Of a stretch of DNA of 64,000 nucleotides, positions 1-64,000 are shown piece after piece. How positions within the stretch are numbered: position 1 is the first letter of the stretch; each line of letters opens with the position of its first letter. Origin of the DNA: a virus (lineage: Duplodnaviria > Heunggongvirae > Uroviricota > Caudoviricetes); the IMG/VR virus record IMGVR_UViG_3300029969_000011; one strand, 5' to 3'. The position numbers were made by a program, and so were the translations under genes. The notes beneath the pieces were generated by a model. That model saw only the letters and a list, made by a program, of their open reading frames with translations. It was not told the origin of the DNA and searched no databases.

Positions 1-72
1 TTTCTATATATATTATATCATAATATATAAAAAAAGTCAAAGAATTTTTAGTTCTTTGACTCTCAAAATCAG

Positions 73-708
73 TTATGTGAACTCAATATCATAGATTTTC
101 TTGGAGAATTTATGTCTCTTAAAGGTAATATGACCGCCGATTTCAAGTCTTTCCCAGTCTCCCTCTGATATTTTATAGGTCTGATATTCTCCTTCCTCAT
201 CTACTCCGATAACTTCGTACCATTTATCTGTGCCGCGGCGCCGCTTATCTCCGAGTTGAGGGTTGTCAACATCATATGGAAGGTCGCAAGGCTTTTCGCA
301 AGGAGTAGACCCCTCTAATCCGCTATTATCTATTGAGCCATTGTTGCACCATTCATTAGTCTTGTAATGATAGCGGGTAGTATAGTAATACTCATAATGA
401 TACTTCTCAGAATGATAGTGTCCATCTGAGTCTGTGTATGCAGACTTGTCAACTACCTTCTTCTGATGTCGTATTTGTTCTGTCCAAATATCATATGCAT
501 CTGCTGGCGGCCACCATTCAGATGTATGTGAGCAAGCTTTATAGCGTTGTACAGGTATATCCCAGTTCCAACGCAGATGCTCGATTGTCATTGAACCTGT
601 GACTGGTATGGAGAGAAATATGATAATACTCGCAAGTATAGTTATAGCTATTGCTCCGATACAGCCCTCTTCGTGGTCGTAATAAAACTCTTTAATACGC
701 TCTATCAT
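73..708 (-). CDS. hypothetical membrane protein (N-terminal TM helix)
   Basis: 211-aa ORF; hydrophobic N-terminus GAIAITILASIIIFLSIPVTG; tiles with neighbouring minus-strand ORFs. Confidence 0.45.
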   Translation of the reverse strand: MIERIKEFYYDHEEGCIGAIAITILASIIIFLSIPVTGSMTIEHLRWNWDIPVQRYKACSHTSEWWPPADAYDIWTEQIRHQKKVVDKSAYTDSDGHYHSEKYHYEYYYTTRYHYKTNEWCNNGSIDNSGLEGSTPCEKPCDLPYDVDNPQLGDKRRRGTDKWYEVIGVDEEGEYQTYKISEGDWERLEIGGHITFKRHKFSKKIYDIEFT

Positions 709-1016
709 AGCTTATTGTATCCTTTCTCTTGATGCTCCGCCGCCAAGTCAAGAAGAGACTGCGGAGCGACTCGTCCCTCTTTCTCATAGTACCTGTTAAT
801 TTGTGCTGGTCTTGCGATAAGAGTTGTGACCAGCCTGTTTGTGATTGCATTATAGATGATAATGATGCCAGTATCGGTTACGCAATGTATCTCAGGACCG
901 TCTTTATGACCTCTATCCCAGTAGAACTTTTCAATAACATTGCCATAACCGATGACATCGTGGATGAACTTCTCGCGTGAGCTACGCTCATTTTTATAAT
1001 GGCTTGTTCTCTCCAT
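705..1016 (-). CDS. hypothetical protein
   Basis: 103-aa ORF, 4-nt overlap with downstream gene, same strand as operon. Confidence 0.4.
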   Translation of the reverse strand: MERTSHYKNERSSREKFIHDVIGYGNVIEKFYWDRGHKDGPEIHCVTDTGIIIIYNAITNRLVTTLIARPAQINRYYEKEGRVAPQSLLDLAAEHQEKGYNKL

Positions 1017-1317
1017 TTCTTATAAGCTCCTCTCTGTAAGGACATCCTTCGCAAGTATCTGTGTTACATTCGCCGCACCAAGCGTTTGCAGGAATAGGAT
1101 TTTCAATGGGCATATTTTCATAAGGCTTTTTAAGTTCTCTTTCCATAAACTCTTCGTCCTCCTTCTGTACTCTCTTAAACTCTGCGATTACTTTTTCGCT
1201 AAAACCTTGGAATGGTCTGTACTCATATTTGCACCCCTCACAAGTGCTGGCACCGCATTCGCCGCACCAAACACCAAGAGCGTTCCAACCTATTCCATCT
1301 TTGTGTAAGCCACTCAT
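994..1317 (-). CDS. Cys-rich zinc-ribbon protein (two CGEC...CEGC motifs)
   Basis: 107-aa ORF with duplicated CxxC-x-CxxC modules. Confidence 0.45.
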   Translation of the reverse strand: MSGLHKDGIGWNALGVWCGECGASTCEGCKYEYRPFQGFSEKVIAEFKRVQKEDEEFMERELKKPYENMPIENPIPANAWCGECNTDTCEGCPYREELIRNGENKPL

Positions 1318-1658
1318 TCCATTTCCTCCATTTCCTTTTCAAGGAGCTTCTTGAACTCCATAACTCTCTGAATGTACCAAGGCTCCTCCATAGTCTTCTC
1401 GATAAGCTCCTTGTTATTCTCAATCCACTCAACGCACTGGCGGCGAGTCTTCTGGATAGTAATGCAAGTACCAGAGTAGAGGTCTGTTGCCGCCCACTTA
1501 GTCCAGCCTGCACGCTTAGTGCAAATCTTGTGGAAACCGATTGTGTAGTCGTCATTTGCCCAACCAGAGACAATCTTAATGGGCTTTTCAGCCTTGTCTA
1601 TAAGTCTGATTGGGAATGTGTGCATATGAAAACCCATTAAGATACCTCCTTTAATCAA
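1314..1658 (-). CDS. hypothetical protein
   Basis: 114-aa ORF tiling between 994..1317 and 1651..2502; alternative-frame ORFs 1212..1640/1238..1573 rejected. Confidence 0.4.
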   Translation of the reverse strand: MIKGGILMGFHMHTFPIRLIDKAEKPIKIVSGWANDDYTIGFHKICTKRAGWTKWAATDLYSGTCITIQKTRRQCVEWIENNKELIEKTMEEPWYIQRVMEFKKLLEKEMEEME

Positions 1659-2502
1659 TCCATTTAAGTAAAATCTGACAATGCGTATTGTCTACGAGGT
1701 CTATGTCGAAGTCCTCCTTAACCTTTTCCTTTACGAAAGGAAGGATATACTGTCTTGCATAGACGATTTCATAGTTGCCGTTCTCGATTATTTTATTGAG
1801 TAAGTCCTCAAAGTAGATTGGGAAATAGTTTTCTCTTACTTCTCTCTCCCAGTTCTCGATATAACGATACTTCATAAGGAAGTGAAGAACGTCTTTATTT
1901 TCAACTTCACAGCTTCTTTCATCTGCATCATAGCCGTTATGAACAAGGAAATTCTGCCACTGTTTTGTATCAAACTCGTGTATTTTATCATAATACTTGT
2001 TCCAATATTCATTACGGAAATTATGAATACCGCTCTGTGTATGTTCTACTATTGGGTTAACAAGATTTACAGACCTGTCAACCATCATATCTCTGATAGC
2101 GATATACTTATAGTTATCATTAAGAACGTGATTCCAGAAGTCATCAATTTCCTCATCAGTGCAGTAAGAATAAACCTCGTGGATAACGCTACTAAGATTA
2201 AGGAGATAATTCTCTTTTACTTGAACTCCTCCAAGGTTTACTGCCGCCTTCATAAAAGGACAGTTTGTTAATGCCCTGTCGAGCATCTTCTCGTTATTAT
2301 CGACTCCGATGAATTTAACGTTCTCATTATGCTGAAGATACAACTGCTGATAAGCTTTGTCGATAAGTGCTCCGTCAGCACAACCGAAGTCAACAACTGC
2401 GTCTATCTTTTCATTTTCAAGAAGTGGTATCCAGAACAGTTTGTCGTCAAGCGACTTCTGCATACCTTCTATATATGTTGTATAATTATCAATAGCTGTC
2501 AT
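1651..2502 (-). CDS. class I SAM-dependent methyltransferase
   Basis: 283 aa; motif I VVDFGCADGALID (DxGxGxG-like); preceded by consensus promoter. Confidence 0.55.
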   Translation of the reverse strand: MTAIDNYTTYIEGMQKSLDDKLFWIPLLENEKIDAVVDFGCADGALIDKAYQQLYLQHNENVKFIGVDNNEKMLDRALTNCPFMKAAVNLGGVQVKENYLLNLSSVIHEVYSYCTDEEIDDFWNHVLNDNYKYIAIRDMMVDRSVNLVNPIVEHTQSGIHNFRNEYWNKYYDKIHEFDTKQWQNFLVHNGYDADERSCEVENKDVLHFLMKYRYIENWEREVRENYFPIYFEDLLNKIIENGNYEIVYARQYILPFVKEKVKEDFDIDLVDNTHCQILLKWID

Positions 2503-2534
2503 TTAACATCTTTCCTTTCATCTTTTCTATATAT

Positions 2535-2563
2535 ATTATAACATAAAATATAAAAAATGTCAA
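2535..2563 (-). promoter_or_regulatory. σ70 consensus promoter (TTGACA 2558-2563, 17-bp spacer, TATAAT 2535-2540, read on minus strand)
   Basis: Reverse complement of 2535-2563 reads TTGACA-17 nt-TATAAT; one instance of the repeated intergenic cassette. Confidence 0.6.
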
Positions 2564-2608
2564 ATTTTTATTAAAAAGAAAAGGAGCATTACTGCTCCTT
2601 TCTCTCTT

Positions 2609-3055
2609 TTATTCTCCCTTATTTCTTGCGTCTACTGGAATGTCATCGACAGAAGGTATGTCCTCAATAACATCAAAGTCATTGCAGGCATATTCATTCC
2701 ACCAGTTTGTCCACTTATTATTAGCCCAATACTGAGCATCAGTTAAATCGCTATTATATTTCTCGACCTCATCCCAAAGGTTAGGGTCTTCAGCACCATT
2801 TTCCCAAAGCGTTATACGAGCTGACAGTCCTCTATAGCGACTATCCCACTCTTTATAAGAAGTTTCATAACCACTTTTTGACCTTTCTGTTGCCGCAGTA
2901 CCTGCTAATGCTATCGTGCCGCCGCCTCCTATGAAGAGACAAAGTATTACCATCCAAGCTCCAGCATCTGGTATCCAATCGGTTAATGAAGATGGAAGGA
3001 GAAGACCTAAAAGTCCGATAGCTAACATTGATATTAATATAATTCCGAGTATCAT
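2609..3055 (-). CDS. membrane protein, tandem paralog 1
   Basis: 148 aa; N-terminal TM; shares YK[EK]WD[ST]R...LWE[NQ]G..D..L...........L.D[AE]QYW[AS].N.WTNW[WF]N[ED].AC..FD motif with 3057..3485. Confidence 0.5.
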   Translation of the reverse strand: MILGIILISMLAIGLLGLLLPSSLTDWIPDAGAWMVILCLFIGGGGTIALAGTAATERSKSGYETSYKEWDSRYRGLSARITLWENGAEDPNLWDEVEKYNSDLTDAQYWANNKWTNWWNEYACNDFDVIEDIPSVDDIPVDARNKGE

Positions 3056-3056
3056 A

Positions 3057-3485
3057 TTATTCCTCGCTTTCTATCATATTCTTTGGTATTTCAATCTTAT
3101 CAAAATGCTGACAAGCGCTGTCATTAAACCAGTTTGTCCAAAGATTAGAGCTCCAGTATTGCTCATCTACAAGCTCTACGTTGAAATTTGTTATGTCGCT
3201 GAAAAGAGTATTGTCTGCATTGCCCTGTTCCCACAGGTCTATTCTTTCTTCCAGTGCCGCGCGTCTGGTATCCCACTTTTTATACGAGTTGTCATACTGA
3301 CACTGTTCTATGGGAATTGCAAAAGCACAAATTGCACTTGCTCCAATGCCGCATATACAAAGCAGCTGAGCAAATAGAGCCACTCCAAAATGGTTGTCAA
3401 AATAGCAACGGTCCTTCTTTAAACCTATCACTCTTATAACATAGGCAATAATGATTGCGCTTATAAAGATTAACATAAGTATCAT
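3057..3485 (-). CDS. membrane protein, tandem paralog 2
   Basis: 142 aa; paralogous to 2609..3055. Confidence 0.5.
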   Translation of the reverse strand: MILMLIFISAIIIAYVIRVIGLKKDRCYFDNHFGVALFAQLLCICGIGASAICAFAIPIEQCQYDNSYKKWDTRRAALEERIDLWEQGNADNTLFSDITNFNVELVDEQYWSSNLWTNWFNDSACQHFDKIEIPKNMIESEE

Positions 3486-3487
3486 AA

Positions 3488-3943
3488 TTAGTCCTCCTTA
3501 ATAGATGTTCCTCTTATATCTGACATAAACATAACATACTGGTCAATAACTTCCTGCAAAAATTCATTTGCAGAAACTTCTTCCCATTCTTTTTCCCATT
3601 CCTTTACAGGGTCTTCTGCTTCACAAGCCTTTGAGAAAATAGTATCTATCTCAACTGTTGGTACAGATGGGCCGCCATTATCATTGTCCATAGAAGTCTT
3701 GAGCACAGGAATCTGAAACTCATTAAATGAGACACCAAGTGCTCTATATACTTCAAATGGCACAGAATAAACGAATACTACTCGATTGTCTTTACGATTA
3801 CGATAAGCTTTACCAACTAAAGGCTTTAATCTTTCTTTCTGTATCTCGCGTCTCTGTTCTGAAAGATGAAAAAGCTCACTGTTAATCCTTATTGACTCTT
3901 CATTGAGTTCGTGATATTTTTCTTTTATCTCTTTTAATGTCAT
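3488..3943 (-). CDS. hypothetical protein
   Basis: 151-aa ORF. Confidence 0.45.
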   Translation of the reverse strand: MTLKEIKEKYHELNEESIRINSELFHLSEQRREIQKERLKPLVGKAYRNRKDNRVVFVYSVPFEVYRALGVSFNEFQIPVLKTSMDNDNGGPSVPTVEIDTIFSKACEAEDPVKEWEKEWEEVSANEFLQEVIDQYVMFMSDIRGTSIKED

Positions 3944-3955
3944 ATTGTTTCCTCC

Positions 3956-4327
3956 TTACCACCAAACAAGGTTATAAAATTCTTCTGGAAATGTGCCGTC
4001 AGCGAACTTTTTATCTGCTATCTCAGTTATCTTCTTAGCAAGATAATTTATTCTATCAGCATCTTTTTCGCCTTCTTCTGCATACTCTTCGCTGTCAAAA
4101 TAAAAGGTATCACTATCGCATCTTTCAAAAGACTCATTACCATACATCTGAGCATAATTTCTCCATACGATGTCACCGATAATCTCAATGTCTCTTGCCT
4201 GAGCTTCAGTAAGCTGTACGTGCTCATACCAAATCTGTCTATGATTTGGCAGCCCCATTTCCTCACAGAATATATCTGTCAAATCGCGGCAATCTATTAC
4301 TGGTATATTTTTAAATGACTCATGCAT
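3956..4327 (-). CDS. hypothetical protein
   Basis: ORF 3956..4390 trimmed to internal ATG (4327) preceded by GGAGAG RBS to avoid 70-nt overlap. Confidence 0.4.
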   Translation of the reverse strand: MHESFKNIPVIDCRDLTDIFCEEMGLPNHRQIWYEHVQLTEAQARDIEIIGDIVWRNYAQMYGNESFERCDSDTFYFDSEEYAEEGEKDADRINYLAKKITEIADKKFADGTFPEEFYNLVWW

Positions 4328-4898
4328 TAGCTTCTCTCTCCTTCTCATCAATAATATAATGAATAACATTGTAAGCTTCGGGCCAGCCATATACGTGACC
4401 TACGCGTTCATCATCTTCATTCCAAGGATAACCCATACAAAGTGGAGTATATGAAATATCTCCCACAAGATTATCCATACAATCGTCAAGTAATATGTCA
4501 AGTTTGAGAAGTTGCTTCTGACGAATGTTTATAGTGTGACTTTCAACATATCCTTCAGGGAAGAAGCTAAGATTACGAGATAAGTGCTTAATCTTTTTGC
4601 GTAAATTCTCAGGCAAAGAACTGGTTACAAAGTAAATTTCGTGTCCCTCTTGGTAAAGTTTCTTAATATACTTCTTTGCATACTTGATAAGTTTAACCTT
4701 TTTCCACATATACTTAGACTCAAAGGCTTCCTTAACAAGACGAGAATAGCCGACTGGCAAATTTTTCTCCAGCCAATACTCCTTTACATCATCAATTTTT
4801 AAATTGAGATTTGGTATTCTCTCGTTTAAATACTCGATAACTGCTTCAGTAGTATTAACAACTACATTATCGAGGTCTATACCGATTTTTAATGTCAT
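4320..4898 (-). CDS. HAD-superfamily 5'(3')-deoxyribonucleotidase-like protein
   Basis: 192 aa; N-terminal IGIDLDNVV matches HAD motif I (DxDx[TV]). Confidence 0.45.
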   Translation of the reverse strand: MTLKIGIDLDNVVVNTTEAVIEYLNERIPNLNLKIDDVKEYWLEKNLPVGYSRLVKEAFESKYMWKKVKLIKYAKKYIKKLYQEGHEIYFVTSSLPENLRKKIKHLSRNLSFFPEGYVESHTINIRQKQLLKLDILLDDCMDNLVGDISYTPLCMGYPWNEDDERVGHVYGWPEAYNVIHYIIDEKEREANA

Positions 4899-5284
4899 TC
4901 ATTATCCTCCTCTACAGGGACCCACATTGTCTTAGTTACTTCCTTATATTCGCACTTTTCCGCCACTTGAGCATCATACTCAGGAATACCATAGCTATCA
5001 TGATAAGCAAAGGTCATCATATAGTTTTCATTATCTTCAATTTCAAAGATATAATCTCGCCAGATATATCCGTGGTCGAAGTATTCACCATCTTGACTCT
5101 CATAAGGAAAGACCTCGTAGTTAAAGAGTACAGCAATTTCATCAGAAGTAATCGTTATTCCTGACCTGAACTTCTCCTTTAATCTTGAAGCTATATACTC
5201 CATTTCCTTATTGGCTTCTTCCTCATTATTATTGACCCTATAATTATTGTAATTTTCAATTAACTCCGCATAATCGTATCCCAT
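4895..5284 (-). CDS. hypothetical acidic protein
   Basis: 129-aa ORF. Confidence 0.4.
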   Translation of the reverse strand: MGYDYAELIENYNNYRVNNNEEEANKEMEYIASRLKEKFRSGITITSDEIAVLFNYEVFPYESQDGEYFDHGYIWRDYIFEIEDNENYMMTFAYHDSYGIPEYDAQVAEKCEYKEVTKTMWVPVEEDNE

Positions 5285-5285
5285 T

Positions 5286-5951
5286 TTAATCCTCCTTATT
5301 TAACCTATTCTTTAAACAGAACTTATCATAAAGCAAATCTATCTTCGCAATATCTCGCTGTGTTAATATTGAAAATGTATGTGCTTTATAATGAAGATTA
5401 GCTATCTTTTGTGCCCCTGTCATCGCCTTTATATCAACAGGACGATGGCGTTTATCATATATAAATATTAAGTCCTCTTTGATAATTTCAAAGACAATGG
5501 TATCACATATCTTACGGTTCTGCGGCGCGCCATTCTTTCTGAGAGTTCCGACCTCGACGCCGCCGTAGCGATTTATAATGTTACGATAAAGCTTGACTGC
5601 TTCTTCATTATCTGCATAACAACGCCACTCGGCACTTTCGATGCCATACTTCAAGAACATATCCTTGAACATCTGAATAGCATCTTTCATAAAGGTTCTG
5701 TTGTGCTTTCTGAAAGCCATCAGTCCGAAGTTCATTGCACGCTTTGAGGGTTCATATACCCAGTATGAGAAGAAACCGACTACTTCTCCCTGTTCATTGA
5801 CAGAAACAAACTGATACTGATTATCGGGTTTGTCTGCTATATCAGGTATGCCAGGGGTAGTATCATAATAATACATATAATCTGGGTCATACCAAGTCTC
5901 AGCAATCTTTTCCTTTAGCTGAGCTTCATATAATATTGCAGGTTTAATCAT
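5286..5951 (-). CDS. hypothetical protein
   Basis: ORF 5286..6020 trimmed to ATG 5951 with AGGAAGGAGA RBS. Confidence 0.4.
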   Translation of the reverse strand: MIKPAILYEAQLKEKIAETWYDPDYMYYYDTTPGIPDIADKPDNQYQFVSVNEQGEVVGFFSYWVYEPSKRAMNFGLMAFRKHNRTFMKDAIQMFKDMFLKYGIESAEWRCYADNEEAVKLYRNIINRYGGVEVGTLRKNGAPQNRKICDTIVFEIIKEDLIFIYDKRHRPVDIKAMTGAQKIANLHYKAHTFSILTQRDIAKIDLLYDKFCLKNRLNKED

Positions 5952-5965
5952 TTTATTCTCCTTCC

Positions 5966-6154
5966 TTATTTCAAAAAGAATTGTACGAAATCGAAGTTTA
6001 TCTTTAAACACTCCTTGCATAGATGCACTTCTTTATGTTCTACCAAAAACAGACCTCTCTTTGGGTAGAGAACTATTCTATTATCAGTATGTTCACTATA
6101 TGAGATTTTCTTTTTACATCTATCGCAATAATATTCTATAGTTTCCTTTTTCAT
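5966..6154 (-). CDS. small C4 zinc-ribbon protein
   Basis: CDRC...CKEC; start at ATG 6152-6154 with GAGGGCGG RBS. Confidence 0.35.
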   Translation of the reverse strand: MKKETIEYYCDRCKKKISYSEHTDNRIVLYPKRGLFLVEHKEVHLCKECLKINFDFVQFFLK

Positions 6155-6387
6155 TAGCCGCCCTCGTTTTTCTTTCTTAAATAAAACTCGAAGCCGCAGT
6201 TGCAAACAAATCCTTTGTATAAGATTCCTGCTCGCGGCGGCGCAAATATAACGAACTTCATCCAGTGCTTTGGACATTTATACCGTCCGCTATTGCCATC
6301 ATCATTGGCATTTGCAACGTGTACTCTAAAGAAAGAACCAAGTTCGTCAAGCTCTTCCTTTGTAAAACTATATGTCTTGTCAACCAT
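6154..6387 (-). CDS. hypothetical Cys-containing protein
   Basis: 77-aa ORF. Confidence 0.35.
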   Translation of the reverse strand: MVDKTYSFTKEELDELGSFFRVHVANANDDGNSGRYKCPKHWMKFVIFAPPRAGILYKGFVCNCGFEFYLRKKNEGG

Positions 6388-6813
6388 TTACTTCACCTCT
6401 GGCTTCTCCTTAAAGAACTTACGAATATTGAACCATTTGTTCTTAGTGATGTGCCCGATGTCAGTAATAATGCCGTCAGTGATTTTTATTCTGAGATACT
6501 TATTAGGTAAATCTTCCCACTTGTTTACACCGATTACCTTTAGAACTTCTCTTATCAGTTCATCGGTATAAGGATAGCTTATATATTCTGTTGGTCCAAG
6601 TGATGGAGTAGTGAAATGACCGAACTGAGTTGTGAAATCAGAGCAATAGTCTGGTGTTGAAAGAGAAGGGTGCGCGTCATCATAGAATATAGTTCTTATG
6701 TAAAAGAACAATGGCCCTGTGCCGTCGTAGAGACCAAGACAAGTGGACTCTATCTGTGCATTATAAATTCCGTCAACCATTACTTGTCCTCCTCGTTGAG
6801 GTACTTGATGCAC
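6388..6813 (-). CDS. hypothetical protein
   Basis: 141-aa ORF. Confidence 0.4.
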   Translation of the reverse strand: MHQVPQRGGQVMVDGIYNAQIESTCLGLYDGTGPLFFYIRTIFYDDAHPSLSTPDYCSDFTTQFGHFTTPSLGPTEYISYPYTDELIREVLKVIGVNKWEDLPNKYLRIKITDGIITDIGHITKNKWFNIRKFFKEKPEVK

Positions 6814-7349
6814 TCATCAACCTTTGCATTGAAATCCTCAATAACCTGCTCAATAGAAACAGGTGTGCAGTTATGTGCATCTGCCGCCACGTTGTACATA
6901 TAAGGTCTGTCCTCGAAGAACTTATCCTTGCTATGAGTGTGACCGAAGATGTTGATTACTGCTCTATGAGGGTCCTGCTCAAGACCTGCTGTGAGTGTAG
7001 GATAATGGCAGAGGAAGAATGTTCTCTTCTTGTACTTAAGACGGAGTGCGTCAGCAATCTCGACAATATTATCCCAGTTGTCATACTCATCAATCTTAGC
7101 AGGCGTATCGTGATTTCCTACAATAAGATGAATCCTGCCCTTCAGAGTGTAGAGAACGTCCTTAATGAACTCCCAATCTGTGCCGAGGAAGAAGTCTCCA
7201 ACAACATAGATGTCGTCCTCATCTGTAACAGTCTTATTCCAATTTTCAATGAGAGCCTTATGCATCTCATTAATGTTGCTGAACCCTCTCGGTCCAAATA
7301 CGAACTCTCGGTCATGACCAAAATGGCAATCGCTAATAAAATAAATCAT
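6780..7349 (-). CDS. calcineurin-like metallophosphoesterase
   Basis: MIYFISDCHFGHD...VVGDFF...GNHD motifs; start ATG 7349 with GGAGG RBS. Confidence 0.65.
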   Translation of the reverse strand: MIYFISDCHFGHDREFVFGPRGFSNINEMHKALIENWNKTVTDEDDIYVVGDFFLGTDWEFIKDVLYTLKGRIHLIVGNHDTPAKIDEYDNWDNIVEIADALRLKYKKRTFFLCHYPTLTAGLEQDPHRAVINIFGHTHSKDKFFEDRPYMYNVAADAHNCTPVSIEQVIEDFNAKVDECIKYLNEEDK

Positions 7350-7499
7350 TTTAATCCTCCTTTTCAACAGATGCCGCCTCAGCCTTGAACAGAAAAACCT
7401 GCTCACGCATTTCCTTATTAGCATCTTCTAACTTTTCAAAAGCCTTTATTCTTATCCACTTGTGATTAAATTTTGCATATACTACAAACATTATCTCAC

Positions 7500-7578
7500 T
7501 TCTTTCTCATTTTCTATATATATTATATCATAATATAAAAAAAAAGTCAAAGGTTTTTACGCCTTTGACTTTCATAAA
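7500..7578 (-). promoter_or_regulatory. fused intrinsic terminator + σ70 promoter cassette
   Basis: Minus-strand reads GAAAGTCAAAGGcgtaaaaaCCTTTGAC-T9 hairpin, then TGATATAAT extended -10. Confidence 0.6.
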
Positions 7579-9156
7579 TTAGTCTTCCTTCTTCTCGATT
7601 AACTTACTGCCGAGAACGCCACCGAGGATTGACTGAATGTCAATACCTGTTGAGCCCTTCAAGCCATCATTAACCTGATTGAGGGTTGTCATTATATCGC
7701 CTGTGAGCTTAGCTGTGTTACCTTCACCGTACATAGTGATTTTGTCAATCTGTGCCATAGGTGATGCGATTGCTCCAGCGATTGCAGGAAGCTGCTCGAA
7801 GTAAACCTTGAGTGCTTCAATCTGCATATCCATCTTAGCAGCGTCGCCGTACTGCTTCATAGCTTCAGCCTTCTTGAGGATACCCTCGGCTTCAGCCTCT
7901 GCCTTAGCAAGGAGAGCTGCCGCTTCAGCTTCACCCTTTGCCTTAATACCTGCTGCTTCAGCTTCCATAGCTGCCTGCTGTGCGAGAGCGGCTGCCTTAC
8001 GTGCCTCTGCCTTCTGCTGCTCTTCGTAAAGAGCTGCTTCTGCAGCGACCTTCTTAGCTTCTGCTTCACGCTCTGCCTGAACCTTCTGAGCCTCTGCCTG
8101 ACGCTCAATTTCGTTCTTCTTAGCTTCTGCTGACTTCTGACGCTCGAACAAGTCTGCTTCTGCCGCCTTCTGTGTTTCGATGAGACGAGCTTCAGCTTCC
8201 TGCTGTCTTGCGTACTTGTCTGCTTCTGCCTTCTTCTTGATTTCTGCTTCAAGAGCCTTCTCGGTGATGGCTACATTACGCTCCTTCAACTCGATTTCCT
8301 TTTCGAGCTTAGCAAGGTTTGCATCAGCGGTTGTAGTCTCAACAGTCTTACGCTGTTCCTGCTCCTGAATCTGGTATGCAGCGTCGGCTTCTGCCTTCTT
8401 GATGTCTGCCTGCTTCTTGAGTTCTGCCTTCTGAATAGCAAGCTCATTCTTCTTCTTAGCGATTTCTGTGTCTGCCGCAACCTGTGCATCGTTGGCATCC
8501 TTCTGTGCCTTAGCCTGAGCGATTGCGATTTCCTTTTCAGCATCTGCCTTAGCGATTGCCGCCTTCTTCTGAATCTTTACGGTATTGTCGATACCGAGGT
8601 TCTCGATAAGTCCCTGCTCATCAGAGAAATTCTGAACATTGAATGAAACAATTTCGAGACCCATAGCCCTGAAGTCAGGACCTGCATTTTCCGCAACCAT
8701 TTCTGCGAACTTCTTTCGGTCATTTACCATCTCTTCCAAGGTCATCTGACCGATGATTTCACGCATATTACCTTCAAGCACTTCTCGTGCTACCTTCGCG
8801 ATGTCTGTGACGTCCTTATTAAGGAAGTTCTCTGCCGCGATTGATAAAAGTTCTGGATTGCTGGATACCTTTACGTTTACATTACCATCAGCAATTACAT
8901 TGATGTAGTCTGCCGTTGGAACTGAGTTGGAAGTCTTTACGTCTATCTGAATTAACTGGAGAGTTAACTTATCCAATCTTTCGAGGAATGGAATCTTGAT
9001 AGATGACTTACCGATGACGGTCTTTTTACGAAGACCTGAGATGATGAATGCGGTGTCTGGCGGAGCCTTTACATAACCCGTCGCTATAATTACGATGAGT
9101 AAGATGATGGCGAGACCGCCGAGAATGAGTCCAAGATTAGCTAAAATTACTGACAT
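7579..9156 (-). CDS. flotillin-like SPFH/band-7 domain protein
   Basis: 525 aa; N-terminal TM, SPFH core, long Ala/Glu/Lys-rich coiled coil (EA repeats) typical of flotillin/YqiK. Confidence 0.65.
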   Translation of the reverse strand: MSVILANLGLILGGLAIILLIVIIATGYVKAPPDTAFIISGLRKKTVIGKSSIKIPFLERLDKLTLQLIQIDVKTSNSVPTADYINVIADGNVNVKVSSNPELLSIAAENFLNKDVTDIAKVAREVLEGNMREIIGQMTLEEMVNDRKKFAEMVAENAGPDFRAMGLEIVSFNVQNFSDEQGLIENLGIDNTVKIQKKAAIAKADAEKEIAIAQAKAQKDANDAQVAADTEIAKKKNELAIQKAELKKQADIKKAEADAAYQIQEQEQRKTVETTTADANLAKLEKEIELKERNVAITEKALEAEIKKKAEADKYARQQEAEARLIETQKAAEADLFERQKSAEAKKNEIERQAEAQKVQAEREAEAKKVAAEAALYEEQQKAEARKAAALAQQAAMEAEAAGIKAKGEAEAAALLAKAEAEAEGILKKAEAMKQYGDAAKMDMQIEALKVYFEQLPAIAGAIASPMAQIDKITMYGEGNTAKLTGDIMTTLNQVNDGLKGSTGIDIQSILGGVLGSKLIEKKED

Positions 9157-9183
9157 ATTTTTGTCCTCCTTAATATTTTAACA

Positions 9184-9363
9184 TCAGCCATCGCAGTGGT
9201 CTGGTGTTATTGTCAAGTTGCCTACGGCGAAGTTTCTCGCCACTCTGAGTGCCCGCTCTGTCTCTTCGAGCCGCTTTTCAAGTTCCCTTATATACGCGAC
9301 TGTTTGAGGCGGGCTGGTTTCAATCATTGTCTTGAGTTCCCAATCTGTTAACTTCTTATACAT
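9184..9363 (-). CDS. small hypothetical protein (59 aa)
   Basis: ATG 9361-9363, MYKKLTDWELK..., below ORF-track length cutoff. Confidence 0.3.
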   Translation of the reverse strand: MYKKLTDWELKTMIETSPPQTVAYIRELEKRLEETERALRVARNFAVGNLTITPDHCDG

Positions 9364-9541
9364 AGATTACATACACTCCATTCCTATGTTTTATTAGGTT
9401 TACTCTGCGTTGAGCATATTCAACCCATTGAGATTTATTTCCAACGGCGATGCCCTCAAAAAGAACATCGTCGTGAAAAGTCAAGCGGATACTTACTTCA
9501 GCGAAAGCTTCAAGAGCCGCTATTAGATTCTCCAGTGTCAT
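9356..9541 (-). CDS. hypothetical protein
   Basis: 61-aa ORF. Confidence 0.35.
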   Translation of the reverse strand: MTLENLIAALEAFAEVSIRLTFHDDVLFEGIAVGNKSQWVEYAQRRVNLIKHRNGVYVIYV

Positions 9542-9740
9542 TGTCGTACTCCTTTACGATTGTGACCATATCCTTATTAACGCCAGTCTTCATCACAAAG
9601 TCAGTAAGGATACCTTCGATAGTATTATCGAGTTCCTTTTCTGATTTAGCTGTAAGATATGTCCATGACTTATGCTCTGTATTGCCGCTGAGTCCTTCAG
9701 CGGAAGGAGCTGTGAATGTTACCTTTACATTAATATCCAT
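9510..9740 (-). CDS. hypothetical protein
   Basis: 76-aa ORF. Confidence 0.4.
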   Translation of the reverse strand: MDINVKVTFTAPSAEGLSGNTEHKSWTYLTAKSEKELDNTIEGILTDFVMKTGVNKDMVTIVKEYDNDTGESNSGS

Positions 9741-9751
9741 ATGAGTCCTCC

Positions 9752-10684
9752 TTATCTGCTCTTAAGCATATCTCTTACGTATGTCATTGTAAGGCTACCG
9801 CAAATCTTACCAAAGTTCTCGCAAGCTGCGACTACCTCTGGCTCCTCCTTACGGCAATCCTCATACATCATCTTAGGAAGTACCTTTGCGATTGCTCCCA
9901 TATCGTGCTCGTCCCAATCAGGTCTAAGCTGACCCTCATCGACAAGCTTCTGAAGACACTTCTCAGTTCTACGAGCAGTTGCAACACTTGCTATGTACTG
10001 TCTCTCAGCCTCTCTCTTCTTGAGCTCCTCTGGGTCTACAGGCTTGTGATGGTCCTGATGAACCTCGGAAAACTTCTCTGCGACAATCTTAAGGTATGAA
10101 GGAGTTCTGCTGTTCTTGTTGTCAAGTCTGTCCTGAGACTTAATAACGACGCCCTCACCACAAGGCTCTGCGCCGAGCATAGACTGACCTACAAGCTGGT
10201 AAACAGTATCCCAACCTCTGAACTCACCTGTGTAGAAGATAGGAACAAAGTAGATTACCTGCTGAGTAAGCTGTACTGCGTTCTCAAGTCCCTTGAAGAT
10301 TGCGTATGTGTCCTCGTGAGGGAGGTACTCCTCTGTCTGAGTATCCCATACGTCGAACATATAGAAGTTCTTGTATCTGTTCTCAGGGTACTTGATTGTA
10401 TGCTTTGTAAGCCACTCGCCGAAGATTACATATCTGCCGTGCTGTGTAAGCATATCAATCTGAGAAACGTTGAGCTGCTGTGCCCAGTTCCAGAAACCGT
10501 TGAGTGTGTTAGCCTCATTAAGCTGGTTCTTACGAGAAAACGCAAGAACAGTATTTGTTGTGGGGTCATATGTGAATGATGCATTTGAGCCGTCAACCTT
10601 CTCGGTAATCGTTACCTGCTCACCGAGTGAAAAGACGGTATCATACTTCTCCTTGAAACGCTCGATATCTACATACTTTTTCAT
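9752..10684 (-). CDS. ATP-dependent RNA ligase (T4 Rnl2-like)
   Basis: 310 aa; N-terminus MKKY...; nucleotidyltransferase motif I TEKVDGSN (KxDG); size and layout like Rnl2. Confidence 0.65.
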   Translation of the reverse strand: MKKYVDIERFKEKYDTVFSLGEQVTITEKVDGSNASFTYDPTTNTVLAFSRKNQLNEANTLNGFWNWAQQLNVSQIDMLTQHGRYVIFGEWLTKHTIKYPENRYKNFYMFDVWDTQTEEYLPHEDTYAIFKGLENAVQLTQQVIYFVPIFYTGEFRGWDTVYQLVGQSMLGAEPCGEGVVIKSQDRLDNKNSRTPSYLKIVAEKFSEVHQDHHKPVDPEELKKREAERQYIASVATARRTEKCLQKLVDEGQLRPDWDEHDMGAIAKVLPKMMYEDCRKEEPEVVAACENFGKICGSLTMTYVRDMLKSR

Positions 10685-10749
10685 TTCTTTTTACCTCTTT
10701 CTCATTTTCTATATATATTATATCATAAAATATAAAAAATGTCAAATTT

Positions 10750-11118
10750 TTATATGAATTTTCCGCCGTTAATTATTCTTAGGTCCTTGTATTCAGGGAG
10801 TTCGAGAAGTTCATCATCATTTATTGCTCGATAATAACCATTATTTGTAGGGAAACAAACAGCAGTTTTGTCACATACAAGTTTACCACAGATACGGCAT
10901 ATTCTACCAACGCAGAGTCCGTACCAGTCGTCATAGTTAATGAGAACTTTCTCATAGTCATGCTTATGGTTAGCTTTCTTAACCTTTTCTTTTACCTTCT
11001 TCTTACCTGTTGAAGGTTTATTTTGCGCCGCCTCACCATAAAAATTATTAAGAGAAGAGCGACTGCCGCCCTCTCCATCCCAACATTCATTTACCTTTCT
11101 GTAATCTCCCTTGCCCAT
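10750..11118 (-). CDS. Cys-rich hypothetical protein
   Basis: 122 aa; CVGRICRICGKLVCD. Confidence 0.4.
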   Translation of the reverse strand: MGKGDYRKVNECWDGEGGSRSSLNNFYGEAAQNKPSTGKKKVKEKVKKANHKHDYEKVLINYDDWYGLCVGRICRICGKLVCDKTAVCFPTNNGYYRAINDDELLELPEYKDLRIINGGKFI

Positions 11119-11341
11119 TAGCTACCTCCATATCTTTTCTTGTTTTCCGTGCCCACTTATTCCATTTTTCGATAGCTTCTTTGCTTGATTTTACATTGAT
11201 AACTTCATACATTTTAACTGACATTGGACAGTTATGTGTCCTGCATTTTATAATCCAGTAAAAGTATGAAGCCATTCCGATTATCTCTTCCTGCTTTTTA
11301 GAGATTGTCATTTCATTATCACAATAAGGACATCTTTCCAT
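11087..11341 (-). CDS. small zinc-ribbon protein
   Basis: CPYCDNE...C..HNC. Confidence 0.4.
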   Translation of the reverse strand: MERCPYCDNEMTISKKQEEIIGMASYFYWIIKCRTHNCPMSVKMYEVINVKSSKEAIEKWNKWARKTRKDMEVANGQGRLQKGK

Positions 11342-11631
11342 TACTTCGTCTCCTCAAAATCTTTTACACCGATGCCGATTAAATCTCCTATACCATAAAA
11401 GAGGTCATCGCCGTTAGAATGTAACGGAACGCCAAGGCATCTCTTATGCTTACCAACATTCGGCGGTCCCATATCTCTGACCTGTGACTCGAAACTTACT
11501 TTGTCAATAGTAAATTTTTCAGTAAAGACAAGTCCACAGCTTCGACATTTATAATAACGTGTACCGTCATAATACTTTTCTCTTCCCATTATGTCCTCCT
11601 TAATATACCAGACCAGAGTGACACATTCCAA
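11341..11631 (-). CDS. small zinc-binding hypothetical protein
   Basis: 96 aa; CRSCG. Confidence 0.4.
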   Translation of the reverse strand: MECVTLVWYIKEDIMGREKYYDGTRYYKCRSCGLVFTEKFTIDKVSFESQVRDMGPPNVGKHKRCLGVPLHSNGDDLFYGIGDLIGIGVKDFEETK

Positions 11632-12004
11632 AGACCAATGTCTCTGGCGTATGGATTATCTCTCTGAACATATTAACTTCTGTAAGATAATCTCTGAAAG
11701 TTTTTGCAATGCGCCGCCCTTCCTTACAGAGAATGATATTCTTCGGCGGCTCATAGTAACCATACACACTCCAGTCCTCAGCTTCTTTGATAAAAAGATG
11801 GTCTACATCAAGAATAACAAGAGCTATTCTGGTCATACCAATGAGCTTAGTCATATCGTGTATCTGTGTATTTGTATCTGCCGCTGTAGGCTTAATGTAA
11901 ATTGCGGAGTTTACTTCTGTATCAATAGGAAGTATAAACTCCTTCTTATACTTTTCAAGAATAGTAAAAGGAATATCCTTTAATTTCATTATTGTAAACT
12001 CCAT
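11600..12004 (-). CDS. hypothetical protein
   Basis: 134-aa ORF. Confidence 0.4.
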   Translation of the reverse strand: MEFTIMKLKDIPFTILEKYKKEFILPIDTEVNSAIYIKPTAADTNTQIHDMTKLIGMTRIALVILDVDHLFIKEAEDWSVYGYYEPPKNIILCKEGRRIAKTFRDYLTEVNMFREIIHTPETLVFGMCHSGLVY

Positions 12005-12120
12005 TTATTTTTCTCCTTTAACTGATTTTCTATATATATTATAACATAAAATAAGCGGAAAGTCAAATTTTTTATTGACTCTCCGCTTTTATAGTTAAAT
12101 ATTACGTTTCAGTTGTCGCG

Positions 12121-13278
12121 TCAATTTTCGCTGGGCTTTGCGCTTGAGTCCTTCTGGACGCCGAAGCCTTTCGCCATAAGCATTGCCATCAAAAAATCCT
12201 TATTGTCGCCGCCAGACTTATCGCTGAGCATAAGGAAAGGAAGCATTGCATTCATGTCCATTGTGCCGCCGTTAGCATTGTTCATCATAGAGAACATAAG
12301 CATAGAGCTCATATCTGTATTACCGTCGCTGAACATAAGGAAAGGAAGTATGTTGCCGAATGGATTCTCAGCATTTGCATTTGTGCCGCCGAACATATCC
12401 ATAGGTGTCATAATCTTAGTGTAGAAATCGAAACCGAAGATAGACTTCTTAGGTGCGAAAGTCTTGATTTCATTGCTCTTAGGCTCAACAGCAACGATAG
12501 CTGTCTTTGCGTTCTCCTTTACGACAAGAGGAGTTCTGTCAGCAGGGTGAAGGATTACATCACCAACTGCAAGCTGTGACTTAGACACAGGCATTGCAAA
12601 GATAGGAATGTCCATTACCATATCAGATACATTGGTAAGTGAACCGTCCTCATTATATACGTTATATGTTACGCCGTCTTCTGCCTTAAAAGCGATACCG
12701 TTGAAAGAATACTTGATGGTATTTGTATCTACCTTACCGAACATAAAGTCGCCCATTAACTTTTTCATATTCATTGATTTTTCCTCCTTAATAACTTCTA
12801 TACTTTTGCCATTTTTAAACACTATTTTAGGCTCTGAATTTACATCACTCAAAGAGAATGAATGTATTGCATCGCCTATTGTTACTACGTCATCTTTCTT
12901 CACATAGAGTGAAGAAGGTTCGTATTTAACATATACTGGCTCACACTTTTTAATGTCGTAATCTATAATTTTAGACCATGCGCCAAGTGCGCTAAGAGCC
13001 TCGAGTTTAGCAGGCATACACTTGTAATTAACGTCTCGAAATACTTCTAAGACCTGCATCCAGCTATCGCCATAAGGGTCTTTCTTAATTGTTCCCATAG
13101 ACACGGAATCAACATCTGACAAATGCTGAGTTACACGAGCATTGGTCAATACCTTGATTTTGTCACCAACGGCTAAGCCATTAAGTGTAGCAACTTCGTA
13201 GTAATAGACCTTTGCGTCAGGACTATAATTACCGTCTCTATTAGGGAAGATAGCTGCAATAAAATCGCCTTTAGCCAT
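12121..13278 (-). CDS. hypothetical protein with Met-rich repetitive C-terminus
   Basis: 385 aa; repeats PFLMFSDGN/PFLMLSDKSGG; strong GGAGGAAGAA RBS. Confidence 0.45.
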   Translation of the reverse strand: MAKGDFIAAIFPNRDGNYSPDAKVYYYEVATLNGLAVGDKIKVLTNARVTQHLSDVDSVSMGTIKKDPYGDSWMQVLEVFRDVNYKCMPAKLEALSALGAWSKIIDYDIKKCEPVYVKYEPSSLYVKKDDVVTIGDAIHSFSLSDVNSEPKIVFKNGKSIEVIKEEKSMNMKKLMGDFMFGKVDTNTIKYSFNGIAFKAEDGVTYNVYNEDGSLTNVSDMVMDIPIFAMPVSKSQLAVGDVILHPADRTPLVVKENAKTAIVAVEPKSNEIKTFAPKKSIFGFDFYTKIMTPMDMFGGTNANAENPFGNILPFLMFSDGNTDMSSMLMFSMMNNANGGTMDMNAMLPFLMLSDKSGGDNKDFLMAMLMAKGFGVQKDSSAKPSEN

Positions 13279-13516
13279 TTCTTCCTCCTTCTTTCCTGTT
13301 AATACTTCAAGATTAAAAGCTGGTGTGCTAAATGATACTGATATACTTTTATTGGTCTACCACGGCATTTCAAGCATACCGCTGCAGGAACAAACTGAAT
13401 CGTAAGAAGTCTCAACTTTTAGGTCTGAAACTTCCCCGAAGTCAATCTGAATTTTCTCGCCTTTTGAATTTGTGCCCCAACCTATAAGTTTATAGGTCTA
13501 TGGCATAGTAGGGTAC

Positions 13517-14359
13517 TCACTGTACATTCTCATTCCTCCAGATTTCGTCGCTTAACGCACGCTTAATGATGAGGAATTTCTGCTCGTCCATACTGTCAAG
13601 AACAGACTGGTCAAAGTTTAGACCCTCTTCTCTGTACTTAGCGAGCCAAGCATCTGCCTCTTCAACGATACGCTTACCAAGGTCCTTAGCCTGAGCCGCA
13701 GAGTAGTTGATTTGTCTATCCTTAACACCAAGGATTTCACCCCAGTATCTCTGCATATTCAAGTCTGAACCCTTAAATGGGTTAAGAATGTACGCGTAGT
13801 CTTCCTGCTTAAATTTTGAAAGCATAGCAAGCAATCTCATTTCGTGAGAGAGCTGCTTTGAAGCATAACCGTACTTCTCGACTTCCTCGACCTGAACTGG
13901 ATAAGGGTGGTCAAGAGCATTAAACTTTTCCTTAATCTGACCGACAATAGCCTTTAATGCAGACTCTTCATTTGCGTGTGCAATAGCGTCCCTATTAAGA
14001 ATAAACCAGAACATAGGGCTGTAATCTGGATTTACCCAGAACCAGTCTGAGTAAAGAAGCTCAACAAAGTTTGAAGAACCCTTCTTCCACTGGTCAACGA
14101 TAAGACGAATGTCCTTAACATCGACCTGACCGTTGAAAGGCATTTCTTCAACATGGCTTACAGGCTTTGAGTTGAATACAATATCCCTCAGTGAAGGAAC
14201 GACAACTGCCTTGTAATCGTAGTCACTCTTAGGTCGTCTCAGATTGTAGTTCTGAGCACCGTATAGAGCGATAAAGATTACATTAAAACCTCTTTTCTGA
14301 AGCTCCCTGACTGCAACGTGCATAAGCTCCTCTTCTGGCATTATCACTTTCTCGTCCAT
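13517..14359 (-). CDS. Pol-beta-superfamily nucleotidyltransferase (NTP_transf_2-like)
   Basis: YGAQNYNLRRPKSDYDYKAVV matches the hG[GS]x9-13Dh[DE]h nucleotidyltransferase signature. Confidence 0.4.
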   Translation of the reverse strand: MDEKVIMPEEELMHVAVRELQKRGFNVIFIALYGAQNYNLRRPKSDYDYKAVVVPSLRDIVFNSKPVSHVEEMPFNGQVDVKDIRLIVDQWKKGSSNFVELLYSDWFWVNPDYSPMFWFILNRDAIAHANEESALKAIVGQIKEKFNALDHPYPVQVEEVEKYGYASKQLSHEMRLLAMLSKFKQEDYAYILNPFKGSDLNMQRYWGEILGVKDRQINYSAAQAKDLGKRIVEEADAWLAKYREEGLNFDQSVLDSMDEQKFLIIKRALSDEIWRNENVQ

Positions 14360-14423
14360 TTTCTTCTCTCCTTTCCTTTATTATAATAATATTATATCAT
14401 AGATTATTTATAAAGTCAAATTT

Positions 14424-14906
14424 TTAACTGTATCTGTAAGCTACAAAGATAACGTTATTCTCCTTCTCGACTTCTTCCAGTGTTTTCTTCATCACTGACC
14501 AGTCGCCGCCACCAAGACCGCAACCAAAAAGATAAGGAATAGCTATCGGCATCTGAGCGTAATCAGCAGGAATACATTCAAGTTCTCTGTAGCCGAGTAT
14601 CATATCAGTAAAACCGTCCTTTACTGCCTGATAATCTGTATAGCATTTATCTCTGCCATAGTCATCTTGACCAAAGATATTCCATATTTCGTGTCCATCT
14701 GCGGTCCAAGCACAACCTGTACCTAATGGAGACTTGTGATTGATAGCCCAGTATTCATCAATGAACTCCTTATAGACATCAAAGACTTCGGGATAGCGGT
14801 CTTTAATTGTCCTTGCTAAGCCGCCGCCCATAACTCCTCGACAGTTTACCTGATGAGCTATAATGTGTACGTCTGTATTTAAAACATCACCGTGGGTAAT
14901 TATCAT
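14424..14906 (-). CDS. macrodomain protein (ADP-ribose binding/hydrolase)
   Basis: GDVLNTDVHIIAHQVNCRGVMGGGLARTI aligns to the macrodomain GDI..vDvIVNAAN..l.GGGGV..AI motif; later GCGLGGGDW; start ATG 14906 with GGAGGAAG RBS. Confidence 0.6.
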   Translation of the reverse strand: MIITHGDVLNTDVHIIAHQVNCRGVMGGGLARTIKDRYPEVFDVYKEFIDEYWAINHKSPLGTGCAWTADGHEIWNIFGQDDYGRDKCYTDYQAVKDGFTDMILGYRELECIPADYAQMPIAIPYLFGCGLGGGDWSVMKKTLEEVEKENNVIFVAYRYS

Positions 14907-15202
14907 TCGTCTTCCTCCTTTATTCCATAATCGTCCCATTCCGCATCATCGGGAATCCAGGTCCAGCTATCTTCAAGGGCAGTTCGATAAGATGTAACAA
15001 CTACTCTGTGCTGCTTATATGCAACCGCATTTATATCAAAAGGATGGTCTAATATCCACTTGTCGATATAATCACCGAAGTCTTCTTCCTCAGATAGCTC
15101 ATAAAGATTTATAGGGCTTATAGGAGTATCCCTATCTTCAGGCTTTGCAAAGAACCATACCATTAATGTTCTCAATCGGTCAACCTCCAATTTATGTATC
15201 AT
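14903..15202 (-). CDS. hypothetical acidic protein
   Basis: 99-aa ORF. Confidence 0.4.
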   Translation of the reverse strand: MIHKLEVDRLRTLMVWFFAKPEDRDTPISPINLYELSEEEDFGDYIDKWILDHPFDINAVAYKQHRVVVTSYRTALEDSWTWIPDDAEWDDYGIKEEDE

Positions 15203-15393
15203 TAGTCCTCCTTAAGTGTCTGCTTGACATCATCAACTGTAAACTTTATACCCATGCCAGTGCTTTTGAGGAAATCTGTTGCCTTCTTTGTATCCTCTTC
15301 AGACTCAATATCTTCATCAAAATAAATGATAAGATACCAGAGCATAAAGATTACAAGTGCCGCCGTAAATAAAATTGCTATCATAATCTTCAC
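15202..15393 (-). CDS. small membrane protein
   Basis: 63 aa; TM segment IMIAILFTAALVIFMLWYLIIYF. Confidence 0.4.
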   Translation of the reverse strand: MKIMIAILFTAALVIFMLWYLIIYFDEDIESEEDTKKATDFLKSTGMGIKFTVDDVKQTLKED

Positions 15394-15463
15394 TCCTTTT
15401 CACTTTCTATAAATATTATATCATATATAATAAAAAAAGTCAAAGCTTTTATAGCTTTGACTC

Positions 15464-15730
15464 TTAGAAAATTTTGTACGGCGGCACTATAAGGTCGCAT
15501 CTACCCTCTCCGGACCAGTAAAATCTAATCCACGGTTTGGGTTTACGCCATTCGCCGCCCCAGCCTTCGCTGATTTTTATTTGCCTTAGTTTAAGTTCGT
15601 CCTTAATTTCAGAAGATAATGGTGGGATATATGCGTTAAAATATATTGTTACGCCACTATACCCATTACAACTTGCCTTATCAATCCAATATGCAAGATA
15701 CTGGTATTGAATATGGTTAATGAGCCCCAT
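15464..15730 (-). CDS. hypothetical protein
   Basis: 88 aa; GGAGGAATTG RBS. Confidence 0.4.
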   Translation of the reverse strand: MGLINHIQYQYLAYWIDKASCNGYSGVTIYFNAYIPPLSSEIKDELKLRQIKISEGWGGEWRKPKPWIRFYWSGEGRCDLIVPPYKIF

Positions 15731-15779
15731 TACAATTCCTCCATATAAAAAAAATAGAGCAGACTAACGTCTACTCTTT

Positions 15780-16346
15780 TAAAACGGTAGTTTTTAAGAA
15801 CACGATTGCCAGTCAATAGCCTTGACTGTTGGCTTAAACTGTAAAGTATAGCGCAATGCTTCCTTAACTGTTTTACTATCATTTGATTGTTCAAAAATAG
15901 TTGCTGATGCAATCGTAATATAAGAACTCGACTTCCTGCTGGGTCCACCAGACTTTTCCTTCCATTACCCTGAAGGGGGATAGGTTCTTATACCTATAAG
16001 CAAGTCGTCATGGTGACTAACCAGTGCCATACCATTTCAGATATGGGAATTTTACTATGACGTTTCCGACGCATCGGATTCGCCGTCACCCTGTCCGAAG
16101 ACCATAGGTGACTTCCTGTTATCTAAATTCATATCAAATCTATTATAGAAGATTGCTGATAGAAGTCGAAACCATTTTTTATTTTAACGAGGGCGCGGCA
16201 CCACGTCCTCATCTTGCTCAGTGAGCTTTCTTTATTTATAGGACGTTGCTCTACGTCCATTCTCTCGTAAGTCAATACGAAGACTATTGCCCTCGTACTG
16301 TTGTATTTATAAGTGGGATTTTACTCCCACCCATACAACATTTTCA
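15780..16346 (-). ncRNA. candidate structured non-coding RNA (possible Y-RNA-like partner of the TROVE protein)
   Basis: About 560 nt with no credible ORF (15730..15948 judged spurious), locally GC-richer with many short inverted repeats; ends in a hairpin + T-run terminator at about 15745-15780; directly downstream of the Ro60-like gene. Confidence 0.3.
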
Positions 16347-17828
16347 TTACTTCCAAGAATATACATCCTTAGAAAGTATCTTGACCATAGCCTCATAAGC
16401 ATTGCACTCGATGAGTTCTCTAAGGTCATTGAATGGACCTACACCAGAACCGCTGCAGTAACTGATGTTATCGTAGATAGTACCGATGTAGTTGTCCTGA
16501 CGTGCCTCAACATTCCAGCTTACGACCTTAGTCTCAGGGAGACCAGCCTCGCGAAGCTTCTTGTTCCACTTACCGACAATGGAGTCAGCAGTGTCTGGAC
16601 GTACGTCGTAGTCGAACTGACCGTCTGATATAACTACAAGAGCCTTTGGAACCTCGCGGGTTCTTACAGCAGTCTTATAGATAAGCTCGAAAGCCTTATC
16701 AAGGTTAGTGTTGTAACCCATGTCAGTTGACATTACCTTTCTAAGACACTCCTCAAGTCCCCAGCTATCCTCGAGGGATATGAAGTGAGGATTGTTAGTG
16801 AATGTCATATAAAGGTTGTGGTATGCACCCTTATTACGCTGAGCGAAGTAAGTTGCAAGACCAACAGAAGTTGCCATAGGCTGACCTAACATGGAGCCAG
16901 ATACATCTGCCATTACGACAACATCGTACTCTCCGCTAACGTAGTTAGGAAGAGCCTTCCACTGAGCTTCGTCTACAGGGTCAAGATGGTAACGAGAGCT
17001 ACCATACATATACTTGTACACGATGTCGTATGGGTAAAGAGTAGAAGCATTTACCTTAGCCTCGCCCTTTTCAAGGGAAGCCTTGTAAGCTGCAAATCTC
17101 TCCTGACAACGCTTGTTGTAAGTCTTGATATATCTGCTCATTGCAACAGATGGAACAGACTGGAAGTCTATCTCATCCCACTTACCAGCAGACATCTTTG
17201 TCTCGACGACGCCGATGTGTGCACGAAGCTTTGCAAGAGTCTTACGATATGTACGCTCGGTAAGACCGAGGTAACGACAAGCTCTACGACCAAGCTTACG
17301 AGTCTCCTGAGAAGAAGTATTGATAGATGGCATCCACTTAGCAAGGATGGAGATAGGCTGGTTCTTAGCCATACCCTCTGCATCAGCACGAAGCTGCTTG
17401 GAGATAAACTCCCATACCTTTGCCTCAATTACTGGATACTTTCCGTTAAGGAAGATGAAAAGGTCATCCCATCTACCTGTATCAACAATGGTCTGAAGAT
17501 TGCGGACAATCTTCTGAGGGTCGATACGACCGAGTTCTGCAAGCAGAATACGACCGATACGTCTCTCACCAAGACCACAGTCTCTGATGTTACGAGCGTA
17601 AAGGATAAGGTTATCTGCAAGAGTAGGGTTCTCCTGTCTTGCTGCCTTCCAATCGCTGATTATAGCGGAAGCATCTCTCTTTCTCATACCACCTATCTTT
17701 GCATAGATGTCAAGAAGAGCGCCGCCGTTTGTTGAACTATATGCGAGTCCACCGTTTTCGGTAAGTGTCTGATTAGCCATTGCCTTAGCTGCGTTTACGA
17801 AATTACTCATTACACATCTCTCCTTCAA
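16347..17828 (-). CDS. Ro60-like protein (TROVE-like helical N-terminal region + vWA domain)
   Basis: 493 aa; C-terminal vWA MIDAS VVVMADVSGSM (DxSxS); N-terminal ~300 aa helical region consistent with a TROVE module. Confidence 0.5.
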   Translation of the reverse strand: MKERCVMSNFVNAAKAMANQTLTENGGLAYSSTNGGALLDIYAKIGGMRKRDASAIISDWKAARQENPTLADNLILYARNIRDCGLGERRIGRILLAELGRIDPQKIVRNLQTIVDTGRWDDLFIFLNGKYPVIEAKVWEFISKQLRADAEGMAKNQPISILAKWMPSINTSSQETRKLGRRACRYLGLTERTYRKTLAKLRAHIGVVETKMSAGKWDEIDFQSVPSVAMSRYIKTYNKRCQERFAAYKASLEKGEAKVNASTLYPYDIVYKYMYGSSRYHLDPVDEAQWKALPNYVSGEYDVVVMADVSGSMLGQPMATSVGLATYFAQRNKGAYHNLYMTFTNNPHFISLEDSWGLEECLRKVMSTDMGYNTNLDKAFELIYKTAVRTREVPKALVVISDGQFDYDVRPDTADSIVGKWNKKLREAGLPETKVVSWNVEARQDNYIGTIYDNISYCSGSGVGPFNDLRELIECNAYEAMVKILSKDVYSWK

Positions 17829-17900
17829 GATAATTATTTTTGTTTGCTGTTTTTATCTTACTTATATATTATACTATAAAATATAATTTTTGTCAAATAT

Positions 17901-18455
17901 TTAATTGCACCTGTCTTCGTAAAAGGTTGCTACCCTACGAAAAATAGAGTCTGGCGCCGCCACAAATTCCTTCTGCCACTCTCTTTTGAAAGTTTTGAAG
18001 TATTCATCGACTTCCATATCGCCGAAAACATAAACTCTTATATTATTTCGTCTTGAGAAAACTTGTCTATGATAGACTATCTCCTTAAAGACTTCTAAGT
18101 CTCGCTTATCCTTAATCGAAATCGTAAGTCCATCAATGCCCCAGAGGTTCTTTTCTCTTTTATAAAGATACTCATATAACTCATAAGCATTGGTATAAAC
18201 ATACACCTTTTTGATATTAGGATAAGTTCCTTTTAAAAAGGAAGCTGTCATACAAGGGTCTGCATATGCAAATGGTTCGCCGCCCGTCAAGAAAATGTTT
18301 TCAGCTTCTTCAAGCTCTTCATTCGTAACGACGGGAATTTCATTTACATTATACTGCTTATTGCAACAAAGCGGGCAATTTCTATCACAACGATTTGTAA
18401 TCATTATGTGAATATTACGCTTCGTTATATCTGTCTTTTCATTTAATTGAGCCAT
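17901..18455 (-). CDS. radical SAM activase, NrdG-like (anaerobic RNR activating protein) or QueE-like
   Basis: 184 aa; CDRNCPLCCN = CxxxCxxC followed by CN as in NrdG (CPGCYN); GGEP motif. Confidence 0.5.
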   Translation of the reverse strand: MAQLNEKTDITKRNIHIMITNRCDRNCPLCCNKQYNVNEIPVVTNEELEEAENIFLTGGEPFAYADPCMTASFLKGTYPNIKKVYVYTNAYELYEYLYKREKNLWGIDGLTISIKDKRDLEVFKEIVYHRQVFSRRNNIRVYVFGDMEVDEYFKTFKREWQKEFVAAPDSIFRRVATFYEDRCN

Positions 18456-18695
18456 TTAAACTCGTCCTTTCCATTTGATTTTCTATAAATATTATACTAT
18501 ATTTTATAAAAAAAGTCAAATTTTTGAGGGAAAAATAAGGGCAACGTCGCAACGCTACCCTTACTCAGCTTTCGCTGATGGTATCAATTTAAACACGATA
18601 GGTTTGTGGCGGACCGCCGCCTGTATAAACGGGGGAGTCGAACCCCACGTAACCAATTTCTGAGGGTTTACATTTGGTTTGCTGAACTATCGTTA

Positions 18696-18787
18696 TGGCG
18701 ACGAAGTGAGGTGTCGAGCCCCATACCGCTCATCACGGTACCAACTGCTTTCAAGGCAGTGCTCAAGGCCGCTTGAGATACTCCGCC
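18696..18787 (-). tRNA. tRNA-Ser (anticodon TGA), class II
   Basis: CCA+G73; T-arm; long variable arm (taccg/cggta); anticodon loop reads tttcaag on plus strand (codon TCA); acceptor pairs with two G-U. Confidence 0.5.
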
Positions 18788-18999
18788 ATTATCAAGATAC
18801 GTTTTTTTCTCGTGCCTCTGCCAATTGGGCTACTCCCCGATATGCTGCCCGAGACAGGAATCGAACCGTTACCCTCCGCCTTCTTCAGGCGGCGTGCACA
18901 CCTATGCACTACAAGGGCAGTCTGGTCGGGGAGGATGGGATTCGAACCCACACTCATCGTGCTCCTAACGCATTAATTGAGTAGCTGACGTATCTTTAT

Positions 19000-19075
19000 T
19001 GGTGCCGAGGGGGAGAGTCGAACTCCCTACGCCAAGCTCTTCAGGCTTGCGCTCTACCAGTTGAGCTACCTCGGC
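19000..19075 (-). tRNA. tRNA-Phe (GAA)
   Basis: Perfect cloverleaf: acceptor gccgagg/cctcggc, T-arm gggag-agtcgaa-ctccc, anticodon loop tcttcag (codon TTC), CCA encoded. Confidence 0.75.
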
Positions 19076-19208
19076 ATTATCAAGACAGTTATACTTATAA
19101 ACTCTACCCGTTGAGCTACGCGACGCGAACGCCACGGTGGGATTCGAACCCACATCCCCCTTTGTGCAAAAAAGAAAAAGTTTTAAGTGTTTTGCTGAAC
19201 TGCCTTAT

Positions 19209-19285
19209 TGGTCGGGGCGGTGGGATTCGAACCCACAGAATCGTGATTTTGAGTCACGCACGTTTACCAGTTACGTCACGCCCCG
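19209..19285 (-). tRNA. tRNA, anticodon CAA (Leu-type anticodon) with class I (short variable arm) body
   Basis: Perfect acceptor cggggcg/cgccccg, T-arm, D-arm acgt-ttaccagtt-acgt; anticodon loop ttttgag (codon TTG); 5-nt variable loop. Confidence 0.55.
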
Positions 19286-19412
19286 ATATAAAATGCAAAA
19301 TATGAAGAGGATACCACACCCTGCAGAGGCCCATATTTATTTATATCCCGCACCATAAGCTTCTTCGCGCTTCAATCCGTCGACTGTCCTCATGGCCATC
19401 CGTGCGGTTTTC

Positions 19413-19488
19413 TGGGTGGAAAGATGAGATTCGAACTCACACCTTCATGGGCCACAACCATGCGCTCTACCATTAAGCTACTCACCAC
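19413..19488 (-). tRNA. tRNA-His (GTG)
   Basis: Anticodon loop gccacaa (codon CAC); extra 5' G-1 and C73 discriminator + CCA characteristic of tRNA-His. Confidence 0.7.
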
Positions 19489-19595
19489 ATCAATTCCGAC
19501 TTTAACCCAAGTCGGCAGGGTTAAATAAAACCAAATCTGCCTCCACACAGTGGAGTTAGCTGTAGACAATAGCACTGAACATAACTATTCCTACT

Positions 19596-19671
19596 TGGTC
19601 TCGGTTATAGGACTCGAACCTATGACTTTCTCCTTGTAAGGGAGACACTCTCGCCGCTGAGTTAAACCGAG
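19596..19671 (-). tRNA. tRNA-Val (TAC)
   Basis: Perfect acceptor ctcggtt/aaccgag, T-arm atagg-actcgaa-cctat, anticodon loop ttgtaag (codon GTA). Confidence 0.7.
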
Positions 19672-19698
19672 ATTATCAAGACTCTCTATACCTTGCGG

Positions 19699-19772
19699 TT
19701 CCGGAAGGGGGATTCGAACCCCCATATGTACGATTTTAGGTCGTATGACTTAGCCACTTTGTCTATTCTGGA
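19699..19772 (-). tRNA. tRNA-like, anticodon region TAA with irregular loop (C33?)
   Basis: T-arm ggggg-attcgaa-ccccc, acceptor tccggaa/ttctgga; anticodon stem tacga/tcgta with loop ttttagg. Confidence 0.35.
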
Positions 19773-19920
19773 AAGGAATATTGCTGAAGAGTCTTTATTT
19801 GGTTCGGGTATGCTTATCGGAGTCAAGTACTCGCAGTTCCTCTTTCGAGGTATTTTCTTCGGAGTAAAGACCTTAAGGTTCGCGTAACCTCTCGTGCCCT
19901 AACCCATATCCGAAACCCGA

Positions 19921-19997
19921 TGGTGCCGTTAGAGGGACTCGAACCCACACTAACCAGTTCCTAAGACTGGCGCCTCTGCCAATTGGGCTATAACGGC
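19921..19997 (-). tRNA. tRNA, anticodon TAG (Leu-type anticodon) with class I, Gln-like body
   Basis: Perfect acceptor gccgtta/taacggc + CCA, anticodon stem ccagt/actgg loop tcctaag (codon CTA), 5-nt variable loop, 3-bp D-stem. Confidence 0.5.
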
Positions 19998-20061
19998 ATT
20001 GTTAAACAGTTCGAGTTACGGTCAAACTGAAGGTAAGCACCGATTAAGCAGCCAGATACTC

Positions 20062-20292
20062 CTATTCAGAATAATCAAGCTTTTCAATTCTTTTCATATC
20101 GGAATATGTAACCTGCTTCCAACCACTCTTAGGGTGGTTAAAGGCACACATCCAGCAGGAACAATGAATTTTACCTTTGGCTAACTTTCCGTCGCAATCA
20201 CAAAACCAATGATGAGTTTCATCAATGATATGTCTTTTGCGAGCTATGTGTTGTCTTCTCTGATAACGATAGTATGCTCTATCTCTTTCCAT
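20062..20292 (-). CDS. Arg-rich zinc-finger protein inside the tRNA array
   Basis: 76 aa; basic N-terminus, HxxxC...CxC...CxxC cluster. Confidence 0.4.
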   Translation of the reverse strand: MERDRAYYRYQRRQHIARKRHIIDETHHWFCDCDGKLAKGKIHCSCWMCAFNHPKSGWKQVTYSDMKRIEKLDYSE

Positions 20293-20432
20293 TGTGCCGC
20301 CCTCCGAAAAATTATAATAACGAATATAGGCAACCCACTACTTACTTTCCTTACCAGCGTAAATTAAGCACCTTCGCTACGTATTGCTACTACCTCAGTA
20401 TTTAATTTACTATGCCCTTCCCTCGATATTCG

Positions 20433-20975
20433 TTACTTAGTAATTCTGTTTGCGATACCAGAAGCAGCGTAGCTGTCTGGCTTGATAGCAACCTCGAAGC
20501 CGCAAGTCTTAATCCAAGAGGTAATCTCAGTAATAAGCTGATTTGTCTTACCTGCGTGACCAATGTCAGCGTGGACAGCGAAAGTAAATCTTCCGTCATT
20601 AGACATTTGCTCAAGGTCAATATCATAGTCGATAAGAGCATAAGCAAGAGCATCTACGAAACCTGTTGCGTTCTCAATAGAACGAGAAGTCTCTTCCTGT
20701 ATCTTAGTCTTAAGAACTCTTATCTTTGGTATATCTTGCTTGCGATAGAAGAAAATGCCGCCATCACCGATACGGTGAACAGCAATTACTTCCACCATTC
20801 TTGTGCACTTGTGGTTCTGGCTATCTGTACCCACAGTTATTTCGTATGAGGCGTTAGGTGCCTTTGCGATGTAGTCGGCTACAATAGAGCCTATCTGTGA
20901 ATAACGAACCTTCTCACCATTACCACGAGTAAATATCTTCTCGGTAATCACGGTTAATCTCTCCTTTATATTCAA
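20433..20975 (-). CDS. YkuK/DUF458-like RNase H-fold protein
   Basis: 180 aa; VGTDSQ and AVHADIGH motifs resemble the GTDSQ/HADSN signatures of the YkuK family. Confidence 0.4.
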   Translation of the reverse strand: MNIKERLTVITEKIFTRGNGEKVRYSQIGSIVADYIAKAPNASYEITVGTDSQNHKCTRMVEVIAVHRIGDGGIFFYRKQDIPKIRVLKTKIQEETSRSIENATGFVDALAYALIDYDIDLEQMSNDGRFTFAVHADIGHAGKTNQLITEITSWIKTCGFEVAIKPDSYAASGIANRITK

Positions 20976-21107
20976 ATATTCAAGACAGTTATGTTAGCTA
21001 CCTTTTGATTAAAATTCAAATGCTTTTAAAGAATTGCTGGACTGTCTTAGTGGTGATAATACGTGCCGCGGCACCACAGACCGCTATATGTGGTCGCACG
21101 TATTCTC

Positions 21108-21194
21108 TGGTCGGCTCGGTGGGACTCGAACCCACACGCCCTTGCGGGCACCAGCTCCTTAGGCTGGCGCGTCTGCCAATTCCGCCACGAGCCG
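21108..21194 (-). tRNA. tRNA-Leu (anticodon AAG), class II
   Basis: 87 nt; perfect acceptor cggctcg/cgagccg + CCA; long variable arm gccc-ttg-cgggc; anticodon loop tccttag (codon CTT). Confidence 0.55.
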
Positions 21195-21262
21195 ATTTAT
21201 CAAGACTCATCTTGTGTTTTTATATGCCCAAAAAACTTTCAGAGTTGCTGCTGAGTCTTATC

Positions 21263-21339
21263 TGGTCGGAGATGCGGGACTCGAACCCACGGCCTCTCGC
21301 TCCCAAGGCGAGCGCTCTACCAAACTGAGCTAATCCCCG
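21263..21339 (-). tRNA. tRNA-Pro (TGG)
   Basis: Anticodon stem ctcgc/gcgag, loop tcccaag (codon CCA); D-arm gctc-taccaaact-gagc; CCA encoded. Confidence 0.65.
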
Positions 21340-21409
21340 ATTAATTGGCGGCTTCAGGGACGCTACAAGATAACCAACCGCCAGAGTTATCACGCACTTA
21401 ATGTCCCAA

Positions 21410-21486
21410 TGGTCGGCGAGATGGGATTCGAACCCACACTGAATGGATTTTAAGTCCATTGCCTCTGCCTGTTGCGCTACTCGCCG
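21410..21486 (-). tRNA. tRNA, anticodon TAA (Leu-type anticodon) with class I body
   Basis: Perfect acceptor cggcgag/ctcgccg + CCA; anticodon stem atgga/tccat loop ttttaag (codon TTA); 5-nt variable loop. Confidence 0.5.
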
Positions 21487-21606
21487 ATAAGCCTATTAAA
21501 TAGGCTACAAGATATAACCCCTTTTACCGCGGGGCAGTCTCCCCAATATAATTGGTTGGGGAGATAGGAATTGAACCTACAAAAGTGAGTTGCTGATATA
21601 TCTTAG

Positions 21607-21683
21607 TGGTCACGCCAGCGAGGCTCGAACTCGCATTTTAGCCTTGAAAGAGCTACTTCCTACACCTGTTAGAAGATGGCGCG
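21607..21683 (-). tRNA. tRNA-Glu (TTC)
   Basis: T-arm gcgag-gctcgaa-ctcgc, anticodon loop ttgaaag (codon GAA), CCA encoded. Confidence 0.6.
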
Positions 21684-21835
21684 ATTCATCAAGATGTGCT
21701 TTTACCTCTCATGAGGATTTGAACCTTACCGTCCCCTTTTTGGGGCTGTGCTACCAGATTACACCATAACGCCGAGAGGATTTAAAATGGCGGCGTTAAA
21801 AACTTTAAAGAAAAAGTTGCTGACACATCTTTATT

Positions 21836-21909
21836 TGGTTGCGCAGACAGGACTCGAACCTATATCAACGGATAATGACTCCGTTATGCTACCTTTGCAC
21901 TACCGCGCG
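21836..21909 (-). tRNA. initiator tRNA-fMet (CAT)
   Basis: Anticodon loop taatgac (anticodon CAT); 5' CGCGCGG / 3' CTGCGCAACCA with C1·A72 mismatch, as in bacterial initiator tRNA. Confidence 0.6.
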
Positions 21910-22760
21910 TTCTCTTTATTTTCTATAATTATTATAGCATAAATTATAAAAAATGTCAAATTTTTGATTTCTAAGTCATTTCGTAAGCACTCTCACCGCG
22001 TGAAGGTAGACTTAATTGAGAGTATTTCTTCAACAATCTTGGGTGCCGCCACATCTCCTGCACACAGGAGACAGGGTACTCGAACCCCTCCATCGCCAGT
22101 TGCTGAAAGGAATTTCAACCTAATCTCATTAGTTATAAAGCCACTGAGCTGTAGCTATGCGAATAATTTGCCGCAATCAACGGGCGACTATTCTAATCGC
22201 CGTCATAACCAACACAAGTTATGAACCATTGTAATGTCGTCAGGTTCCCACACTTACGCAGTAAACGCGCCGCTTAACCACTTGGTTTAGGTATGTTCAT
22301 AACCAAGAAATTTTCCCTTTTACATCGTCAGCAGTAGATGTCGTAATTTTATCGGTACTTCCCCGAATGGACATTGCGTGCCTATCGTACTCACGGTAAT
22401 GTACGTAACCGCTGCCGTGCCAGCCAATACACGGATTTATACTGCCATCACACAGTCGGGCAGGTCTGTGATGGGTCTCTGCCCAATTTGGTTTTTGTGG
22501 TTTTAAACAGTCCAATGAGTAAACCTCAACTCAACTGTAGAGAATATTTGGTGGTTCGCTCTCTCTCAGCGAAGGTGTAAAGGGAGTTTAAACCACTTCC
22601 TCGTGGGGTTTTAACGTCTTTTCCTTGACAAGTCTCGCCGCAACCAGTACCATTTAAGGTACGCCAATCACTACGGGTTGCACATCCTTACTTTACCTGC
22701 CCAACAGGTCGGCGGTTGGACCCGCCAGTGTCCCTTTTATTCTCTTTAAGTAATTGGCAA

Positions 22761-22835
22761 TGGTGTGGGATAGGAGAATCGAACTCCCACCGCCTGTTTG
22801 GAAGACAGGAATACTGACCGTTATACGAATCCCAC
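22761..22835 (-). tRNA. tRNA-Gly (TCC)
   Basis: Perfect acceptor gtgggat/atcccac + CCA; anticodon stem cctgt/acagg, loop ttggaag (codon GGA). Confidence 0.65.
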
Positions 22836-23045
22836 ATTAGTTCTTATTTTTAAGTATAATTTATTATAACATATTCTAAGAAAAAAGTCAAATTTTTAAT
22901 AGTGATTGTCTTTGTAGGGGTCTGTCTTCTTCTTATCATGGGTTGCGGCGATGATGTCTGGCATAACCTCTATGAGCTTCCAAAGAAGTACGGTTACGCA
23001 AACAACTATTAGGTACTGCATCAGACAGACCTCCTTTCAAGACAT

Positions 23046-23120
23046 TGGTTTCTCCGCTTGGATTCGAACCAAGGAATGGCAGTTTTAGAGACTGCTGTCT
23101 TAAGCCTCTTGACGACGGAG
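23046..23120 (-). tRNA. suppressor tRNA, anticodon CTA (reads TAG); tRNA-Gln-like body
   Basis: Perfect acceptor ttctccg/cggagaa + CCA; T-arm cttgg-attcgaa-ccaag; anticodon stem gcagt/actgc, loop tttagag = C-U-CUA-A-A; 3-bp D-stem, variable loop CATTC as in E. coli tRNA-Gln. Confidence 0.7.
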
Positions 23121-23125
23121 AATTA

Positions 23126-23201
23126 TGGTTGCCGCTCTGGGAATCGAACCCAGTAAGACGGAGTTAGAGTCCGTTGTCCTCGCCAACTAAACGAAGCGGC
23201 A
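23126..23201 (-). tRNA. second suppressor tRNA, anticodon CTA (reads TAG)
   Basis: Perfect acceptor tgccgct/agcggca + CCA; T-arm ctggg-aatcgaa-cccag; anticodon stem acgga/tccgt, loop gttagag (anticodon CUA); 3-bp D-stem. Confidence 0.65.
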
Positions 23202-23342
23202 AAATTCTCCAAGACGCCTTTACATTTACCTTTTAAACATTTTAAGTGTTCTATTGTAAGAAATGATTGCAGGATGCGTCTTTCATTCTTATAAAATAAT
23301 TATAACATATTTTATAAAAATTGTCAAATTTTTGAGTGCTTA

Positions 23343-23606
23343 TTAGTCTACAGCAGTTGTAGTAGTTGTCTCTGTTGTAGTCTCTTCTGCCTCAGTTTCT
23401 GTGGTAGTAGTTGTTTCTTCGGTAGCCTCAGTTGTCTCCTCTGCTACTGTTGTAGCTTCAGTTGTTTCAGCTTCTGTTGTTTCAACTTCTGTTGTAACTA
23501 CTGTTGTGGTTTCACTGTTGCTTCCGCTATCCTTTGATGTATCGCAAGAAACAAAAGTTACAGCCATAGCGCCTGCCATAAGACAAGCTAAAATAGCCTT
23601 CTTCAT
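23343..23606 (-). CDS. small secreted lipoprotein, Thr/Glu-rich
   Basis: 87 aa; signal peptide + TFVSC lipobox-like; (ETT)n low-complexity tail; located inside tRNA array. Confidence 0.45.
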   Translation of the reverse strand: MKKAILACLMAGAMAVTFVSCDTSKDSGSNSETTTVVTTEVETTEAETTEATTVAEETTEATEETTTTTETEAEETTTETTTTTAVD

Positions 23607-23949
23607 TGTGTTTCACCTCTTTGCTTTTTAAATAAGAACCCTTGCTTGTATATCGAAACCTCGTATTATATCCACAGTCACATCGTGATTTACTCCCACA
23701 CAAGAGGGCTACCATGGAGAAGGGGCACGCCCCGAGATGGGCGGCAATAATCATAGAACGCTATACGAAAAGCATAACGTACTAAGGAACTCTTTCCACA
23801 CGTGGTGGATGAGCTATCGTATTTCTACGACCCCGCACAGCGGGTAGAAGTCATAATGACCTCTTAACAGTAATTTTGATTGAGCCGCGTTTCCTCTTTT
23901 AAGTCTGACTAACTGCGGTAAAAAATCCAGACTTCAAAATTACTTTTAA

Positions 23950-24043
23950 GAAATCATTATGGCGCGGTCGGGGAGACTCGAACTCCCACACCGATTGCTC
24001 GATTACTCATAGTTTAGCAAACTACTGCCTTACCAAATTAGGC
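23950..24043 (-). tRNA. tRNA-Ser (GCT), class II
   Basis: CCA + G73; perfect acceptor gcggtcg/cgaccgc; long variable region; anticodon loop ttagcaa (codon AGC). Confidence 0.5.
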
Positions 24044-24188
24044 TTACGACCGCATTATCAAGATACGTTTTTTCGATATACGTTGTTCTACCAGTTGAAC
24101 TACTCCGCCATATTGGCGACGGAGGCAGGACTTGAACCTACACCTACGGCGTGATAGGCAATCTATTGCTTGCTGACGTATCTTAGTT

Positions 24189-24266
24189 TGGTGTGCCTGA
24201 TGGGACTCGAACCCATGACCCCCTGATTAAAAGTCAGGTGTTCTATGCCAACTGAACTACAGGCAC
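24189..24266 (-). tRNA. tRNA-Lys (TTT)
   Basis: Perfect cloverleaf; acceptor gtgcctg/caggcac; anticodon loop ttaaaag (codon AAA). Confidence 0.75.
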
Positions 24267-24366
24267 ATTAACATCCGCTGAGCATCTTATTGGAACGCTT
24301 TCACCATGCGAGACCTCTATTGTTTATTTGCTGGCAGAATTTGAACCATTAACCATAGCGAATATT

Positions 24367-24442
24367 TGGTGGGACGCCTGAGATTCGAACTCAGATAAGC
24401 TCGGTTATGAGCCGAGTGCACTAACCATTGTACTAACGTCCC
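24367..24442 (-). tRNA. elongator tRNA-Met (CAT) or tRNA-Ile2 (CAT, lysidine)
   Basis: T-arm ctgag-attcgaa-ctcag; anticodon stem ctcgg/ccgag, loop ttatgag (anticodon CAT). Confidence 0.6.
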
Positions 24443-24490
24443 ATTAAAGAAAGGAAAGGGGCATACTTTCAAGATGGCTATGCCAGACCA

Positions 24491-24564
24491 CTAAGTTATT
24501 GGCTTCGGCAAAGGGAGTCGAACCCCTATCAACAGAGCCAAAATCTGTTGTCCTACCATTAGAC
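24491..24564 (-). tRNA. tRNA-Gln (TTG)
   Basis: G73 + CCA; anticodon stem acaga/tctgt, loop gccaaaa (codon CAA); 3-bp D-stem GTC/GAC. Confidence 0.65.
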
Positions 24565-24601
24565 GATACCGAAATCTATGGAGTCATAAAGACTCCAAAT
24601 A

Positions 24602-24961
24602 TTACTTTTTGTTAGTTTTGTCTTTGCCTTTATCTTTATCTTTATCTTTATCCTTGTCTTTTCCTTCGGTATCTTCTTTGGTTTCTTCTTTTGCCATTGT
24701 AGAAGTCCAGCCAACCATCTGTTCAGCTAACCAGCCTGGGAGTCCAAAATATACTTCTCCCAAAACTTCATTTATTTCTGTGAGGTAAACCCAGCCTTCG
24801 CCAGGGATGTTGGCTCTACATTTTGCTTTACCCTTACCTTTGTCAACATATTCTGACTTCAGATATTCGATAAGCTCATCTACTGTCATACCATAAGTAG
24901 CTTCTTTTCTTACGTCTTTTTCAGACTTTTTAGTTACTTTGGTTATCTTTTCGACTTTCAT
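24602..24961 (-). CDS. hypothetical protein with C-terminal (DK)n repeat
   Basis: 119 aa; the DNA microsatellite ctttat(c) encodes DKDKDKDKDK. Confidence 0.4.
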   Translation of the reverse strand: MKVEKITKVTKKSEKDVRKEATYGMTVDELIEYLKSEYVDKGKGKAKCRANIPGEGWVYLTEINEVLGEVYFGLPGWLAEQMVGWTSTMAKEETKEDTEGKDKDKDKDKDKGKDKTNKK

Positions 24962-25006
24962 TTTCTCACCTCACTATAAATATTATATCATATTTTATTT
25001 AAAAAG

Positions 25007-25471
25007 TCAAATTTTTGAAAACTCTTGAATATCATAATCGTGGTTTCTAAACCACTTATGTATCATAAGTCTCTCAGAACAAAGCTGTTCAGGTTTCTCA
25101 TAAACTATGAGAGCGGCAACAGGTTCTTCTTCAAAATGTAAGAAGTCTTGAACCCGATGTCCAATGCTTTCAAACCTCTCCATTATATTATCATAATTGA
25201 GGTATTTGAGCTGTAAATAATAATCGTGCAGAAAGTTACAAGTGTTTGGATTCTGCTTACATGACTTGCCGCCACACTCAGCGATGTTCTGAAAATCTGG
25301 TACAAATGGCTCTGCTCGGCACCCAATAAGGACACCATTCTTATCAACATAAGTTGACTTCATATCGCCGTTAATATGATACCAAGCAGGGTCAGATATT
25401 GCTGTACTTAATGGAATGATATTAGGAGTAAAGAATCTTATTTGGTAAAAATAAGATGTTACTATTTTCAT
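25007..25471 (-). CDS. hypothetical protein
   Basis: 154-aa ORF. Confidence 0.4.
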   Translation of the reverse strand: MKIVTSYFYQIRFFTPNIIPLSTAISDPAWYHINGDMKSTYVDKNGVLIGCRAEPFVPDFQNIAECGGKSCKQNPNTCNFLHDYYLQLKYLNYDNIMERFESIGHRVQDFLHFEEEPVAALIVYEKPEQLCSERLMIHKWFRNHDYDIQEFSKI

Positions 25472-25602
25472 TCCTCGCCGCGACCTTCACCTTCAAGGGA
25501 TACTATCTTCTCCCAACACTCAGGGCAAAGTGTAGCCTCTTCATCAACTGATTCAAAAGGCTTGCCGCACTCTTCACAGATTACTTCATATGTATCAGCC
25601 AT
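25469..25602 (-). CDS. small zinc-ribbon protein (44 aa)
   Basis: MADTYEVICEECGKPF...CPECW; GGAGCG RBS; below ORF-track cutoff. Confidence 0.35.
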
Positions 25603-25667
25603 TTAAAATCGCTCCTTTTTAATAATGTAATAATATTATATTATATTTTATTTAAAAAGTCAAATTT

Positions 25668-25970
25668 TTAATTGGTCTTTTCAGCGAAAGTCCAAGCCTT
25701 TCTTCCGTCAGCAAGAATATAAATTCCATTTATCTGGAACTTCTCAGGCTTCTCATAAACAATCTCAACCTTGTGCTTAACGCCGTCAAGTCTGTCCTGC
25801 TCAAGGCTTGTTCTGAACTCCTTACCGCTCATCTTAAAAATTTGATTGTCGGTAACTTTAAGTGATGTTACCCCATTCTCATCTTCAACTTTTTCGAGCA
25901 TTGTTACATTCATAAGAACCTTAGACTTTACTATATCCCAAGGCTGGAATCCTCTCTGTTTTAAATCCAT
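25668..25970 (-). CDS. hypothetical protein
   Basis: 100-aa ORF. Confidence 0.4.
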   Translation of the reverse strand: MDLKQRGFQPWDIVKSKVLMNVTMLEKVEDENGVTSLKVTDNQIFKMSGKEFRTSLEQDRLDGVKHKVEIVYEKPEKFQINGIYILADGRKAWTFAEKTN

Positions 25971-26407
25971 TACTTTTCCTCCTTAAAATCGTTCCTTAGT
26001 TTCATCAAGGTGTAACCAAGCTGATTACGACCTACGCCGCGGCAACTGGGACAAGTGCATATACCCCAGTATCTATCGTGCCAAGTTGTAGCTTCAACAA
26101 GAGTCTCATCACCAGTTTCAAGGAGAGCTTCCTTTAACTCTGGGTTTTGAGTAAACTTCTCATAAAGAACATCGTACATAACTTGGTCTTTAACCTGTTC
26201 CCAGTCAGGACGAAGGTTTGCACTTCTACCCATAGACTTAGCAAAAGAAGGTGGTCTGTCCGCATACTTCTCTGCATTTTCAGGCTCTTTCTGTGATTGA
26301 AATGCCGCCTCGGAGTTAGTAAAATGAATACCCTTATAAGTAAAAGAGGACGCATAAAAGTTACTTAAGAAACCATATTTGCCTATATTACCTGTAAAAT
26401 GTATCAT
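25970..26407 (-). CDS. NADAR-domain protein (YbiA/DUF1768-like)
   Basis: 145 aa; GKYGFLSNFY...EAAFQSQK...RPDWEQVKDQVMYDVLYEKFTQNPELKEALLETGDETLVEA...WG...GRNQLGYTLMKLR matches the NADAR consensus. Confidence 0.6.
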   Translation of the reverse strand: MIHFTGNIGKYGFLSNFYASSFTYKGIHFTNSEAAFQSQKEPENAEKYADRPPSFAKSMGRSANLRPDWEQVKDQVMYDVLYEKFTQNPELKEALLETGDETLVEATTWHDRYWGICTCPSCRGVGRNQLGYTLMKLRNDFKEEK

Positions 26408-26500
26408 ATATTTCCTCCCGTTTGATTTTCTATAAATATTATATAATAATATTTTTAAAAAGTCAAATTTTTAATCATAATATTCCGTTGCAAATTTATC

Positions 26501-27064
26501 CTATTCATTTTCCAGCCACTCTTTTGTCTGTGCTTTATGGATATAATCCAGCACTTCATTACAAATACGAGTGTATCCTTCTTCAGTACCGTCCATTATC
26601 CAGTAGTAAATATCGTGGCTTTCAAGGAATTTCTTTATTCTGACATCAATCTCTTTCGCTTCTTCCTCTGTCTGATTCCTGCCAACAGGATTGTAAGGCT
26701 TTTTTCGATTGATAAAAAAGTTAATGTTATCATAAGTATTAAACACATCCATTACTAAATGTTCGTAGTGCGGGCCCAAGACTGGGTTCTGATTATAAAA
26801 TACGCCGAGCGGCAATGGGCTATCTGTGATGATAACATCCACCTGGTCGCGGCACCTGTCCATTTTATAGGACTGTTTACCGAAAACATATTCCTGACAT
26901 CTTAATGCTGAATAGTTCTTCTCCCAAGTTTTATCCTTAGCAAACTCAGTTATCAACTCGCAATTAACACCTTTCATCTTTAATTGACTAAAAATAAAAG
27001 CTGCCGCCGTAGACTTTCCTGCACCGGGGCCTGCAAATAAGTTTATGACTATTGGCTTCTTCAT
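26501..27064 (-). CDS. P-loop NTPase / nucleotide kinase-like protein
   Basis: 187 aa; Walker A FAGPGAGKST. Confidence 0.5.
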   Translation of the reverse strand: MKKPIVINLFAGPGAGKSTAAAFIFSQLKMKGVNCELITEFAKDKTWEKNYSALRCQEYVFGKQSYKMDRCRDQVDVIITDSPLPLGVFYNQNPVLGPHYEHLVMDVFNTYDNINFFINRKKPYNPVGRNQTEEEAKEIDVRIKKFLESHDIYYWIMDGTEEGYTRICNEVLDYIHKAQTKEWLENE

Positions 27065-27162
27065 TGGCTTTCCCTCCTTTCTGATTATATAAATATTATA
27101 TCACAGAAAAAATAAAAAGTCAAGAAAAAGAAAGAGGGATTCTTCCGAACCCCTCAAAGCTA

Positions 27163-27657
27163 TTAACCAGTAATAGCTTCCTCTATACCACCTGGTGTAG
27201 TCTCAACTTCGTCATCAAGCTCATCAGCAAGCTCTTTAATCTGAGCCTGAATGAGTCCACGCTGATGTTCAAGTATTGTCTTGACTGTTGCAGCATAGCT
27301 GCCGTCTGCCCAGTCCTTAATCTCCGCGTCAATATTACCAAAGTTAAAGCTTGTATCGCCAACCTTAATAATGACATCCTTCTTCTTTGTTTCAAGGTTC
27401 TCAAGCATACGATTAATCATCGCAGCCTTCTTAGAGAGCTTGCAAATCTGTGCTTCCTTACTGTTCTTTCCTGGCTCTGGCTCAGGTTCTGGCTGAGGAG
27501 GGAAAGGAGGGAAAGGAGGAGGAGGACATGGAGGAACTGGAGGGAATGGATAATCTGGTGGCATTGGAGGGAATGGAGGGCAAGCTGGTCCTAAGTACAT
27601 ACCAACGTCGCCGCACTTACAGCCGTTCTTTTTAGAATAATCTGGATACTGATACAT
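27163..27657 (-). CDS. proline-rich hypothetical protein
   Basis: 164 aa; PPFPPMPPDYPFPPVPPCPPPPFPPFPPQPEPEPEP tract. Confidence 0.4.
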   Translation of the reverse strand: MYQYPDYSKKNGCKCGDVGMYLGPACPPFPPMPPDYPFPPVPPCPPPPFPPFPPQPEPEPEPGKNSKEAQICKLSKKAAMINRMLENLETKKKDVIIKVGDTSFNFGNIDAEIKDWADGSYAATVKTILEHQRGLIQAQIKELADELDDEVETTPGGIEEAITG

Positions 27658-27775
27658 ATCAGAGTTCTAAGGCTTATCAATATTTGGCATTAAAATTCCC
27701 CCTATAAATAAATTAGGGTATCCGAAGATACCCTTCTTATATAAGGTAAAAATTGCCTTTGGGAATTATAATCTT

Positions 27776-28681
27776 TTAGTGCGCCGCCTTATCAGCTTCG
27801 TGAAGACGCTCAAGGTCACGCATAAAGTCTGCACTATAACGAGCTGCCATCTTCTCCATATACTTCTCGCCCTTGTAGTGGTCCATATGGTGGTTGATTA
27901 AAAGAACGATATAGTGATTACGGTCAGAGCAACCAGTATGAGATAAGTAGAAGTATGCTCCTACATTCTCATGGTTATAGAAGTGTGCCTCTTCTGTAGG
28001 GTTGTTGCGAGCGTCGTGATAAACCTTGCAGTAAGGCTTACCAATATCGTGGAAGAGTGCCGCAGTTCTTACTAAGTCAGAACGAGTTGAGTCTCTTACT
28101 GTCTTATTCATCTCGTCAACGATATACTTCTCTGCCGCTCTCATATGTGCGCCGATAGTTAAAGAGTGGTGATGATTATCGTGAGGGATATTATCAGCTT
28201 CGAAAAGCATTTCTCCTATTACATCGAAGTTATTATCATTACCGAAAGTCATTATCTTATCCCAACCCTCAGAGTAGTCAGGTACCTCGAAGCTTCTAAG
28301 CATACGGTCGAGAACGAACTCAGGAACGACACGCTCACGGGAAGCATTACGCTCCTTTACAACCTCGAAAGGAGGTACGCAAAGAACGCATATCTTTACA
28401 AGGTCAGGTATCTTAGATAACTCCTTTAAGAAGCCTATACGACGCTTAGCATTGACGTTTGTTGCGTCATAGTAAACATCGACATTAGCCTTTAAAAGGT
28501 CGCGAGTACGAGTTAACATTAAGTTGAATACTTCTGCGTTATGAGTCTGGTCATTAACGTCTCCAAATACGTCCTGCCGTATCTGGTCAGAAGATACATA
28601 AGCTGCTTCAGAGAAGTAAGCCTTATATAAAGTAGACTTACCAGAGCCAGGGAGTCCTACAGTGAAAAATAATCTTGGCAT
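27776..28681 (-). CDS. polynucleotide 5'-kinase (T4 Pnk-like) fused to an HD-domain phosphohydrolase
   Basis: N-terminus LFFTVGLPGSGKST plus downstream kinase region resembling T4 Pnkp; C-terminus HHHSLTIGAHM...LFHDIGK = HD motifs; start ATG 28681 with AAGGAGA RBS. Confidence 0.6.
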   Translation of the reverse strand: MPRLFFTVGLPGSGKSTLYKAYFSEAAYVSSDQIRQDVFGDVNDQTHNAEVFNLMLTRTRDLLKANVDVYYDATNVNAKRRIGFLKELSKIPDLVKICVLCVPPFEVVKERNASRERVVPEFVLDRMLRSFEVPDYSEGWDKIMTFGNDNNFDVIGEMLFEADNIPHDNHHHSLTIGAHMRAAEKYIVDEMNKTVRDSTRSDLVRTAALFHDIGKPYCKVYHDARNNPTEEAHFYNHENVGAYFYLSHTGCSDRNHYIVLLINHHMDHYKGEKYMEKMAARYSADFMRDLERLHEADKAAH

Positions 28682-28683
28682 AT

Positions 28684-28908
28684 TTAGTCTCCTTTCCATT
28701 TTACAAATCCGCCAATGTTAATAATGAAATATGCTATATACATTAAAACCATTGGCAAATTAAATACTCCTACAATATTGACCGCTATCCATAGGAAGTT
28801 TCCTATTATCCAAGCTATCCAACCAATACGCTTTTTTAACATAATGAGGATATTTCCGCCGAGACTAAAGATAGCTCCAAGAATAGAAAGTATCAATATC
28901 AAATTCAT
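28684..28908 (-). CDS. small multi-TM membrane protein
   Basis: 74 aa, three hydrophobic segments. Confidence 0.4.
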   Translation of the reverse strand: MNLILILSILGAIFSLGGNILIMLKKRIGWIAWIIGNFLWIAVNIVGVFNLPMVLMYIAYFIINIGGFVKWKGD

Positions 28909-28991
28909 TTTATCACCTTTGATATAAATATTATACTATAAATCAGAAAAAAAGTCAAAGGTTTTTAAGCCTTTGACTTATAAAAGTTAGA

Positions 28992-29134
28992 TTAGTCCTT
29001 ATTAGGTTCCTCATCTTTATCTTCTTCTTCTTCCTTGTTTGCTGCGGCAAGAGCTGCTGCTTCGATTTCTTTCAAAGTACCAGCATCAATGAACTCTCTT
29101 CTTGTGCCGCCACCGATAATCATATCCATGTTCA
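28992..29134 (-). CDS. small acidic protein (47 aa)
   Basis: ATG 29132-29134 with GGAGGCAG RBS; below ORF-track cutoff. Confidence 0.3.
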
Positions 29135-29734
29135 TTATTCTGCCTCCTTTACCTTATAGTATGTTCCAGTACCCCAATCATTAGGCTGTGAACTAAGAAG
29201 TACGTATTTTGTTCCTTCTAATTCGTAGTATGTATTCTCTGCGAACGCTGGTGAGTATGTAGTAGTTGAAGTAAATTCTACTGGAGTAAATACATAAGAG
29301 CCTTCTGCTCCACTTCTTGTATAGAATGTTCCAGTTCCCCAACCTGCTGGCTGTTCAGTTAATGCTACTGCACTCTGTTCATTTGAATCATAGTAGATGC
29401 CAGATTCAAAAGCTGGTGAGTATGTAGTAGTTGAACTAAATGTCACAGCCTCATACTCTGGAGTTGGCTCTGGAGCATTAGTATCCTCTGCCCAAGTCTC
29501 AAAAGCCTGTGCGTAAGCAACTACACCTGCACCCATAAGTTCCTGCTTTGTTCCTGGCTGAGGGTAAATAGTTTTCTCGAAGCCTTCAATAGTAGGCTTA
29601 GTCTTACTATCACCAACTGCCAATGACTGAGCAGGCTGTGGCTTTGTACTCTGCTGATATTCAGCTTCACGATATGCCGCAGGACCATAGAAGGACTCCT
29701 TAATTCCATGCATTGGTCTTGAATTATAAGTCAT
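29135..29734 (-). CDS. hypothetical protein with internal tandem ~45-aa repeat
   Basis: Repeat ...STTTYSPAFE..YY...........QP..WGTGT.Y... occurs twice; start trimmed to ATG 29734 with GGAGGG RBS. Confidence 0.4.
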   Translation of the reverse strand: MTYNSRPMHGIKESFYGPAAYREAEYQQSTKPQPAQSLAVGDSKTKPTIEGFEKTIYPQPGTKQELMGAGVVAYAQAFETWAEDTNAPEPTPEYEAVTFSSTTTYSPAFESGIYYDSNEQSAVALTEQPAGWGTGTFYTRSGAEGSYVFTPVEFTSTTTYSPAFAENTYYELEGTKYVLLSSQPNDWGTGTYYKVKEAE

Positions 29735-29791
29735 TGTTTTCCCTCCTTTATTAAGAATAAGCAGAAACCTCTGCTTCAAAATAAAGTAGAT

Positions 29792-29980
29792 TTATATAAC
29801 ATTTCCTCTAACTATTATCTCTCTCTGTACATAATAATAGTCACATCCGCCGCCTTGCTTTAATCTTTCGCCCATTTCTTCTGCTTGATACTGCTCTTCA
29901 AAAACTTGATAAAGTTTTGCACTTATAGAGTTATAACTTCCGATGTATAAAAGATAACAAAACATAATCAGCACCTCCAT
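29792..29980 (-). CDS. small hypothetical protein
   Basis: 62-aa ORF. Confidence 0.3.
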   Translation of the reverse strand: MEVLIMFCYLLYIGSYNSISAKLYQVFEEQYQAEEMGERLKQGGGCDYYYVQREIIVRGNVI

Positions 29981-30027
29981 ATACAGGTTGCGCCGCGACC
30001 CTCAAAATTAAAGACCGCGGCTTAGTT

Positions 30028-30339
30028 TTAACGATACTGGTGATAGAAGGATTGAACGAATCTATCCCATTCCTTATTGATAAGATTGCATATTTTCTCT
30101 GCATCCTTCTTATTCTTGAACACACAGTGAGGGAAACCTGTGCGACCCTTTATCGTGCCGCCATTGACAGCACAGTAGCGAAGATACTCAGGGTAAGTAA
30201 AACCGAGGAGTCTTGCGGCGAGGACGCCATATGAACCACGGAGAATTAAGTTTGGATTTTTGTCGTGAAAGTCTTCTGTAAGACCAATCGTATAATTGAC
30301 AAGTTCACAGTCTTCACGAACTGTAAAAGCCTTTTCCAT
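30028..30339 (-). CDS. hypothetical protein
   Basis: 103-aa ORF. Confidence 0.4.
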   Translation of the reverse strand: MEKAFTVREDCELVNYTIGLTEDFHDKNPNLILRGSYGVLAARLLGFTYPEYLRYCAVNGGTIKGRTGFPHCVFKNKKDAEKICNLINKEWDRFVQSFYHQYR

Positions 30340-30878
30340 TAAAATACTCCTTCCGCATAATATTTTGTATTACAATATTCACAACTCATTGTACTTAAAC
30401 TAATTGTGCCGCCGCAGCGTTCACAAGTAGGTACAGGTTTAAGTCCTTGTAACATAGGTATTTTCTTCTCCTCATCTTCTGGCTTTTTAATTCTCTTAAC
30501 CCAGTCTTTACATAAGTCAACAAGAAGAGTTTCTCCCCCAAAACAACTGTCATTACACATCTCAAGGAAAGGAGCTCGTCCAACAGAGAAAGTATTTCTC
30601 CAAGGTATCTTATAGGAATAGAATTTCTTTTCCCAGTAGATGAGAATGAAAAGCTTCTCGTCGAAAAGATTAAGCTGTTGAAAAAGTTTTATTTTTCTGT
30701 CATATTCTCTTAATACAAATTCCTCTACCCTATCCATTTGCTGATGATGGCTAAGACCACAGACCATAGTTGCAGGATAATCTTCTCTATATGGCCATTG
30801 TCCCATTTGAACTACTGGATAGCCATTAAATGTAACTATCTCATGAATAGCCTCATCATTAGTTTTAACACATCTCAT
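30339..30878 (-). CDS. hypothetical protein with C-terminal zinc ribbon
   Basis: 179 aa; CERCGG...CEYCN. Confidence 0.4.
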   Translation of the reverse strand: MRCVKTNDEAIHEIVTFNGYPVVQMGQWPYREDYPATMVCGLSHHQQMDRVEEFVLREYDRKIKLFQQLNLFDEKLFILIYWEKKFYSYKIPWRNTFSVGRAPFLEMCNDSCFGGETLLVDLCKDWVKRIKKPEDEEKKIPMLQGLKPVPTCERCGGTISLSTMSCEYCNTKYYAEGVF

Positions 30879-31198
30879 CAGAATATCTCCCTTCTCAGAG
30901 CTTCAAGTTCAGCCCTTTCAGTTGCATCTATAGAGCAAGTCTTAAGAAGTGCTTCAGGAACGCCGCAACTTTGTGCAATTAAATCATTAATCTTCATAAT
31001 GAAGCCGCCACAATCATTCGCTTCCTTATCAAAAGTTATCTGAATACGCTGTGACTTAGGAACGTAGTCAGGAATTATATACTTGCTTACTGTGCTAACT
31101 GAACGTCCTACAGCTTCAGCAACCCTTGCCTTTACTTTAAATTCACAATAAAGCTCGTTAATAAGCTCTATCTCTTCCTGTGTAACTTTATTAGCCAC
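30878..31198 (-). CDS. putative HTH DNA-binding protein
   Basis: 106 aa; AEAVGRSVSTVSKYI helix-turn-helix-like. Confidence 0.4.
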   Translation of the reverse strand: MANKVTQEEIELINELYCEFKVKARVAEAVGRSVSTVSKYIIPDYVPKSQRIQITFDKEANDCGGFIMKINDLIAQSCGVPEALLKTCSIDATERAELEALRREIF

Positions 31199-31412
31199 AA
31201 TACCTCTCTCCTTTCGACTTCACAAATTCACGAAATTCCTGTTTATTTTTTAAGTTCATTTCTTCTCTTGGATTCTTATTATCAGACATAATGAATATAG
31301 GTTCTTCATCAAGATTCAAGCCTGTCACTCTATTCGCAAGGATTTCAATGTTTTTAGCTAAGAGTGAGGCGATATGTCCGCTATCGTTAGCAGAAACAAT
31401 AGCTACTCTCAT
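31191..31412 (-). CDS. hypothetical protein
   Basis: 73-aa ORF. Confidence 0.35.
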   Translation of the reverse strand: MRVAIVSANDSGHIASLLAKNIEILANRVTGLNLDEEPIFIMSDNKNPREEMNLKNKQEFREFVKSKGERYCG

Positions 31413-31413
31413 A

Positions 31414-31671
31414 TTATTCCTCCCTTTCCTTTAACCAAGCTGACTTACCAGTCTTGGAAATGTAAAGCCAGTTCTCCATCATTTCTCCTTCAGGATAGCC
31501 CTCGACTAACTTTACCTTTAAATCGAGATTAGCTGTCTGAGAGAGAAACTCTTTTTTCTTCATTTTAATTGAATGTTCTTTTTCTTCGCCGTAGGAATTG
31601 ACTGTTGTAATCATAAGATTAAAACGTGAAGCCAAAGCCTGCTCAGCGAGGACTCTATTTGTTCCCGTCAT
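31414..31671 (-). CDS. hypothetical protein
   Basis: 85-aa ORF. Confidence 0.35.
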   Translation of the reverse strand: MTGTNRVLAEQALASRFNLMITTVNSYGEEKEHSIKMKKKEFLSQTANLDLKVKLVEGYPEGEMMENWLYISKTGKSAWLKEREE

Positions 31672-31755
31672 TCTAATCTCTCCTTTACTTTTATAATAAT
31701 ATTATACTATAAAATATAAAAAAAGTCAAAGCTTTTTTAGCTTTGACTTTCTTAA

Positions 31756-32089
31756 ATCAGTTTTCATTTGCTTCCTAATTAGAAGTATCTTCGGCAGGCG
31801 TTGCTTCTGAGAAATTAAGGAAGAGACTGTCGTCAATACAATTGACTATTTTTGTAACTCTACCTCCCTCATCTACATCAAACTGAACAACCTGTCCATT
31901 GAGGTTTTCCCAGTTTGGTGTGTCTGCCGCCTGAAGGATACCTGCGATTCCATTTAAGTCTTGTATTATAATTGGACCTACGGGATAATGCTGCTCTTTA
32001 GTTGCAACTACAAGCTATACTCCCATTACCCATTCGTCACCGTTCTTTGCAAGTCCAAGATATGTACCAGTAATCTTACCATTCATCAT
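31756..32089 (-). CDS. hypothetical protein with in-frame TAG codons (missed by ORF track)
   Basis: ATG 32087-32089 with GGAGGAG RBS; reads MMNGKITGTYLGLAKNGDEWVMGV-TAG-LVVATKEQ... to a TGA; only TAG interrupts the frame. Confidence 0.4.
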
Positions 32090-32104
32090 TAGAAAATCTC
32101 CTCC

Positions 32105-32815
32105 TTAGAAAATTGTTTCTTTACTATCATCTGCAATCATACGCACATCATCGTAAAGGATTATTCCGTCTGGAGTTACCTTATCAACGTGGTAATGACC
32201 ACAATAATGTTGTTTATAAATAGTTTCATTTAAAACCTTATCAAGCATAAGGTCAGATACAGTAGATTTGAAACCAAGAAAGTTACAAATCTTTGAGCCG
32301 CCAGTGTGAGAAAAGACATAATCTACTGTGCCGCGATAGCAAGAAAGATTAGCCTTTGCTATCTCAACTTCTTCCTCTGTTATTTGCTCCTGCTCCCACC
32401 AAGAGGTATGTGGATGACGATAACGCTTACCGTCAATAAATATATCGTGTGAGTCTGCCCCATTCATAACAAGACAATCCTGACCACACAGATGATATAT
32501 TTTACCAGTCATAGCGTAGTAGATAGAATCAGAAACTTGATAGCACTCTTCGCCGCCGAATGTAGTGGTAGGAAGCTGTTCAATTCTGTCGTAGTTCTCG
32601 TGATTACCAAGGACACAGAAAGTTGTCCAAGGCTTATCGTTCAAAAACTTTTGCCAAAATCTCTCCTGAGAACTATCAGCCCAAATGAAACCTGCGTCTC
32701 CCATTATGACAAGAATATCTTCTTTAGTCAAATCATTACATTTAAAATGGCGGCTATTTAATTTTGACATATCGAGACCACCGTGGGTGTCTCCTGTGAC
32801 AAATAATCTTGCCAT
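32105..32815 (-). CDS. calcineurin-like metallophosphoesterase
   Basis: 236 aa; GDTHG...GDAG...GNHEN motifs. Confidence 0.65.
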   Translation of the reverse strand: MARLFVTGDTHGGLDMSKLNSRHFKCNDLTKEDILVIMGDAGFIWADSSQERFWQKFLNDKPWTTFCVLGNHENYDRIEQLPTTTFGGEECYQVSDSIYYAMTGKIYHLCGQDCLVMNGADSHDIFIDGKRYRHPHTSWWEQEQITEEEVEIAKANLSCYRGTVDYVFSHTGGSKICNFLGFKSTVSDLMLDKVLNETIYKQHYCGHYHVDKVTPDGIILYDDVRMIADDSKETIF

Positions 32816-32827
32816 AAAAATCTCTCC

Positions 32828-33091
32828 TTATTCGTGAATATAGTTGCCGTCGCCGCCCTCGATATTTATCCAAGGTTCAACAACAGAATAAAGGTCATTA
32901 TCACTCTCGAACCAGATGTCATCGCCCCACTCAGCGTGAGCCATTAAAACACCAAGAAAACTTCTTGCGTCGACTCTGTAACGACCATTGCTATGGACAA
33001 GCTCCATACGACTTTCATCATTTAAAAAGTTTAACTTTCTACTGAAAGCTTCAACGTCCTTATAACCATCGAGATAAATTCTTACTCTCAT
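32828..33091 (-). CDS. hypothetical protein
   Basis: 87-aa ORF. Confidence 0.4.
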   Translation of the reverse strand: MRVRIYLDGYKDVEAFSRKLNFLNDESRMELVHSNGRYRVDARSFLGVLMAHAEWGDDIWFESDNDLYSVVEPWINIEGGDGNYIHE

Positions 33092-33253
33092 TCTCTTTCC
33101 TCCTTACTTAGAGTTGCCGAAGAAACCATCAAGGACAGCTTTAGTAAGGACATATACAATTATGCCAAATAATATCAATCCCATTTGAATTTCTCCTTTC
33201 ATCTTTTGATATAAAAATTATATCATAAAAGAAAGGGAAAGTCAAATAATTGA

Positions 33254-33643
33254 TTATCCCTTTCTGATGTTATATCCATACTGGTCGGAGTGATAAAATT
33301 CTATCCAGTATTTTTCTTTTTCGGTCTGTTCTTCTTTTGGGCAAACCTCTACGATTTCCCAAGTGAAGTTCTCCAAACCTTCTTTGAACATAGCGTCATA
33401 GATTTGACCAGCTATTCGTTCAATATTACAGCCGCGCTTAGCATGGGTACGCCAACGGTCTATAAACTTTGTTGTTTTACCAATATAAACTTTTTCATCA
33501 TTTATATTAGTAATCTTATAAATGCCGCCCTTATCTTTCTTGTCACCAAGAACTCGTTTAAAGAGCTCCTCTATTTGAGTTTTATAGTAAGTCTCATATA
33601 GGAGTTTATAAAAGATTTCTGGACGGGAGAAGCCAGGTGCCAT
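33254..33643 (-). CDS. GIY-YIG homing endonuclease (possibly the C-terminal part of a TAG-readthrough fusion starting at 34285)
   Basis: GIYKITNINDEKVYIGKT...R..H, catalytic E near the end; no RBS at its ATG and the frame stays open upstream through three TAGs to ATG 34285. Confidence 0.55.
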   Translation of the reverse strand: MAPGFSRPEIFYKLLYETYYKTQIEELFKRVLGDKKDKGGIYKITNINDEKVYIGKTTKFIDRWRTHAKRGCNIERIAGQIYDAMFKEGLENFTWEIVEVCPKEEQTEKEKYWIEFYHSDQYGYNIRKG

Positions 33644-34285
33644 AGACTTTAACTTAGCTATATCTGAAAGAGTTAAAGTATCGAGAGTAATGTGATAGAA
33701 GTCGCGTTGCTTACGAACTTCCTCATCTTTCTTAAACTAAGCTACGATTGCCGCCTGTCTTTGTTCAAAGGCTTTAATTTCTTCAGTCAACGCCGCCTTT
33801 TTCAAATTTATTTCGTCGCTGAACGTCTAAAAATTTACAGCCAACTGCTCCTTATCTTTCTCATATTGAGCCTGAACACCAGCTATCTTCTTTTCTCGTT
33901 CTGCTGTCGCCGCGGCAACGATTTCAGCATTTTCTTTTTGACGCTCAAGTTCAGCTTCCCTATCCATTTTAGCATACTCTTCACGAGTTGCTATATATTG
34001 TGCGTCAAGTCTTTGTACATCGGTATTATATTGAGCTTTCTTCTCTTCGAGCATACAGGTGTATTCTCTTAATGATGCCTGTTTTCCTGCAATCTCCTTT
34101 TGGATTTCATCCGTCATTTCCTTGACGGCGGCATCTTTCTTCTCAATAAGTCCTTTCTTAACTTTCTCCTATTCGGAAGAAAACTTTAGCTTACCTTTAA
34201 GAGACTTAACCGATAGAATATCGCAGACGGCATATGTAATGCCGCCACACACGATACCAAGTAATATGACCAATATCCATATCAT
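33644..34285 (-). CDS. TM + coiled-coil protein interrupted only by TAG codons
   Basis: ATG 34283-34285 with AGGGGTG RBS; MIWILVILGIVCGGITYAVC TM then coiled coil; TAGs at about 34169, 33827 and 33737 are the only stops; contains ORF 33827..34117. Confidence 0.4.
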
Positions 34286-34611
34286 TCAGTATTCACCCCT
34301 GAAGCTAAATCAATTCCCACTATAAATGGATATTGAGCAGATAGATTATAACCATGTCCATCTTTACATTGGGAGTTAAATTTCTTGATATAAAAACTAC
34401 GCCACTCATTTAATTTTTCGTTTGGAAATTCTCCTATTATATAAAATAGAAAATTCTCTTTCCCATACTTTTCCATTTCGTTGAGAAGTAAAGGATTTTC
34501 TTTTATTTCTTCTTTAATATAATGGCGATATATGATTTTAGGACTTTCAATTGTTTTACCCACATATATCTTTCCATTAATTAAATTTTTAAGATAGTAT
34601 AAGTATCCCAT
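34282..34611 (-). CDS. GIY-YIG homing endonuclease
   Basis: 109 aa; GYLYYLKNLINGKIYVGKT = GIY...YIG motif. Confidence 0.55.
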   Translation of the reverse strand: MGYLYYLKNLINGKIYVGKTIESPKIIYRHYIKEEIKENPLLLNEMEKYGKENFLFYIIGEFPNEKLNEWRSFYIKKFNSQCKDGHGYNLSAQYPFIVGIDLASGVNTE

Positions 34612-35432
34612 TACTCCATTTCAGCTCCACAGTCTGGGCAGTACTTAGTTTTCTCCTGAAATGCTCCTTCACATTCTGAACACCAGTAATATGTACACAT
34701 ACCACTTGGAGTACTATCGTGCATTTTAGCCCATTCATATACATCTATCCAGCGACCCTTTGGACGCCAAGTAAATTCCTTAATAGGCTTATGTCTACCG
34801 CAGCAATCCTTTGCGCTTTCTGGACAAGCCTTAATCTGTCCTGCTTCACACTTAGGCACAAGAACAGTAGAAAGTATTGCCTTTTCTTCATCAGAAATCT
34901 GTCGTGCCGCCAAGACCTCTCTTGTCATACCATTGGCAACCTCATGGATTTCCTTTGAAGCTCTGCTACACATACGCTCATTACAGAAGTGCATAAACGC
35001 TCTTAAATTAAAAGTAATATAGATTACTGTTGGAGTAGCATTAGGAAGAACGTCACGAGCATCTTCGGTTCTTACTCCTTTACCAATCATTAGTTTATAC
35101 TCAGCAAGAGCATTGTCGCAGTAATAACTGAGTTCTTCTTTAAGTTCTGCTGGTACTCCATCTAATGCCCAGTCTAAATCATCGTAAGTTACATAGCGCT
35201 GAGACTGTTGTGAATATGAAGCGATTCTATGTCTTACAATCTGATGAGAACAAACTCTTGAAATTCCTTCTACCCTAAAAGTAAATGAGCAATGTTCAAG
35301 AACAGAATGATGCCCCGAACGAATACAACCCTTTATAACATTAAGGTCAGGTTCACTATCATAACAAGCTGCTGCCGCCTCAGCACAAACATATAACGGA
35401 TTAGGTGTATATCCTACAAGTGTTACTTTCAT
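34611..35432 (-). CDS. thyX: flavin-dependent thymidylate synthase ThyX with C-terminal zinc-ribbon extension
   Basis: 273 aa; ThyX signature RHRIASYSQQSQRY (RHRxxxxxxxS); C-terminus CSEC...CPDCG. Confidence 0.75.
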   Translation of the reverse strand: MKVTLVGYTPNPLYVCAEAAAACYDSEPDLNVIKGCIRSGHHSVLEHCSFTFRVEGISRVCSHQIVRHRIASYSQQSQRYVTYDDLDWALDGVPAELKEELSYYCDNALAEYKLMIGKGVRTEDARDVLPNATPTVIYITFNLRAFMHFCNERMCSRASKEIHEVANGMTREVLAARQISDEEKAILSTVLVPKCEAGQIKACPESAKDCCGRHKPIKEFTWRPKGRWIDVYEWAKMHDSTPSGMCTYYWCSECEGAFQEKTKYCPDCGAEME

Positions 35433-35448
35433 TCTTTATCTTCCTCCA

Positions 35449-36006
35449 TTACTTCTCGCTTAGGTTTATTTCTTCATTGTTCATAGACTCAAATAAGATT
35501 GCATCATCAATCATACGCGAAACATCAGTATAAAGTATTGGAGTGTAATTCCAATGTTCCATACTGAGGTTCAAGATATTGTTTTTGAATCTTTCCTTTT
35601 TCTTACTTAAAGACTGCGCCGCCGCATAGTATTTTACTTCATGACTTCCGAAGTTTCGTGGTTCTACGGCGATAATAGCTGGCTGTTCCTCGCCACATAT
35701 CTCGCCAATTGTGTATCCACCGACACAGATGGTTCGTGAAATTCCAAAATTTAGCCATTTTTCTTTTGAAAAAAATCCTGATGGAAGGTCTTCCCCATAG
35801 TCGATTATCTCCAATGTGCCCGTGAGCTGCGATATGACTTCTTTTATTTTATCTTCACCAGCTTCTTTATTAACAAAGTTTCCGATAATAAGAGCAATAT
35901 CATCTGGTTTTATAACCGAACGCCAGTTCTTAATTACTCTCTGTGTGATTTTCTCATCTGTCAATAGATTTGCGTCAGCACAGATATAAACTTTTCCCAT
36001 AGCCAT
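35449..36006 (-). CDS. hypothetical protein
   Basis: 185-aa ORF. Confidence 0.4.
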   Translation of the reverse strand: MAMGKVYICADANLLTDEKITQRVIKNWRSVIKPDDIALIIGNFVNKEAGEDKIKEVISQLTGTLEIIDYGEDLPSGFFSKEKWLNFGISRTICVGGYTIGEICGEEQPAIIAVEPRNFGSHEVKYYAAAQSLSKKKERFKNNILNLSMEHWNYTPILYTDVSRMIDDAILFESMNNEEINLSEK

Positions 36007-36200
36007 TTCCTCCTTTTCATTCTTTTATTAAATTATAACACAAATATTTTAAAAAGTCAAATAATTAAAAAAAAGAGTAGTCAATGACTACTCCTTTCGT
36101 TTGCGTGTTCCCATTTCGATATTTTCTGTTTTTGCCTTTTTACTTTTCTCGCTTACGCAATTGAGTTGCCAAGTCAATCACATATCTTTTCTAATGGGTA

Positions 36201-36701
36201 TTAGATAGTGCGGAAGTGGTTATATTTTCCATCTCCCCACCATTGGTTGCAAGTCCAGCCTGCAAATGTGTCGGGGTTGTTAAAGTAATAATCTACAGCG
36301 TCTGCCATCGCTGAGTAATGGATTGAGCCGCCGCAGAAATAATCTGAATATTTATTAAATCCCCAAGGAGCACAAGTCTGGTCGAGTACTGCTTCAACCG
36401 AACCAGGCCAACGAGAATCATTTACCATATTCATTACTGAAGCTACGATTTTTGCTCTTTCGTAGACATCAGGCATTCCACCGTATTCACTTGCGACAAT
36501 CTTGCAAAGCAATGTGTAATCATAATCGCTAACTACAGGAGCGGTTGCATTGCTTACATACGGATTTACTATTTCTAAATTTGGATTACATTCGCTACAT
36601 TTTCTACACTCAATATCGTTTGTATCTGTGATTTCATAACAAGTTGAATCAACCCAGTGACAAGTTGACTTATGTATATAGTGTGTACTTGGTTTGTACA
36701 C
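36201..36701 (-). CDS. cell-wall hydrolase (SleB/Hydrolase_2-like)
   Basis: 166 aa; LLCKIVASEYGGMPDVYERAKIVASVMNMVN resembles the SleB-family core. Confidence 0.45.
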   Translation of the reverse strand: MYKPSTHYIHKSTCHWVDSTCYEITDTNDIECRKCSECNPNLEIVNPYVSNATAPVVSDYDYTLLCKIVASEYGGMPDVYERAKIVASVMNMVNDSRWPGSVEAVLDQTCAPWGFNKYSDYFCGGSIHYSAMADAVDYYFNNPDTFAGWTCNQWWGDGKYNHFRTI

Positions 36702-36725
36702 TGTGTACTCTCTTGGTGTCTCTGC

Positions 36726-37088
36726 CTATGTTGGTGCCGCTTCAGTAACTTCGGCAGTTGTTACTGGTGCCGCCGGCTCAGTTTCTTCAACTGAGGAAGT
36801 GGATGTGCTTGTGAGTGTTGTAGTTGTGGATGTGCTTGTGAGCGAAGTTGTGGATGTGCTTGTGGTTGTAGTTGAGGTAACAGTGGTAGCTGTTGTGACT
36901 GGAGTTGTTGTAACTACTGTTGTAGTTGTTGACTCAGTTATTTCAGTAACCATTGCCGCCTTTACTGGCAGGTTTGTGCCGTGAGCTTTGTCAGTTCTTA
37001 CCACGGTAGGTGTCGCTAAACAAAGCACGACAGCAGCTGCAAGAACTGCTGTCGCAACCTGAATTGTTCTTTTTACAGTTATTTTCAT
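36726..37088 (-). CDS. secreted Thr-rich low-complexity protein
   Basis: Start ATG 37088 with GGAGG RBS; signal peptide MKITVKRTIQVATAVLAAAVVLCLA; (T/S/V)-rich repeats. Confidence 0.45.
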   Translation of the reverse strand: MKITVKRTIQVATAVLAAAVVLCLATPTVVRTDKAHGTNLPVKAAMVTEITESTTTTVVTTTPVTTATTVTSTTTTSTSTTSLTSTSTTTTLTSTSTSSVEETEPAAPVTTAEVTEAAPT

Positions 37089-37203
37089 TATAAATTCCTC
37101 CTTTTCGTCCTTGCGGACTATGAGGGGAACACGCATTTATACCGCCCGTTTAGCGGACGGCGATATATTTAAGTAGAAAATTATATAACCCCTTATATAA
37201 AAT

Positions 37204-37704
37204 TCATACTGAAATATCATTTTCAATTAAATCATCGAAGCCCCAAAAGACAATTCTTAATTTTTCTTCGGTAATATGAGCACAGTATCCTCGAACCCCT
37301 CTTACTGGAGTATGAAAAATAGCTGTGTAAACTACACCTTTTATTATTTCTTGTTCAGAATAAAGTTCTTTTAGTTCTTCAAGAATTTCAAGGTAATCAT
37401 CTGGATTACTTAAATCATCATATGTGGATAAGTAATTTAATGCTACTGCAAACACGTCAAATGGCTCAGCCAAACCAATAAAGGTACGTGGCTCTATTAT
37501 AGGAACTTGTGCAAAGTATTCAGTAGGAATATCTACCTTAAACCCCGCTTCTCTTAGTTGCTTTTTAACTAAAGCAAGTAGAATAACTTTTTCTCCTTCT
37601 GATAAATTAAACATCGGAGTTTTACATTCTACCAAAGCCATATGTGCCGCGAGAGCAATTTCTATTACATAGTCCTCATTATCACATAATACTTTCGTTT
37701 TCAA
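37204..37704 (-). CDS. hypothetical protein
   Basis: 166-aa ORF, 4-nt overlap with helicase gene. Confidence 0.4.
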   Translation of the reverse strand: MKTKVLCDNEDYVIEIALAAHMALVECKTPMFNLSEGEKVILLALVKKQLREAGFKVDIPTEYFAQVPIIEPRTFIGLAEPFDVFAVALNYLSTYDDLSNPDDYLEILEELKELYSEQEIIKGVVYTAIFHTPVRGVRGYCAHITEEKLRIVFWGFDDLIENDISV

Positions 37705-38819
37705 AACTCAATCATCTCCGTGGTGGACTTATCAAAGATTCTGCCCGCCTCGGCTGATTTCGGAAGTGCTCTGTGACCTTTCTTAGTTCTTGGAGCAATA
37801 GCATTACACCAATATAATGCGTTCTCTGCTCTTGTTGCTGCGACGTATGAGATTTTACGTTCCTCTTCATTATAGAGACGTGCGCCTGTAACAATTACAT
37901 TTTTATTTTCAAGACCTTTAGCTGAATGAATAGTGAGAACCTTAACACGATTACTTGTTAAAAGTGCTGCGAGTTCATCCAAATCAAGGTCTCCCTTTTT
38001 AAAGGTGACGTTTGGAATTTTTCTACTGTTTAAAATATCCTGTGCCGCCGCAAGCTCATTATTGGTTCTGGTTAATATAAACCAAGAACCCCAGTTCTGT
38101 GAAAGCTCCAGTTCTTCAAGAGCTTCAATAAACGGCATACGCTCTTCTTTTCCTTCAAGAATACCTACCCTCGTTTTAACTGGCATTGAACTTGGACTTA
38201 GCTTTGTGTAAGAGTCCAAGAAACTTTCTGCAAAGCGAACAATGTTTGGTGCATTGCGGTAGTTTTCAGTTAAGTAATATTTTTTGAAATCGGTATCTTT
38301 CCACATAGAAATTAGGTATTCATCTGTACAACCTCGGAAGCCGTAGATAGCTTGTCTGTTATCTCCTACGAAAAAGATATTTTCGGTTGGAATTTTCATT
38401 AAAAATTGATATTCCAGAGGGCTTAAATCCTGACACTCATCAATAAGTAAATGCTTGATTTTAGGAAACTTTGAAGAAGGTATCTTTACTGCCCTTAGAA
38501 GAATAGCATCAAAGTCATAATCGTCAAGATACTTTTGAGTATCAATGCCGTTAATAGTACAAATCTTATTACCATAAGAATGGATAGTACCGATAAAAGC
38601 TCCTGATGCCGCCCCGCCTATACGACGTTTCATTTCATCAGCCGCCATATTAGTAAATGATATTGCAACTATATCTTGTGGAAAAACATTTTTTTCTTCT
38701 ATTAGAACTCGAACCCTTTCAGTTAAAACTCTTGTCTTTCCGCAGGCTGCGGTTGCGAGGCATAGTATTTTAGGCTCTTCAGCATAAATAACTTTCTTTT
38801 GTCTTTCATTAAAATTCAT
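37701..38819 (-). CDS. compact UvrD/PcrA-like helicase
   Basis: 372 aa; N-terminal CLATAACGKTRVLTERV...AISFTNMAADEM (UvrD motifs I/Ia) and C-terminal VLTIHSAKGLE (motif VI). Confidence 0.55.
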   Translation of the reverse strand: MNFNERQKKVIYAEEPKILCLATAACGKTRVLTERVRVLIEEKNVFPQDIVAISFTNMAADEMKRRIGGAASGAFIGTIHSYGNKICTINGIDTQKYLDDYDFDAILLRAVKIPSSKFPKIKHLLIDECQDLSPLEYQFLMKIPTENIFFVGDNRQAIYGFRGCTDEYLISMWKDTDFKKYYLTENYRNAPNIVRFAESFLDSYTKLSPSSMPVKTRVGILEGKEERMPFIEALEELELSQNWGSWFILTRTNNELAAAQDILNSRKIPNVTFKKGDLDLDELAALLTSNRVKVLTIHSAKGLENKNVIVTGARLYNEEERKISYVAATRAENALYWCNAIAPRTKKGHRALPKSAEAGRIFDKSTTEMIEF

Positions 38820-38885
38820 TCATACCTCTCCTCCAATTTGATTACTGTAAACATTATACCACAAGAAAAAGAAAAAGTCAATCAT

Positions 38886-39458
38886 TTAAGATTGACTTTC
38901 TTCTTCATCAAGTATTGCATCTTCCAAATTGGCAGCTCGTCTTTCCAAAACACCAATCTTATATATTAATTCATTCATATTAGGTTCTGCTGGACGCTCT
39001 TGCCATTCAGGAAGTGCAGGATAACGTCTTTTAAGAACATTATAAGTAATTCTATCGTAGTTAATGCCAGACTCATCGTGATAACCTTGATAAATAAAGT
39101 AAATGAAGTCGGGTCCTATAAGCCCCTCTGCAACTAACTCTTGATATTCTTCCCAAGTTTCATTGTAGTGATAAGGAAGGTATTCCCATTTATAGGTTAC
39201 ATCATTTGAATCTGTATCCTTGATATTGCCGCGAGCAAATTCTCGTGCAACTAATTCATCAATCTTAGCTTCTGTTAATGAAGCAATAAAACGATAGACA
39301 GTTTGTTTATCTTCATCACCATTAACATTAGAAAAGTCAAAATTCATTTCTGCTTTTCTTTCTCCGTCATTAGGCTCAAAAGTATATGTTTTCGGGGTGG
39401 CCTTTTCACCAGGCTCAGCCCCGATATCATATTTAAACTTCTTTGTAAAATCAGACAT
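38886..39458 (-). CDS. hypothetical protein
   Basis: 190-aa ORF. Confidence 0.4.
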   Translation of the reverse strand: MSDFTKKFKYDIGAEPGEKATPKTYTFEPNDGERKAEMNFDFSNVNGDEDKQTVYRFIASLTEAKIDELVAREFARGNIKDTDSNDVTYKWEYLPYHYNETWEEYQELVAEGLIGPDFIYFIYQGYHDESGINYDRITYNVLKRRYPALPEWQERPAEPNMNELIYKIGVLERRAANLEDAILDEEESQS

Positions 39459-40610
39459 TATTCATCGCTCCATAGAATTGCTGGAGATAATCTTCTGCTT
39501 TCTTATCAATTATGTAGAAATCAGCGCCATGCTTCTTTGGCAAGAATGTTGGCCAATCCCACCAAAAAACTCCAGCGAAGTATGGGTCGTCTTTGAATAC
39601 TTCCATACAAGACATATAGAAATTCAACTGTTCATCTTCATCATATGAGAGGCTTTCTGTAAAGTCCCAAGGATGAGCAGAAGCATTCATTACTGAGCGG
39701 CATCCTACTTCCATAAAAATAAATTGTTTGCCGCGGTCCTTCGCAATAGCATCAAGACGATAACGAATTTCCCACCATCTTTTTACAAGAGAGTCGTAGC
39801 TATTATCTACTGGTCCATCGAGGTACTCTGCACCGACTGGATAATAAGCAGAAGTGCCAAGATAATCACAAAGCTCAAACCATTGCTGGTCATCTTCATG
39901 GTCATGATTAGTGTTGTAAACAATTTTACCTTTATAAACACGACGGACTTCTTTAATTATATATTCCCAGTCATACTTACGGTGTTCAGTGCCAAGCATT
40001 TCACAGCCGATACATAGCATTTCTGCTCCACACTCTTGTGCTATTTCTGCGTAGTTGAGGATAAAGTTTTTATAGCTTTCAAACCAAGGGCCCCAATAAG
40101 CATTTAGGTCGTCCATATTGAGGTCTGGGAAGCCGATATGGGCTCTCCAAACATTATCTCTTGAATGTACCATAGGTTTTAAACAAACTTTAACCCCACG
40201 TTTATGCGCCGCCCTGACAAATTCTTTAATATCGCCTTCCGTTGGCGTTGCCAAGTGGTCTGCATAAATTCGAGTTGAATGATATGTGTCTTGATAGTTT
40301 ACTATTGTTAAGCAAACCCAATTATTATTAAGCTTATACATACGCTCCTGAGATTCTATTCCCTCAGCAGATTTAATTTCGCCTCTATTTGCGAAGTATC
40401 CATAAGTCATACCCCACATCTTCTCATTTTTATTGACTAGCGGCACAGGAGTCTTTGCTGTAGGGAAGGGTTCCCAAGGAAGTGCCGCCGAGATAAAAGG
40501 TGCACCGTCTGAATATCCGATATTAGGCCCACCGATATATGATGTTAATCCAGTCGCTCCATCGGTTCCATAGAACTAAGGAGGATTTGGATATATCATT
40601 TCTGTACTCA
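39451..40610 (-). CDS. TIM-barrel glycoside hydrolase with one in-frame TAG
   Basis: ORF 39451..40446 (GTG start in track) extends in frame to ATG 40608-40610 (GGGAGGG RBS) across a single TAG at about 40573; sequence features suggest a glycoside hydrolase. Confidence 0.45.
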
Positions 40611-40703
40611 TTTGCTATATCCCTCCCAAAAAATTTCACTATTTAAATAAGGTATCATACCTTATATTATAATATTAACATAAATTTTGAAAAAAGTCAA
40701 ATA

Positions 40704-41807
40704 TTAAACTGGTTCGTTGTATATAAATTCTGTTAATGAATTGCCATTATAAATAACTTCTGTCATTTGATTTCCGTCATAATAAAATGGAACACCAGTT
40801 GGAGGTGGTGGCGGATTTTCTGGTATATCAAGCATAACTGGAATATACGGGAATCCGTTATTTCTGTTCGGGTCAATGTGCCAATCTGTTGTTGCAGCTG
40901 AGTCAGTGCTGATTATGAAACCTTTGCTGTCAAGGTCGCTTTTGGACTTCATTTCTATTGTAGTTGCGCCAATTGTGCCTGTAGGTAATGTACCGCTGTA
41001 TTTATCAGTATTAACTAAGACGGAACTCATTTGTCCATAGTCCAAACGGAATCCGCCGGAAATATCGGCATTTATAACAGTCTTTTGAAAAGTAGTAATA
41101 TAAGAAAATCCAGCTATACCAGATACGTTACCTTCAATATAACAATAGTAAAAAGCACCATATAACTCATAATCATTGTTTTCATAGGTTGCACGAATAT
41201 TACAATATCTAATTCCAGCTTGCCAGTTCACTCCATTTGTAATCGAGCCGTCACCATTAAATGTTAGATTAAAACTACATACATCGATATATCCTAACAT
41301 ATATGTAACGTCAATTATAGCATTATATTCTTGACCAACAGAATATTTCTAAGCTGCTTCAAGACTACCTAAAAAACGACAATACCTTATAAAAGTTCCA
41401 CTACCAGAAGTTTGTGCTGAAGCCAATAATGCCACCGAAGCTCTCTATGAAGTATTTCCAGTCATATGTGCTGCAACACCATTAGAATCGACTATGAAAT
41501 CAATGAAATCAAGATATTCAACTCGACCACTGGCTTCATGTCCAGAAATTATAAATCCATAGTAGCTATAAGTGCCTGAAGTATTAGTAACTTTGGCATT
41601 TTTTATCTACCAGCCATTACCGTTGATAAATCCACGCAGCGGTATGTTATGCACTTCTCCATCTGTGTAGTAGTCACGCATATCAAATACGCCGCCACCC
41701 TCTGGTAATTCAGTATACTTATTATCTGCTGTGGTGCATTGTAGAAATTCTTCCCAAGTCGTAGGCTTGTAAGGGTCTGCAGATGTGCCGCTGCCCGTTA
41801 TCGCCAT
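40704..41807 (-). CDS. tail-associated structural protein with in-frame TAG codons
   Basis: Frame-2 ORFs 40704..41300 and 41607..41807 joined across TAGs; ATG 41805-41807 with GGAGGTGG RBS overlapping the TAA of the upstream fibre gene (TAATG). Confidence 0.45.
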
Positions 41808-44800
41808 TAATTTCCACCTCCATCGACAAAGTACATAATACCAGGTTCAGTTGCTTCAGAAGCAGACTAAACAACTTGAATTGGAATTTGAGTTAATAAT
41901 GCTTTGAGTGCTTCAAGCTATTTGAAACTAAATGATATTTCTTCATTAGTATTTGGATTACTTAAAGTAATACCACTTTCACCGCCTACCACTTCTGCTT
42001 TAATTCTAATACCATTATATAATCTAAATTCTGAATCATCAGTAATTTCTACAATAGGATTATTAGCATAGCTATTCAAGTGAGCATTACTATTATAGTA
42101 ATATCTATATACTATTGTAATAGAATCGTTAGAATTTAAAATAATACTCTCATACTGGTCAACAATCTATCCACTTAAGAAAGTTTCAAAATCAGCATAG
42201 TCAGCACCTGCTTCAAACTGTTTAATAAATTCATATTTATCAGTTAAATCATAAGTCTCAGTAGGAGTAAAAGTATAGCTCAAATGAGAATATGCTCCTT
42301 GGCTCCAACCTTCTCTAAGTACACAGTTAACAGGTCCGTATGCCTGAATAATTGGAGACTAATCCCAAGTCTCAGTACCAACTCTATCTGCTGTTTGAAT
42401 TGGACGATACCATTCTTTACCTAAATGTTGTGCCGCGCCCTAATATACAGAAGTTGTTGCTACTTTGTATCTTGGATGTTCTGCCGCATCATAGGTTCCT
42501 GTTTCTGCATTAGAGAAATCATAAGCTCCTACATTATAAGGTTTAGAAGAACTCTGATTTAAGAAGGTTTGAATATCTTCTGGTAAATCAGCATAAGGAG
42601 TATTAGGATAATTAAGTTTGTAATCAGTAGTATTATTTACAGTATTTTTAACTAAATAACTGTCGTATTCTGCAATAAAATTCTTTACCTTATAATAATA
42701 GTATCCATATCTTTGCTGATAATAAGTAACTGTACAATTAGTTCCAGCAACAACTCGGTCACATTTAAAAGCATTTCTAAAGAATGCTTGTACTTTACTA
42801 TTATTAAAGAAAGTGCTTGCGCTGGTTGATATATATGAATCAATATAAACTGTATATTCAGAAGAAACTAAATCTTTAACATTTTTAACTTCAAGTGACT
42901 CAATGTACTCATATAAGCTAACTTCAGACCAAGAAGTGTAAGCATTTTTTAATACTATCTGATAATTACTATTATCTTCTCCTCCTACTATATTACGGAC
43001 TCCCTTCTTAATGCCTGCTTCCGCACCGCTCATATTAGAAGAGCCTATATATTTATAAATATAATCCTTTTTATCAGTAACAGTATGAGTTTTTGTAATT
43101 GTTATATTAGTAATATCCAAATAATATGAACCTAAATAATAACGATATGTTGTAGAACTACCAGAATAACGTGATAATTGAGCATCTGATTTAAGGGTAA
43201 GAGCAAAATTATTTCCGTATCCAAAAGTATCTCTTATCCAGTCTTTAAATTCTTGTGACTATACTAATGTACTTTCCGTATAATAAGTATTAGAATTAAA
43301 ATACTAAGTTGTATTCCAGTTAATTATTTTAACATTATTAATTGTTAAAGTTTCTGTATATTTTATTGGAAGTTTTGTTTTAGATGTTCCAGTAAATCTA
43401 TTCCAAGTGTAATCATCATTATGAGGGTCGCCATTTGGTAGAGTAGTTGCATTTTTTAATTCAGTCGCAAATTGAGTTTCAATATCAGAAGTTGACATAT
43501 TGCTTAAATCAGTATCAACAACAATTTCGCCCTAAACAGAAATTTCCTTAGTTGTTTCATACATTTTTGGATAATGCTCATATTTAGTTCTACTATACTT
43601 TTCAGCTACAGGATTGACTTCGCTATTTCTTAAAATTACAGTACCGCTCCAAGACTCTAAATGAGTATTGCCGTCAATCTAAATAAAAGAATCATTACCT
43701 TCAAATATTCCCTTAAATCTATCCCATTGACAAATAATCTCACTATGTTTTGGTTCTACTGTTAAACCAAAAGCATACTTAGGGTCAAATTTAATTGCTG
43801 TAGTTCCACTTGGTTCAAAAAAGATAGAAGTCTCTGCAGAACTATCTGGACCAAATCGGAAATATGTACTACTTCCGTCATTAGGAACAATGTCTCCAAT
43901 AAGTTTAGAATTTCCTCCAATTCCATATTTAATTTGAGTTGTACTATTTCCACCACAAGAAGCTACAATACCAATAGTAGAACTATCTCTTGTTGCTAAT
44001 TGCATACCCAATCTACCTGATTCTGAAGAACAGATATGCATACTAACAGGTCCTTCATAAGCAACTAAAGGATAACCTATATACTTTTTCATTATATTTA
44101 AATCATCAAACTTAGTATTTATACTACAATGAGGATGGTCATAATCAAAAGTTCCAATCTAACTATGTTCAATACAGTTAGCTCTTGTACTATAATCTAC
44201 CCAACTACCATTAAAGAAAATATTTGAACTACCATCCCATCCATCATGGTCTTTTCCATTAGTAATGGCACCACTACCAAAAACCATCTGTCCTCTATCG
44301 ACAGAAACACAAGCAGGAAATTCTTCAGTACCTCTCATTCTTACCATAGACCCTGGATGAATATAAACTTGGGTTCTGTAACCTTCCTATAATTTAATTC
44401 CATGATTAGTATCGTGATATCCATTAGAATACTGACCACCATTAATATGAATATCAGCATTACCAGATAAAATTGCTGTCGCATTATTTCTCATTTGTAA
44501 AGTAGCTCTTTCATAAATAGAAACTGTTGCTCCGTCATGAATTTGGAGTATAGGAGAATTATCATTATCTCTGCCACTAAAAGGATTAATATACTTTCTA
44601 ATATCTTCTCTGTCGGGATGAGCCTATCCAAGCCAATAATTAGGTCCTGGATTAGCATACATATCAATTAAACAGTTACCTCTCATTGAAATAGCCGGAG
44701 TGCTACGAGGGTCTGCTCCGCCAAGCATTTCAATTTTTGCAGTTCCTTTAATTTTAATAGTAGGGCTTGTCAAAGTTTCTTCAAAGTCTTCTCCGCCCCA

Positions 44801-45358
44801 CCATTTTATACCACTATATACAGTTTCTTTTGTGCCTATTTCAATTTTTGAGTCTCCATAAATTTTAGCTATAGCAGAATCTGCACTGCTAAAACCATTT
44901 TTTAAATAGGTAATTGGATAATTAAACACGCCCTAAGTTGAGGCAGGTTTTATTGTACCAAAAGCGGTTTCAAATGGAGGTCCTTCAATCATTCCAATTC
45001 CGAAATAAGTTGGTGAAGGAGTTACTCCACCTGTCACAGGAGTTATATTATTATCTTTCCAAAATGGCATACTATAAAGATTACAGTCATTTCCTTTTGC
45101 CCATTCTTTAGGTTCAACATTTCCAGTTCCAGTAAGTAACTGAGAGTAGCTTGCCTTAATCGGAGGAACATCTGCTCCGAGTGGATAAAACCGCTCAGTT
45201 TCAATGTCATAGCGATAAGGGATATTTGTTTCTTCGACTATATATAAATGGTTCTCTTTCTTATCGGTTAAATCGAAAAGGTCTTCATAGGCATAGACAG
45301 TAGTTACGTCATCTTCTGCTGCACCGAAAGGAATCCCATTACGAAATATAATTCCCAT
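41807..45358 (-). CDS. large tail fibre / receptor-binding protein (about 1183 codons) with many in-frame TAG codons
   Basis: Six frame-1 ORF fragments (42440..43120 to 44933..45358) separated only by TAG; hand translation of 41807-42440 shows only TAG interruptions ending at TAA 41807-41809; N-terminus MGIIFRNGIPFGAAEDD paralogous to the gene at 47565. Confidence 0.5.
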
Positions 45359-45435
45359 TTATTATGACCTCCTATCATAGTGTGCCGCCCCTCAGATTTT
45401 TAGAAGGGCGGCGCATTTAATTTATATTATTCTCT

Positions 45436-47565
45436 TTAAGTTTGTGGATGAATTATATTATATAAAGCCTATAAATCTGCCATACTAAAAGTAACGTCAG
45501 TAGTACCATCGCTAAATGTAAATTCAACCTCTGATGTTCCCTATTCAGCTTTAATCGTTGCGCCATCACGAAGACGAAGTTCTGACTCACCATACATTTC
45601 AAATACAGGAGCATGAGTAGATGTAGCTGAAGCAAGTCTTGGAATATCATTTGTAAATTTATATCTAATATGAACGATATAACTACTATTATTACTTTCA
45701 TTATTTATAGTATATGATATTAAAGTTCTATTATATGTAGCAAGTTCATCTAAAAAGTCTTGATATTTAGTAGAAGCCTCAAAATCTGATTTTGACATTG
45801 TTGTATTATTTGTAAAACTATATTCTCCAGTATACTCTCTTGAAATATCTGCCGCCATTGCAAAGTTAGATTCATCATACATCTAAAAGACAGGTTCAGA
45901 ATCATTCTATACAAATACAGTCCAATCTCTTCCTAAATGTGAATTGCTTGGGTGGCCACCATAAATGATATTTTCATTTGCAGGAGTTGTGGTTCTCATT
46001 ATAAATGAGCCACCATGTAATTCGCTATGGAAACTTCCTGATGTTTGAATATAAGCATTATCTCCTTCAATTAAAGCATCTAATGCACTCCATTGGCAAG
46101 TTATTTCAGTCGCTACATTTGGAGTAAAAGATATAGCACAGCTACCCTTTGGTGAGTAATTAATACTTGAAACACCATTTGGACAATAGTTAAAAACTGT
46201 ATTACTACTGCCGGCTGGTTCAATGTTGTAAGCTGCGACAGCATTTTTGCCGTGACACATATTAAACATTACTATTGCGCCGCTATCTGTACCAATCTTA
46301 ATATCTTCATAACCATATCCACTCCAGTCAATGGATGTATAAGCACCGCCACTTGGAGCTATTTTTGCAGCTAAATATCCGCTATCACCAATTGATAAAT
46401 GAGTTTTACCCATGATATTTAATGTAGGCTAAAAAAGTTTTGGCATTAAAGTAGAAGGAAGACTACCTGGGCTAACACTGGAATTATAAATAAAATTACG
46501 ATGATTATATAATCTATAGGAAAAACTAATTATACGACTACTTAAAGTGGCACCAAAATCATGGTCACTTGAATTATAATCATAAATTCCATTATGAATA
46601 CCATGCTATGCAGTTATTAAAAGTTTACCAGGACCGTCTCCACTGCTACTACTTTCAAGAGCAATCATTGGTCCATATTCGCCGCCATAGGTACCTGTTG
46701 ACCTTGTCATTCTAATCATTGCGCCCGGTTCCATATATAAACCAGTTCTTATTTGACCAGAATTAATCTGTTTACCATTAAGGTCAGTTAATGCTCCACC
46801 ACGGATAACAACATCTGCATTACCAGCCATTTCAAGACCCGCACTGTCTGCCATTTTAATAATAGAAGCGCCTTCCATTATAACCGTACTTGAATTTGAC
46901 ATATGGAAATATGGAAAAATTTCTGCATCACTTAAACGAGTATAGTTACTACCATAAGGAGAGTAACCTTGATAGGCATAATAAGCAACTTCAGACAGAC
47001 ATTTGTCACCAGAGCTATGCCTTGGTAAAGCGCGAGTATAGGTCTTCTAATTATTATGGTCCTAATAGGCATACATTTCAAAAATACCGGCTCCAAGCAT
47101 TGAGATGACAGGAGAACTTCCTTCTCTTTTCATCATCTATAGTAATGGAGAACCATACATAAAGAACTTGGCATTATTTTTATTTTCGCCCCAATATAAT
47201 TCTGAAACATCAGTTGTACTTCCTATTTCTATTGCTGTCATAGAAGTTTTCAATTTTGCAATGGATGAAACAGCGCCAGGACTTCCTATTGTCTCTGCAA
47301 ACCAAAAGCTATGAGGCTTTACTCCACCTTCTCCGTCACCTATTACTATTTCATTCTCATCTGCCGCGATATTAAAAGTTGCAGACAAAGGAACAAACTC
47401 TCTGTTCTCAACATCCCAATAATACTCAGTATTATCAGAAGTAGTAACATATAAATGATTTGTTTCTTTATTTGGCAGATTAGTTAAATCCTCAAAATTA
47501 GTTACAATAGTAACATCTTCTTTCGCCGCCCCAAAAGGTCTACCATTTCTAAATATAACTCCCAT
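45436..47565 (-). CDS. tail fibre paralog (about 709 codons) with in-frame TAG codons
   Basis: Frame-0 ORFs 45541..45882, 45907..46413, 46606..46902, 47137..47565 joined across TAGs (verified at 45541, 45883 and 45907); ends at TAA 45436-45438; GAGGAGG RBS; N-terminus MGVIFRNGRPFGAAKED. Confidence 0.5.
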
Positions 47566-47958
47566 TAAGTATCAACCTCCTCTTCTGCATCAGGGTCGAA
47601 TTCGGGGTGGTCTTCCTAATAAGCTGCGACAAGTTTATCATACTTAGTCATTAATTCATTTACTTTGTTAAGTAAATATTCAACAGCATCAGAAAACTCT
47701 ATATCTGTAACAAAGAATATTTGGTCTTTGTACTAATTCATAAAGTCTGGCTGTTCAGCGAGAGCAACATAATCATCCCAGGTTATGTCCTACTCATGCA
47801 TTTTACGCTGTTCATTTGCCATTTCCTTTGCACCTCCGTACAATTTGTTTTCTACATAATAAAGTAGAGATTTGAGTCGAAACGTCTAATCCTTTACTTA
47901 TTGATATTATAGCATAAAAATAGAGAGAAGTCAAGTGTTGACTTCTCTCTTTTTAATA

Positions 47959-50900
47959 TTAGCTTATATGCTTATCTATTCTTGTAATTGTAAGAGCTTC
48001 TGTTGGTATATTTGTTGCTTTCCAAGCTGAAGATTGACGTCCAGAGCTCTCATTTGGCCATAAGAATGTATATGGAGAATTAGCAATTTTCTTTCCATAG
48101 AACATTGGATAATGGAAGTCACAATCTCCATTTGGATTGTCCCAATTATGTCCATTATGGTCTACGTTGCCTTTTCCAGTAGGCATATCTGCCGCCGCAC
48201 CAATGATAATATAACCAATAGGAGGACGATTAAATATCCACTCTCCATTACTTACCCAGCAATTATCTATATTATGAGCTAAATATCTTGCTTCTGTTGA
48301 ACTTGTTGCAACGTCTTTGGCTATTTCTCCCCAGTTGAATAATATAAAAGCAGTATGACTTAAATCAGCATAAACATCTTTTTCATAGCTATCATTTTGA
48401 GCTTCATAGTCATAACAAATTGGTATAATAAATACCTAACGAGCATGACGTACATTAGAAACAAATGCGTCTCCATAATCGGCAATATCAGTCATTACAC
48501 AAGGTTCTAAAGCCGGATTTACTCTATTTGGATACTAAGCTAATGCAAATGCATTACCATAAATTAATCCAATTGACTCAATAAAAGCATTAATTTTAGC
48601 CATACCTCTTACTTCATTATTTACATCTATTAAGTCTGTCATATAAGAAGTAGCAACTCTTCCACTTGATGCATCGCCATTTATATTAATAAAATTAGTG
48701 AATAATCCTTGAGTATACCAACCACCAGTTACAGTATAAGATTGTCCATCCCAAGTATAAGTTTGGGCTGCTACTGCGTTAAGAGGAATAGTTCCATCCT
48801 TTACCCCTGAACTTAAAGTTAATCTTCTTGTTCCTTTTAATCCTCCATATCCACTATTTACAGTATCTATAAGATAACGGAATTGACTTTCATATCCTAC
48901 ACTTGGGTCTTGGTTAGCAGCTGAAGACCAGCACATTCCAGTATTATTGATTCCTTGTGAAATTCTGCCTTGAATCAATCCATTTGGACGTGCGCCACCA
49001 GAAGTAACATATGTCATTGAGCCACTACTACCAGTTTCTCCAGCTATTGTAAGATAAGAATAGCAGCCAAGACCTGAACGGACAATTGTTGTGCTTGCAC
49101 TTTCACTAACTTCTTTCAGCTCTCCTGTACAAGGTGCTGTTAAAGACTCTGTTGGTTTAAGCATATTTGAAAGCTAAATTAAATCTCTATATTTTTCTCC
49201 TGATTTATCTGTTAAACTTGGCTATAAATATTGAATACCTATTCCAGTTTTTCTTCCATAAACAGTATCCTTAAGAACAAAGCTTGGAGAATAACGATAT
49301 GTCGCTCTTGAGCAACATTCAAGATGCAAATTTAATGGCTAATAATTAGTATAATCACTAACACCGCCAGGCAATGAACCATCAATACCTTTAACATATG
49401 CCTTATCTGTATTAACTTTAGATGGGTCAAAATTAATCATTATTAATTCTAATTCTGCAACAGAATTATTAGGCATAGCAAGAACCTTAGTCGCATCATA
49501 CTTATAAGTAGCTCTACCGCTACTTTTGTTAGAGATAATTATTTCTGCCAAACTAAATTCATTAGAACCAGCTTCTCTATAATAAGCATAATAAGTTGGA
49601 TTATACATAATTATATTTAAATCTTTAATAAATTCAAAATCTGCTCCATTTGCTACCATATTATCTAATGTTTTCAAATACCATCCATCTCTTGTAGAAC
49701 CAGTATTTGCACTTGAAGCATCTACAGAAATATTATAGAAAAATGGATGTACCATTTTCTTTCCCTATATCTGTGATTTTGAAGTTGGGTTATCAGCAAC
49801 ATCAAAAGCAACTGTTGATTGATATAAATCCCATAAATTTAAAGATGTTGTACTATTATTTTGGCCGCCATTTGGATATGCGCCAGTTTTATTCCAAGAA
49901 GAACAAAATGACTCCCAATCAGTATAGTCCAATTCTCTACTATAATTACTTAAATTATTATAAATTGGTACTTTAATTTGTCTTGCTCCACTACCTTTCT
50001 AAATATTAACATAAAGATTTGTTAAAGTATATCCCTGGCACATTGAAGCAAATTTATCTCCAACAAGTTTTACCTAAGTCTGTCCATCAAGACCAAGTAA
50101 CAAATTAATCAAATTTACTTCACTGGTAATTTTATTAAGTTGTTTAATAATAGTATTGATAGCATCTACAATACCATCATCTCTCCAAACAGCCTCAACT
50201 AAAGCGTCGCAAACCTATCCAAGAACCCAAAAATTCTTATCTAAATCTTCTACTTCCACTCTACGAGAGTAGCGAGGCATAAGTAAATTCAAATAACTAC
50301 TGAGTTTAGATAGTCTATTTGAAGGGAAAATACCTGTCTCTTTAACATATGCAATAAAATCTTCTTTAGTTACATATGCTTTTTGAGTTTCATTTCTTTT
50401 ATTAATCTAATCTACAATAACCAAAATTTTTGTAGATAGTCTTGCGTCTATTAAAATTCCACCATCATAATGGACGGTATCCGCTTTATTTACAAAGTCA
50501 GTAGCACATTCAGTAAGAGTCTTTCCCTAAGCATTAAAATAACAAGTATATTCTTCTCTTTCAGGCTATGGAGTACCACTTTCTGGATAATATGATGTAT
50601 CAAAACAATCTAAGTATAATGTTCCATTTGTTCTCTTAACAATAGGAATGGACTAAGAGTGATAATTTATTGAACCATCTACATAATCTAATAAGACATC
50701 ATGTCTTCCTTCATTTTCATCCCATATGCGGTCAACTACAGTAGCTATTGAATTGTTCCACTTAACAGGGTCTAATTCTGTAATTTCCTGTATATCTCCA
50801 TATTCAAAAACTCTATTGAAAAATCCAACTGGCTAAGTAGCAGAACCTGTTGAATAAACAGCATACATAGCGAGACTAATTCTTGCATCATCTATACCAA

Positions 50901-51321
50901 GAACGCCATCATTACCGAAATCAAGTAAATCATAAAGCTGTTCGAGAGTAAGATTACCAACAAGGTATTCATCTTCAGGAATGTCGCCACCTTCTTCAAG
51001 AATTTTATTAGTAAAGTCCATATTCTTGATATGCATCGGAATCTCATCGTGGCGTGCTTCTCTATACTCAAGTCCAAGTTTATTAATTAAAGGTCTTGGA
51101 TTCAAATAGTCTGGTAGTGTTCCTGTTGCATCAGCCTACAAAAGAGTTCTTCTATACTAATCATCGAAAAGAGCTCTACTACCACCTATAGTATTATCAC
51201 CATTTTTAGTTTCGTCTATGTATAAATTAGTAGTAAGCTAATCAATTATACTATCCCAATCTATCATACCATTCGCATCTTTTTCAAGAAGGGTAGGCTC
51301 TAATATAATATCTTTACTCAT
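47959..51321 (-). CDS. large virion/tail protein (about 1120 codons) with in-frame TAG codons
   Basis: Frame-0 fragments 47959..48186, 48535..49164, 49339..49755, 50833..51105 plus upstream extension to ATG 51319-51321 (GGAGGAGG RBS); TAGs verified at 51136, 51157, 51238 and 48535; ends TAA 47959. Confidence 0.4.
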
Positions 51322-51683
51322 CTTCTTCCTCCTCCTTCTTTCCTATCACCCTTTCCCAAATCTTCTTTAGGGAATCAAAGCCATTCATACTAATGAACGC
51401 AATAATAAAACCATTAAGAACACTTGCCGCGATAGTAGCAAAACTAATAACAACGCCAGGTGCAAGGAATGGAATTATAACAGCAATGATTAGAGCAATA
51501 ATTAATGTTAATATCTAAGTAGGGAATTTCTTAGGTACTACATTTTTCATAACTTCAACTATAATCATAGTCAAAAATGCCATAGCACTTATTGAGCCTA
51601 AAGTTCCTAAACCTAAAGCTGCAAAAATACTCTCCATTGTTATCCCTCCTTTAAATTAAGGGGAGGTTTAACTCTCCCCTTTA

Positions 51684-52919
51684 TTATTTCTTAACAATTT
51701 TCATTTGAAGTTTATCAATCTTTCTACCATAGATACCTGCATAATCCTAAGTTCCAATTACCCAAGGTAAATAAGGACCGCCAACAGTAGATACTCTATA
51801 CTGAACTTCATATCCATTGACGCCAGTGAGATATGCCTGAACTCCGTCAATCATATAAGCAGGAAGTCCTGCATAACCATTATACCAGTCATTAGCATTA
51901 TACTTAGTTATCCAACCAAGCCAGCCGCCACCAATAATGTGAACACGATAATGGAGAACTCCTTCTGAAGCTTTCGCCATTAAACATCTTATTGGAGCAT
52001 AATTAATACCAGCATATCCCATATCATTTGAATCATTACAATTCTTTATTTCTCCAAGCCAAGAATTTGTACGGACTTTATAAATTACATCAATCTACTT
52101 CTTAGCTGGTGCAGCAGGAGTTGCTGGTTTAGCCGGAGTTGTTGGAGTAGGAGCTGGAGTAGCTGTTGGATATACAGCTTCACCTTTACTATTATAAATA
52201 GTATAACCTTCCTTCCAAGCTTTTTTAGCATTATCAAGAGAAGTATAAGCTCCAATCTAAGACTTAGTATCTGCCCAACTCTTACGAATACGGTACATTT
52301 CAGATGTTGATGGAGTTGTGCCGCCCTTCAACTTATTCAACTCTGCTATACAATTAGCTTTAAAAGTTGCCCAGTGAGGGAGGATATAAATTGGACACCA
52401 CTTGTATGGGTGCTTGCGAGTATTAAGATAATCGTTGCTTCCAGTAACACCATCACGAACATTAAGCCAATGAGTATGAGTGAAAAGATTATCTTCAACA
52501 TTGAGATTATATTTGTTAAGTAAATAAGCTACTAACTTCGCACAGTTAGCTTCTGCCTTTGCAGAATTTCCGATTACTTCTATAGCAATAGTTTTTCTAT
52601 TACCATTACCGCCGCCGTCAGCTGCGTGCCAACCACTTAAAGTAAGAGGGAGGCCCTACCAAGCACAATAATCATCAACGTAGAAATGAACTCTTACGTC
52701 ATTCATATTGCCGTTAACTGTTGCACGAGTATACTACTCTGCAGGAGTAGTATTTGAAGCTACTGAAATAGCCTCAGTATTATGAACAGTAACGCCCAAC
52801 GGAACAGCAGGAAGATTATAACCCGGCATATCAATACCATAAGGATTATGGTTTGTTAAAAGATATTCATAGACCTTTAACCCATTCCAAGTAAAGGTTT
52901 TATCCGGTGTAAGTGGCAT
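51684..52919 (-). CDS. endolysin: N-acetylmuramoyl-L-alanine amidase (Amidase_2/PGRP) + PT-rich linker + C-terminal cell-wall-binding domain, with in-frame TAGs
   Basis: ATG 52919 with GGAGG RBS; VHFYVDDYCAW-TAG-GLPLTLSGWHAADGGGNGNRKTIAIEVIG...THTHWLN...KWCP = Amidase_2 motifs; PTATPAPTPTTPAKPATPAAPAKK linker; frame-2 ORFs 52734..52919 and 51747..52022 joined; ends TAA 51684. Confidence 0.6.
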
Positions 52920-53080
52920 TATATCAACCTCCTTTATAGGAATAATCCTATTATTTCCTCTTATAAGTAGAAAAAGTCACAAGGACTTATAATAAATCCC
53001 TGTGACCTCTCTGTATATATAACTATTAATTGCAAAGCGGTTGAAGGGGCGCCGCCTGAGCCAGAGCAATTATATAGTTT

Positions 53081-55717
53081 TTAATAAGTTCTGAACTGTA
53101 GCTTATAAATTGAAGGTGTTGCATTATTTTGGCTTGAAGATGTTTCAATACCAACGAGATACTTACCAGAGTTTGGAAGTTCTCCGAGCATTATACCCTC
53201 AATATCATTTTGACTTGCTGTTCCATTATGAACAAAAGACATTGTGTATACTCCATTCTCTGCACCATTCATATGGTCGAGGAGCATTGAAATATACTAA
53301 GCGGTTGTTTTATTCTAATCATATGGGATAAGATGAACTTTAACTTCTGTACTTGTCCAGTCTCCTTCTGAAAGAGCACAGGTTGAAATAACACGGTCTG
53401 AAGCAAAGTCAAGAACACGATTAATGAACATTGCTTTTACAGGAGTTAAAAAGTTCTAATTGTTATCTCTTGCTTGCGGCTGGAAATTAAGACCAGAATG
53501 GAAACCAGTCGCACCATTGATAAGGCACATCTTACCATTATTAGTAGTGTCTAAAATTATCCACTCGTAAGAATCAACGTAGACATTATCCCAATAATAC
53601 TGAATAACATGAAAGTCATTGTTTGGGTCAATAACATAAGTATATTGACCCAAAGTATCAAGCATTTCCTATACGGTTAAATCTCCTGACATAAGTGTCT
53701 CAGGGATTTGAGAAATGACTTTAATCTGAGCACCGCCCTGCGGCATATGTAAAATTCCACTCATTTAAATCACTCCTTAATAATATGTAATTTCAAGCAT
53801 TATATCTCTATTACCTGTAATTACATCTTCTACTCTTACGCAACTATTCCATTCATTATCGTAATGAAGAGTAAAGTTTGGAGCACCTTCTGGACCAGAT
53901 GTAGTATCTGTAATTGAAGTTTTATTTGTAGTACCATTACTAATCTATAACCAGAAATAACCTGTTTTAATAACAAGACCAGGGCTATTACGACTAATTA
54001 CAGTATAACGAATTAACATATAATTTTTAGTAGTATCTACAACAACATCTACTTTGTCATGACCACAAATAGTAATAACTTTTCCATCATTACCTGCTCT
54101 TGCAAAAGTTGCGCCAACAACACTTGCATCGGTAATCATTGGTCGATAAACTCTATCTATCGCACCAGCATCATGAGTAACTGAAAATACTAAATTTAAA
54201 TTAGTCGGTCCAGTAAGGGTAAATGTTGTTTCACCATTATAGTTATCACAAATCTTTGTGCCGCTGTCTCGGTTATAAAGATTTAAAGCATATGTGGTAC
54301 TTGAACCACCAGTACATCCTGATAATTTGTAAGTTCCTGCTGGTAAAGCTTCTTTAATTTCAATTGATGCGCTACCAGAAGAACCATACTATTGACCATT
54401 TGTTACAACGTAGACGCTTCCATCCTAACGTTTATAAACAGTATATCCAGTTGCTTCAGTAACAGTACCTAATGTAATCAAGTTAGAAGAAATATCTGCA
54501 TTATCACATTTACTCTGTAGCGCCGCAACATCTGCTGCACTTGCTTTATTATTAAGAGCTGCTGTAATAACCTTATTCTGAACAGGATTTTCAGAAGCTA
54601 AACTTAAAGTATCATCAACTGTAATTACAGGAGTTACAGAAGTATATGAACCTTCAACTACAAGTAACATAGGAATATCAACTGAAGGCTGTTCACCATA
54701 TGCCTTAAATACGATTGAACCATTATTGATTGCCTGAATAATCATTTTAGCACCAAGCAAACCATTAAGCTGGTTCTCAGTAATTCCTGCCGCCGGACCA
54801 ACATCAATAAAGTTTGTTGTATTGATTGCCGCATTGCTATATGTATAATTATATGAACCGTCCTGCTGCTGTACCCAGTTAGCTGCTGAAAGTACGAAGC
54901 TATACTGCTCACTTCTGATTGTTACATCACCCGCATCAACATCTGCGCCCTCACTAAATAAAACAATTAAATGTTTATTGGCGTTAATTGTTGTACCAGT
55001 AATACTAATACCATCAGCACCAGGAGCACCGTCATCACCGTCTGTACCTGCAGGACCAGTCTGACCGTCAGCACCATTAGTTACTGTGAATGTTGATGTC
55101 GTGTTATTACTATAAGTAATAGTGTATGTATCTACAAGGCCAGTTGTATCAGTCTTTGTAACAGAAGTAATACCTCTACCGGCAGGACCTGTTGCACCAG
55201 TTGCACCATTAGTACCATTTATACCGTTTGTAACTGTAAATGTTGAACTTGAGCCTGATGTGTATGTGATAGTATATGTATCAACATTATCAACTGTAGC
55301 TGTTTTTGAAATAGAAGCAATACCTCTACCAGCAGGACCTGTTGCACCAGTTGCACCAATAAGTGAAGCTAAGAAATCTGCTTCTGAACCTTCATTACCT
55401 GCATCAAGCCAAATTTCATATGCAGAAGCACCGTCTTCTCCATCCTGACCATCTGTACCATCTTGTCCATTAGTACCGTCAGTACCATTAGTACCATCAG
55501 CACCATTAGTAACTGTGAATGTATCTGAGTTACCATTTGTATATGTAATTGTATATGTATCAACAAGACCAGAAGTACTGCTCTTTGTAATTGATGAAAT
55601 ACCATTACCGGCAGGACCTTGTAAGTTACCTGCATCAATAAATCCATTTACTGCCGCGGGGTCAGAACTGTTGGTGTAAACCCAAAGATGTCCGTTAATT
55701 ACATAACAATCACCCAT
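53081..55717 (-). CDS. collagen-like / β-repeat tail fibre (C-terminal portion), with in-frame TAGs
   Basis: Frame-1 ORFs 54425..55717 (GTDGTNGQDGTDGQDGEDG collagen-like tract; repeated [SG]xVDTYTIxYTNG...TFTVTNG modules), 53945..54139, 53456..53665, 53081..53287; 54140-54424 checked open except TAG; ends TAA 53081. Confidence 0.45.
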
Positions 55718-55762
55718 CTGCTGACCGCTTGAAGGAAGATTACTTGAACTTGAAAGCTCTCC

Positions 55763-56419
55763 CTTAATGATAACTGATGTACCATCTGCGCCCTTTACAA
55801 CACCTGCATCAAGTGATTGGTTATTGCTAAGAGTGATGATAAGGTGTCCAGAAGCATTAACTGTTGCTCCAGTAATTGAAACACCATCAGTACCGTTTGT
55901 ACCATTAATACCATTAGTACCATTAGTACCGTTTGTTACAGTAAATGTTGTTGTGTTTGTATCGGTAAATGTAATTGTATAGGTATCTACATTACCTGAT
56001 GTACTTGTCTTTTCGATTGAAGCGATACCTACGCCATTTGTTCCATTAGTACCATTTGTTCCGTTTGTACCATTGGTACCATTTGTAACAGTGAAAGTAG
56101 CGTGTCCACCATTTGTATAGTTAATGGTGTATGTATCAACATTACCCTCTGAAACAGGACCAGTAATAGAAGAAATACCATTACCAGTTGCACCCGTTGC
56201 ACCAGTCTGACCAGTAGAACCTTTAGAACCATTGGTTACTTCATAAGTTGAGGGAGAACCGGTTGTATAGTTTATTTGGTATGTATCAGTTGCACCTTCA
56301 ATACCTGGCTAATCGCCGCCTGTACTTGAAAGCCAAACTATAGATTCAATACCTTTTCCGTCTTTACCAGCTGGACCTTGGCCGCCACCGCCACCATTAA
56401 CGAAAGGATTAAAACTCAT
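55763..56419 (-). CDS. collagen-like repeat fibre protein (N-terminal portion or separate paralog)
   Basis: ATG 56417-56419 with GGGAGGTGAG RBS; MSFNPFVNGGGGGQGPAGKDGKG...(NGT)n with the same VDTYTI.YTNG...TFTVTNG repeats; one TAG; in-frame TAA at 55763-55765. Confidence 0.4.
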
Positions 56420-56435
56420 TTATCTCACCTCCCAT

Positions 56436-56718
56436 TAATATATGAACCATATTTTTTTAGTACATCCTGTTTTAAAAGTGACTGAATGTATCATCATATG
56501 GTTTGCTCCATCATAAGGGGTAATGAATTGTCCAGTAGATGGAACAATATTTGGAACGCCGTTAATTGTCAACTCTTCTCCGGCTGACTCTTCGAAGGCA
56601 ATAAACTGAATTTTGCACTATTGACCTGGAGGAACAGTTCCAGTCAATTCCTTAAAAAGTAAAGGAACAATATTCTCGTCTGCCTAAGCAGTAATTTCAA
56701 CACAAGCATACTGTGCCA
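56436..56718 (-). CDS. hypothetical protein with two in-frame TAGs
   Basis: ATG 56716-56718 overlapping the upstream TAA (TAATG), GGAGGGG RBS; MAQYACVEITA-TAG-ADENIVPLLFKELTGTVPPGQ-TAG-CKIQF... Confidence 0.35.
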
Positions 56719-56967
56719 TTAGATTTCCCCTCCTAATTCGTTAAAAATTTCTTTTATTTTATCTAAATCATTCTCATCATCAAATACAACAGTTATTACA
56801 TCTCCCATTTTATACTAAGCACTTAATATGCCAATGAGAGATTTACCGTTAATAACTCTTTCACCAGACTGAATATGTATTGATGAATGAAGTTGACTTA
56901 AATCCCAGTTTAACATAGTAGCTGTTCTTGCTACAATATCTCTATTTAATTTATATTGAAGTTTCAT
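56719..56967 (-). CDS. HPr/Crh-like phosphocarrier-fold protein with one in-frame TAG
   Basis: ATG 56965-56967 with AAAGGAGGAA RBS; ...LNRDIVARTATML...IHIQSGERVINGKSLIGILSA-TAG-YKMGDVITVVFDDENDLDKIKEIFNELGG aligns to HPr (GLHARPA...KGKSVNLKSIMGVMSLG...ITI.AeG.De..A); His15 replaced, Ser46 retained. Confidence 0.4.
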
Positions 56968-57046
56968 TCTCAATTCCTCCTTTAATATAATAACATTCTG
57001 TACAACAATAGTCAACATTTCGATTACAATAGCAATTAAATTGTTG

Positions 57047-57075
57047 ACTTTTTACCTCAATTATGTTATACTTAG
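57047..57075 (+). promoter_or_regulatory. σ70-like promoter for plus-strand operon (TTGACT-17-TATACT)
   Basis: ttgactttttacctcaattatgttatact in divergent intergenic region. Confidence 0.5.
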
Positions 57076-57102
57076 ATGAAAATAAAAAATGAGGTGAAGA
57101 AA

Positions 57103-58044
57103 ATGAATGTAATCACAAAAGCTTTGCTCGAAGCAAAACTTGAACATCATAATCTTAACTTGTTCTATCCTATCGGCTATGGAAATGAAGCCGAAACAAA
57201 TATGAGAATAGAACAAAAAATAAGCGAGTTCCTTAACCGATATGGCAAATATGCAGAAACTCATACATTTGTTTTAGAATATCACGACGATATCATAAGT
57301 GCTATGTGTTACAGAATGTTAAAAGCTATATCTGCTATGTCTACACCTATTAATTTGGTCATATATGGCAAGCGCCGCAAGACCAAAGATATTGTGAGGG
57401 GAGTAAAGAGAATCGGCAATTACCGATTGAAGAAATTAATGAAGCAAGAAAAAGCTATCTATATTTCTCCCTTTAATCCTCTATATAAAGTAACTGACTC
57501 TAAGGACATCTTCAGAGATTTCCCTAATGTTACTTGGTATCCAATGAAAGAATTTACTCCGTATCAATTGAAGGCAATTAGATTATTTTATCATCTTGGA
57601 TATATTAAGAATGATATAATTGAAAATGATACTATTATAAATAATCTTCAGCATTGGTGTGAATGTAGCTATTCAATGGAAAATCACGCTTGGGAAAATA
57701 TGAGCTTCCACTTTAATGACAATATTATTGAACCTTATGAGAGAGACATAATAGTCCTTTTCTTGACTCCTTCTCTCGAAAAGAATACAATATTATTGAG
57801 GGAAGTTGAGAAAACAGATTCGATTGTGCTCTACAAGTTCCCTGACAATGTAAGTGATGAAATACACGATAAAATAATTGACCAGCTCAGACAATATTCT
57901 ATCTTTATTAAGAGTCATTCAAATGCTTACGGCTATTTAAATGACATTGATAAAGGAATTACTATTGAAGAATATCAAGAATTTTTCGGCAGTCATATAA
58001 CTATATTAAATGAAAATAGCATAAAGGAGGAAGAAAATGTTTGA
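57103..58044 (+). CDS. hypothetical protein
   Basis: ORF 57076..58044; preferred start ATG 57103 after GAGGTGA RBS. Confidence 0.45.
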   Translation: MNVITKALLEAKLEHHNLNLFYPIGYGNEAETNMRIEQKISEFLNRYGKYAETHTFVLEYHDDIISAMCYRMLKAISAMSTPINLVIYGKRRKTKDIVRGVKRIGNYRLKKLMKQEKAIYISPFNPLYKVTDSKDIFRDFPNVTWYPMKEFTPYQLKAIRLFYHLGYIKNDIIENDTIINNLQHWCECSYSMENHAWENMSFHFNDNIIEPYERDIIVLFLTPSLEKNTILLREVEKTDSIVLYKFPDNVSDEIHDKIIDQLRQYSIFIKSHSNAYGYLNDIDKGITIEEYQEFFGSHITILNENSIKEEENV

Positions 58045-58540
58045 TATAAAAATTTTTATAGTAAATGGATAGGGCGGCTCAGGTAAAACTACTTTTGAGA
58101 ATTTTGTAGCTTAGGCTTGTGAAGGCGATGTCGCCGCCGTCTCAATGATTGATTATACAAAGCAATGTGCCGCCAAGCTTGGTTGGAATGGAGCCAAAGA
58201 AGATAAGGACAGACGTTTTCTTAGTAATTTAAAAGATGCTCTTACAGCTTGGGATGACAGCCCATTCCTTACCACTTGTGCTATGGCTCATATGGCAATT
58301 AAAGAAGGTTGTGAAATTGTCTTTATCGACGCAAGGGAGCCTGATGATATTGACAGATTAAAGGAAGCATTTAGTTGCCTTACAGTCCTTGTAAAAAGAG
58401 GAGGTCAGAAAGACTATGGAAATCATGCTGATGATGACGTTTTTAATTATAATTATGACATCGTTATTGAGAATAATGGAACGCTCGATGAACTTCGTGC
58501 TTCGGCAGAAGAGTTCGTCAAAATGACGAAAGGAGAATAA
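58037..58540 (+). CDS. P-loop NTPase with two in-frame TAGs
   Basis: ATG 58037 after AAAGGAGGAAG RBS; MFDIKIFIVNG-TAG-GGSGKTTFENFVA-TAG-ACEG... is in frame with ORF 58145..58540; TAG-to-Q completes Walker A GQGGSGKT. Confidence 0.45.
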
Positions 58541-58541
58541 T

Positions 58542-59048
58542 ATGATATTAAATTATTACACTGATGGCGCCGCAACAATGAGAAAGGTCAACAATGAATA
58601 TGTCCGTGAAGCTGGCGGCTGGGGCGTTATTTGTCTTGATGAGGATATGAAAGAATATAATCGTCTCTCTGGCGGCGAGAAGGAAACCACAAACAATCGT
58701 ATGGAGTTAATGGCTATATGGAACGCCCTCAATCTTGCGGAATATGAGACTCGTTTTGAGAAAGGTCCATGCACAGTTAATATCTATTCTGACAGCGCTT
58801 ATTGCATAAATATCTTTACTCAATGGATAAAGGGTTGGATAGCAAGAGGTTGGAAGAAAGCAGATAAAAAGCCAATCGAAAATCTTATTCTTATTCAGCA
58901 GATATGGGACAAGATGAATCAAGTTGCAGGTGAAGGCTCATTTAATTCTGTTAATTTTATTAAGGTAAAAGGACACGATGACGTTTACTGGAATAATGAA
59001 GCAGATAAATTAGCTGTCGCCGCGAAGGAGGAGATAGCCAATGGGTAA
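58542..59048 (+). CDS. rnhA: ribonuclease HI
   Basis: 168 aa; YTDGA, TNNRMEL, YSDSAY, KGHDD, NNEADKLA = RNase H catalytic D-E-D-H-D motifs. Confidence 0.75.
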   Translation: MILNYYTDGAATMRKVNNEYVREAGGWGVICLDEDMKEYNRLSGGEKETTNNRMELMAIWNALNLAEYETRFEKGPCTVNIYSDSAYCINIFTQWIKGWIARGWKKADKKPIENLILIQQIWDKMNQVAGEGSFNSVNFIKVKGHDDVYWNNEADKLAVAAKEEIANG

Positions 59049-59337
59049 TATGTTTCATCCCGATTTATTACCAGAGTCAAGCGACCCAGAAGGTTCAAAA
59101 AGATATGAAGCTACAATCTTTGTTAATTACTTCCCTGCTGAAAAAGAGGGCGTAAAACATATTGATTTAATATCTACTAATAAATTATTTATTGTTCAAG
59201 CATACGGTCCTGACTTCAAAAAAATATCATCAAGTGTATTTGATGGTATCGTTCTCAAAGAAAAGAATGGTAGTTATTCTTGGTGGAGACATATAAAAGC
59301 AAAATATCGTTATCCAATAATTAAATATGAAGATTAA
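59041..59337 (+). CDS. hypothetical protein
   Basis: 98-aa ORF. Confidence 0.4.
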   Translation: MGNMFHPDLLPESSDPEGSKRYEATIFVNYFPAEKEGVKHIDLISTNKLFIVQAYGPDFKKISSSVFDGIVLKEKNGSYSWWRHIKAKYRYPIIKYED

Positions 59338-59395
59338 GTCAAGAGTAAAATCTTGACTTTTCTTTTTATTTGTGCTATAATTATAATATAAATGA
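59338..59395 (+). promoter_or_regulatory. fused intrinsic terminator + σ70 promoter cassette (plus-strand version)
   Basis: gtcaagag-taaaa-tcttgac + T-run; TTGACT (in hairpin 3' arm)-17 bp-TATAAT; AAAGGAG RBS before 59413. Confidence 0.55.
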
Positions 59396-59412
59396 GAAAG
59401 GAGTAAAGCTTA

Positions 59413-59718
59413 ATGAGCTGTATTAATTGTGAATATGCAAGAAGAGCAGAAAATAAAGAATATGTAGGTTGCTGCTTACTTGTAAAACTTTCTTATGCGC
59501 ATCCTGCGAGATTTGCTTATGAAGGCGACCAGTTATTTGACTTCTATGAAAAAGACAGTATATGTACTGGCTGGGTAAATTTAAGTTATAGACCAGATGA
59601 AACAGGTAAAGAAGGAATGATAACAAACTATATTCCTTGTTTTAAGAAAGATGACGTTTGTAAACATTTTAAAGAAAAAGGATATACAGGAGGATTATTA
59701 GATGAGTATGATTATTGA
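59413..59718 (+). CDS. Cys-rich hypothetical protein
   Basis: 101 aa; CINCEY...GCC. Confidence 0.4.
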   Translation: MSCINCEYARRAENKEYVGCCLLVKLSYAHPARFAYEGDQLFDFYEKDSICTGWVNLSYRPDETGKEGMITNYIPCFKKDDVCKHFKEKGYTGGLLDEYDY

Positions 59719-60832
59719 TGGTATCGACTTTGAAAATCTTGAGGCGGAGAAGTATTGGTCTTTCCCCAAGACATACAAGGGTGATAAGCAGGCGGACACC
59801 AAGAATATGATTATGTCTGGTAATTATATTGGTGCAGAGAAAAAGGACGGACATTATGCTCGTTTCATTAAGGATATGGACGGCAATATGAGACTTCAGG
59901 GAAGAAGCGAGAGCGTAAATGGCGGCTATCTTAATAAGATAGAATGGGTTCCTCAGTGTCAGGATTTCTTCAACAGCCTTCCTAACGGAACAGTTCTTCT
60001 TGGAGAACTTTATTTCCCTACACAGCGCGGTTCTCGTAAGGTTACTACAATTCTTGGTTGTTTAAAGGATAAAGCTCTTGAACGTCAGGAGAAGGGCGAA
60101 AAGCTTCATTACTACGTTTTTGATATATGGGCATATAATGGTAAGTCTCTTCTTGATACTCCATTCCAGACAAGAATTGAGCAGTATCTTGATTATGAAA
60201 TACTTGACCTTTTTAAGGGCGAAGATTATGTAGAAGATGCTTGCTACTATGAAGGACAGGAGCTCTGGGATAACCTCGGTAAGATTCTCAATGAAGGCGG
60301 CGAGGGAGTAGTAATTACTCAGAAAACTGCTAAGGCGGCACCAGGTAAGCGTACTGCTCGTAAGACATTAAAGGTTAAAATGGAAATTGAGCAGACTATT
60401 GATGCTTTCCTTGACGGAAATTACAAGCAACCAACTCGTCTTTATAATGGTAAAGAAATAATGACTTGGCCCTATTGGGAGAACGAAAAGACTATGGAAA
60501 AGTCTAATATTAACCGTTACAAGGATTACAATGACGGACTTCCTTGGGTTCCTGTTACAAAGCCATATTACTATGGTTGGGCTTCTGCCGTATCAATTTC
60601 TGTTATGAAGGACGGTAAGCCATTCCATATTGGCTGGATAAGCGGTATTACAGATGAAATGAAGGAAGGTATTATCAAGACTCCTGATAAGTATATCGGT
60701 AACGTTTTTGAAATAACCTGTATGGAAGTTGAGAAAATCGACGGCAATTATTCACTTCGTCACGGAAAGTTCGTTGCGCCGCGCCCCGATAAAAATGCTA
60801 AGGATTGCACCTTCGACCAAATAGACTCTTAA
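59702..60832 (+). CDS. ATP-dependent DNA ligase
   Basis: 376 aa; motif I AEKKDGHYARF (KxDG), motif III LLGELYFP, motif IV EGGEGVVITQK, motif V LKVKME. Confidence 0.65.
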   Translation: MSMIIDGIDFENLEAEKYWSFPKTYKGDKQADTKNMIMSGNYIGAEKKDGHYARFIKDMDGNMRLQGRSESVNGGYLNKIEWVPQCQDFFNSLPNGTVLLGELYFPTQRGSRKVTTILGCLKDKALERQEKGEKLHYYVFDIWAYNGKSLLDTPFQTRIEQYLDYEILDLFKGEDYVEDACYYEGQELWDNLGKILNEGGEGVVITQKTAKAAPGKRTARKTLKVKMEIEQTIDAFLDGNYKQPTRLYNGKEIMTWPYWENEKTMEKSNINRYKDYNDGLPWVPVTKPYYYGWASAVSISVMKDGKPFHIGWISGITDEMKEGIIKTPDKYIGNVFEITCMEVEKIDGNYSLRHGKFVAPRPDKNAKDCTFDQIDS

Positions 60833-60919
60833 AAATCTATAAGAAGTTGAGTACGAAATCACTTAATCTTTAGAGGAGAGACTTTATGTCTCTCTATTTT
60901 TTTTAAGAGGTGAGTGGTT

Positions 60920-61765
60920 ATGAAAGAGTATTTTCTAACTCCGATAGAAATTAAGGAGCCTCCACGTCATACACAGATTCATCCTCGTTGTTATACTTGT
61001 AAGAAATTCCCTGTTTGTAATCTTAGAGAAGATTACTTAAAAACTGCATTACTTATGCAGAGAATACTTGGTGACCCATAGGACGATAGAGAATTGGGTT
61101 ACTACAATAGCTCTTGGGGCAGAGTGCCTGGATACAAGGGCTATAATTTTGAAAACCCAGGCGAATACTTCCCAGAGACTATTACAACAGAAAAGAATAC
61201 TGGTACTTTCAAAGAAGCTAAGTACCGCAACAAAGATATAGTTCAGTTCATTTATGATATTGAAGGTTACTTTGTTTTATTCAATGCTGTATATGATTAG
61301 GACGACGGAGTATTTGACTTCAGCGAAGGAAGGGAAATCTATTACGGATTAAAGTATACTCTTAGCGATGACTCTATGGTAGAGCTTGCCGTTGGTCTTG
61401 AATCTTGGCGTCTCGAAATGATAGCACACGAAGAGGATTCAAAAGATTTGGAGGTCATCAACACAACTTATTTCTCCGCAAAATTAGAATGTGATTTCTA
61501 TGAATGGGAGAAAGGTTTGACAGAAGAAGAAGGAATCAAGCGTATGATTGCTTTCTTCCCTAACGGTATTCCTTGTAAGGATGGTACTTATTACCATTTA
61601 GCTACTTTCCACATTGAACCACATAAGGTTCCTTGCTATCACCCAGAAAACGGAAAAGTTGCATTTGCTCCTATGCCTTATCCTGTATTTATTCCTCCAA
61701 GATGTAAAAAAGATTTACCTCGCCCACCAAGAAGAAGAGGCGACATTTGTGAATCAGATTTCTAA
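60920..61765 (+). CDS. hypothetical protein with two in-frame TAGs
   Basis: ATG 60920; ORFs 61094..61300 and 61376..61765 are in frame with it (offsets 174 and 456 nt), separated by TAG at about 61079 and about 61298. Confidence 0.4.
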
Positions 61766-61794
61766 AGGGGAACAAAAGTTAATTAACTTGTTCC

Positions 61795-62159
61795 GCCGCG
61801 GCGGGATACATTTTGAGCGAGAAGTGTCTTTTGAGGATTTACACGGAAAAGGACAAACGTTACTTCGTTTTGATTTTGCTTTATATCGTAATAATAAAAT
61901 ATGTTGTCTGGTAGAATATGACGGAATACAACATTTTCAATATACTCCACATTTCCATAAAAATCTTGCTGGTTTTAAGAAGTAGCAAGAATGGGATAGA
62001 AGAAAAAATAGTTATTGCTTAATGCATAAAATTCCTCTTATTCGAGTTCCATATTGGGATTTAGAAGATTTAACCCTAAAGAAGGTTTTATCTGACCCCT
62101 CTTATTAGGTTAAAAGCAAATATCATATAGATGATTTAAAACGACAAGGGGTGAGAAAA
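61795..62159 (+). CDS. Vsr/DUF559-like endonuclease-fold protein with two in-frame TAGs (start uncertain)
   Basis: Latter half of ORF 61614..61985 (GIHFEREVSF...LVEYDGIQHF) continues across TAG 61986 into ...KIPLIRVPYWDLEDL... to TGA about 62157. Confidence 0.3.
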
Positions 62160-62632
62160 TGAGCGAAGTATTAATAGCAGCTATTTTTGCTGGATTAGGT
62201 GGTTTAGTAGGCGCAGTCGGAAAAGTTATTGTTGATGTAATTCGAGCCAAGCACGAGCCTGATTAGGCAGACTTGGAATTAAAAGACGAACTACAGCGTG
62301 AAAAAGAAAAGAACGACACGGCAATCGCAACTTTCACAGACTTCGGGAAAGACATCAAGAAATGTGTGGAAGATATGAAAACGGAAATGAATTAGAAATT
62401 TGAGGATATGAATGAAAAGATTACTGATTACAGAGAAGAAACTCGTAATATAAATAAATCTGAATTAAGACATTCAATTACTCAAATTTATTATGAACGC
62501 AAAGATGCAAAAACCCTTGACCTCAGAACAAAAGATGACCTTTGTTCTTTATATGAAGCGTATAGTTCAATCGGTGGCAATTCATTTGCACACGAGCTGT
62601 ATGAAGAAATGATGAGTTGGGACGTCAAATAA
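62159..62632 (+). CDS. membrane-anchored coiled-coil protein with two in-frame TAGs
   Basis: ATG 62159 overlapping the upstream TGA; N-terminal TM VLIAAIFAGLGGLVGAVG; in frame (249 nt) with ORF 62408..62632. Confidence 0.4.
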
Positions 62633-62754
62633 TAAAAGAGTGGCCACGGCGCCACTCTTTTTTTATACTTTAACCTGATTTTGATAAAATCATTTCTAAT
62701 TTATTAGATGAACTTGTTGTCAATTTTACTTGTTATTACACTCCAAGTGAATAA

Positions 62755-62790
62755 TTTGACTTTTACAAATTTTTGGAGTATAATATTTAT
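62755..62790 (+). promoter_or_regulatory. σ70 consensus promoter (TTGACT-17-TATAAT)
   Basis: ttgacttttacaaatttttggagtataat upstream of nrdH-like gene. Confidence 0.5.
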
Positions 62791-62821
62791 AGAATAAATT
62801 AGAAAAGGAGTGAGTGCAAGT

Positions 62822-63040
62822 ATGGAAAGTATTACATTGTATTCAACAGGATGCCCAAAGTGTAATGTTCTTGAAAAGAAATTAACTGCCGCCGGCATTG
62901 AGTATGAGGTCGTAACTGACGAGAAAGTCATTGCAGATGTATGCGATACTATTGGTACAGATTTTCTTCCTATTTTGGAAGTAAATGGTGAATATTATGA
63001 TTTTGCTGCGGCAATAACATGGGTAGGTGAAAGAAGCTAA
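62822..63040 (+). CDS. nrdH: NrdH-like glutaredoxin (thioredoxin fold, CPKC)
   Basis: LYSTGCPKCNVLEKKL redox motif; immediately upstream of nrdD. Confidence 0.55.
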   Translation: MESITLYSTGCPKCNVLEKKLTAAGIEYEVVTDEKVIADVCDTIGTDFLPILEVNGEYYDFAAAITWVGERS

Positions 63041-64000
63041 TGCAGATAAATATTAAAGTTTCAAAGAATTTCACAACATAGTGGAATAAATTACAGAATG
63101 AGTTCGGCACTCAACTTGCAGACTTAAATGGTTTTGGGGATGAATAGCTTTCTTACGGTGACTTCATTGATAATTTCGTTGATGTCCCCGTTGTTGCAGA
63201 CAGCTCAATTGACTCAAACAGTAATGTAAGAAGAAAAGATATGGTAACTCTCCTTTCTGAAATGCCTAAGCCTCACAGAAAGCTTATGTCATTCCAGAAG
63301 ATTTATTACGAAATGCAGAAGGAATATGGTTTTAAGGCTGCTAATGAGTGGTTGCGCCGCGATTGGATGGGAGAAATCTATATGCACGATGCAGACACAG
63401 CAACATTCAAGTCCTATTGTTTTGCTTATGATTTAAAGGATTTGGCAGAAAAAGGACTATTCTTCCTTGGAGATACCTTCAATCCTAAGCCTCCTAAGCA
63501 TTTGACTACTTTTGTTGATTTCGTAAAGGAATATATTAACTTTGCAAGCAATAGAACTTCAGGAGCCGTTGGCTTACCAAACCTTATTCCTTATATGTAT
63601 TACTTCTGGAAGCAGGATTGGAACTGTGCTTATCTTGGTATGCAACAGTTTGAAGACTATGCAAAACAGAATATTCAGAGATTTATTTATGCTGTTAACC
63701 AGCCTTGCGTAAGAGATGGTCAGCAGTCAGCATTTACAAATACTTCTGTATTTGATAGAGAATATCTTATGGCGCTTTTCGGCGGTTCAGAGTTCCCAAA
63801 TGGTGATATGATGGTTGACCACATTGAAGGAATTATGGATTTCCAAAAGATGTATATGGAAGTTATGGCAGACGTTCGTCACGAGAATATGTTCACTTTC
63901 CCTGTTTCTACCATGTCTATGGTAAGAAAGAATGGTAAGTTCCTTGACGAAGAATTTGCAGAATGGGCTATCAAGCATAATATGCAATGGTCTGATAGTA
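63039..64000 (+). CDS. nrdD: anaerobic ribonucleoside-triphosphate reductase NrdD (5' portion, runs off window), with in-frame TAGs
   Basis: ATG 63039; ...WMGEIYMHDADTATF...FNPKPPKHLTTFVDF resembles E. coli NrdD HERGDIHYHDLDYSPF...EPPKSISTA; two TAGs near the N-terminus; partner NrdG-like activase at 17901..18455. Confidence 0.55.

Follow-up and report, generated by a model that had tools for sequence, protein, structure and literature searches.

The 64,000-nucleotide stretch of phage DNA analysed here (the window) carries 26 copies of a repeated cassette, 23 on the minus strand and three on the plus strand, ten of which are fused terminator-promoters (types F1 and F2). The cassettes probably serve a virulent, TAG-recoded phage as promoters, either early or constitutive, which would be read by the host sigma-A/sigma-70 RNA polymerase, with the ten fused copies doubling as intrinsic terminators. 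Promoter activity, termination, early timing and a role in recombination are predicted from sequence. Within this TAG-recoded genome, the cassettes occupy the early/tRNA region, which uses the standard code, and the helicase has its closest cultured relatives in Clostridium, Moorella, Listeria and Bacillus phages, which have Firmicutes hosts.

A strict regular expression, TTGAC[AT]-N17-TATAAT, returned 24 sites, and a PWM trained on those 24 detected the 26 copies with scores of 20–64 bits, far above the shuffle maximum of 5.5 bits (20 shuffles). All 24 sites of the original prediction match true copies, whereas 47906-47934 (minus) and 57044-57072 (plus) had been overlooked, and two of its spans, 18456-18510 and 24962-25006, exclude the -35 boxes at 18514-18519 and 25005-25010. 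Its statement that nearly every intergenic gap bears a cassette was too strong: with approximate gene calls, a cassette is present in 25 of the 61 gaps that span 40 nt or more, or in ~25 of 44 after inter-tRNA gaps are set aside. The cassette is ~45–55 bp long with the consensus aaaaatTTGACWttttttata..TRTGnTATAATatwtatagaaaa. The spacer is 17 bp in all 26 copies, as had been claimed, and the hexamers and spacing also fit the proposed σ70 promoters ending in TATAAT or TGnTATAAT, with TG at -15/-14 in 19 of 26. The reading of the cassettes as consensus housekeeping-sigma promoters, TTGACW-17-TRTGnTATAAT, is supported. The T-run belongs to the promoter consensus, hairpin-less copies included, and the spacer and +1 region show 59% identity versus 40% expected from composition. 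Copies 12, 2535, 7522 and 10717 are 89–96% identical even beyond the hexamers, and their flanking genes are unrelated. For most copies, 20–37 nt separate the -10 box from the start codon, with an RBS between; three copies directly precede tRNA genes, which begin 21–97 nt downstream.

In the arrangement that we propose, each cassette would be a complete expression linker, which starts with the stop codon of the upstream gene and an A-rich upstream element, continues with TTGACW, the T-rich 17-bp spacer, TRTGnTATAAT and a conserved AT-rich start region (ATATATAGAAAA), and ends with an RBS and a start codon ~30 nt downstream. Ten copies have the -35 region repeated upstream in inverted orientation, and the transcript arriving from the preceding gene would fold into a 9–15 bp hairpin with the A-rich element as its loop, the -35 hexamer as its 3′ arm and the promoter spacer as its U-tract. 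Acting as an intrinsic terminator, this hairpin would end the upstream mRNA ~22–28 nt ahead of the next start site. A conventional terminator immediately before the promoter would insulate four further copies likewise, and the remaining copies may be internal promoters that supplement read-through transcription.

In the seven F1 copies, the 3′ arm of the hairpin ends in TTGAC and the spacer T-run coincides with the predicted U-tract. The copy at 12..64 (minus) contains a promoter at 12-40 (TTGACT-17-TGaTATAAT) and a hairpin at 32-64 (GAGAGTCAAAGAA/TTCTTTGACTTTT; dG -13.3, z -4.1) followed by a U-run, and the upstream ORF stops at 73-75. Five others lie on the minus strand: 7522..7573 (promoter 7522-7550, hairpin 7542-7573; dG -14.7, z -4.8), which has an identical copy in L006; 15415..15465 (hairpin 15435-15465, overlapping the upstream stop codon; dG -15.8, z -5.9), whose hairpin is preserved in the L008 ortholog with one A-U pair changed to G-C; 28930..28979 (hairpin 28952-28979; dG -12.5, z -5.3); 31701..31753 (hairpin 31719-31753, 15 pairs; dG -17.6, z -5.8); and 38853..38901 (hairpin 38872-38901; dG -13.8, z -4.3), the 5′ arm of which is within the final codons of the upstream ORF. 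The latter three have orthologous fused copies at L002:19623, L002:17243 and L002:9940, respectively. The seventh, 59336..59381 (plus), combines a hairpin at 59336-59359 (dG -10.9, z -3.8) with a promoter at 59353-59381. In the three F2 copies, all on the minus strand, the hairpin arm passes through the -35 box into the spacer. These are 12038..12088, with a 14-bp hairpin (12053-12088; dG -22.3, z -8.4) and the distal spacer UAUUUUAUG as its tail; 33217..33265, in which the hairpin GAAAGGGA...TCCCTTTC (33230-33265; dG -15.7, z -4.1) encloses the -35 box, with its 3′ arm within the spacer and the upstream stop codon in the loop; and 47906..47950, the sole copy within the TAG-recoded late region, with a 13-bp hairpin (47922-47950; dG -18.7, z -6.1).

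Four minus-strand copies carry a separate conventional terminator just upstream: 18491..18564 (promoter 18491-18519; hairpin and U-run at ~18535-18564, at the tRNA array end), 27095..27155 (promoter 27095-27123; terminator 27134-27155, its U-run adjoining the -35 box), 36032..36098 (promoter 36032-36060; terminator 36070-36098), a layout common to L002 and L003, and 2535..2602 (promoter 2535-2563, TTGACA-17-TATAAT, 12/12 match). The last had been cited as promoter-only, but possesses a separate, GC-richer terminator at 2579-2602. The other 12 copies are promoter-only, and the stop codon of the upstream gene often falls within them. On the minus strand, the upstream TAA ends 4 nt before the -35 box at 10717..10752 (stop 10750-10752, the TAA of a TAAAAAT element; control fold dG -4.2), 14391..14426 and 25635..25670 (control fold dG -4.0), and 3 nt before it at 40672..40706, where the -10 box is TAATAT with a TG extension; at 24982..25010, the stop codon of ORF 25007..25471 is the TGA within the -35 hexamer TTGACT. 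The copies at 21931..21959, 22863..22891 and 23299..23327 precede tRNA-Met (21836-21909) by 21 nt, tRNA-Gly (22761-22835) by 27 nt and two tRNA-CTA suppressor genes (23046-23201) by 97 nt, respectively. The copy at 17868..17903 (TTGACA-17-TATAAT) has a spacer without a T-run, and 26438..26466 is a PWM match. On the plus strand, 62756..62784 has a separate terminator ~95 nt upstream (62634-62661), and 57044..57072 (TTGACT-17-TGtTATACT) would serve the plus-strand block, back-to-back with a weaker divergent promoter for minus-strand genes at 56987..57015 (minus; TTGACT-17-TGtTATTAT). The AGTCAA upstream of 57044..57072 is no terminator arm, but belongs to the divergent promoter as its -35 box.

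The claim that the 3′ arm of a hairpin supplies the -35 box is therefore true for ten of 26 copies and false as a general rule. Because ten copies are fused, four have a separate terminator and 12 have none, the related proposal that every gene is insulated by a promoter coupled to the upstream terminator fits only about half of the units. Within the fused subset, the sequences support a -35 hexamer that doubles as 3′ stem arm and a spacer T-run that forms the terminator tail. The ten fused hairpins are predicted to be stable (dG -10.9 to -22.3 kcal/mol, z -3.8 to -8.4), in contrast to the promoter-only controls (~-4), and in an independent scan they belong to the best terminator-like candidates of the coding strand. 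The pattern GTCAA-N3-22-TTGACWTTT-N14-TATAAT matches seven times against 0.01 expected. Among 108 non-redundant clade cassettes, 29 bear GTCAA at most 35 nt upstream of the -35 box versus 3.2 expected (maximum of 9 in 500 shuffles), and the stem extends inward by at least two pairs in 72% of the GTCAA-bearing clade cassettes versus 11% by chance. The inner stems comprise at least 14 different sequences, all complementary. The nine nucleotides after TTGAC contain 7.9 T in fused versus 5.9 in non-fused copies (Mann-Whitney p = 5e-10, a value inflated because the cassette sets contain orthologs), and T occupies the sixth -35 position in 22 of 24 fused versus 59 of 84 non-fused copies. The folding energies, the covarying inner stems, the variable half-site spacing and the additional T after TTGAC together argue for real hairpin terminators. 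The predicted role of the T-run as terminator tail holds in the fused subset, where the run is significantly longer; its presence in hairpin-less copies means that it is not terminator-specific. The stems are GC-poor (3–6 G-C pairs), and termination may therefore be partial. In copies 38853 and 33217, the 5′ arm lies inside the upstream coding sequence, and ribosomes there could hinder folding of the hairpin.

An unlikely alternative is that the hairpins are neutral by-products of template switching, quasi-palindrome mutation or inverted partial copying, so that the cassettes are just promoters with inefficient termination. The low G-C content of the stems, the 12 of 26 cassettes that do without any hairpin and the T-run already present in the promoter consensus are in line with this. 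However, a related 58-kb contig (L002/L008), whose helicase is 78% identical, retains the hairpins at the orthologous positions, where the flanking DNA is ~70% identical and the changes are one-sided and compensatory, preserving the pairs. The longer T-runs and the preference for T at the sixth -35 position in fused copies also speak against neutrality, as do the conventional terminators that often replace a missing fused hairpin (2535, 18491, 27095, 36032) and the recurrence of the fused design in unrelated IMG/VR phage contigs, in which 24 of 121 have at least three extra pairs versus 5 expected.

We give still less credence to the hairpins being 3′-end stabilisers or processing sites on a polycistronic read-through RNA rather than termination signals. 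Early phage mRNAs often undergo intergenic processing, 3′-terminal hairpins shield mRNA against exonucleases, and the stems directly follow stop codons; but stems of 9–15 bp fall short of the length of typical RNase III substrates, and the adjoining U-tract, enriched in fused copies, is a signature of intrinsic termination. Post-transcriptional and termination roles are not mutually exclusive.

It is very improbable that a sigma factor or RNA polymerase encoded by the phage, instead of the host housekeeping holoenzyme, recognises the cassettes. The conserved spacer and +1 region are reminiscent of phage-specific promoters, but the hexamers, spacing and TRTG extension are the exact sigma-A/sigma-70 consensus, the scanned window proteins (part of the ORFs) gave no sigma factor or RNA polymerase match, and the host-dependent early promoters mapped experimentally in Kayvirus have an identical consensus (PMC7698491). 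That GTCAA...TTGAC is the site of a dimeric regulator occluding the -35 box, with no RNA terminator, is scarcely credible: a palindrome over the -35 box with invariant half-sites is the classic operator layout, but in the window the half-sites are 3 to 15 nt apart, a range impossible for a rigid dimer to span, the sequence between them is unconserved and covaries so that pairing persists, the stem often extends outward via A/T pairs or into the spacer, and T-tract enrichment is a property of terminators, not of operators.

As long repeats of similar sequence that lie at gene boundaries, the cassettes probably also act as homologous recombination joints for gene-module swaps, as proposed for the PeSL (promoter-early stem-loop) cassettes of T4-like phages. 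At cassettes 40672 and 47906, the comparison with L001 switches from unalignable sequence to ~100% identity precisely at the 5′ edge, and a 135-nt indel relative to L006 starts right after the conserved 5′UTR of cassette 7522. Junctions at cassette edges are confounded with gene-boundary junctions generally.

The design closely resembles PeSL composite promoter-terminator cassettes (RB49/phi1, PST/T4, nt-1/KVP40; Arbiol et al. 2010, PMC2839356; Comeau et al. 2014, PMC4122927) and Firmicutes-phage early promoters, and it is not unprecedented, because one PeSL subclass has a stem-loop overlapping the -35 box (PMC2839356). PeSLs likewise occur in many intergenic copies, clustered among small accessory genes and located at indel or replacement junctions of close relatives, and combine the upstream stop codon within AT-rich sequence, a promoter close to the sigma-70 consensus with an N17 spacer, a stem-loop by which transcription from upstream is terminated or attenuated, and a Shine-Dalgarno sequence with a start codon. 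In contrast, the window phage belongs to an unrelated, TAG-recoded lineage with nearest cultured relatives that have Firmicutes hosts; its promoters have the Gram-positive-type TRTG extended -10 box, and its stems are AT-rich and incorporate the -35 hexamer itself, the spacer being the putative U-tract, whereas RB49 stems are G-run/C-run and mostly lie between the boxes. Mini-circle formation and promoter and terminator activity have been shown experimentally for PeSLs, whereas for the window cassettes such activities are predictions. Staphylococcus Kayvirus has 58 RNA-seq-supported early promoters (TTGACW, 17 bp, TRTGN, TATANT; PMC7698491), dozens per genome in vB_SauM-515A1, which are used by the host RNA polymerase for early genes; there, separate Rho-independent terminators, GC-rich stem-loops followed by poly-T, bound the transcription units, and the available text of that paper does not mention a -35 box that forms part of a terminator stem. 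The T7 CJ and VSV class II terminators, which act as promoters in E. coli (bioRxiv 10.64898/2026.02.12.705533), similarly pack termination and sigma-70 promoter signals, the latter with a TGn-extended -10 box, into one short DNA segment; the same work raises the idea that RNA-released polymerase might reinitiate nearby, and recycling termination is a related known phenomenon (PMC11347151). Those signals are hairpin-less, serve T7 RNA polymerase and were chance finds in constructs, whereas the fused window cassettes, which belong to a natural genome and recur there in conserved form, are predicted to be class I hairpin terminators for a bacterial polymerase.

A strict search for the pattern TTGAC[AT]-N17-TATAAT returns 24 sites in the window, from which a position weight matrix that extends from -12 of the -35 box to +14 of the -10 box was built. 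The matrix identifies 26 cassettes at 20–64 bits, compared with a best score of 5.5 bits in 20 shuffled windows; the cassette repeat is real and far beyond chance. Each copy is named by the low coordinate of its 29-bp core, from the -35 box to the -10 box. Twenty-three cassettes are located on the minus strand (12, 2535, 7522, 10717, 12038, 14391, 15415, 17868, 18491, 21931, 22863, 23299, 24982, 25635, 26438, 27095, 28930, 31701, 33217, 36032, 38853, 40672 and 47906) and three on the plus strand (57044, 59353 and 62756). All 24 sites of the original prediction match real cassettes, with 47906 and 57044 overlooked. Its statement that nearly every intergenic gap carries a cassette is too broad, because rough gene calls place one in 25 of the 61 gaps of at least 40 nt, or in about 25 of 44 when inter-tRNA gaps are excluded.

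The promoter part of the cassette is highly uniform and has the layout of a housekeeping sigma (sigma-A/sigma-70) promoter with an extended -10 box: a TTGACA-like -35 box, a spacer of 17 ± 1 bp, TATAAT and TG at -15/-14. The spacer is 17 bp in all 26 copies, the hexamers match the consensus at 11–12 of 12 positions in 23 copies, and TG occupies -15/-14 in 19 copies; the overall consensus is aaaaatTTGACTttttttatatttTATGnTATAATatttatagaaaa. Outside the hexamers, identity among the copies averages 59%, compared with 40% expected from composition, and reaches 89–96% for copies 12, 2535, 7522 and 10717. Cassettes that lie close together are only slightly more alike than distant ones (Spearman -0.15 for similarity against genomic distance), so local gene conversion leaves no clear sign.

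A near-identity search with 25 kb of the window against cultured phage genomes returned tRNA-sized matches only, and the best protein matches of the helicase (37701–38819) belong to Clostridium, Moorella, Listeria and Bacillus phages at about 30–36% identity. By these searches, the phage is without a close cultured relative. The minus-strand genes of 40704–56419 (about 40.7–56.4 kb) use TAG as a sense codon, and ORFs of 1184, 712, 1129, 431 and 881 codons emerge only when TAG is read through. Among the recoded gene products are collagen-like tail-fibre proteins and an Amidase_2 endolysin. A few early-region genes also contain in-frame TAG (12121–13551, 33254–34285 and 36201–37136); the frame at 33254–34285 (minus strand) needs three sense TAGs and joins a long coiled-coil-like N-terminal part to a C-terminal GIY-YIG nuclease domain.

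Twenty-two cassettes lie within 1–41 kb, the standard-code part, where their neighbours are small genes, genes for RNA repair and nucleotide metabolism, and tRNA arrays; the recoded late block has a single cassette. The ORF that comes first after a cassette is almost always free of in-frame TAG. In most copies, a start codon with a ribosome-binding site lies 20–37 nt past the -10 box, and the preceding gene often terminates inside the cassette. For 10717, 14391, 17868, 25635, 38853 and 40672, the upstream stop is the TAA of TAAAAAT, 3–4 nt before the -35 box (10750–10752, 14424–14426, 17901–17903, 25668–25670, 38886–38888 and 40704–40706, minus strand), and the ORF 25007–25471 stops at a TGA within the -35 hexamer TTGACT of cassette 24982 (24982–25010). 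The 19 tRNA genes form three arrays on the minus strand (18844–24573), and three cassettes precede tRNA genes: 21931 ends 21 nt upstream of a tRNA-Met, 22863 ends 27 nt upstream of a tRNA-Gly, and 23299 is followed at 97 nt by two tandem minus-strand tRNAs with a CTA anticodon (23046–23122 and 23126–23201), amber suppressors that ARAGORN labels 'Pyl'. It thus appears that a host-type early promoter drives the recoding tRNAs.

The neighbouring genes include an RNA-repair set (16347–17828, 9752–10684 and 27776–28699) that consists of a phrog_850 match ('RNA-binding protein'), an RNA ligase and a polynucleotide-kinase-like ATPase. The phrog_850 match may be RtcB-like. Together with the large tRNA set, the RNA-repair genes suggest a defence against host anticodon nucleases. 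An SPFH/flotillin-like protein, a GH113 glycoside hydrolase and a ThyX thymidylate synthase are also encoded (7579–9156, 39451–40446 and 34611–35432), the first two of which are unexpected as accessories of a phage early region.

To classify the hairpins, the 45 nt upstream of each promoter were folded with its first 16 nt, and the resulting hairpins were then folded alone with dinucleotide shuffles as the reference. Four classes are distinguished. In class F1 (12, 7522, 15415, 28930, 31701, 38853 and 59353), the -35 box is fused into the hairpin: GTCAA plus 2–4 variable pairs is matched by their complement plus TTGAC, the stem is usually lengthened by A:U pairs, and the A-rich loop of 5–8 nt and the stem are followed by 7–8 U (7–8 T in the next 9 nt). 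In class F2 (12038, 47906 and 33217), also fused, the 3´ arm runs through or past the -35 box into the spacer, and the tail is formed by the distal spacer, (U)AUUUUAUG. Class S (2535, 18491, 27095 and 36032) has a separate, GC-richer terminator that ends 0–15 nt before the -35 box, and the 12 copies of class P are promoters alone, without a hairpin. The original prediction of a terminator–promoter fusion in each cassette therefore holds for 10 of the 26 copies, as judged by fold energies and shuffles, and is over-generalised for the four with separate terminators and the 12 with none.

The ten fused hairpins have folding energies of -10.9 to -22.3 kcal/mol and z-scores of -3.8 to -8.4, compared with about -4 kcal/mol for two promoter-only controls. 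Their stems of 9–15 bp, where a classical intrinsic terminator would be GC-rich, contain only 3–6 G-C pairs, with the GTC/GAC pairs at the stem base adjoining the U-tract. In an independent scan with a generic terminator search, they rank with the best terminator-like sites of the coding strand. The composite pattern GTCAA-N3-22-TTGACWTTT-N14-TATAAT has 7 matches in the window against 0.01 expected. At the gathering threshold, an Rfam scan recognised the 19 tRNAs only; none of its RNA families matched at the hairpins. Read by eye on the opposite strand, copies 12 and 7522 show no -10 box correctly spaced from the upstream GTCAA taken as TTGAC, as an antisense promoter would have.

Two further candidates were rejected. 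Cassette 57044 stands back-to-back with a weaker divergent promoter (56987–57015, minus strand) at the strand switch (56987–57072), with 28 bp between the -35 hexamers; the AGTCAA upstream of 57044 is the -35 box of that divergent promoter, so the apparent inverted repeat reflects two divergent -35 boxes and is not a terminator. A long-loop hairpin at 62756 is too weak (z = -1.7).

Relatives were drawn from IMG/VR by helicase and by cassette pattern. The same cassette is present in contigs whose helicase proteins share 99%, 78%, 65% and 61% identity with that of the window, and in further cassette-rich contigs (L005, L006, L013, L116 and others). Because the hairpin set had itself been picked for pairing, a separate, unbiased pairing test was applied to 108 non-redundant cassettes. 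Of the 108, 29 have GTCAA in the 35 nt that precede the -35 box, where 3.2 would be expected and none of 500 shuffles gave more than 9; no other GC-containing 5-mer is enriched there. The stem extends inward by at least two pairs in 72% of the GTCAA-bearing cassettes, compared with 11% by chance, and the inner stems comprise at least 14 distinct sequences, all of which are complementary. A 58-kb relative contig with a 78% identical helicase (L002/L008) also keeps hairpins at the orthologous positions: 38853 corresponds to L002:9940, 28930 to L002:19623, 31701 to L002:17243 with an A to G change that yields a G-U pair, and 15415 to L008:3976 with a compensatory change from A-U to G-C. The separate-terminator state of 36032 is likewise kept in L002 and L003, the latter another of the compared contigs.

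The spacer differs between cassettes with and without a fused hairpin. The 9 nt after TTGAC contain 7.9 T in fused cassettes and 5.9 in the others (Mann-Whitney p = 5e-10, a value inflated by the relatedness of the cassettes, although the effect is large), and the sixth -35 base is T rather than A in 22 of 24 fused cassettes compared with 59 of 84 others. This pattern would be expected if the U-tract were selected only where a hairpin exists. An operator palindrome for a dimeric protein would also place inverted half-sites at the promoter; this reading was rejected, as the distance from GTCAA to TTGAC ranges from 3 to 15 nt and the inner stems covary. The N4-type promoter, in which each copy would carry a short conserved hairpin recognised by the polymerase in single-stranded DNA, conflicts with the 16 of 26 cassettes that have no promoter hairpin.

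Several cassettes coincide with joints between the window and its relatives. In comparison with L001, whose helicase is 99% identical, sequence that cannot be aligned gives way to about 100% identity precisely at the 5´ edges of two cassettes, 40672 and 47906, with switch points at window positions 40706 and 47979. Upstream of these junctions, a 380-codon ORF (40704–41846) and the C-terminus of the 1129-codon ORF (47959–51345) have either been replaced or diverged strongly. Identity to L006 is 100% through cassette 7522, and L006 lacks a 135-nt insertion with a 46-codon ORF that lies directly past the conserved 5´UTR of this cassette (window 7364–7499; L006:11108–11113). Around cassette 2535, gene content also differs. 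This is the pattern expected if the cassettes act as homology patches for module exchange, and cassette-edge junctions, seen here in partial relative contigs, are confounded with the general mosaic junctions at gene boundaries.

The best-supported reading is that the cassettes are promoters for the host polymerase with its housekeeping sigma factor; we infer promoter activity, termination and timing from the sequence. In a fused copy, the transcript coming from the gene upstream would fold into the hairpin, whose loop would be the A-rich upstream element of the promoter, whose 3´ arm would be the -35 hexamer and whose U-tract would be the spacer. The upstream transcript would then end about 22–28 nt before the next start site. 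With 10 fused and four conventional terminators, about half of the units would be insulated, and cassettes lacking a terminator would serve as internal promoters on read-through RNA.

Overlapping terminator–promoters have been treated as surprising and tied to polymerase recycling (bioRxiv 10.64898/2026.02.12.705533; PMC11347151), which motivates a more speculative reading of the fused copies as polymerase hand-off devices. Termination would occur inside the next promoter, with the U-tract within the -35/-10 spacer, so a polymerase just off the upstream mRNA would already sit on a consensus promoter and could keep sigma or bind it anew and start another transcript while still on the DNA, as in 'recycling termination'. 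We regard this as improbable; if true, every gene would have separately defined RNA ends, 5´ and 3´, and polymerase flux through the early region would be conserved. The fused design would allow the coupling of termination to reinitiation, a recent proposal, to be tested in a natural system. In this clean, naturally occurring arrangement, as proposed, each component of an intrinsic terminator doubles as a component of the promoter, and the element may be useful as a compact insulator part in synthetic biology.

An IMG/VR-wide scan for the fused geometry finds at least 120 loci. At least three additional stem pairs are present in 24 of the 121 unique matches listed, compared with about 5 expected, which indicates that the fused design also occurs sporadically in other phage contigs. 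Among the matches listed, the geometry appears as single copies in many otherwise unrelated contigs (L010–L129), with 6–8 extra stem pairs in L072, L023, L041, L067 and L083.

The cassette matches almost point for point the published description of the promoter-early stem-loop (PeSL) cassettes of T4-like phages (PMC2839356, PMC4122927). Both occur in many intergenic copies. In both, the preceding gene's stop codon falls within AT-rich sequence, the sigma-70 promoter is close to consensus and has an N17 spacer, and the element finishes at its 3´ end with a Shine-Dalgarno sequence and a start codon. Both have a stem-loop in or beside the promoter as a terminator or attenuator, here fused in 10 copies, adjacent in four and absent from 12 of 26. 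Both are clustered among accessory genes. PeSLs are also found at indel junctions, a tentative parallel for the window cassettes, whose junctions are confounded with gene boundaries. For PeSLs, promoter and terminator activity and mini-circles from inter-cassette recombination were shown experimentally (PMC2839356, PMC4122927). PeSLs were defined in T4-like myoviruses of Gram-negative hosts, a group to which this phage does not belong; the window promoter carries a Gram-positive-type TRTG extension. The early promoters of Staphylococcus Kayvirus (n = 58) share the same consensus of TTGACW, 17 bp, TRTGN and TATANT (PMC7698491). As in an intrinsic terminator, the fused stem-loop abuts a U-rich tract and its pairing is selected. 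Specific to the window cassettes are the TAG-recoded uncultivated lineage, whose nearest cultured relatives are Firmicutes phages, and a uniform geometry with the -35 hexamer as the stem base and the spacer as the U-tract. The cassettes would mark the genes of a recoded phage that are likely transcribed by the host polymerase, the suppressor tRNAs among them. By its sequence features, the element is a PeSL-like composite early promoter-terminator cassette, which would extend such cassettes from T4-like phages of Gram-negative hosts, their sole described bearers, to an unrelated TAG-recoded clade.

Follow-up and report, generated by a model that had tools for sequence, protein, structure and literature searches.

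A flotillin-family gene carried as an accessory in the genome of a large, TAG-recoding gut phage

Background

Opinions still differ on the physiological role of flotillins in bacteria. A 64,000-nucleotide stretch of viral DNA from the class Caudoviricetes (IMG/VR record IMGVR_UViG_3300029969_000011, referred to here as the window) carries on its minus strand what reads as a complete flotillin gene, and this locus raises the question of what a phage would gain from a flotillin of its own. A gene that is kept by a virus under strong purifying selection, and across dozens of gut-phage lineages, must repay its cost in the course of one infection cycle. A virus-kept flotillin narrows the question of what bacterial flotillins do and makes their role testable. 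With it, a membrane scaffold joins the host-like functions carried by TAG-recoded gut phages, a group with few known hosts and a little-known biology.

Genes with SPFH domains have been encountered in phage genomes before, with a function that the authors called unclear (PMC13239085, PMC13384950, PMC3220722). With SPFH and flotillin genes already annotated in a few phage genomes, the present finding is useful rather than startling. Literature searches returned no functional study of a phage-encoded flotillin.

Family assignment and domain architecture

The initial annotation, made from the letters of the DNA, described a 525-residue protein with an N-terminal membrane anchor, an SPFH (band-7) core and a long coiled coil rich in Glu and Ala, and likened it to the bacterial flotillins FloT and YqiK. 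The open reading frame was recovered at exactly this length, and each of the described parts was found in it (Table 1). The anchor is predicted as one transmembrane helix: residues 8-26 (LGLILGGLAIILLIVIIAT), with a Kyte-Doolittle mean of 2.93, form the sole hydrophobic segment of the protein. Because Lys/Arg residues follow the helix, the body of the flotillin would lie in the cytoplasm. The SPFH core is matched by the Pfam Band_7 family (PF01145) over residues 36-208 with E=5.7e-22 and 79 bits, against a cut-off of 23.6, and the Flot domain (PF15975) is matched over residues 410-482 with 29.5 bits, against a cut-off of 27. The coiled-coil region is an Ala/Glu/Lys-rich stretch of about 280 residues (Ala 28%, Glu 16% and Lys 16% over residues 195-450), which forms two long helices, 184-283 and 288-463, in an AlphaFold2 model that covers the monomer only and has a mean pLDDT of 67 and a pTM of 0.32. 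The helices of residues 184-463 would be the counterpart of the wall and roof helices that build SPFH cages. In the lineage of the window this helical region is longer by segments of 11 and 18 residues (29 in all). The model also matches 1win, the Band 7 domain of mouse flotillin-2, with a TM-score of 0.75 normalised to the target.

The profile check against SPFH and the flotillin family that had been proposed earlier was run and gave hits to both. The human flotillin-1/2 alignment runs end to end (E=7e-59 to 9e-52), and for flotillin-1 (E=7e-59) the alignment covers residues 32-324 in the SPFH half and 383-509 in the C-terminal half, so that the low-complexity coiled coil is not the sole driver of the similarity, as the initial annotation had warned it might be. 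The NCBIfam FloT model (NF058507) gives 274.6 bits (E=1.8e-81), which is below its curated equivalog cut-off of 700 bits; the protein is therefore to be seen as a FloT homologue and family member rather than a FloT equivalog, and the name FloT is unsuitable for it. In Foldseek searches the best matches are chains of the flotillin complex (E ~2e-20, 30% identity over ~490 columns), followed by HflK/C, erlin, prohibitin and stomatin. With the hflC profile model the protein reaches 17 bits, where the cut-off is 134.4. Taken on these profile, alignment and fold matches, the open reading frame is a complete flotillin of the FloT/YqiK kind known from bacteria and a conventional member of its family.

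Genome context and expression signals

The window belongs to a large gut phage that reads TAG as an amino acid. It contains 19 tRNAs, two of them CTA suppressors, as well as RNA-repair genes and matches to RNA ligase, polynucleotide kinase, helicase, thymidylate synthase, DNA ligase and tail fibre; an endolysin at 51684-52919, about 43 kb from the flotillin gene, is readable only with TAG as sense. The order of genes around the flotillin is identical in independent assemblies of 165-187 kb from different samples and in one IMG/VR contig. These tRNAs, phage genes and recoded endolysin, together with a context that is repeated in several independent assemblies, bear out the initial description of the gene as phage-encoded. 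When the first 25 kb of the window were compared with deposited phages by megablast, the matches were tRNA-sized only, and a close cultured relative is thus absent among deposited phages.

The flotillin gene is the last of a five-gene unit with a consensus host-type promoter at its head and a hairpin terminator at its end (Table 1). Seventeen host-type promoters are seen in the window where 0.01 would be expected; 15 of them fall within the minus-strand region at 1-39 kb, and only one is found in the recoded region. The codon usage of the flotillin gene (CAA 0 and CAG 32; AAA 2 and AAG 57) is biased to codons ending in G and is like that of the neighbouring RNA ligase and TROVE-like genes of the early region. 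In the recoded late genes A-ending codons are preferred, and 55 in-frame TAGs are present. Judged by promoters, coding and codon usage only, the flotillin gene is apparently expressed early. Host RNA polymerase would transcribe it from the consensus promoter early in infection, and host tRNAs would translate it before TAG suppression permits translation of the structural and lysis genes. The flotillin gene is, in short, a host-like accessory gene inside a bona fide phage genome, with the phage's own expression signals.

Table 1. Features of the flotillin gene, its product and its transcription unit (positions in the window)
Feature	Position	Strand	Basis or remark
Flotillin-family coding sequence, 525 aa, ATG to TAA	7579..9156	-	zero in-frame TAG
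Single N-terminal transmembrane helix, putative anchor, codons 4-27	9076..9147	-	Kyte-Doolittle; model helix 8-25
SPFH / Band_7 domain, codons 36-208	8533..9051	-	Pfam PF01145; 1win fold match; model pLDDT 80-90
Ala/Glu/Lys-rich long helices (predicted), codons 184-463	7768..8607	-	model and composition
Flotillin C-terminal domain, codons 410-482	7711..7929	-	Pfam PF15975; holds 7-residue insertion
Consensus host-type promoter at head of unit (TTGACA, 17 nt, TATAAT, TG extension)	10717..10745	-	12/12 matches
RNA ligase, first gene of the flotillin unit	9752..10684	-	PF09414, E=8e-28
Small ORFs of 76, 61 and 59 aa lying between RNA ligase and flotillin	9184..9740	-	no family match
Ribosome-binding site AAGGAGG, 8 nt 5' of the flotillin ATG	9165..9171	-	sequence
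Intrinsic-terminator-like hairpin (12-pair stem, 8-nt loop, then T run)	7542..7573	-	6 nt past the flotillin stop
Next promoter, also host-type (TTGACT, 17 nt, TATAAT, TG), opening the following unit	7522..7550	-	overlaps terminator tail

Distribution and accessory status

The initial statement that flotillin homologues are rare in phages is right overall but needs qualifying, since they recur in large gut phages. Matches were found in 8 of 50,697 deposited phage records, and several of these eight are unverified or are mere fragments, 1.4-4 kb long. PHROG contains no family of flotillin type; its match to the protein, phrog_200 'lipoprotein', is weak (E=6e-4). Full-length relatives are nevertheless present on at least 94 IMG/VR contigs, mostly of 90-250 kb, which represent 34 lineages. 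A status as core gene of the phage group was considered and rejected: among 80 IMG/VR phage loci anchored on the TROVE-like gene, flotillin lies within 10 kb in one, and the gene is accordingly accessory. A close relative, L101, has the same operon layout without flotillin. For close relatives of this phage the flotillin is dispensable.

Subfamily, selection and origin

The phage copies are marked by a 7-residue insertion (QIEALKV, residues 445-451, in the protein of the window) that precedes the YFEQLP motif and occurs in 110 of 110 phage-clade copies as against 2 of 78 bacterial copies. In a distance-based neighbour-joining tree the 110-member clade, in which genomic context was verified for a minority only, includes all eight context-verified phage copies and none from bacterial genomes, and in virtually all bootstrap replicates the split that defines it keeps out 29 of the 30 bacterial copies sampled. 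That the phage copies are strictly monophyletic was rejected: a rooted test failed in 99 of 100 bootstrap replicates, the cause being one genuinely bacterial lineage (L067/L078), which shares the phage-type insertion. Given a tree built from distances and the insertion in L067/L078, what is claimed is a coherent subfamily and not a proven single transfer: the alignments point to a phage-type subfamily that carries the insertion and stands apart from most Lachnospiraceae genome copies. An 11-residue insertion that looked 'phage-specific' in a small alignment was not upheld in the large one and was dropped.

Between phage copies dN/dS is 0.03, 0.09, 0.06 and 0.12-0.16, with synonymous sites saturated between phage lineages, values that indicate purifying selection on all domains of the phage flotillin. 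The closest bacterial copies are those of Lachnospiraceae, at 56-61% identity. The source of the gene was probably a Clostridia (Lachnospiraceae-like) bacterium, and Clostridia are the likely hosts of these phages.

Neighbouring genes and candidate partners

Open reading frames within 6 kb of flotillin were clustered over 87 loci from the 34 lineages. None of the neighbours is common to more than 12 lineages or is a membrane protein, and a membrane-protein partner or client gene conserved beside flotillin was not found in the 34 lineages. The neighbours that do recur are RNA ligase, kinase, Macro, ADP-ribosylglycohydrolase, NADAR and metallophosphatases; these are auxiliary or counter-defence-type genes, and lysis or structural genes are recurrent neighbours in none of the 34 lineages. 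No PADLOC family matches the flotillin or seven other scanned open reading frames of the region at E<=0.01, and a tie to defence or counter-defence therefore comes from the neighbourhood alone. The small open reading frames upstream of flotillin were considered as its partners and rejected: two of them, orf76 and orf59, have recognisable homologues in the flotillin-less L101 and are thus not flotillin-specific.

Comparison with known SPFH systems

Bacterial FloT (YuaG), YqiK and the Lachnospiraceae copies share with the phage protein, end to end, the order of anchor, SPFH domain, helices and C-terminal domain. The phage copy differs from the Lachnospiraceae chromosomal copies in being encoded by a phage and in its 7-residue insertion, which is missing in 76 of 78 bacterial copies; the lineage of the window also has the 29 further helical residues. 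SPFH genes are often accompanied by an NfeD-family gene, as in the YuaF-FloT and QmcA-YbbJ pairs, but such a gene was found beside neither the phage copies nor the Lachnospiraceae copy examined. Pfam gave no match for the open reading frames that precede the phage flotillins of the window, L001, L004 and csAssE-Sib, and the open reading frames that flank the Lachnospiraceae copy in L020, judged by reading them, apparently include no NfeD-like gene.

Eukaryotic flotillins attach to the membrane by a hairpin and acylation. They lack a transmembrane helix, form hetero-oligomers and have a shorter helical region than the phage protein, for which, with one flotillin gene in the phage, a homo-oligomer is expected. 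The flotillin-1/flotillin-2 complex (PDB 9bq2, 9l3g) is still the best sequence and fold match among solved structures, being collinear over ~490 columns at ~30% identity with the C-terminal region included.

The HflK/HflC-FtsH complex controls the stability of the lambda cII protein and has a historical tie to phage biology. Its cage in E. coli resembles the phage protein in its SPFH fold, helical wall and membrane anchoring (matches 7wi3, 7vhq and 9cz2). HflK/HflC belong, however, to another SPFH subfamily (15-17% identity in the fold alignment) and are host-encoded, and an FtsH-like partner is not evident in the phage.

Among phage proteins one parallel is the 'flotillin family protein' of csAssE-Sib (OR575929), which has 566 residues and both the Band_7 and Flot domains; it is only 28% identical to the protein described here, and its gene adjoins replication genes, downstream of a transmembrane protein. 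Other SPFH proteins of phages comprise a 263-aa protein of Vi01-like phages, an SPFH-like lipoprotein of a Schitoviridae phage and the SPFH proteins of Xanthomonas phage X1; the Vi01-like and Schitoviridae proteins, unlike that of the window, are not full flotillins.

Possible functions

The explanation judged best, and held with moderate confidence, is that an intact flotillin, accessory in a TAG-recoding gut phage, acts as an early scaffold that organises or stabilises the host membrane. The solved SPFH proteins (flotillin-1/2, HflK/C, prohibitin, stomatin, erlin and QmcA) all assemble, and so the phage flotillin probably does; it would form a large ring or dome at the host membrane, on its cytoplasmic side, and fence off a membrane patch. 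The most likely benefit would be a host membrane whose organisation, fluidity and integrity last through the long latent period that a large phage has, and this may include resistance to premature membrane failure or to membrane-attacking suicide effectors of the host. Bacterial SPFH proteins or dynamin are tied to membrane protection in two reports (PMC8581546; PMC8844932).

A bolder and doubtful proposal is that large TAG-recoded gut phages deploy early SPFH-type cages of their own and with them build or protect a membrane domain inside the infected cell, either as counter-defence by which the membrane stays energised against membrane-attacking suicide effectors of the host or as a platform for replication or assembly, flotillin being the component in all flotillin-bearing lineages and a major-vault-protein homologue 0.5-3 kb away being added in some; in the window a major-vault-protein gene was sought and none was found. 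If true, this would amount to a new class of phage-made cellular scaffold and to the first selective function assigned to a prokaryotic flotillin.

Superinfection exclusion, in which an early cage would sequester or block host components needed for DNA entry by a second phage, or block adsorption signalling, and so shield the infected cell from competitors, is rather unlikely. The predicted membrane anchor and early-type expression signals would suit such a role, as would the variable presence of flotillin among relatives, which is common for accessory and exclusion genes, and in Vi01-like phages the 263-aa SPFH/Band 7 gene adjoins an annotated superinfection exclusion gene (PMC3220722). Yet no partner or receptor-like gene is linked to the flotillin, and its retention over deep divergence, with every domain strongly constrained by purifying selection, would suit a housekeeping scaffold better than a gene of an arms race. 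Known exclusion proteins, moreover, include no flotillin.

Improbable, too, is the control of clients, by which the flotillin, much as HflK/C surround FtsH, would enclose or recruit a host membrane protease or another membrane complex and so change how stable proteins of the host or phage are, such as regulators of sporulation, division or stress responses. FloT and FloA of B. subtilis are interaction partners of FtsH, and cells that over-produce them show altered division and differentiation, which counts in favour of this reading, as do the HflK/C-FtsH cages among the fold matches (7wi3, 9cz2) and the likely Clostridia hosts, with Lachnospiraceae copies the nearest in bacteria. The phage protein nonetheless falls in the flotillin subfamily and not with HflK/C, as the low hflC score indicates; no protease gene is linked to it in the window, and a ClpP-like gene lies near flotillin in one relative only.

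A further alternative is co-assembly with the host's own flotillin (57-62% identical), in which a differing helix length would distort or poison the host cages and disable a membrane function of the host. The high identity to Lachnospiraceae flotillins, the 7-residue insertion and the 11- and 18-residue helical segments of the lineage could all be accommodated by such interference, but every domain is conserved by purifying selection, with invariant columns in the alignment, which fits a self-assembling protein, and the insertion also occurs in the normal bacterial chromosomal copies L067 and L078; the idea is distinctly improbable.

Lysis timing, which the initial annotation had offered beside assembly and superinfection exclusion, is now disfavoured. 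A membrane scaffold might organise or restrain holin rafts and so set the moment of lysis, but the sole recognisable lysis gene is the distant endolysin of the TAG-recoded region, the flotillin gene itself is TAG-free with early-type codons and a host-type promoter in a standard-code unit, and lysis genes are missing from the recurrent neighbours of the 34 lineages, which leaves this role very unlikely.

That a phage contig was misassembled with host DNA, or that the gene was captured recently and has no role, is scarcely credible, for all its high similarity to Lachnospiraceae genes and the short or unverified records among the eight deposited matches, given the same operon position in independent assemblies from different samples, promoter and terminator types that are the phage's own, early-gene codon usage, and dN/dS of 0.03-0.16 with saturated synonymous sites between phage lineages.

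Domain architecture and family assignment

The phage gene encodes a complete flotillin, membrane anchor included. Its start codon is preceded, at a distance of 8 nt, by the ribosome-binding site AAGGAGG, and the only strongly hydrophobic stretch of the protein, at residues 8–26 (Kyte-Doolittle mean 2.93), is followed by a Band_7/SPFH domain at residues 36–208 (Pfam, E = 5.7e-22; 79 bits against a cut-off of 23.6) and a flotillin C-terminal domain at residues 410–482 (Pfam, 29.5 bits against a cut-off of 27). Residues 195–450 consist of 28% Ala, 16% Glu and 16% Lys, and in an AlphaFold2 model two very long helices span residues 184–283 and 288–463. Every feature described in the initial annotation (525 amino acids, N-terminal anchor, SPFH core and Ala/Glu-rich helices) was recovered, and the proposed resemblance to flotillins is borne out by the SPFH profile match, which is strong alone, and by human flotillin-1, to which both halves align (E = 7e-59; residues 32–324 for the SPFH half and 383–509 for the C-terminal half). 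The Band_7 match and the flotillin-1 alignment over both halves exclude the coiled coil as the sole source of similarity.

The NCBIfam model of the Bacillus flotillin FloT matches with E = 1.8e-81, yet the score of 274.6 bits is below the 700-bit equivalog cut-off, and therefore the phage protein is a FloT homologue that should not itself be named FloT. Its best PHROG match is weak (phrog_200 ‘lipoprotein’, E = 6e-4), so that PHROGs has no flotillin-type family well matched by this protein, and PADLOC gave no match to it. Mean pLDDT of the AlphaFold2 model is 67, rising to 80–90 within the SPFH core; low confidence is to be expected when an obligate oligomer is modelled as a single chain. A PDB search with this model placed flotillin-complex chains 9l3g and 9bq2 first (E ~2e-20; 30% identity across ~490 columns), followed by HflK/C, erlin, prohibitin, stomatin, QmcA and the major vault protein. 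Closed membrane-bound rings or domes are the established form of every SPFH family solved to date, and by analogy the phage flotillin would be expected to form a cage of its own subunits, a homo-oligomer, at the cytoplasmic face of a membrane.

A phage subfamily of flotillins

Within a large protein collection, copies at 97–98% identity are followed by a graded series down to 60–67%. All seven representatives checked for context are on phage-like contigs of 60–187 kb, where the neighbours include RNA ligases, kinases, TROVE-like proteins, homing endonucleases and a Mu-F-like head protein, as well as Macro, ADP-ribosylglycohydrolase and NADAR proteins; the operon of the window is identical in layout in the closest context-checked relatives (86% identical). 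Among bacteria and archaea (one genome per species), the best matches are 52–61% identical and come nearly all from Lachnospiraceae.

A neighbour-joining tree built from 204 sequences has one clade of 110 members that holds all eight context-verified phage copies and no copy from a bacterial genome. With a reduced data set, essentially every bootstrap replicate placed the phage copies on one side and 29 of the 30 bacterial copies sampled on the other, the exception being locus L067 with its sister L078, both of which have plainly bacterial flanks (Tex, glycosidases, histidine kinase). A 7-residue insertion (residues 445–451, QIEALKV in the window) exactly follows this split: it is carried by all 110 clade members, L067/L078 and a few basal IMG/VR copies, and is missing in the other 76 bacterial copies and in human flotillin-1. 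Two more helical insertions, of 11 and 18 residues, occur in the window’s own sublineage.

For phage–phage pairs, dN/dS was 0.03 (a 99% identical pair), 0.09, 0.06–0.08 and 0.12–0.16, with synonymous sites saturated in the more distant pairs. The flotillin is under purifying selection in phages; these comparisons show that the gene is functional there and has long been so. Capture from a Lachnospiraceae-like bacterium would be the parsimonious reading of its origin.

Frequency and distribution

Matches by tblastn were obtained in 8 of 50,697 deposited phage records, several of the eight being short fragments of 1.4–4 kb or unverified. In IMG/VR, a profile-guided scan detected full-length relatives on at least 94 contigs, mostly of 90–250 kb, and these and other loci fall into 34 lineages at 90% identity. 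When the TROVE-like gene was used as an anchor, a flotillin was found within 10 kb in one of 80 related viral loci. Across phages as a whole the gene is thus rare, but it recurs among large gut phages, as an accessory and not a core gene; its suggested rarity in phages holds for deposited records and needs qualifying for large gut phages. Authors describing a few phage genomes have noted SPFH genes in them and consider the role unclear (PMC13239085, PMC13384950, PMC3220722), and our literature search turned up no functional work on a flotillin from a phage. The present gene adds to a known family in a setting that is uncommon, not unprecedented.

A relative without the flotillin, L101, has a TROVE-like protein 74% identical to the window’s and at 17202–21464 keeps the RNA ligase and small-ORF operon, with the flotillin replaced by unrelated small ORFs. 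L101 and the window form a natural presence/absence pair, apt for comparative experiments. A 159-aa ORF also follows the L101 operon and resembles, by eye only, the Macro-like cluster.

A distinct annotated ‘flotillin family protein’ of 566 aa is encoded within 3399–5626 of csAssE-Sib (OR575929.1), a complete 151-kb gut phage. It shares Band_7 and Flot domains with the window’s protein, but the two are just 28% identical and differ in gene context. The csAssE-Sib gene directly follows one for a 164-aa annotated transmembrane protein that has no Pfam match; it may have been acquired independently and have a partner of its own.

Genome context and expression class

That the flotillin is phage-encoded is supported by a tRNA cluster (see table), phage-type Pfam/PHROG matches and a TAG-recoded endolysin. 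The matches include RNA ligase, polynucleotide-kinase-like ATPase, a TROVE/vWA (DUF2828/DUF7788) protein, helicase, thymidylate synthase, DNA ligase, metallophosphatases and a collagen-like tail-fibre protein, and nearly all genes up to ~56 kb are on the minus strand. Reading TAG as sense (with Gln assumed as the amino acid) fuses fragmented ORFs at 40704–56419 (minus strand) into long ORFs of 1183, 709, 1120, 411 and 880 aa and lifts coding coverage from 0.73 to 0.88. Seven genes in this region, the five merged ones and ORFs of 367 and 227 aa, contain 55 in-frame TAGs. TAG is therefore recoded in the late genes of this phage, the same pattern as described for structural and lysis genes of gut phages (bioRxiv 10.1101/2021.08.26.457843).

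Features of the window and of comparison loci (L-numbers).
Feature	Position	Strand	Remarks
Flotillin CDS	7579–9156	-	single ATG-to-TAA ORF, 525 aa
Host-type promoter	10745–10717	-	perfect: TTGACA, 17 nt, TATAAT, TG extension
RNA ligase	9752–10684	-	first gene after promoter
Three small ORFs	between RNA ligase and flotillin gene	-	76, 61, 59 aa
Hairpin	7573–7542	-	12 pairs and T run, 3′ of flotillin gene
Next promoter	7550–7522	-	same type, overlapping hairpin tail
Example motif sites	12–40, 2535–2563, 7522–7550, 10717–10745, 12038–12066, 21931–21959, 38853–38881, 59353–59381		
TROVE/vWA-like gene	16347–17828	-	DUF2828 E = 1.9e-32, DUF7788, vWA
tRNA cluster	18844–24573	-	19 genes, ARAGORN
Adjacent anticodon-CTA tRNAs (amber suppressors)	23046–23122, 23126–23201	-	two, ARAGORN label ‘Pyl’
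GIY-YIG ORF	33254–34285	-	three TAGs read through; phrog_314 E = 1.9e-18
Endolysin	51684–52919	-	merged ORF with five TAGs, phrog_15001 E = 3.8e-83
Major-vault-protein homologues	L096 12375–14876; L097 11467–13962; L098 10548–13034; L189 8059–10560		

The window contains 17 sites of the promoter motif TTGACW-N14-16-TGNTATAAT, where chance would give 0.01. The sites are near-identical, with an extended -10 and a T-rich spacer, and almost restricted to the standard-code part: 15 of the 17 are on the minus strand at 1–39 kb, and the recoded region has only one. Codon usage falls into two classes when 1–40446 is compared with 40704–56419. The flotillin gene has no in-frame TAG and an extreme codon usage; with the RNA ligase, TROVE-like, kinase and metallophosphatase genes it belongs to a subset of early-region genes whose Gln, Lys and Glu codons almost all end in G: CAA/CAG is 0/32 and AAA/AAG 2/57 in the flotillin, 0/17 and 1/23 in the RNA ligase, and 0/14 and 0/35 in the TROVE-like gene. 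The recoded genes favour CAA, AAA and GAA, a preference that fits the phage’s own tRNAs, many of which have anticodons reading A-ending codons (Lys-ttt, Gln-ttg, Glu-ttc, Leu-taa). The flotillin gene lies in a transcription unit of early type, and from these signals we infer that it is of the early class; host polymerase would transcribe it and host tRNAs would serve its translation, either ahead of the suppressor-dependent late programme or independently of it.

Gene neighbourhood and possible role

The favoured benefit of the flotillin would be general membrane organisation and protection through the latent period, because of its expression class, because none of the 34 lineages has a lysis or structural gene among the flotillin neighbours, because the recurrent neighbours are auxiliary or counter-defence in character, and because bacterial SPFH proteins or dynamin have been tied to membrane protection, including during phage infection, in two published accounts (PMC8581546, PMC8844932). 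Live alternatives to membrane protection are that the flotillin excludes superinfecting phages, controls a client (FtsH, for example) or interferes with the flotillin of the host itself; a role in lysis timing has the least support. What the comparison adds is a phage subfamily that is coherent, has been maintained for a long time, bears a diagnostic insertion and shows expression signals of early type; this makes the vague earlier proposal of membrane remodelling specific enough for experiment.

Among the recurrent neighbours within 6 kb of the flotillin (L181–L259), metallophosphatases of two families each occur in 12 lineages, a kinase-like ATPase in 11 and Macro-domain proteins in 7; NAD synthetase-like and nicotinamidase/isochorismatase-like proteins were also recognized, by eye only. 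ADP-ribosylglycohydrolase and NADAR genes are present in L096 and L097, and taken together these genes look like an NAD/ADP-ribose counter-defence neighbourhood. In 7 of the 34 lineages a major-vault-protein homologue of ~830 aa (MVP_shoulder E = 2.9e-23, Vault_3 E = 2.4e-9) is encoded 0.5–3 kb downstream of the flotillin; the window has no such gene. Phage major vault proteins have been reported in a preprint that does not mention flotillin (bioRxiv 10.1101/2023.11.10.566534).

Additional features of the genome

The gene for the TROVE/vWA-like protein, whose architecture is Ro60-like, is surrounded by RNA ligase, kinase-like and nucleotidyltransferase-like genes as well as the tRNA cluster, which suggests an RNA-repair module; viral contigs commonly encode homologues of the protein (at least 461 loci in IMG/VR). 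The GIY-YIG ORF combines an N-terminal hydrophobic segment, a long charged helical region and a C-terminal homing-endonuclease domain, and may be a true fusion or an artefact of two merged ORFs. At ~56500–58000 coding strand and GC skew both flip, from minus-strand genes with negative skew to plus-strand genes with positive skew, a switch that may mark a boundary between divergent modules or a replication landmark.

What the first reader, a model, noticed from the sequence alone, without database searches (positions are those of the whole stretch)
9752..28681. Phage-encoded RNA/tRNA repair toolkit
The toolkit comprises:
- an Rnl2-like RNA ligase (9752-10684);
- a T4-Pnk-like polynucleotide kinase fused to an HD phosphohydrolase instead of the usual HAD phosphatase (27776-28681);
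- a Pol-beta nucleotidyltransferase (13517-14359);
- two calcineurin-like phosphoesterases (6780-7349, 32105-32815);
- RNase H (58542-59048);
- the large tRNA set.

This mirrors the T4 Pnkp + Rnl healing/sealing pathway that counters host anticodon nucleases (PrrC, RloC, colicin-like). The kinase–HD fusion is an unusual domain architecture for end healing.
Basis: partly seen in the sequence, partly recalled or inferred. Interest (0 to 1): 0.6.

Follow-up and report, generated by a model that had tools for sequence, protein, structure and literature searches.

The report
Phage RNA end-healing and sealing kit
A large uncultivated phage carries the enzymes needed to mend cut RNA (a kinase-phosphoesterase fusion, a nucleotide-adding enzyme and an RNA ligase) beside its own tRNA genes. 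Such kits are already described for big phages, but this kinase-HD enzyme has not, as far as I can find, been tested biochemically.

Summary
In detail: every ORF named exists and carries the stated domain. Three of them form a real module. These are a polynucleotide-kinase–HD fusion (27776-28699), an Rnl2/Rnl5-like RNA ligase (9752-10684) and a divergent RlaP-like nucleotidyltransferase (13517-14359).

- **Catalytic residues:** intact and invariant across each family.
- **Linkage:** the genes lie 3-17 kb apart here, but relatives in phages and Bacillota carry the same three as overlapping or adjacent cassettes.
- **Metallophos_2 protein (6780-7424):** tied in, because relatives fuse it to the RlaP-like enzyme.
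- **RNase H (58542-59048):** belongs to a + strand replication operon with a DNA ligase.
- **Second phosphoesterase (32105-32815):** role unresolved.
- **Kinase–HD architecture:** not rare (at least 375 protein clusters, Tsamsa-like Bacillus phages, Bacillota genomes). Its reversed-order cousin HD-Pnk is characterised.
- **Prior description:** the kit concept is published for jumbo phages (Iyer et al. 2021).

- a Ro-like DUF2828–VWA protein;
- a covarying family of Y-RNA-like (YrlA-like) RNAs inside the tRNA array;
- amber (TAG) recoding of late genes, served by two tRNA(CUA) genes, which gives part of the tRNA set a second job.

Verdict: a new member of a known kind, of moderate interest.

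The parts
27776..28699 (-). Pnk-HD: an N-terminal P-loop 5'-OH polynucleotide kinase fused to a C-terminal HD (HDIG-type) phosphoesterase. This is the end-healing enzyme. The start may be Met7 at 28681.
9752..10684 (-). ATP-dependent RNA ligase: an Rnl2/Rnl5-like nucleotidyltransferase domain followed by an Rnl2-style all-helical C-terminal domain. This is the sealing enzyme.
   Evidence: PF09414 at 8e-28 and phrog_548. Motif residues K29, D31, G32, R51, E90, F107, D111, E177, G178, K182 and K199 are invariant in 45 homologues. The best Foldseek match is full-length T4 Rnl2 (2HVR, 5.6e-9), followed by NgrRnl. The family profile hits NgrRnl at 7e-7 and T4 Rnl2 at 8.6e-7.
13517..14359 (-). Divergent RlaP-like Pol-beta nucleotidyltransferase. 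Its predicted role is to add 1-2 nucleotides to a 3'-OH end before ligation.
   Evidence: PF10127 at 17.6 bits, below the cut-off, and phrog_388 at 1e-11. 20 of 37 relatives hit RlaP. G34, S45, D46, D48 and D83 are invariant. The gene lies directly upstream of Pnk-HD in 7 of 46 phage clusters and sits in three-gene cassettes.
6780..7424 (-). Metallophos_2 (calcineurin-like) phosphoesterase, a probable accessory 3'-end or cyclic-phosphate esterase. The likely start is 7349.
   Evidence: PF12850 and phrog_547 at 1e-45. P0296 and P0336 are fusions of the RlaP-like enzyme to a Metallophos_2 domain that is 31% identical (3e-24) to this protein.
16347..17828 (-). DUF2828 plus VWA(MIDAS) protein, annotated 'Ro-like RNA-binding protein' in mycobacteriophages. 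It is a candidate RNA-binding partner.
   Evidence: PF11443, PF25043 and VWA; phrog_850 at 1e-113. 707 phage records carry a homologue. It lies within 10 kb of Pnk-HD in 19 of 46 clusters. Homology to TROVE was not shown.
18844..24573 (-). Array of 19 tRNA genes, interrupted by an RNaseH_like (PF04308) gene at 20433-20975.
   Evidence: ARAGORN, Rfam tRNA hits and Pfam.
19076..19211 (-). YrlA-like (Y-RNA-like) structured RNA, copy 1. It has a 10-bp closing stem, a T-arm, a 7-bp acceptor-like stem with a UUCG loop, and a D-arm. It sits flush between tRNA-Leu(CAA) and tRNA-Phe.
   Evidence: Rfam YrlA at 31 bits, below threshold. The purpose-built model R1 scores 158.7 bits. Covariation supports the structure.
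24054..24189 (-). YrlA-like RNA, copy 2, between tRNA-Lys and tRNA-Ser.
   Evidence: Rfam YrlA match over the full model at 33.4 bits, against a gathering score of 69. R1 scores 96 bits. The closing stem differs from copy 1 by compensatory changes.
18788..19001 (-). YrlA-like RNA, copy 3. Its acceptor-like stem is split by CCA plus a nested weak tRNA-like gene (18844-18919).
   Evidence: R1 scores 58.8 bits. The sequence was read directly. The element is 94% identical in L001, with compensatory changes.
23046..23201 (-). Two tandem tRNA(CUA) amber suppressors. They serve TAG recoding rather than repair.
   Evidence: ARAGORN and Rfam. In-frame TAG codons fill the late genes.
32105..32815 (-). 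Metallophos phosphoesterase. Its membership of the kit is unresolved; it is syntenic only.
   Evidence: PF00149 and phrog_1649. It lies 3-4 kb upstream of Pnk-HD in 14 of 46 clusters. No fusion or adjacency to a ligase or RlaP was found.

Best explanation
The window is part of a large, uncultivated, TAG-recoded tailed phage. Its - strand auxiliary region carries a dispersed RNA end-healing and sealing module.

1. The C-terminal HD domain of Pnk-HD opens and removes the 3'-terminal phosphate.
2. The N-terminal P-loop kinase phosphorylates the 5'-OH.
3. The RlaP-like nucleotidyltransferase restores one or two nucleotides if the 3' end was trimmed.
4. The Rnl2/Rnl5-like ATP-dependent ligase seals the 3'-OH/5'-PO4 break.

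The Metallophos_2 esterase probably assists 3'-end cleaning. The adjacent tRNA array supplies replacement tRNAs, plus two amber suppressors for the phage's own code. The Ro-like DUF2828-VWA protein and the YrlA-like RNAs may form an RNA-handling particle beside the module.

**Shown here:** the domains, the conserved catalytic residues, the folds, and the gene linkage in relatives.

**Inferred:** the substrates, the activities of the HD domain on RNA ends, the order of the steps, and the purpose (countering host anticodon nucleases).
For: **Kinase.** The residues essential in CthPnk are K21, S22, D38 and R41, with T80 and the lid arginines R116, R120 and R123 contributing (PMC3902929). All have equivalents in this protein; those listed under Parts are invariant in 50 homologues and R123 is nearly so. 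The fold matches polynucleotide kinases first.

**HD domain.** The full H..HD..H..H..D ligand set is invariant. It passes the HDIG model. Its nearest relatives are the HD regions of CCA/A-adding enzymes.

**Ligase.** The lysine nucleophile motif KxDG and motifs Ia, III, IIIa, IV and V are invariant. The best structural match is full-length T4 Rnl2. A separate DNA ligase exists at 59702-60832.

**Linkage.**
- L084 carries overlapping ORFs in the order ligase, Pnk-HD, RlaP-like.
- Lysinibacillus (L121) has ligase, RlaP-like, Pnk-HD; L112 has Pnk-HD, ligase, RlaP-like.
- An Rnl1-type ligase abuts Pnk-HD in 12 of 43 cellular loci and in Tsamsa-like Bacillus phages, with a 4-nt overlap.
- RlaP-like is directly adjacent to Pnk-HD in 7 of 46 phage clusters.
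- Relatives fuse RlaP-like to Metallophos_2.

**Literature.**
- Jumbo-phage RNA repair kits: tRNAs, Rnl1/Rnl2, Pnk, a phosphoesterase that is usually HAD but rarely HD or calcineurin-like, RlaP, and ROT/TROVE (PMC7824862).
- RlaP adds 1-2 NMPs to damaged RNA 3' ends (PMC12776372).
- Runella HD-Pnk is a bifunctional end-healing enzyme encoded next to a ligase (PMC6097658).
Against: - In this window the three core genes are not an operon. They are spread over 19 kb among many small unknown ORFs.
- The ligase is Rnl2/Rnl5-like, a type that seals nicks. It is not the Rnl1 type that T4 uses to repair anticodon loops, and no Rnl1 or RtcB gene is in the 64 kb.
- The RlaP assignment is below Pfam's threshold for this protein.
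- No host is known and no anticodon nuclease can be named.
- No activity was measured.
- HD-Pnk and the Rnl5-type ligase of Deinococcus are linked to resistance to DNA damage (titles cited in PMC6300522), so the substrate could be DNA or an RNA-DNA hybrid.
Confidence: 0.7

Rival explanations
1. The module heals and seals DNA or RNA-DNA hybrid breaks rather than tRNA. Examples are DNA ends with 3'-phosphate and 5'-OH left by host nucleases, or ribonucleotide-containing nicks during replication.
For: Polynucleotide kinases of this family accept DNA; CthPnk was crystallised with DNA oligonucleotides. Runella HD-Pnk is described as a DNA/RNA end-healing enzyme. Deinococcus HD-Pnk and its nick-sealing RNA ligase contribute to resistance to radiation and mitomycin (titles). 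The ligase resembles the nick-sealing types Rnl2 and Rnl5.
Against: The phage has a separate ATP-dependent DNA ligase and RNase H in a replication operon. The module's conserved partners act on RNA: RlaP, which adds ribonucleotides to RNA, and Rnl1-type 'tRNA ligases'. It lies beside the tRNA array and a Ro-like protein.
Confidence: 0.15
2. The enzymes mature the phage's own RNAs rather than repair host-inflicted damage. They might join, circularise or trim the YrlA-like or split tRNA-like RNAs, or other products of the tRNA array.
For: Three YrlA-like RNAs lie flush between tRNAs. RNase P and RNase Z would release them with 5'-phosphate and 3'-OH ends held together by a 10-bp stem. Copy 3 is laid out like a permuted or split tRNA-like gene with an internal CCA. 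The RNAs, the DUF2828 protein and Pnk-HD co-occur in several divergent phages.
Against: Many loci with the ligase/Pnk-HD/RlaP cassette, including bacterial ones, have no such RNA or DUF2828 gene nearby. Ends produced by RNase P and RNase Z need no kinase or phosphoesterase. The junction sequence formed by the two ends is not conserved.
Confidence: 0.1
3. The genes are unrelated accessory genes that merely share an accessory-gene region, and there is no common pathway.
For: In the window they are 3-17 kb apart and are interspersed with NAD-related, ADP-ribose-related and unknown genes.
Against: Overlapping three-gene cassettes and a domain fusion recur in distant phages and bacteria.
Confidence: 0.05

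Closest known systems
Bacteriophage T4 Pnkp plus Rnl1 tRNA repair pathway (counter to the PrrC anticodon nuclease)
   Same: The logic is the same: a 5'-OH kinase plus a 3'-phosphoesterase in one polypeptide, an ATP-dependent RNA ligase, and a phage-encoded RlaP (T4 NrdC.11). The kinase fold and the catalytic Asp/Arg/P-loop residues are shared.
   Different: The phosphoesterase is an HD domain, not the DxDxT (HAD) domain. The ligase is Rnl2/Rnl5-like, not Rnl1. The genes are dispersed.
HD-Pnk of Runella slithyformis and Deinococcus radiodurans (Munir & Shuman 2017; Schmier & Shuman 2018), encoded next to a ligase
   Same: The same two catalytic domains, HD phosphoesterase and Pnk kinase, in one protein. 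Relatives of the window protein show the same genetic association with an ATP-dependent ligase.
   Different: The domain order is reversed here: kinase N-terminal, HD C-terminal. PHROG 6931, which has the kinase at its C-terminal end, matches in two separate stretches. No Tpt1 or methyltransferase-HIT partner is present. This one is phage-borne.
Jumbo-phage RNA repair systems catalogued by Iyer, Anantharaman, Krishnan, Burroughs and Aravind 2021 (PMC7824862)
   Same: [quoted passage not shown]
   Different: This phage has no close relative in the isolate phage collection searched (INPHARED GenBank records). It is TAG-recoded. It carries YrlA-like RNAs inside the tRNA array.
Pnk-HD plus RNA ligase genes of Tsamsa-like Bacillus phages (Joanripponvirinae, e.g. 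Izhevsk gp154-155 and gp162)
   Same: A full-length Pnk-HD homologue at 28-32% identity, and a homologue of the Rnl2-like ligase at about 36% identity, lie in one region.
   Different: In those phages an Rnl1-type 'tRNA ligase' overlaps Pnk-HD by 4 nt. The window has no Rnl1-type gene. As far as I could find, none of these proteins has been characterised biochemically.
Bacterial Ro60 (Rsr) with YrlA Y RNA (Chen et al. 2014, PMC4201824)
   Same: The RNA has a closing stem and a permuted tRNA-like domain in the order T-arm, acceptor-like stem, D-arm. It is encoded on the same strand, 1.25 kb from a protein with a VWA/MIDAS domain that is annotated Ro-like.
   Different: Rfam YrlA scores are 31-33 bits against a gathering score of 69. 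The protein matches DUF2828, not Pfam TROVE. hhalign against Ro60 aligns only the VWA part. The RNAs are embedded in a tRNA array, and one copy is split by a nested tRNA.

Membership tests
P-loop 5'-OH polynucleotide kinase (T4 Pnk / CthPnk type) | P-loop GxxGxGK[ST] with the essential Lys and Ser | tested here: met
   The sequence 15-GLPGSGKST-23 is present. G15, G20 and K21 are invariant in 50 homologues.
P-loop 5'-OH polynucleotide kinase (T4 Pnk / CthPnk type) | General-base Asp with its orienting Arg, the phosphodiester-anchoring Thr, and the lid arginines | tested here: met
   D38, R41, T80 and R121 are invariant; R123 is nearly invariant; R117 aligns with CthPnk R116.
P-loop 5'-OH polynucleotide kinase (T4 Pnk / CthPnk type) | The fold is closest to known polynucleotide kinases | tested here: met
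P-loop 5'-OH polynucleotide kinase (T4 Pnk / CthPnk type) | Phosphorylates 5'-OH RNA or DNA ends | not testable with these tools
   This needs a biochemical assay.
T4-type Pnkp (kinase plus DxDxT/HAD 3'-phosphatase) | C-terminal HAD (DxDxT) phosphatase domain | tested here: not met
   The C-terminal half is an HD domain (Pfam HD and NCBIfam HDIG). There is no HAD match.
HD-Pnk (Runella / Deinococcus type) | HD phosphoesterase and Pnk kinase in one polypeptide | tested here: met
HD-Pnk (Runella / Deinococcus type) | HD domain N-terminal and kinase C-terminal | tested here: not met
   The kinase spans residues 8-150 and the HD domain about 170-307. phrog_6931 aligns the kinase to its profile positions 183-338 of 343.
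HD-Pnk (Runella / Deinococcus type) | Encoded next to an ATP-dependent polynucleotide ligase | tested here: inconclusive
   Not adjacent in the window; the ligase is 17 kb away. It is adjacent or overlapping in relatives.
HD phosphohydrolase superfamily | The H...HD...D metal-ligand motif (here the extended H, HD, H, H, D set) | tested here: met
Rnl2 family RNA ligase (T4 Rnl2) | Nucleotidyltransferase motifs I (KxDG), Ia, III, IIIa, IV and V | tested here: met
   K29-x-D31-G32, R51, E90, F107/D111, E177-G178...K182 and K199 are invariant. Only one lysine is conserved in motif V.
Rnl2 family RNA ligase (T4 Rnl2) | All-helical C-terminal domain after the nucleotidyltransferase domain, with no OB domain | tested here: met
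   The model has helices from 218 to 309. Foldseek aligns 352 columns to full-length T4 Rnl2. NCBIfam Rnl2 aligns residues 16-308 to model positions 18-318 of 326.
Rnl2 family RNA ligase (T4 Rnl2) | Scores as a family member with the curated equivalog model | tested here: not met
   TIGR02307 scores 33 bits against a cut-off of 197. TIGR02306 (the DraRnl type) scores 39 bits against 151. The family profile is equally distant from NgrRnl and T4 Rnl2.
Rnl5 family (DraRnl / NgrRnl) | N-terminal OB-like domain before the nucleotidyltransferase domain | tested here: not met
   The nucleotidyltransferase domain starts at about residue 20, so there is no room for an N-terminal domain.
ATP-dependent DNA ligase | DNA_ligase_A_M adenylation domain with a C-terminal OB domain | tested here: not met
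   There is no DNA-ligase Pfam hit for 9752-10684. The phage's DNA ligase is a different gene, 59702-60832.
RlaP (PF10127) | Score above Pfam's gathering threshold | tested here: not met
   17.6 bits against a threshold of 23 for the window protein. 20 of 37 relatives match at E<=0.01, the best at 4e-7.
RlaP (PF10127) | Pol-beta active site G[SA]...DxD plus a third carboxylate | tested here: met
   G34, S45-D46-x-D48 and D83 are invariant in 37 sequences.
RlaP (PF10127) | Gene neighbourhood with RNA ligases and RNA repair genes | tested here: met
   Adjacent to Pnk-HD and/or a ligase in L084, L112, L121, L123 and seven phage clusters.
Ro60 / TROVE | TROVE (HEAT-repeat ring) domain | tested here: inconclusive
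   No Pfam TROVE hit for the window protein or for the Faith1 'Ro-like' homologue. hhalign of the family against human Ro60 aligns only the VWA part, with probability 7.5%.
Ro60 / TROVE | C-terminal VWA domain with a MIDAS motif (DxSxS) | tested here: met
   D308-x-S310-x-S312 is invariant.
YrlA Y RNA (RF02553) | Score at or above Rfam's gathering threshold | tested here: not met
   33.4 and 31 bits against a threshold of 69.
YrlA Y RNA (RF02553) | Closing stem enclosing a tRNA-like domain in the order T-arm, acceptor-like stem, D-arm | tested here: met
   On 21 distinct sequences, 94.5% of cells are paired and 22 of 26 pairs show double changes. The covariation score is 0.637, against 0.219 when shuffled and at most 0.088 when slid.
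YrlA Y RNA (RF02553) | Encoded within about 4 kb of the Ro-type gene, on the same strand | tested here: met
   Copy 1 is 1.25 kb upstream. In L006, L007, L009, L021, L054 and L078 the RNA is 0.1-2.6 kb upstream on the same strand. It is also always inside a tRNA array, so the two associations cannot be separated.

The most novel reading that the evidence does not exclude
The DUF2828-VWA protein and the tRNA-array-embedded YrlA-like RNAs, including the split copy with an internal CCA and a nested tRNA, form a phage Ro/Y-RNA-type particle. This particle would work with the ligase, Pnk-HD and RlaP enzymes in one of two ways: as a scaffold that presents damaged tRNAs for repair, or as a permuted or split tRNA-like RNA that the phage's own ligase matures. 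That would be a virus-encoded RNA-protein machine for tRNA quality control in a genetic-code-recoded phage.
Probability: 0.15. Interest if true: 0.75.

Novelty: new member of a known kind. Interest (0 to 1): 0.4.

Why it matters
RNA repair is one of the ways large phages survive host defences that cut tRNAs. This window adds a clean, uncultivated example.

- **End-healing enzyme.** It is a kinase-HD fusion, the mirror image of the characterised HD-Pnk. Its family is large: at least 375 protein clusters, 321 viral contigs, and some Bacillota genomes. It therefore offers a well-defined, untested enzyme family for biochemistry.
- **Test bed for RlaP and Rnl2-type ligases.** The recurrent ligase/Pnk-HD/RlaP cassettes give a compact system for asking what RlaP and Rnl2-type ligases do in phages. 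That question is still open even for T4 Rnl2.
- **The more interesting by-products.** One is a covarying Y-RNA-like RNA family sitting inside phage tRNA arrays next to a 'Ro-like' protein. The other is the fact that all of this occurs in an amber-recoded phage, which depends unusually heavily on its own tRNAs.

Tried and rejected
- **Close relatives.** Megablast of 20 kb against isolate phages found only a tRNA match, so no close cultured relative exists.
- **Source contig.** Exact-sequence look-ups of the Pnk-HD protein with either start found no source contig.
- **RlaP-like protein against PDB.** Neither the single sequence nor the family profile gave a hit, so the PfRlaP structure could not be used.
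- **TROVE homology of DUF2828.** Pfam shows no TROVE on the window protein or on mycobacteriophage Faith1 gp55. PDB phmmer gives only a weak VWA match. hhalign against human Ro60 aligns only the VWA part. The result is inconclusive.
- **Faith1 locus.** It has no YrlA-like RNA by Rfam, so the RNA-protein link is not general to all DUF2828 phages.
- **Other ligases.** A search for an Rnl1-type ligase in the window found none. No ORF that was scanned matched RtcB.
- **Faith1 metallophosphoesterase.** It is not homologous to the window's.
- **A functional circularly permuted tRNA.** I considered this reading for the YrlA-like RNAs and rejected it as the main one. The connector is 35-40 nt long, the closing stem is 10 bp, and the end junction is not conserved, so it does not fit a tRNA.
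- **Papers not held.** Munir & Shuman 2017, Schmier & Shuman 2018 and Burroughs & Aravind 2016 were not in the library. What I say about them rests on citing papers and on my own knowledge.

Full report
**What the window is.** Genes run on the - strand up to about 57 kb and on the + strand after that. No cultured phage is close: megablast of 20 kb hits only a tRNA. The proteins do have hundreds of metagenomic relatives on contigs of 50-230 kb. 321 IMG/VR viral contigs encode a relative of the kinase-HD protein. Tail-fibre-like and endolysin genes lie at 40.7-56.4 kb. 'Phage-encoded' is therefore well supported.

**Check of the observation.**
- RNA_ligase at 9752-10684;
- a Pol-beta nucleotidyltransferase at 13517-14359, whose only Pfam hit is RlaP at 17.6 bits, below the cut-off of 23;
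- Metallophos_2 at 6780-7424;
- Metallophos at 32105-32815;
- RNase H at 58542-59048.

Nineteen tRNA genes lie at 18844-24573.

The residues shown to be essential in CthPnk are P-loop K21 and S22, general base D38 and R41. T80 and the lid arginines also contribute (PMC3902929). The same residues sit at the same positions here, and K21, D38, R41, T80 and R121 are invariant across the family.

The C-terminal half is an HD domain with the full ligand set H178, H217-D218, H243, H271 and D303 invariant. It passes NCBIfam's HDIG model. Its nearest relatives by sequence and by fold are the HD regions of CCA/A-adding enzymes. From my own knowledge, the E. coli member of that group has 2',3'-cyclic phosphodiesterase and phosphatase activity. 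No solved structure spans both halves of the protein (TM-score normalised to the query is at most 0.42).

- At least 375 protein clusters are full-length homologues.
- About 40 GenBank genomes of Tsamsa-like Bacillus phages carry it at 28-32% identity, annotated 'polynucleotide kinase' or 'HD-domain protein'.
- So do about 45 genome assemblies, mostly Bacillota, including isolates of Acetivibrio, Cytobacillus, Lysinibacillus, Virgibacillus and Roseburia.

The reverse arrangement, HD-Pnk, has been characterised in Runella as a bifunctional end-healing enzyme encoded next to a ligase (PMC6097658). PHROG 6931 appears to hold that order, because the window's kinase aligns to its C-terminal half. 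Iyer et al. 2021 already note that a few jumbo phages use HD or calcineurin-like domains in place of the usual HAD phosphatase (PMC7824862). I found no biochemical study of the kinase-first order.

**The ligase.** Motifs I (K29-x-D31-G32), Ia (R51), III (E90), IIIa (F107, D111), IV (E177-G178...K182) and V (K199) are invariant in 45 homologues. The model (pLDDT 87.8) has a nucleotidyltransferase domain followed by a helical domain at 218-309.

Foldseek ranks full-length T4 Rnl2 first (5.6e-9, 352 aligned columns). The Naegleria Rnl5 nucleotidyltransferase domain comes next, and DNA ligases are far lower. A family profile hits NgrRnl and T4 Rnl2 equally, at about 8e-7. NCBIfam's Rnl2 and DraRnl equivalog models both match far below their cut-offs.

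So this is an RNA ligase with Rnl2-like architecture from its own clade (phrog_548, common in Herelleviridae-type and Bacillus phages). It is not an Rnl2 orthologue, and it is not the Rnl1 type that T4 uses on anticodon loops.

**The nucleotidyltransferase.** The Pol-beta signature (G34, S45-D46-x-D48, D83) is invariant. 20 of 37 relatives hit RlaP at E<=0.01 and no other family competes. RlaP enzymes add one or two NMPs to damaged RNA 3' ends, and T4 has one, NrdC.11 (PMC12776372).

**Linkage.** This is the strongest evidence that the three genes work together. In the window they are 3-17 kb apart, but elsewhere they are neighbours.

Among phage contigs:
- L084 has overlapping ORFs in the order ligase (7736-8647), Pnk-HD (8647-9519), RlaP-like (9494-10333).
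- Among 46 de-replicated phage clusters, RlaP-like lies within 10 kb of Pnk-HD in 13 and directly abuts it in 7.
- A ligase lies within 10 kb in 13 of those clusters, and the DUF2828 protein in 19.

Among bacterial assemblies and isolate phages:
- Lysinibacillus has ligase, RlaP-like, Pnk-HD in a row, and L112 has Pnk-HD, ligase, RlaP-like.
- An Rnl1-type ligase abuts Pnk-HD in 12 of 43 bacterial loci.
- In Bacillus phage Izhevsk the 'tRNA ligase' overlaps Pnk-HD by 4 nt, and the Rnl2-like homologue lies 3.5 kb downstream.

Closer relatives of the window keep its dispersed order: Metallophos, Pnk-HD, AAA_28, the tRNA array with RNaseH_like, then DUF2828.

**The other listed parts.**
- The Metallophos_2 protein (6780-7424) is tied to the module by a fusion. 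P0296 and P0336 are RlaP-like proteins with a C-terminal Metallophos_2 domain that is 31% identical (3e-24) to it.
- The Metallophos protein at 32105-32815 is only syntenic (14 of 46 clusters). I leave its role open.
- RNase H lies on the other strand, in a run with a dNMP-kinase-like gene and the DNA ligase. It is best read as a replication gene.

The gene at 16347-17828, beside the tRNA array, encodes a DUF2828 plus VWA/MIDAS protein. It matches phrog_850 'RNA-binding protein' at 1e-113. Homologues occur in 707 phage records and are called 'Ro-like RNA-binding protein' in mycobacteriophages. I could not confirm TROVE homology.

A permissive Rfam scan gave two sub-threshold YrlA hits, at 24056-24168 and 19101-19157 (31-33 bits against a gathering score of 69).
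- The two 135-nt gaps between tRNAs share one design: a 10-bp closing stem, a T-arm, a 7-bp acceptor-like stem capped by a loop, and a D-arm.
- Their closing stems differ by compensatory changes.
- A covariance model built from them finds full-length copies in eleven related loci, on the same strand as the DUF2828 gene and, in all but L077, 0.1-2.6 kb upstream of it.
- On 21 distinct sequences, 94.5% of cells pair and 22 of 26 pairs show double changes. The covariation score is 0.637, against 0.219 when shuffled and at most 0.088 when slid. The alignment is fitted to the model, which flatters these numbers.
- The RNAs always sit flush between tRNAs, so RNase P and RNase Z would release them.
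- A third copy (18788-19001) has its acceptor-like stem interrupted by CCA and a nested weak tRNA. It is 94% identical in a phage whose proteins are about 60% identical, with compensatory changes. I cannot explain this layout.

If TAG is read as sense, the short ORFs at 40.7-56.4 kb on the - strand merge into frames of 381, 1184, 712, 1129, 431, 228 and 881 codons. Each holds 3-18 in-frame TAGs and all end in TAA. Reading TGA or TAA as sense has no such effect. The Amidase_2 match of the endolysin spans two TAG positions. The gene next to the RlaP-like gene has two TAGs that are conserved in a relative, with the protein sequence conserved across them. Two tandem tRNA(CUA) genes lie at 23046-23201. 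This phenomenon is already known in gut phages. It means part of the 'large tRNA set' serves the phage's own code. The repair genes themselves contain no in-frame TAG.

**Mechanism and rivals.** The best-supported reading is healing and sealing of broken RNA: the HD domain removes the 3' phosphate, Pnk adds the 5' phosphate, RlaP restores lost nucleotides and the ligase seals. tRNA is the likely substrate, given the partners and the location (confidence 0.7). The purpose, defeating host anticodon nucleases, is inference only.

A DNA or hybrid-repair role (0.15) is kept alive by the Deinococcus HD-Pnk and Rnl work and by the nick-sealing type of the ligase. Maturation of the phage's own YrlA-like RNAs (0.1) is speculative. 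Coincidental co-location (0.05) is disfavoured by the cassettes and the fusion.

**Novelty.** This is a new member of a known kind. The parts list matches published jumbo-phage RNA repair systems. The kinase-first HD fusion is an uncharacterised but widespread family. The YrlA-like RNA family and its split copy are the most original leads.

Noticed in passing
window 40704-56419 (-), also 12121-13551, 33254-34285 and 36201-37136 (-): TAG (amber) is read as sense. Late genes (tail-fibre-like, an Amidase_2 endolysin and large structural ORFs) carry 3-18 in-frame TAGs each and all end in TAA. Under the standard code they break into short ORFs. The early and auxiliary genes, including the repair genes, are TAG-free.
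   Followed up: yes
window 23046-23122 and 23126-23201 (-): Two tandem tRNA genes with a CUA anticodon (ARAGORN labels them 'Pyl'). They are amber suppressors that match the TAG recoding. The amino acid they insert was not determined.
   Followed up: partly
window 19076-19211 and 24054-24189 (-); L001, L002, L005-L009, L021, L022, L054, L056, L077, L078: A family of RNAs of about 135 nt lying between tRNA genes, with a closing stem and a permuted tRNA-like domain (YrlA-like). It shows strong covariation and, in most of these loci, lies within about 0.1-2.6 kb of the DUF2828-VWA gene on the same strand.
   Followed up: yes
window 18788-19001 (-); L001 19330-19544; L005 5401-5613: A variant of that RNA in which the acceptor-like stem is split by CCA plus a nested weak tRNA-like gene. 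The layout resembles a permuted or split tRNA-like gene. It is 94% conserved across phages whose proteins are about 60% identical. Unexplained.
   Followed up: partly
window 18844-18919, 19209-19285, 19697-19772, 19921-19997 and 21410-21486 (-): Five tRNAs with leucine anticodons (AAG, CAA, UAA, UAG, UAA) are only 76-77 nt long and lack the long variable arm normal for bacterial tRNA-Leu. Only the 87-nt tRNA at 21108-21194 has it.
   Followed up: no
window 18700-18787 (-): An extra tRNA-like element with a long variable arm that ARAGORN did not call. Rfam tRNA-Sec scores 43.2 bits against a gathering score of 47, and the tRNA model scores 21.5 bits. It is conserved in L005.
   Followed up: partly
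window 14424-14939, 25970-26407, 26501-27064 and 28684-28908 (-): ADP-ribose and NAD-related genes are interleaved with the repair genes. They are a DarG-like macrodomain (NCBIfam 5e-15), a NADAR domain, an AAA_28 (NadR-like) kinase, and a 74-aa ORF whose homologue in L001 weakly matches an NMN transporter. Together they look like a counter-defence island.
   Followed up: partly
P0296 and P0336 (relatives of window 13517-14359): Natural fusions of the RlaP-like nucleotidyltransferase to a Metallophos_2 phosphoesterase that is homologous to window 6780-7424.
   Followed up: yes
window 12121-13551 (-): A protein of about 470 aa with unknown function, two in-frame TAGs and a methionine-rich C-terminal tail. 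Its gene overlaps the 3' end of the RlaP-like gene. It has no Pfam or PHROG match and is conserved in L005.
   Followed up: partly
window 16216-16263 (-): A sub-threshold match to Rfam '6A' RNA (36.5 bits against a gathering score of 41.2), just 3' of the DUF2828 gene. It recurs at the same place in L005 and may simply be a terminator hairpin.
   Followed up: no
window 17901-18455 and 20433-20975 (-): A short radical-SAM-like protein lies between the tRNA array and the DUF2828 gene. An RNaseH_like (PF04308) protein lies inside the tRNA array. Both are syntenic in relatives and their functions are unknown.
   Followed up: no
window 7579-9156 and 39451-40446 (-): An SPFH/flotillin-like protein of 525 aa and a GH113 glycoside hydrolase. 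Both are unusual phage cargo.
   Followed up: no
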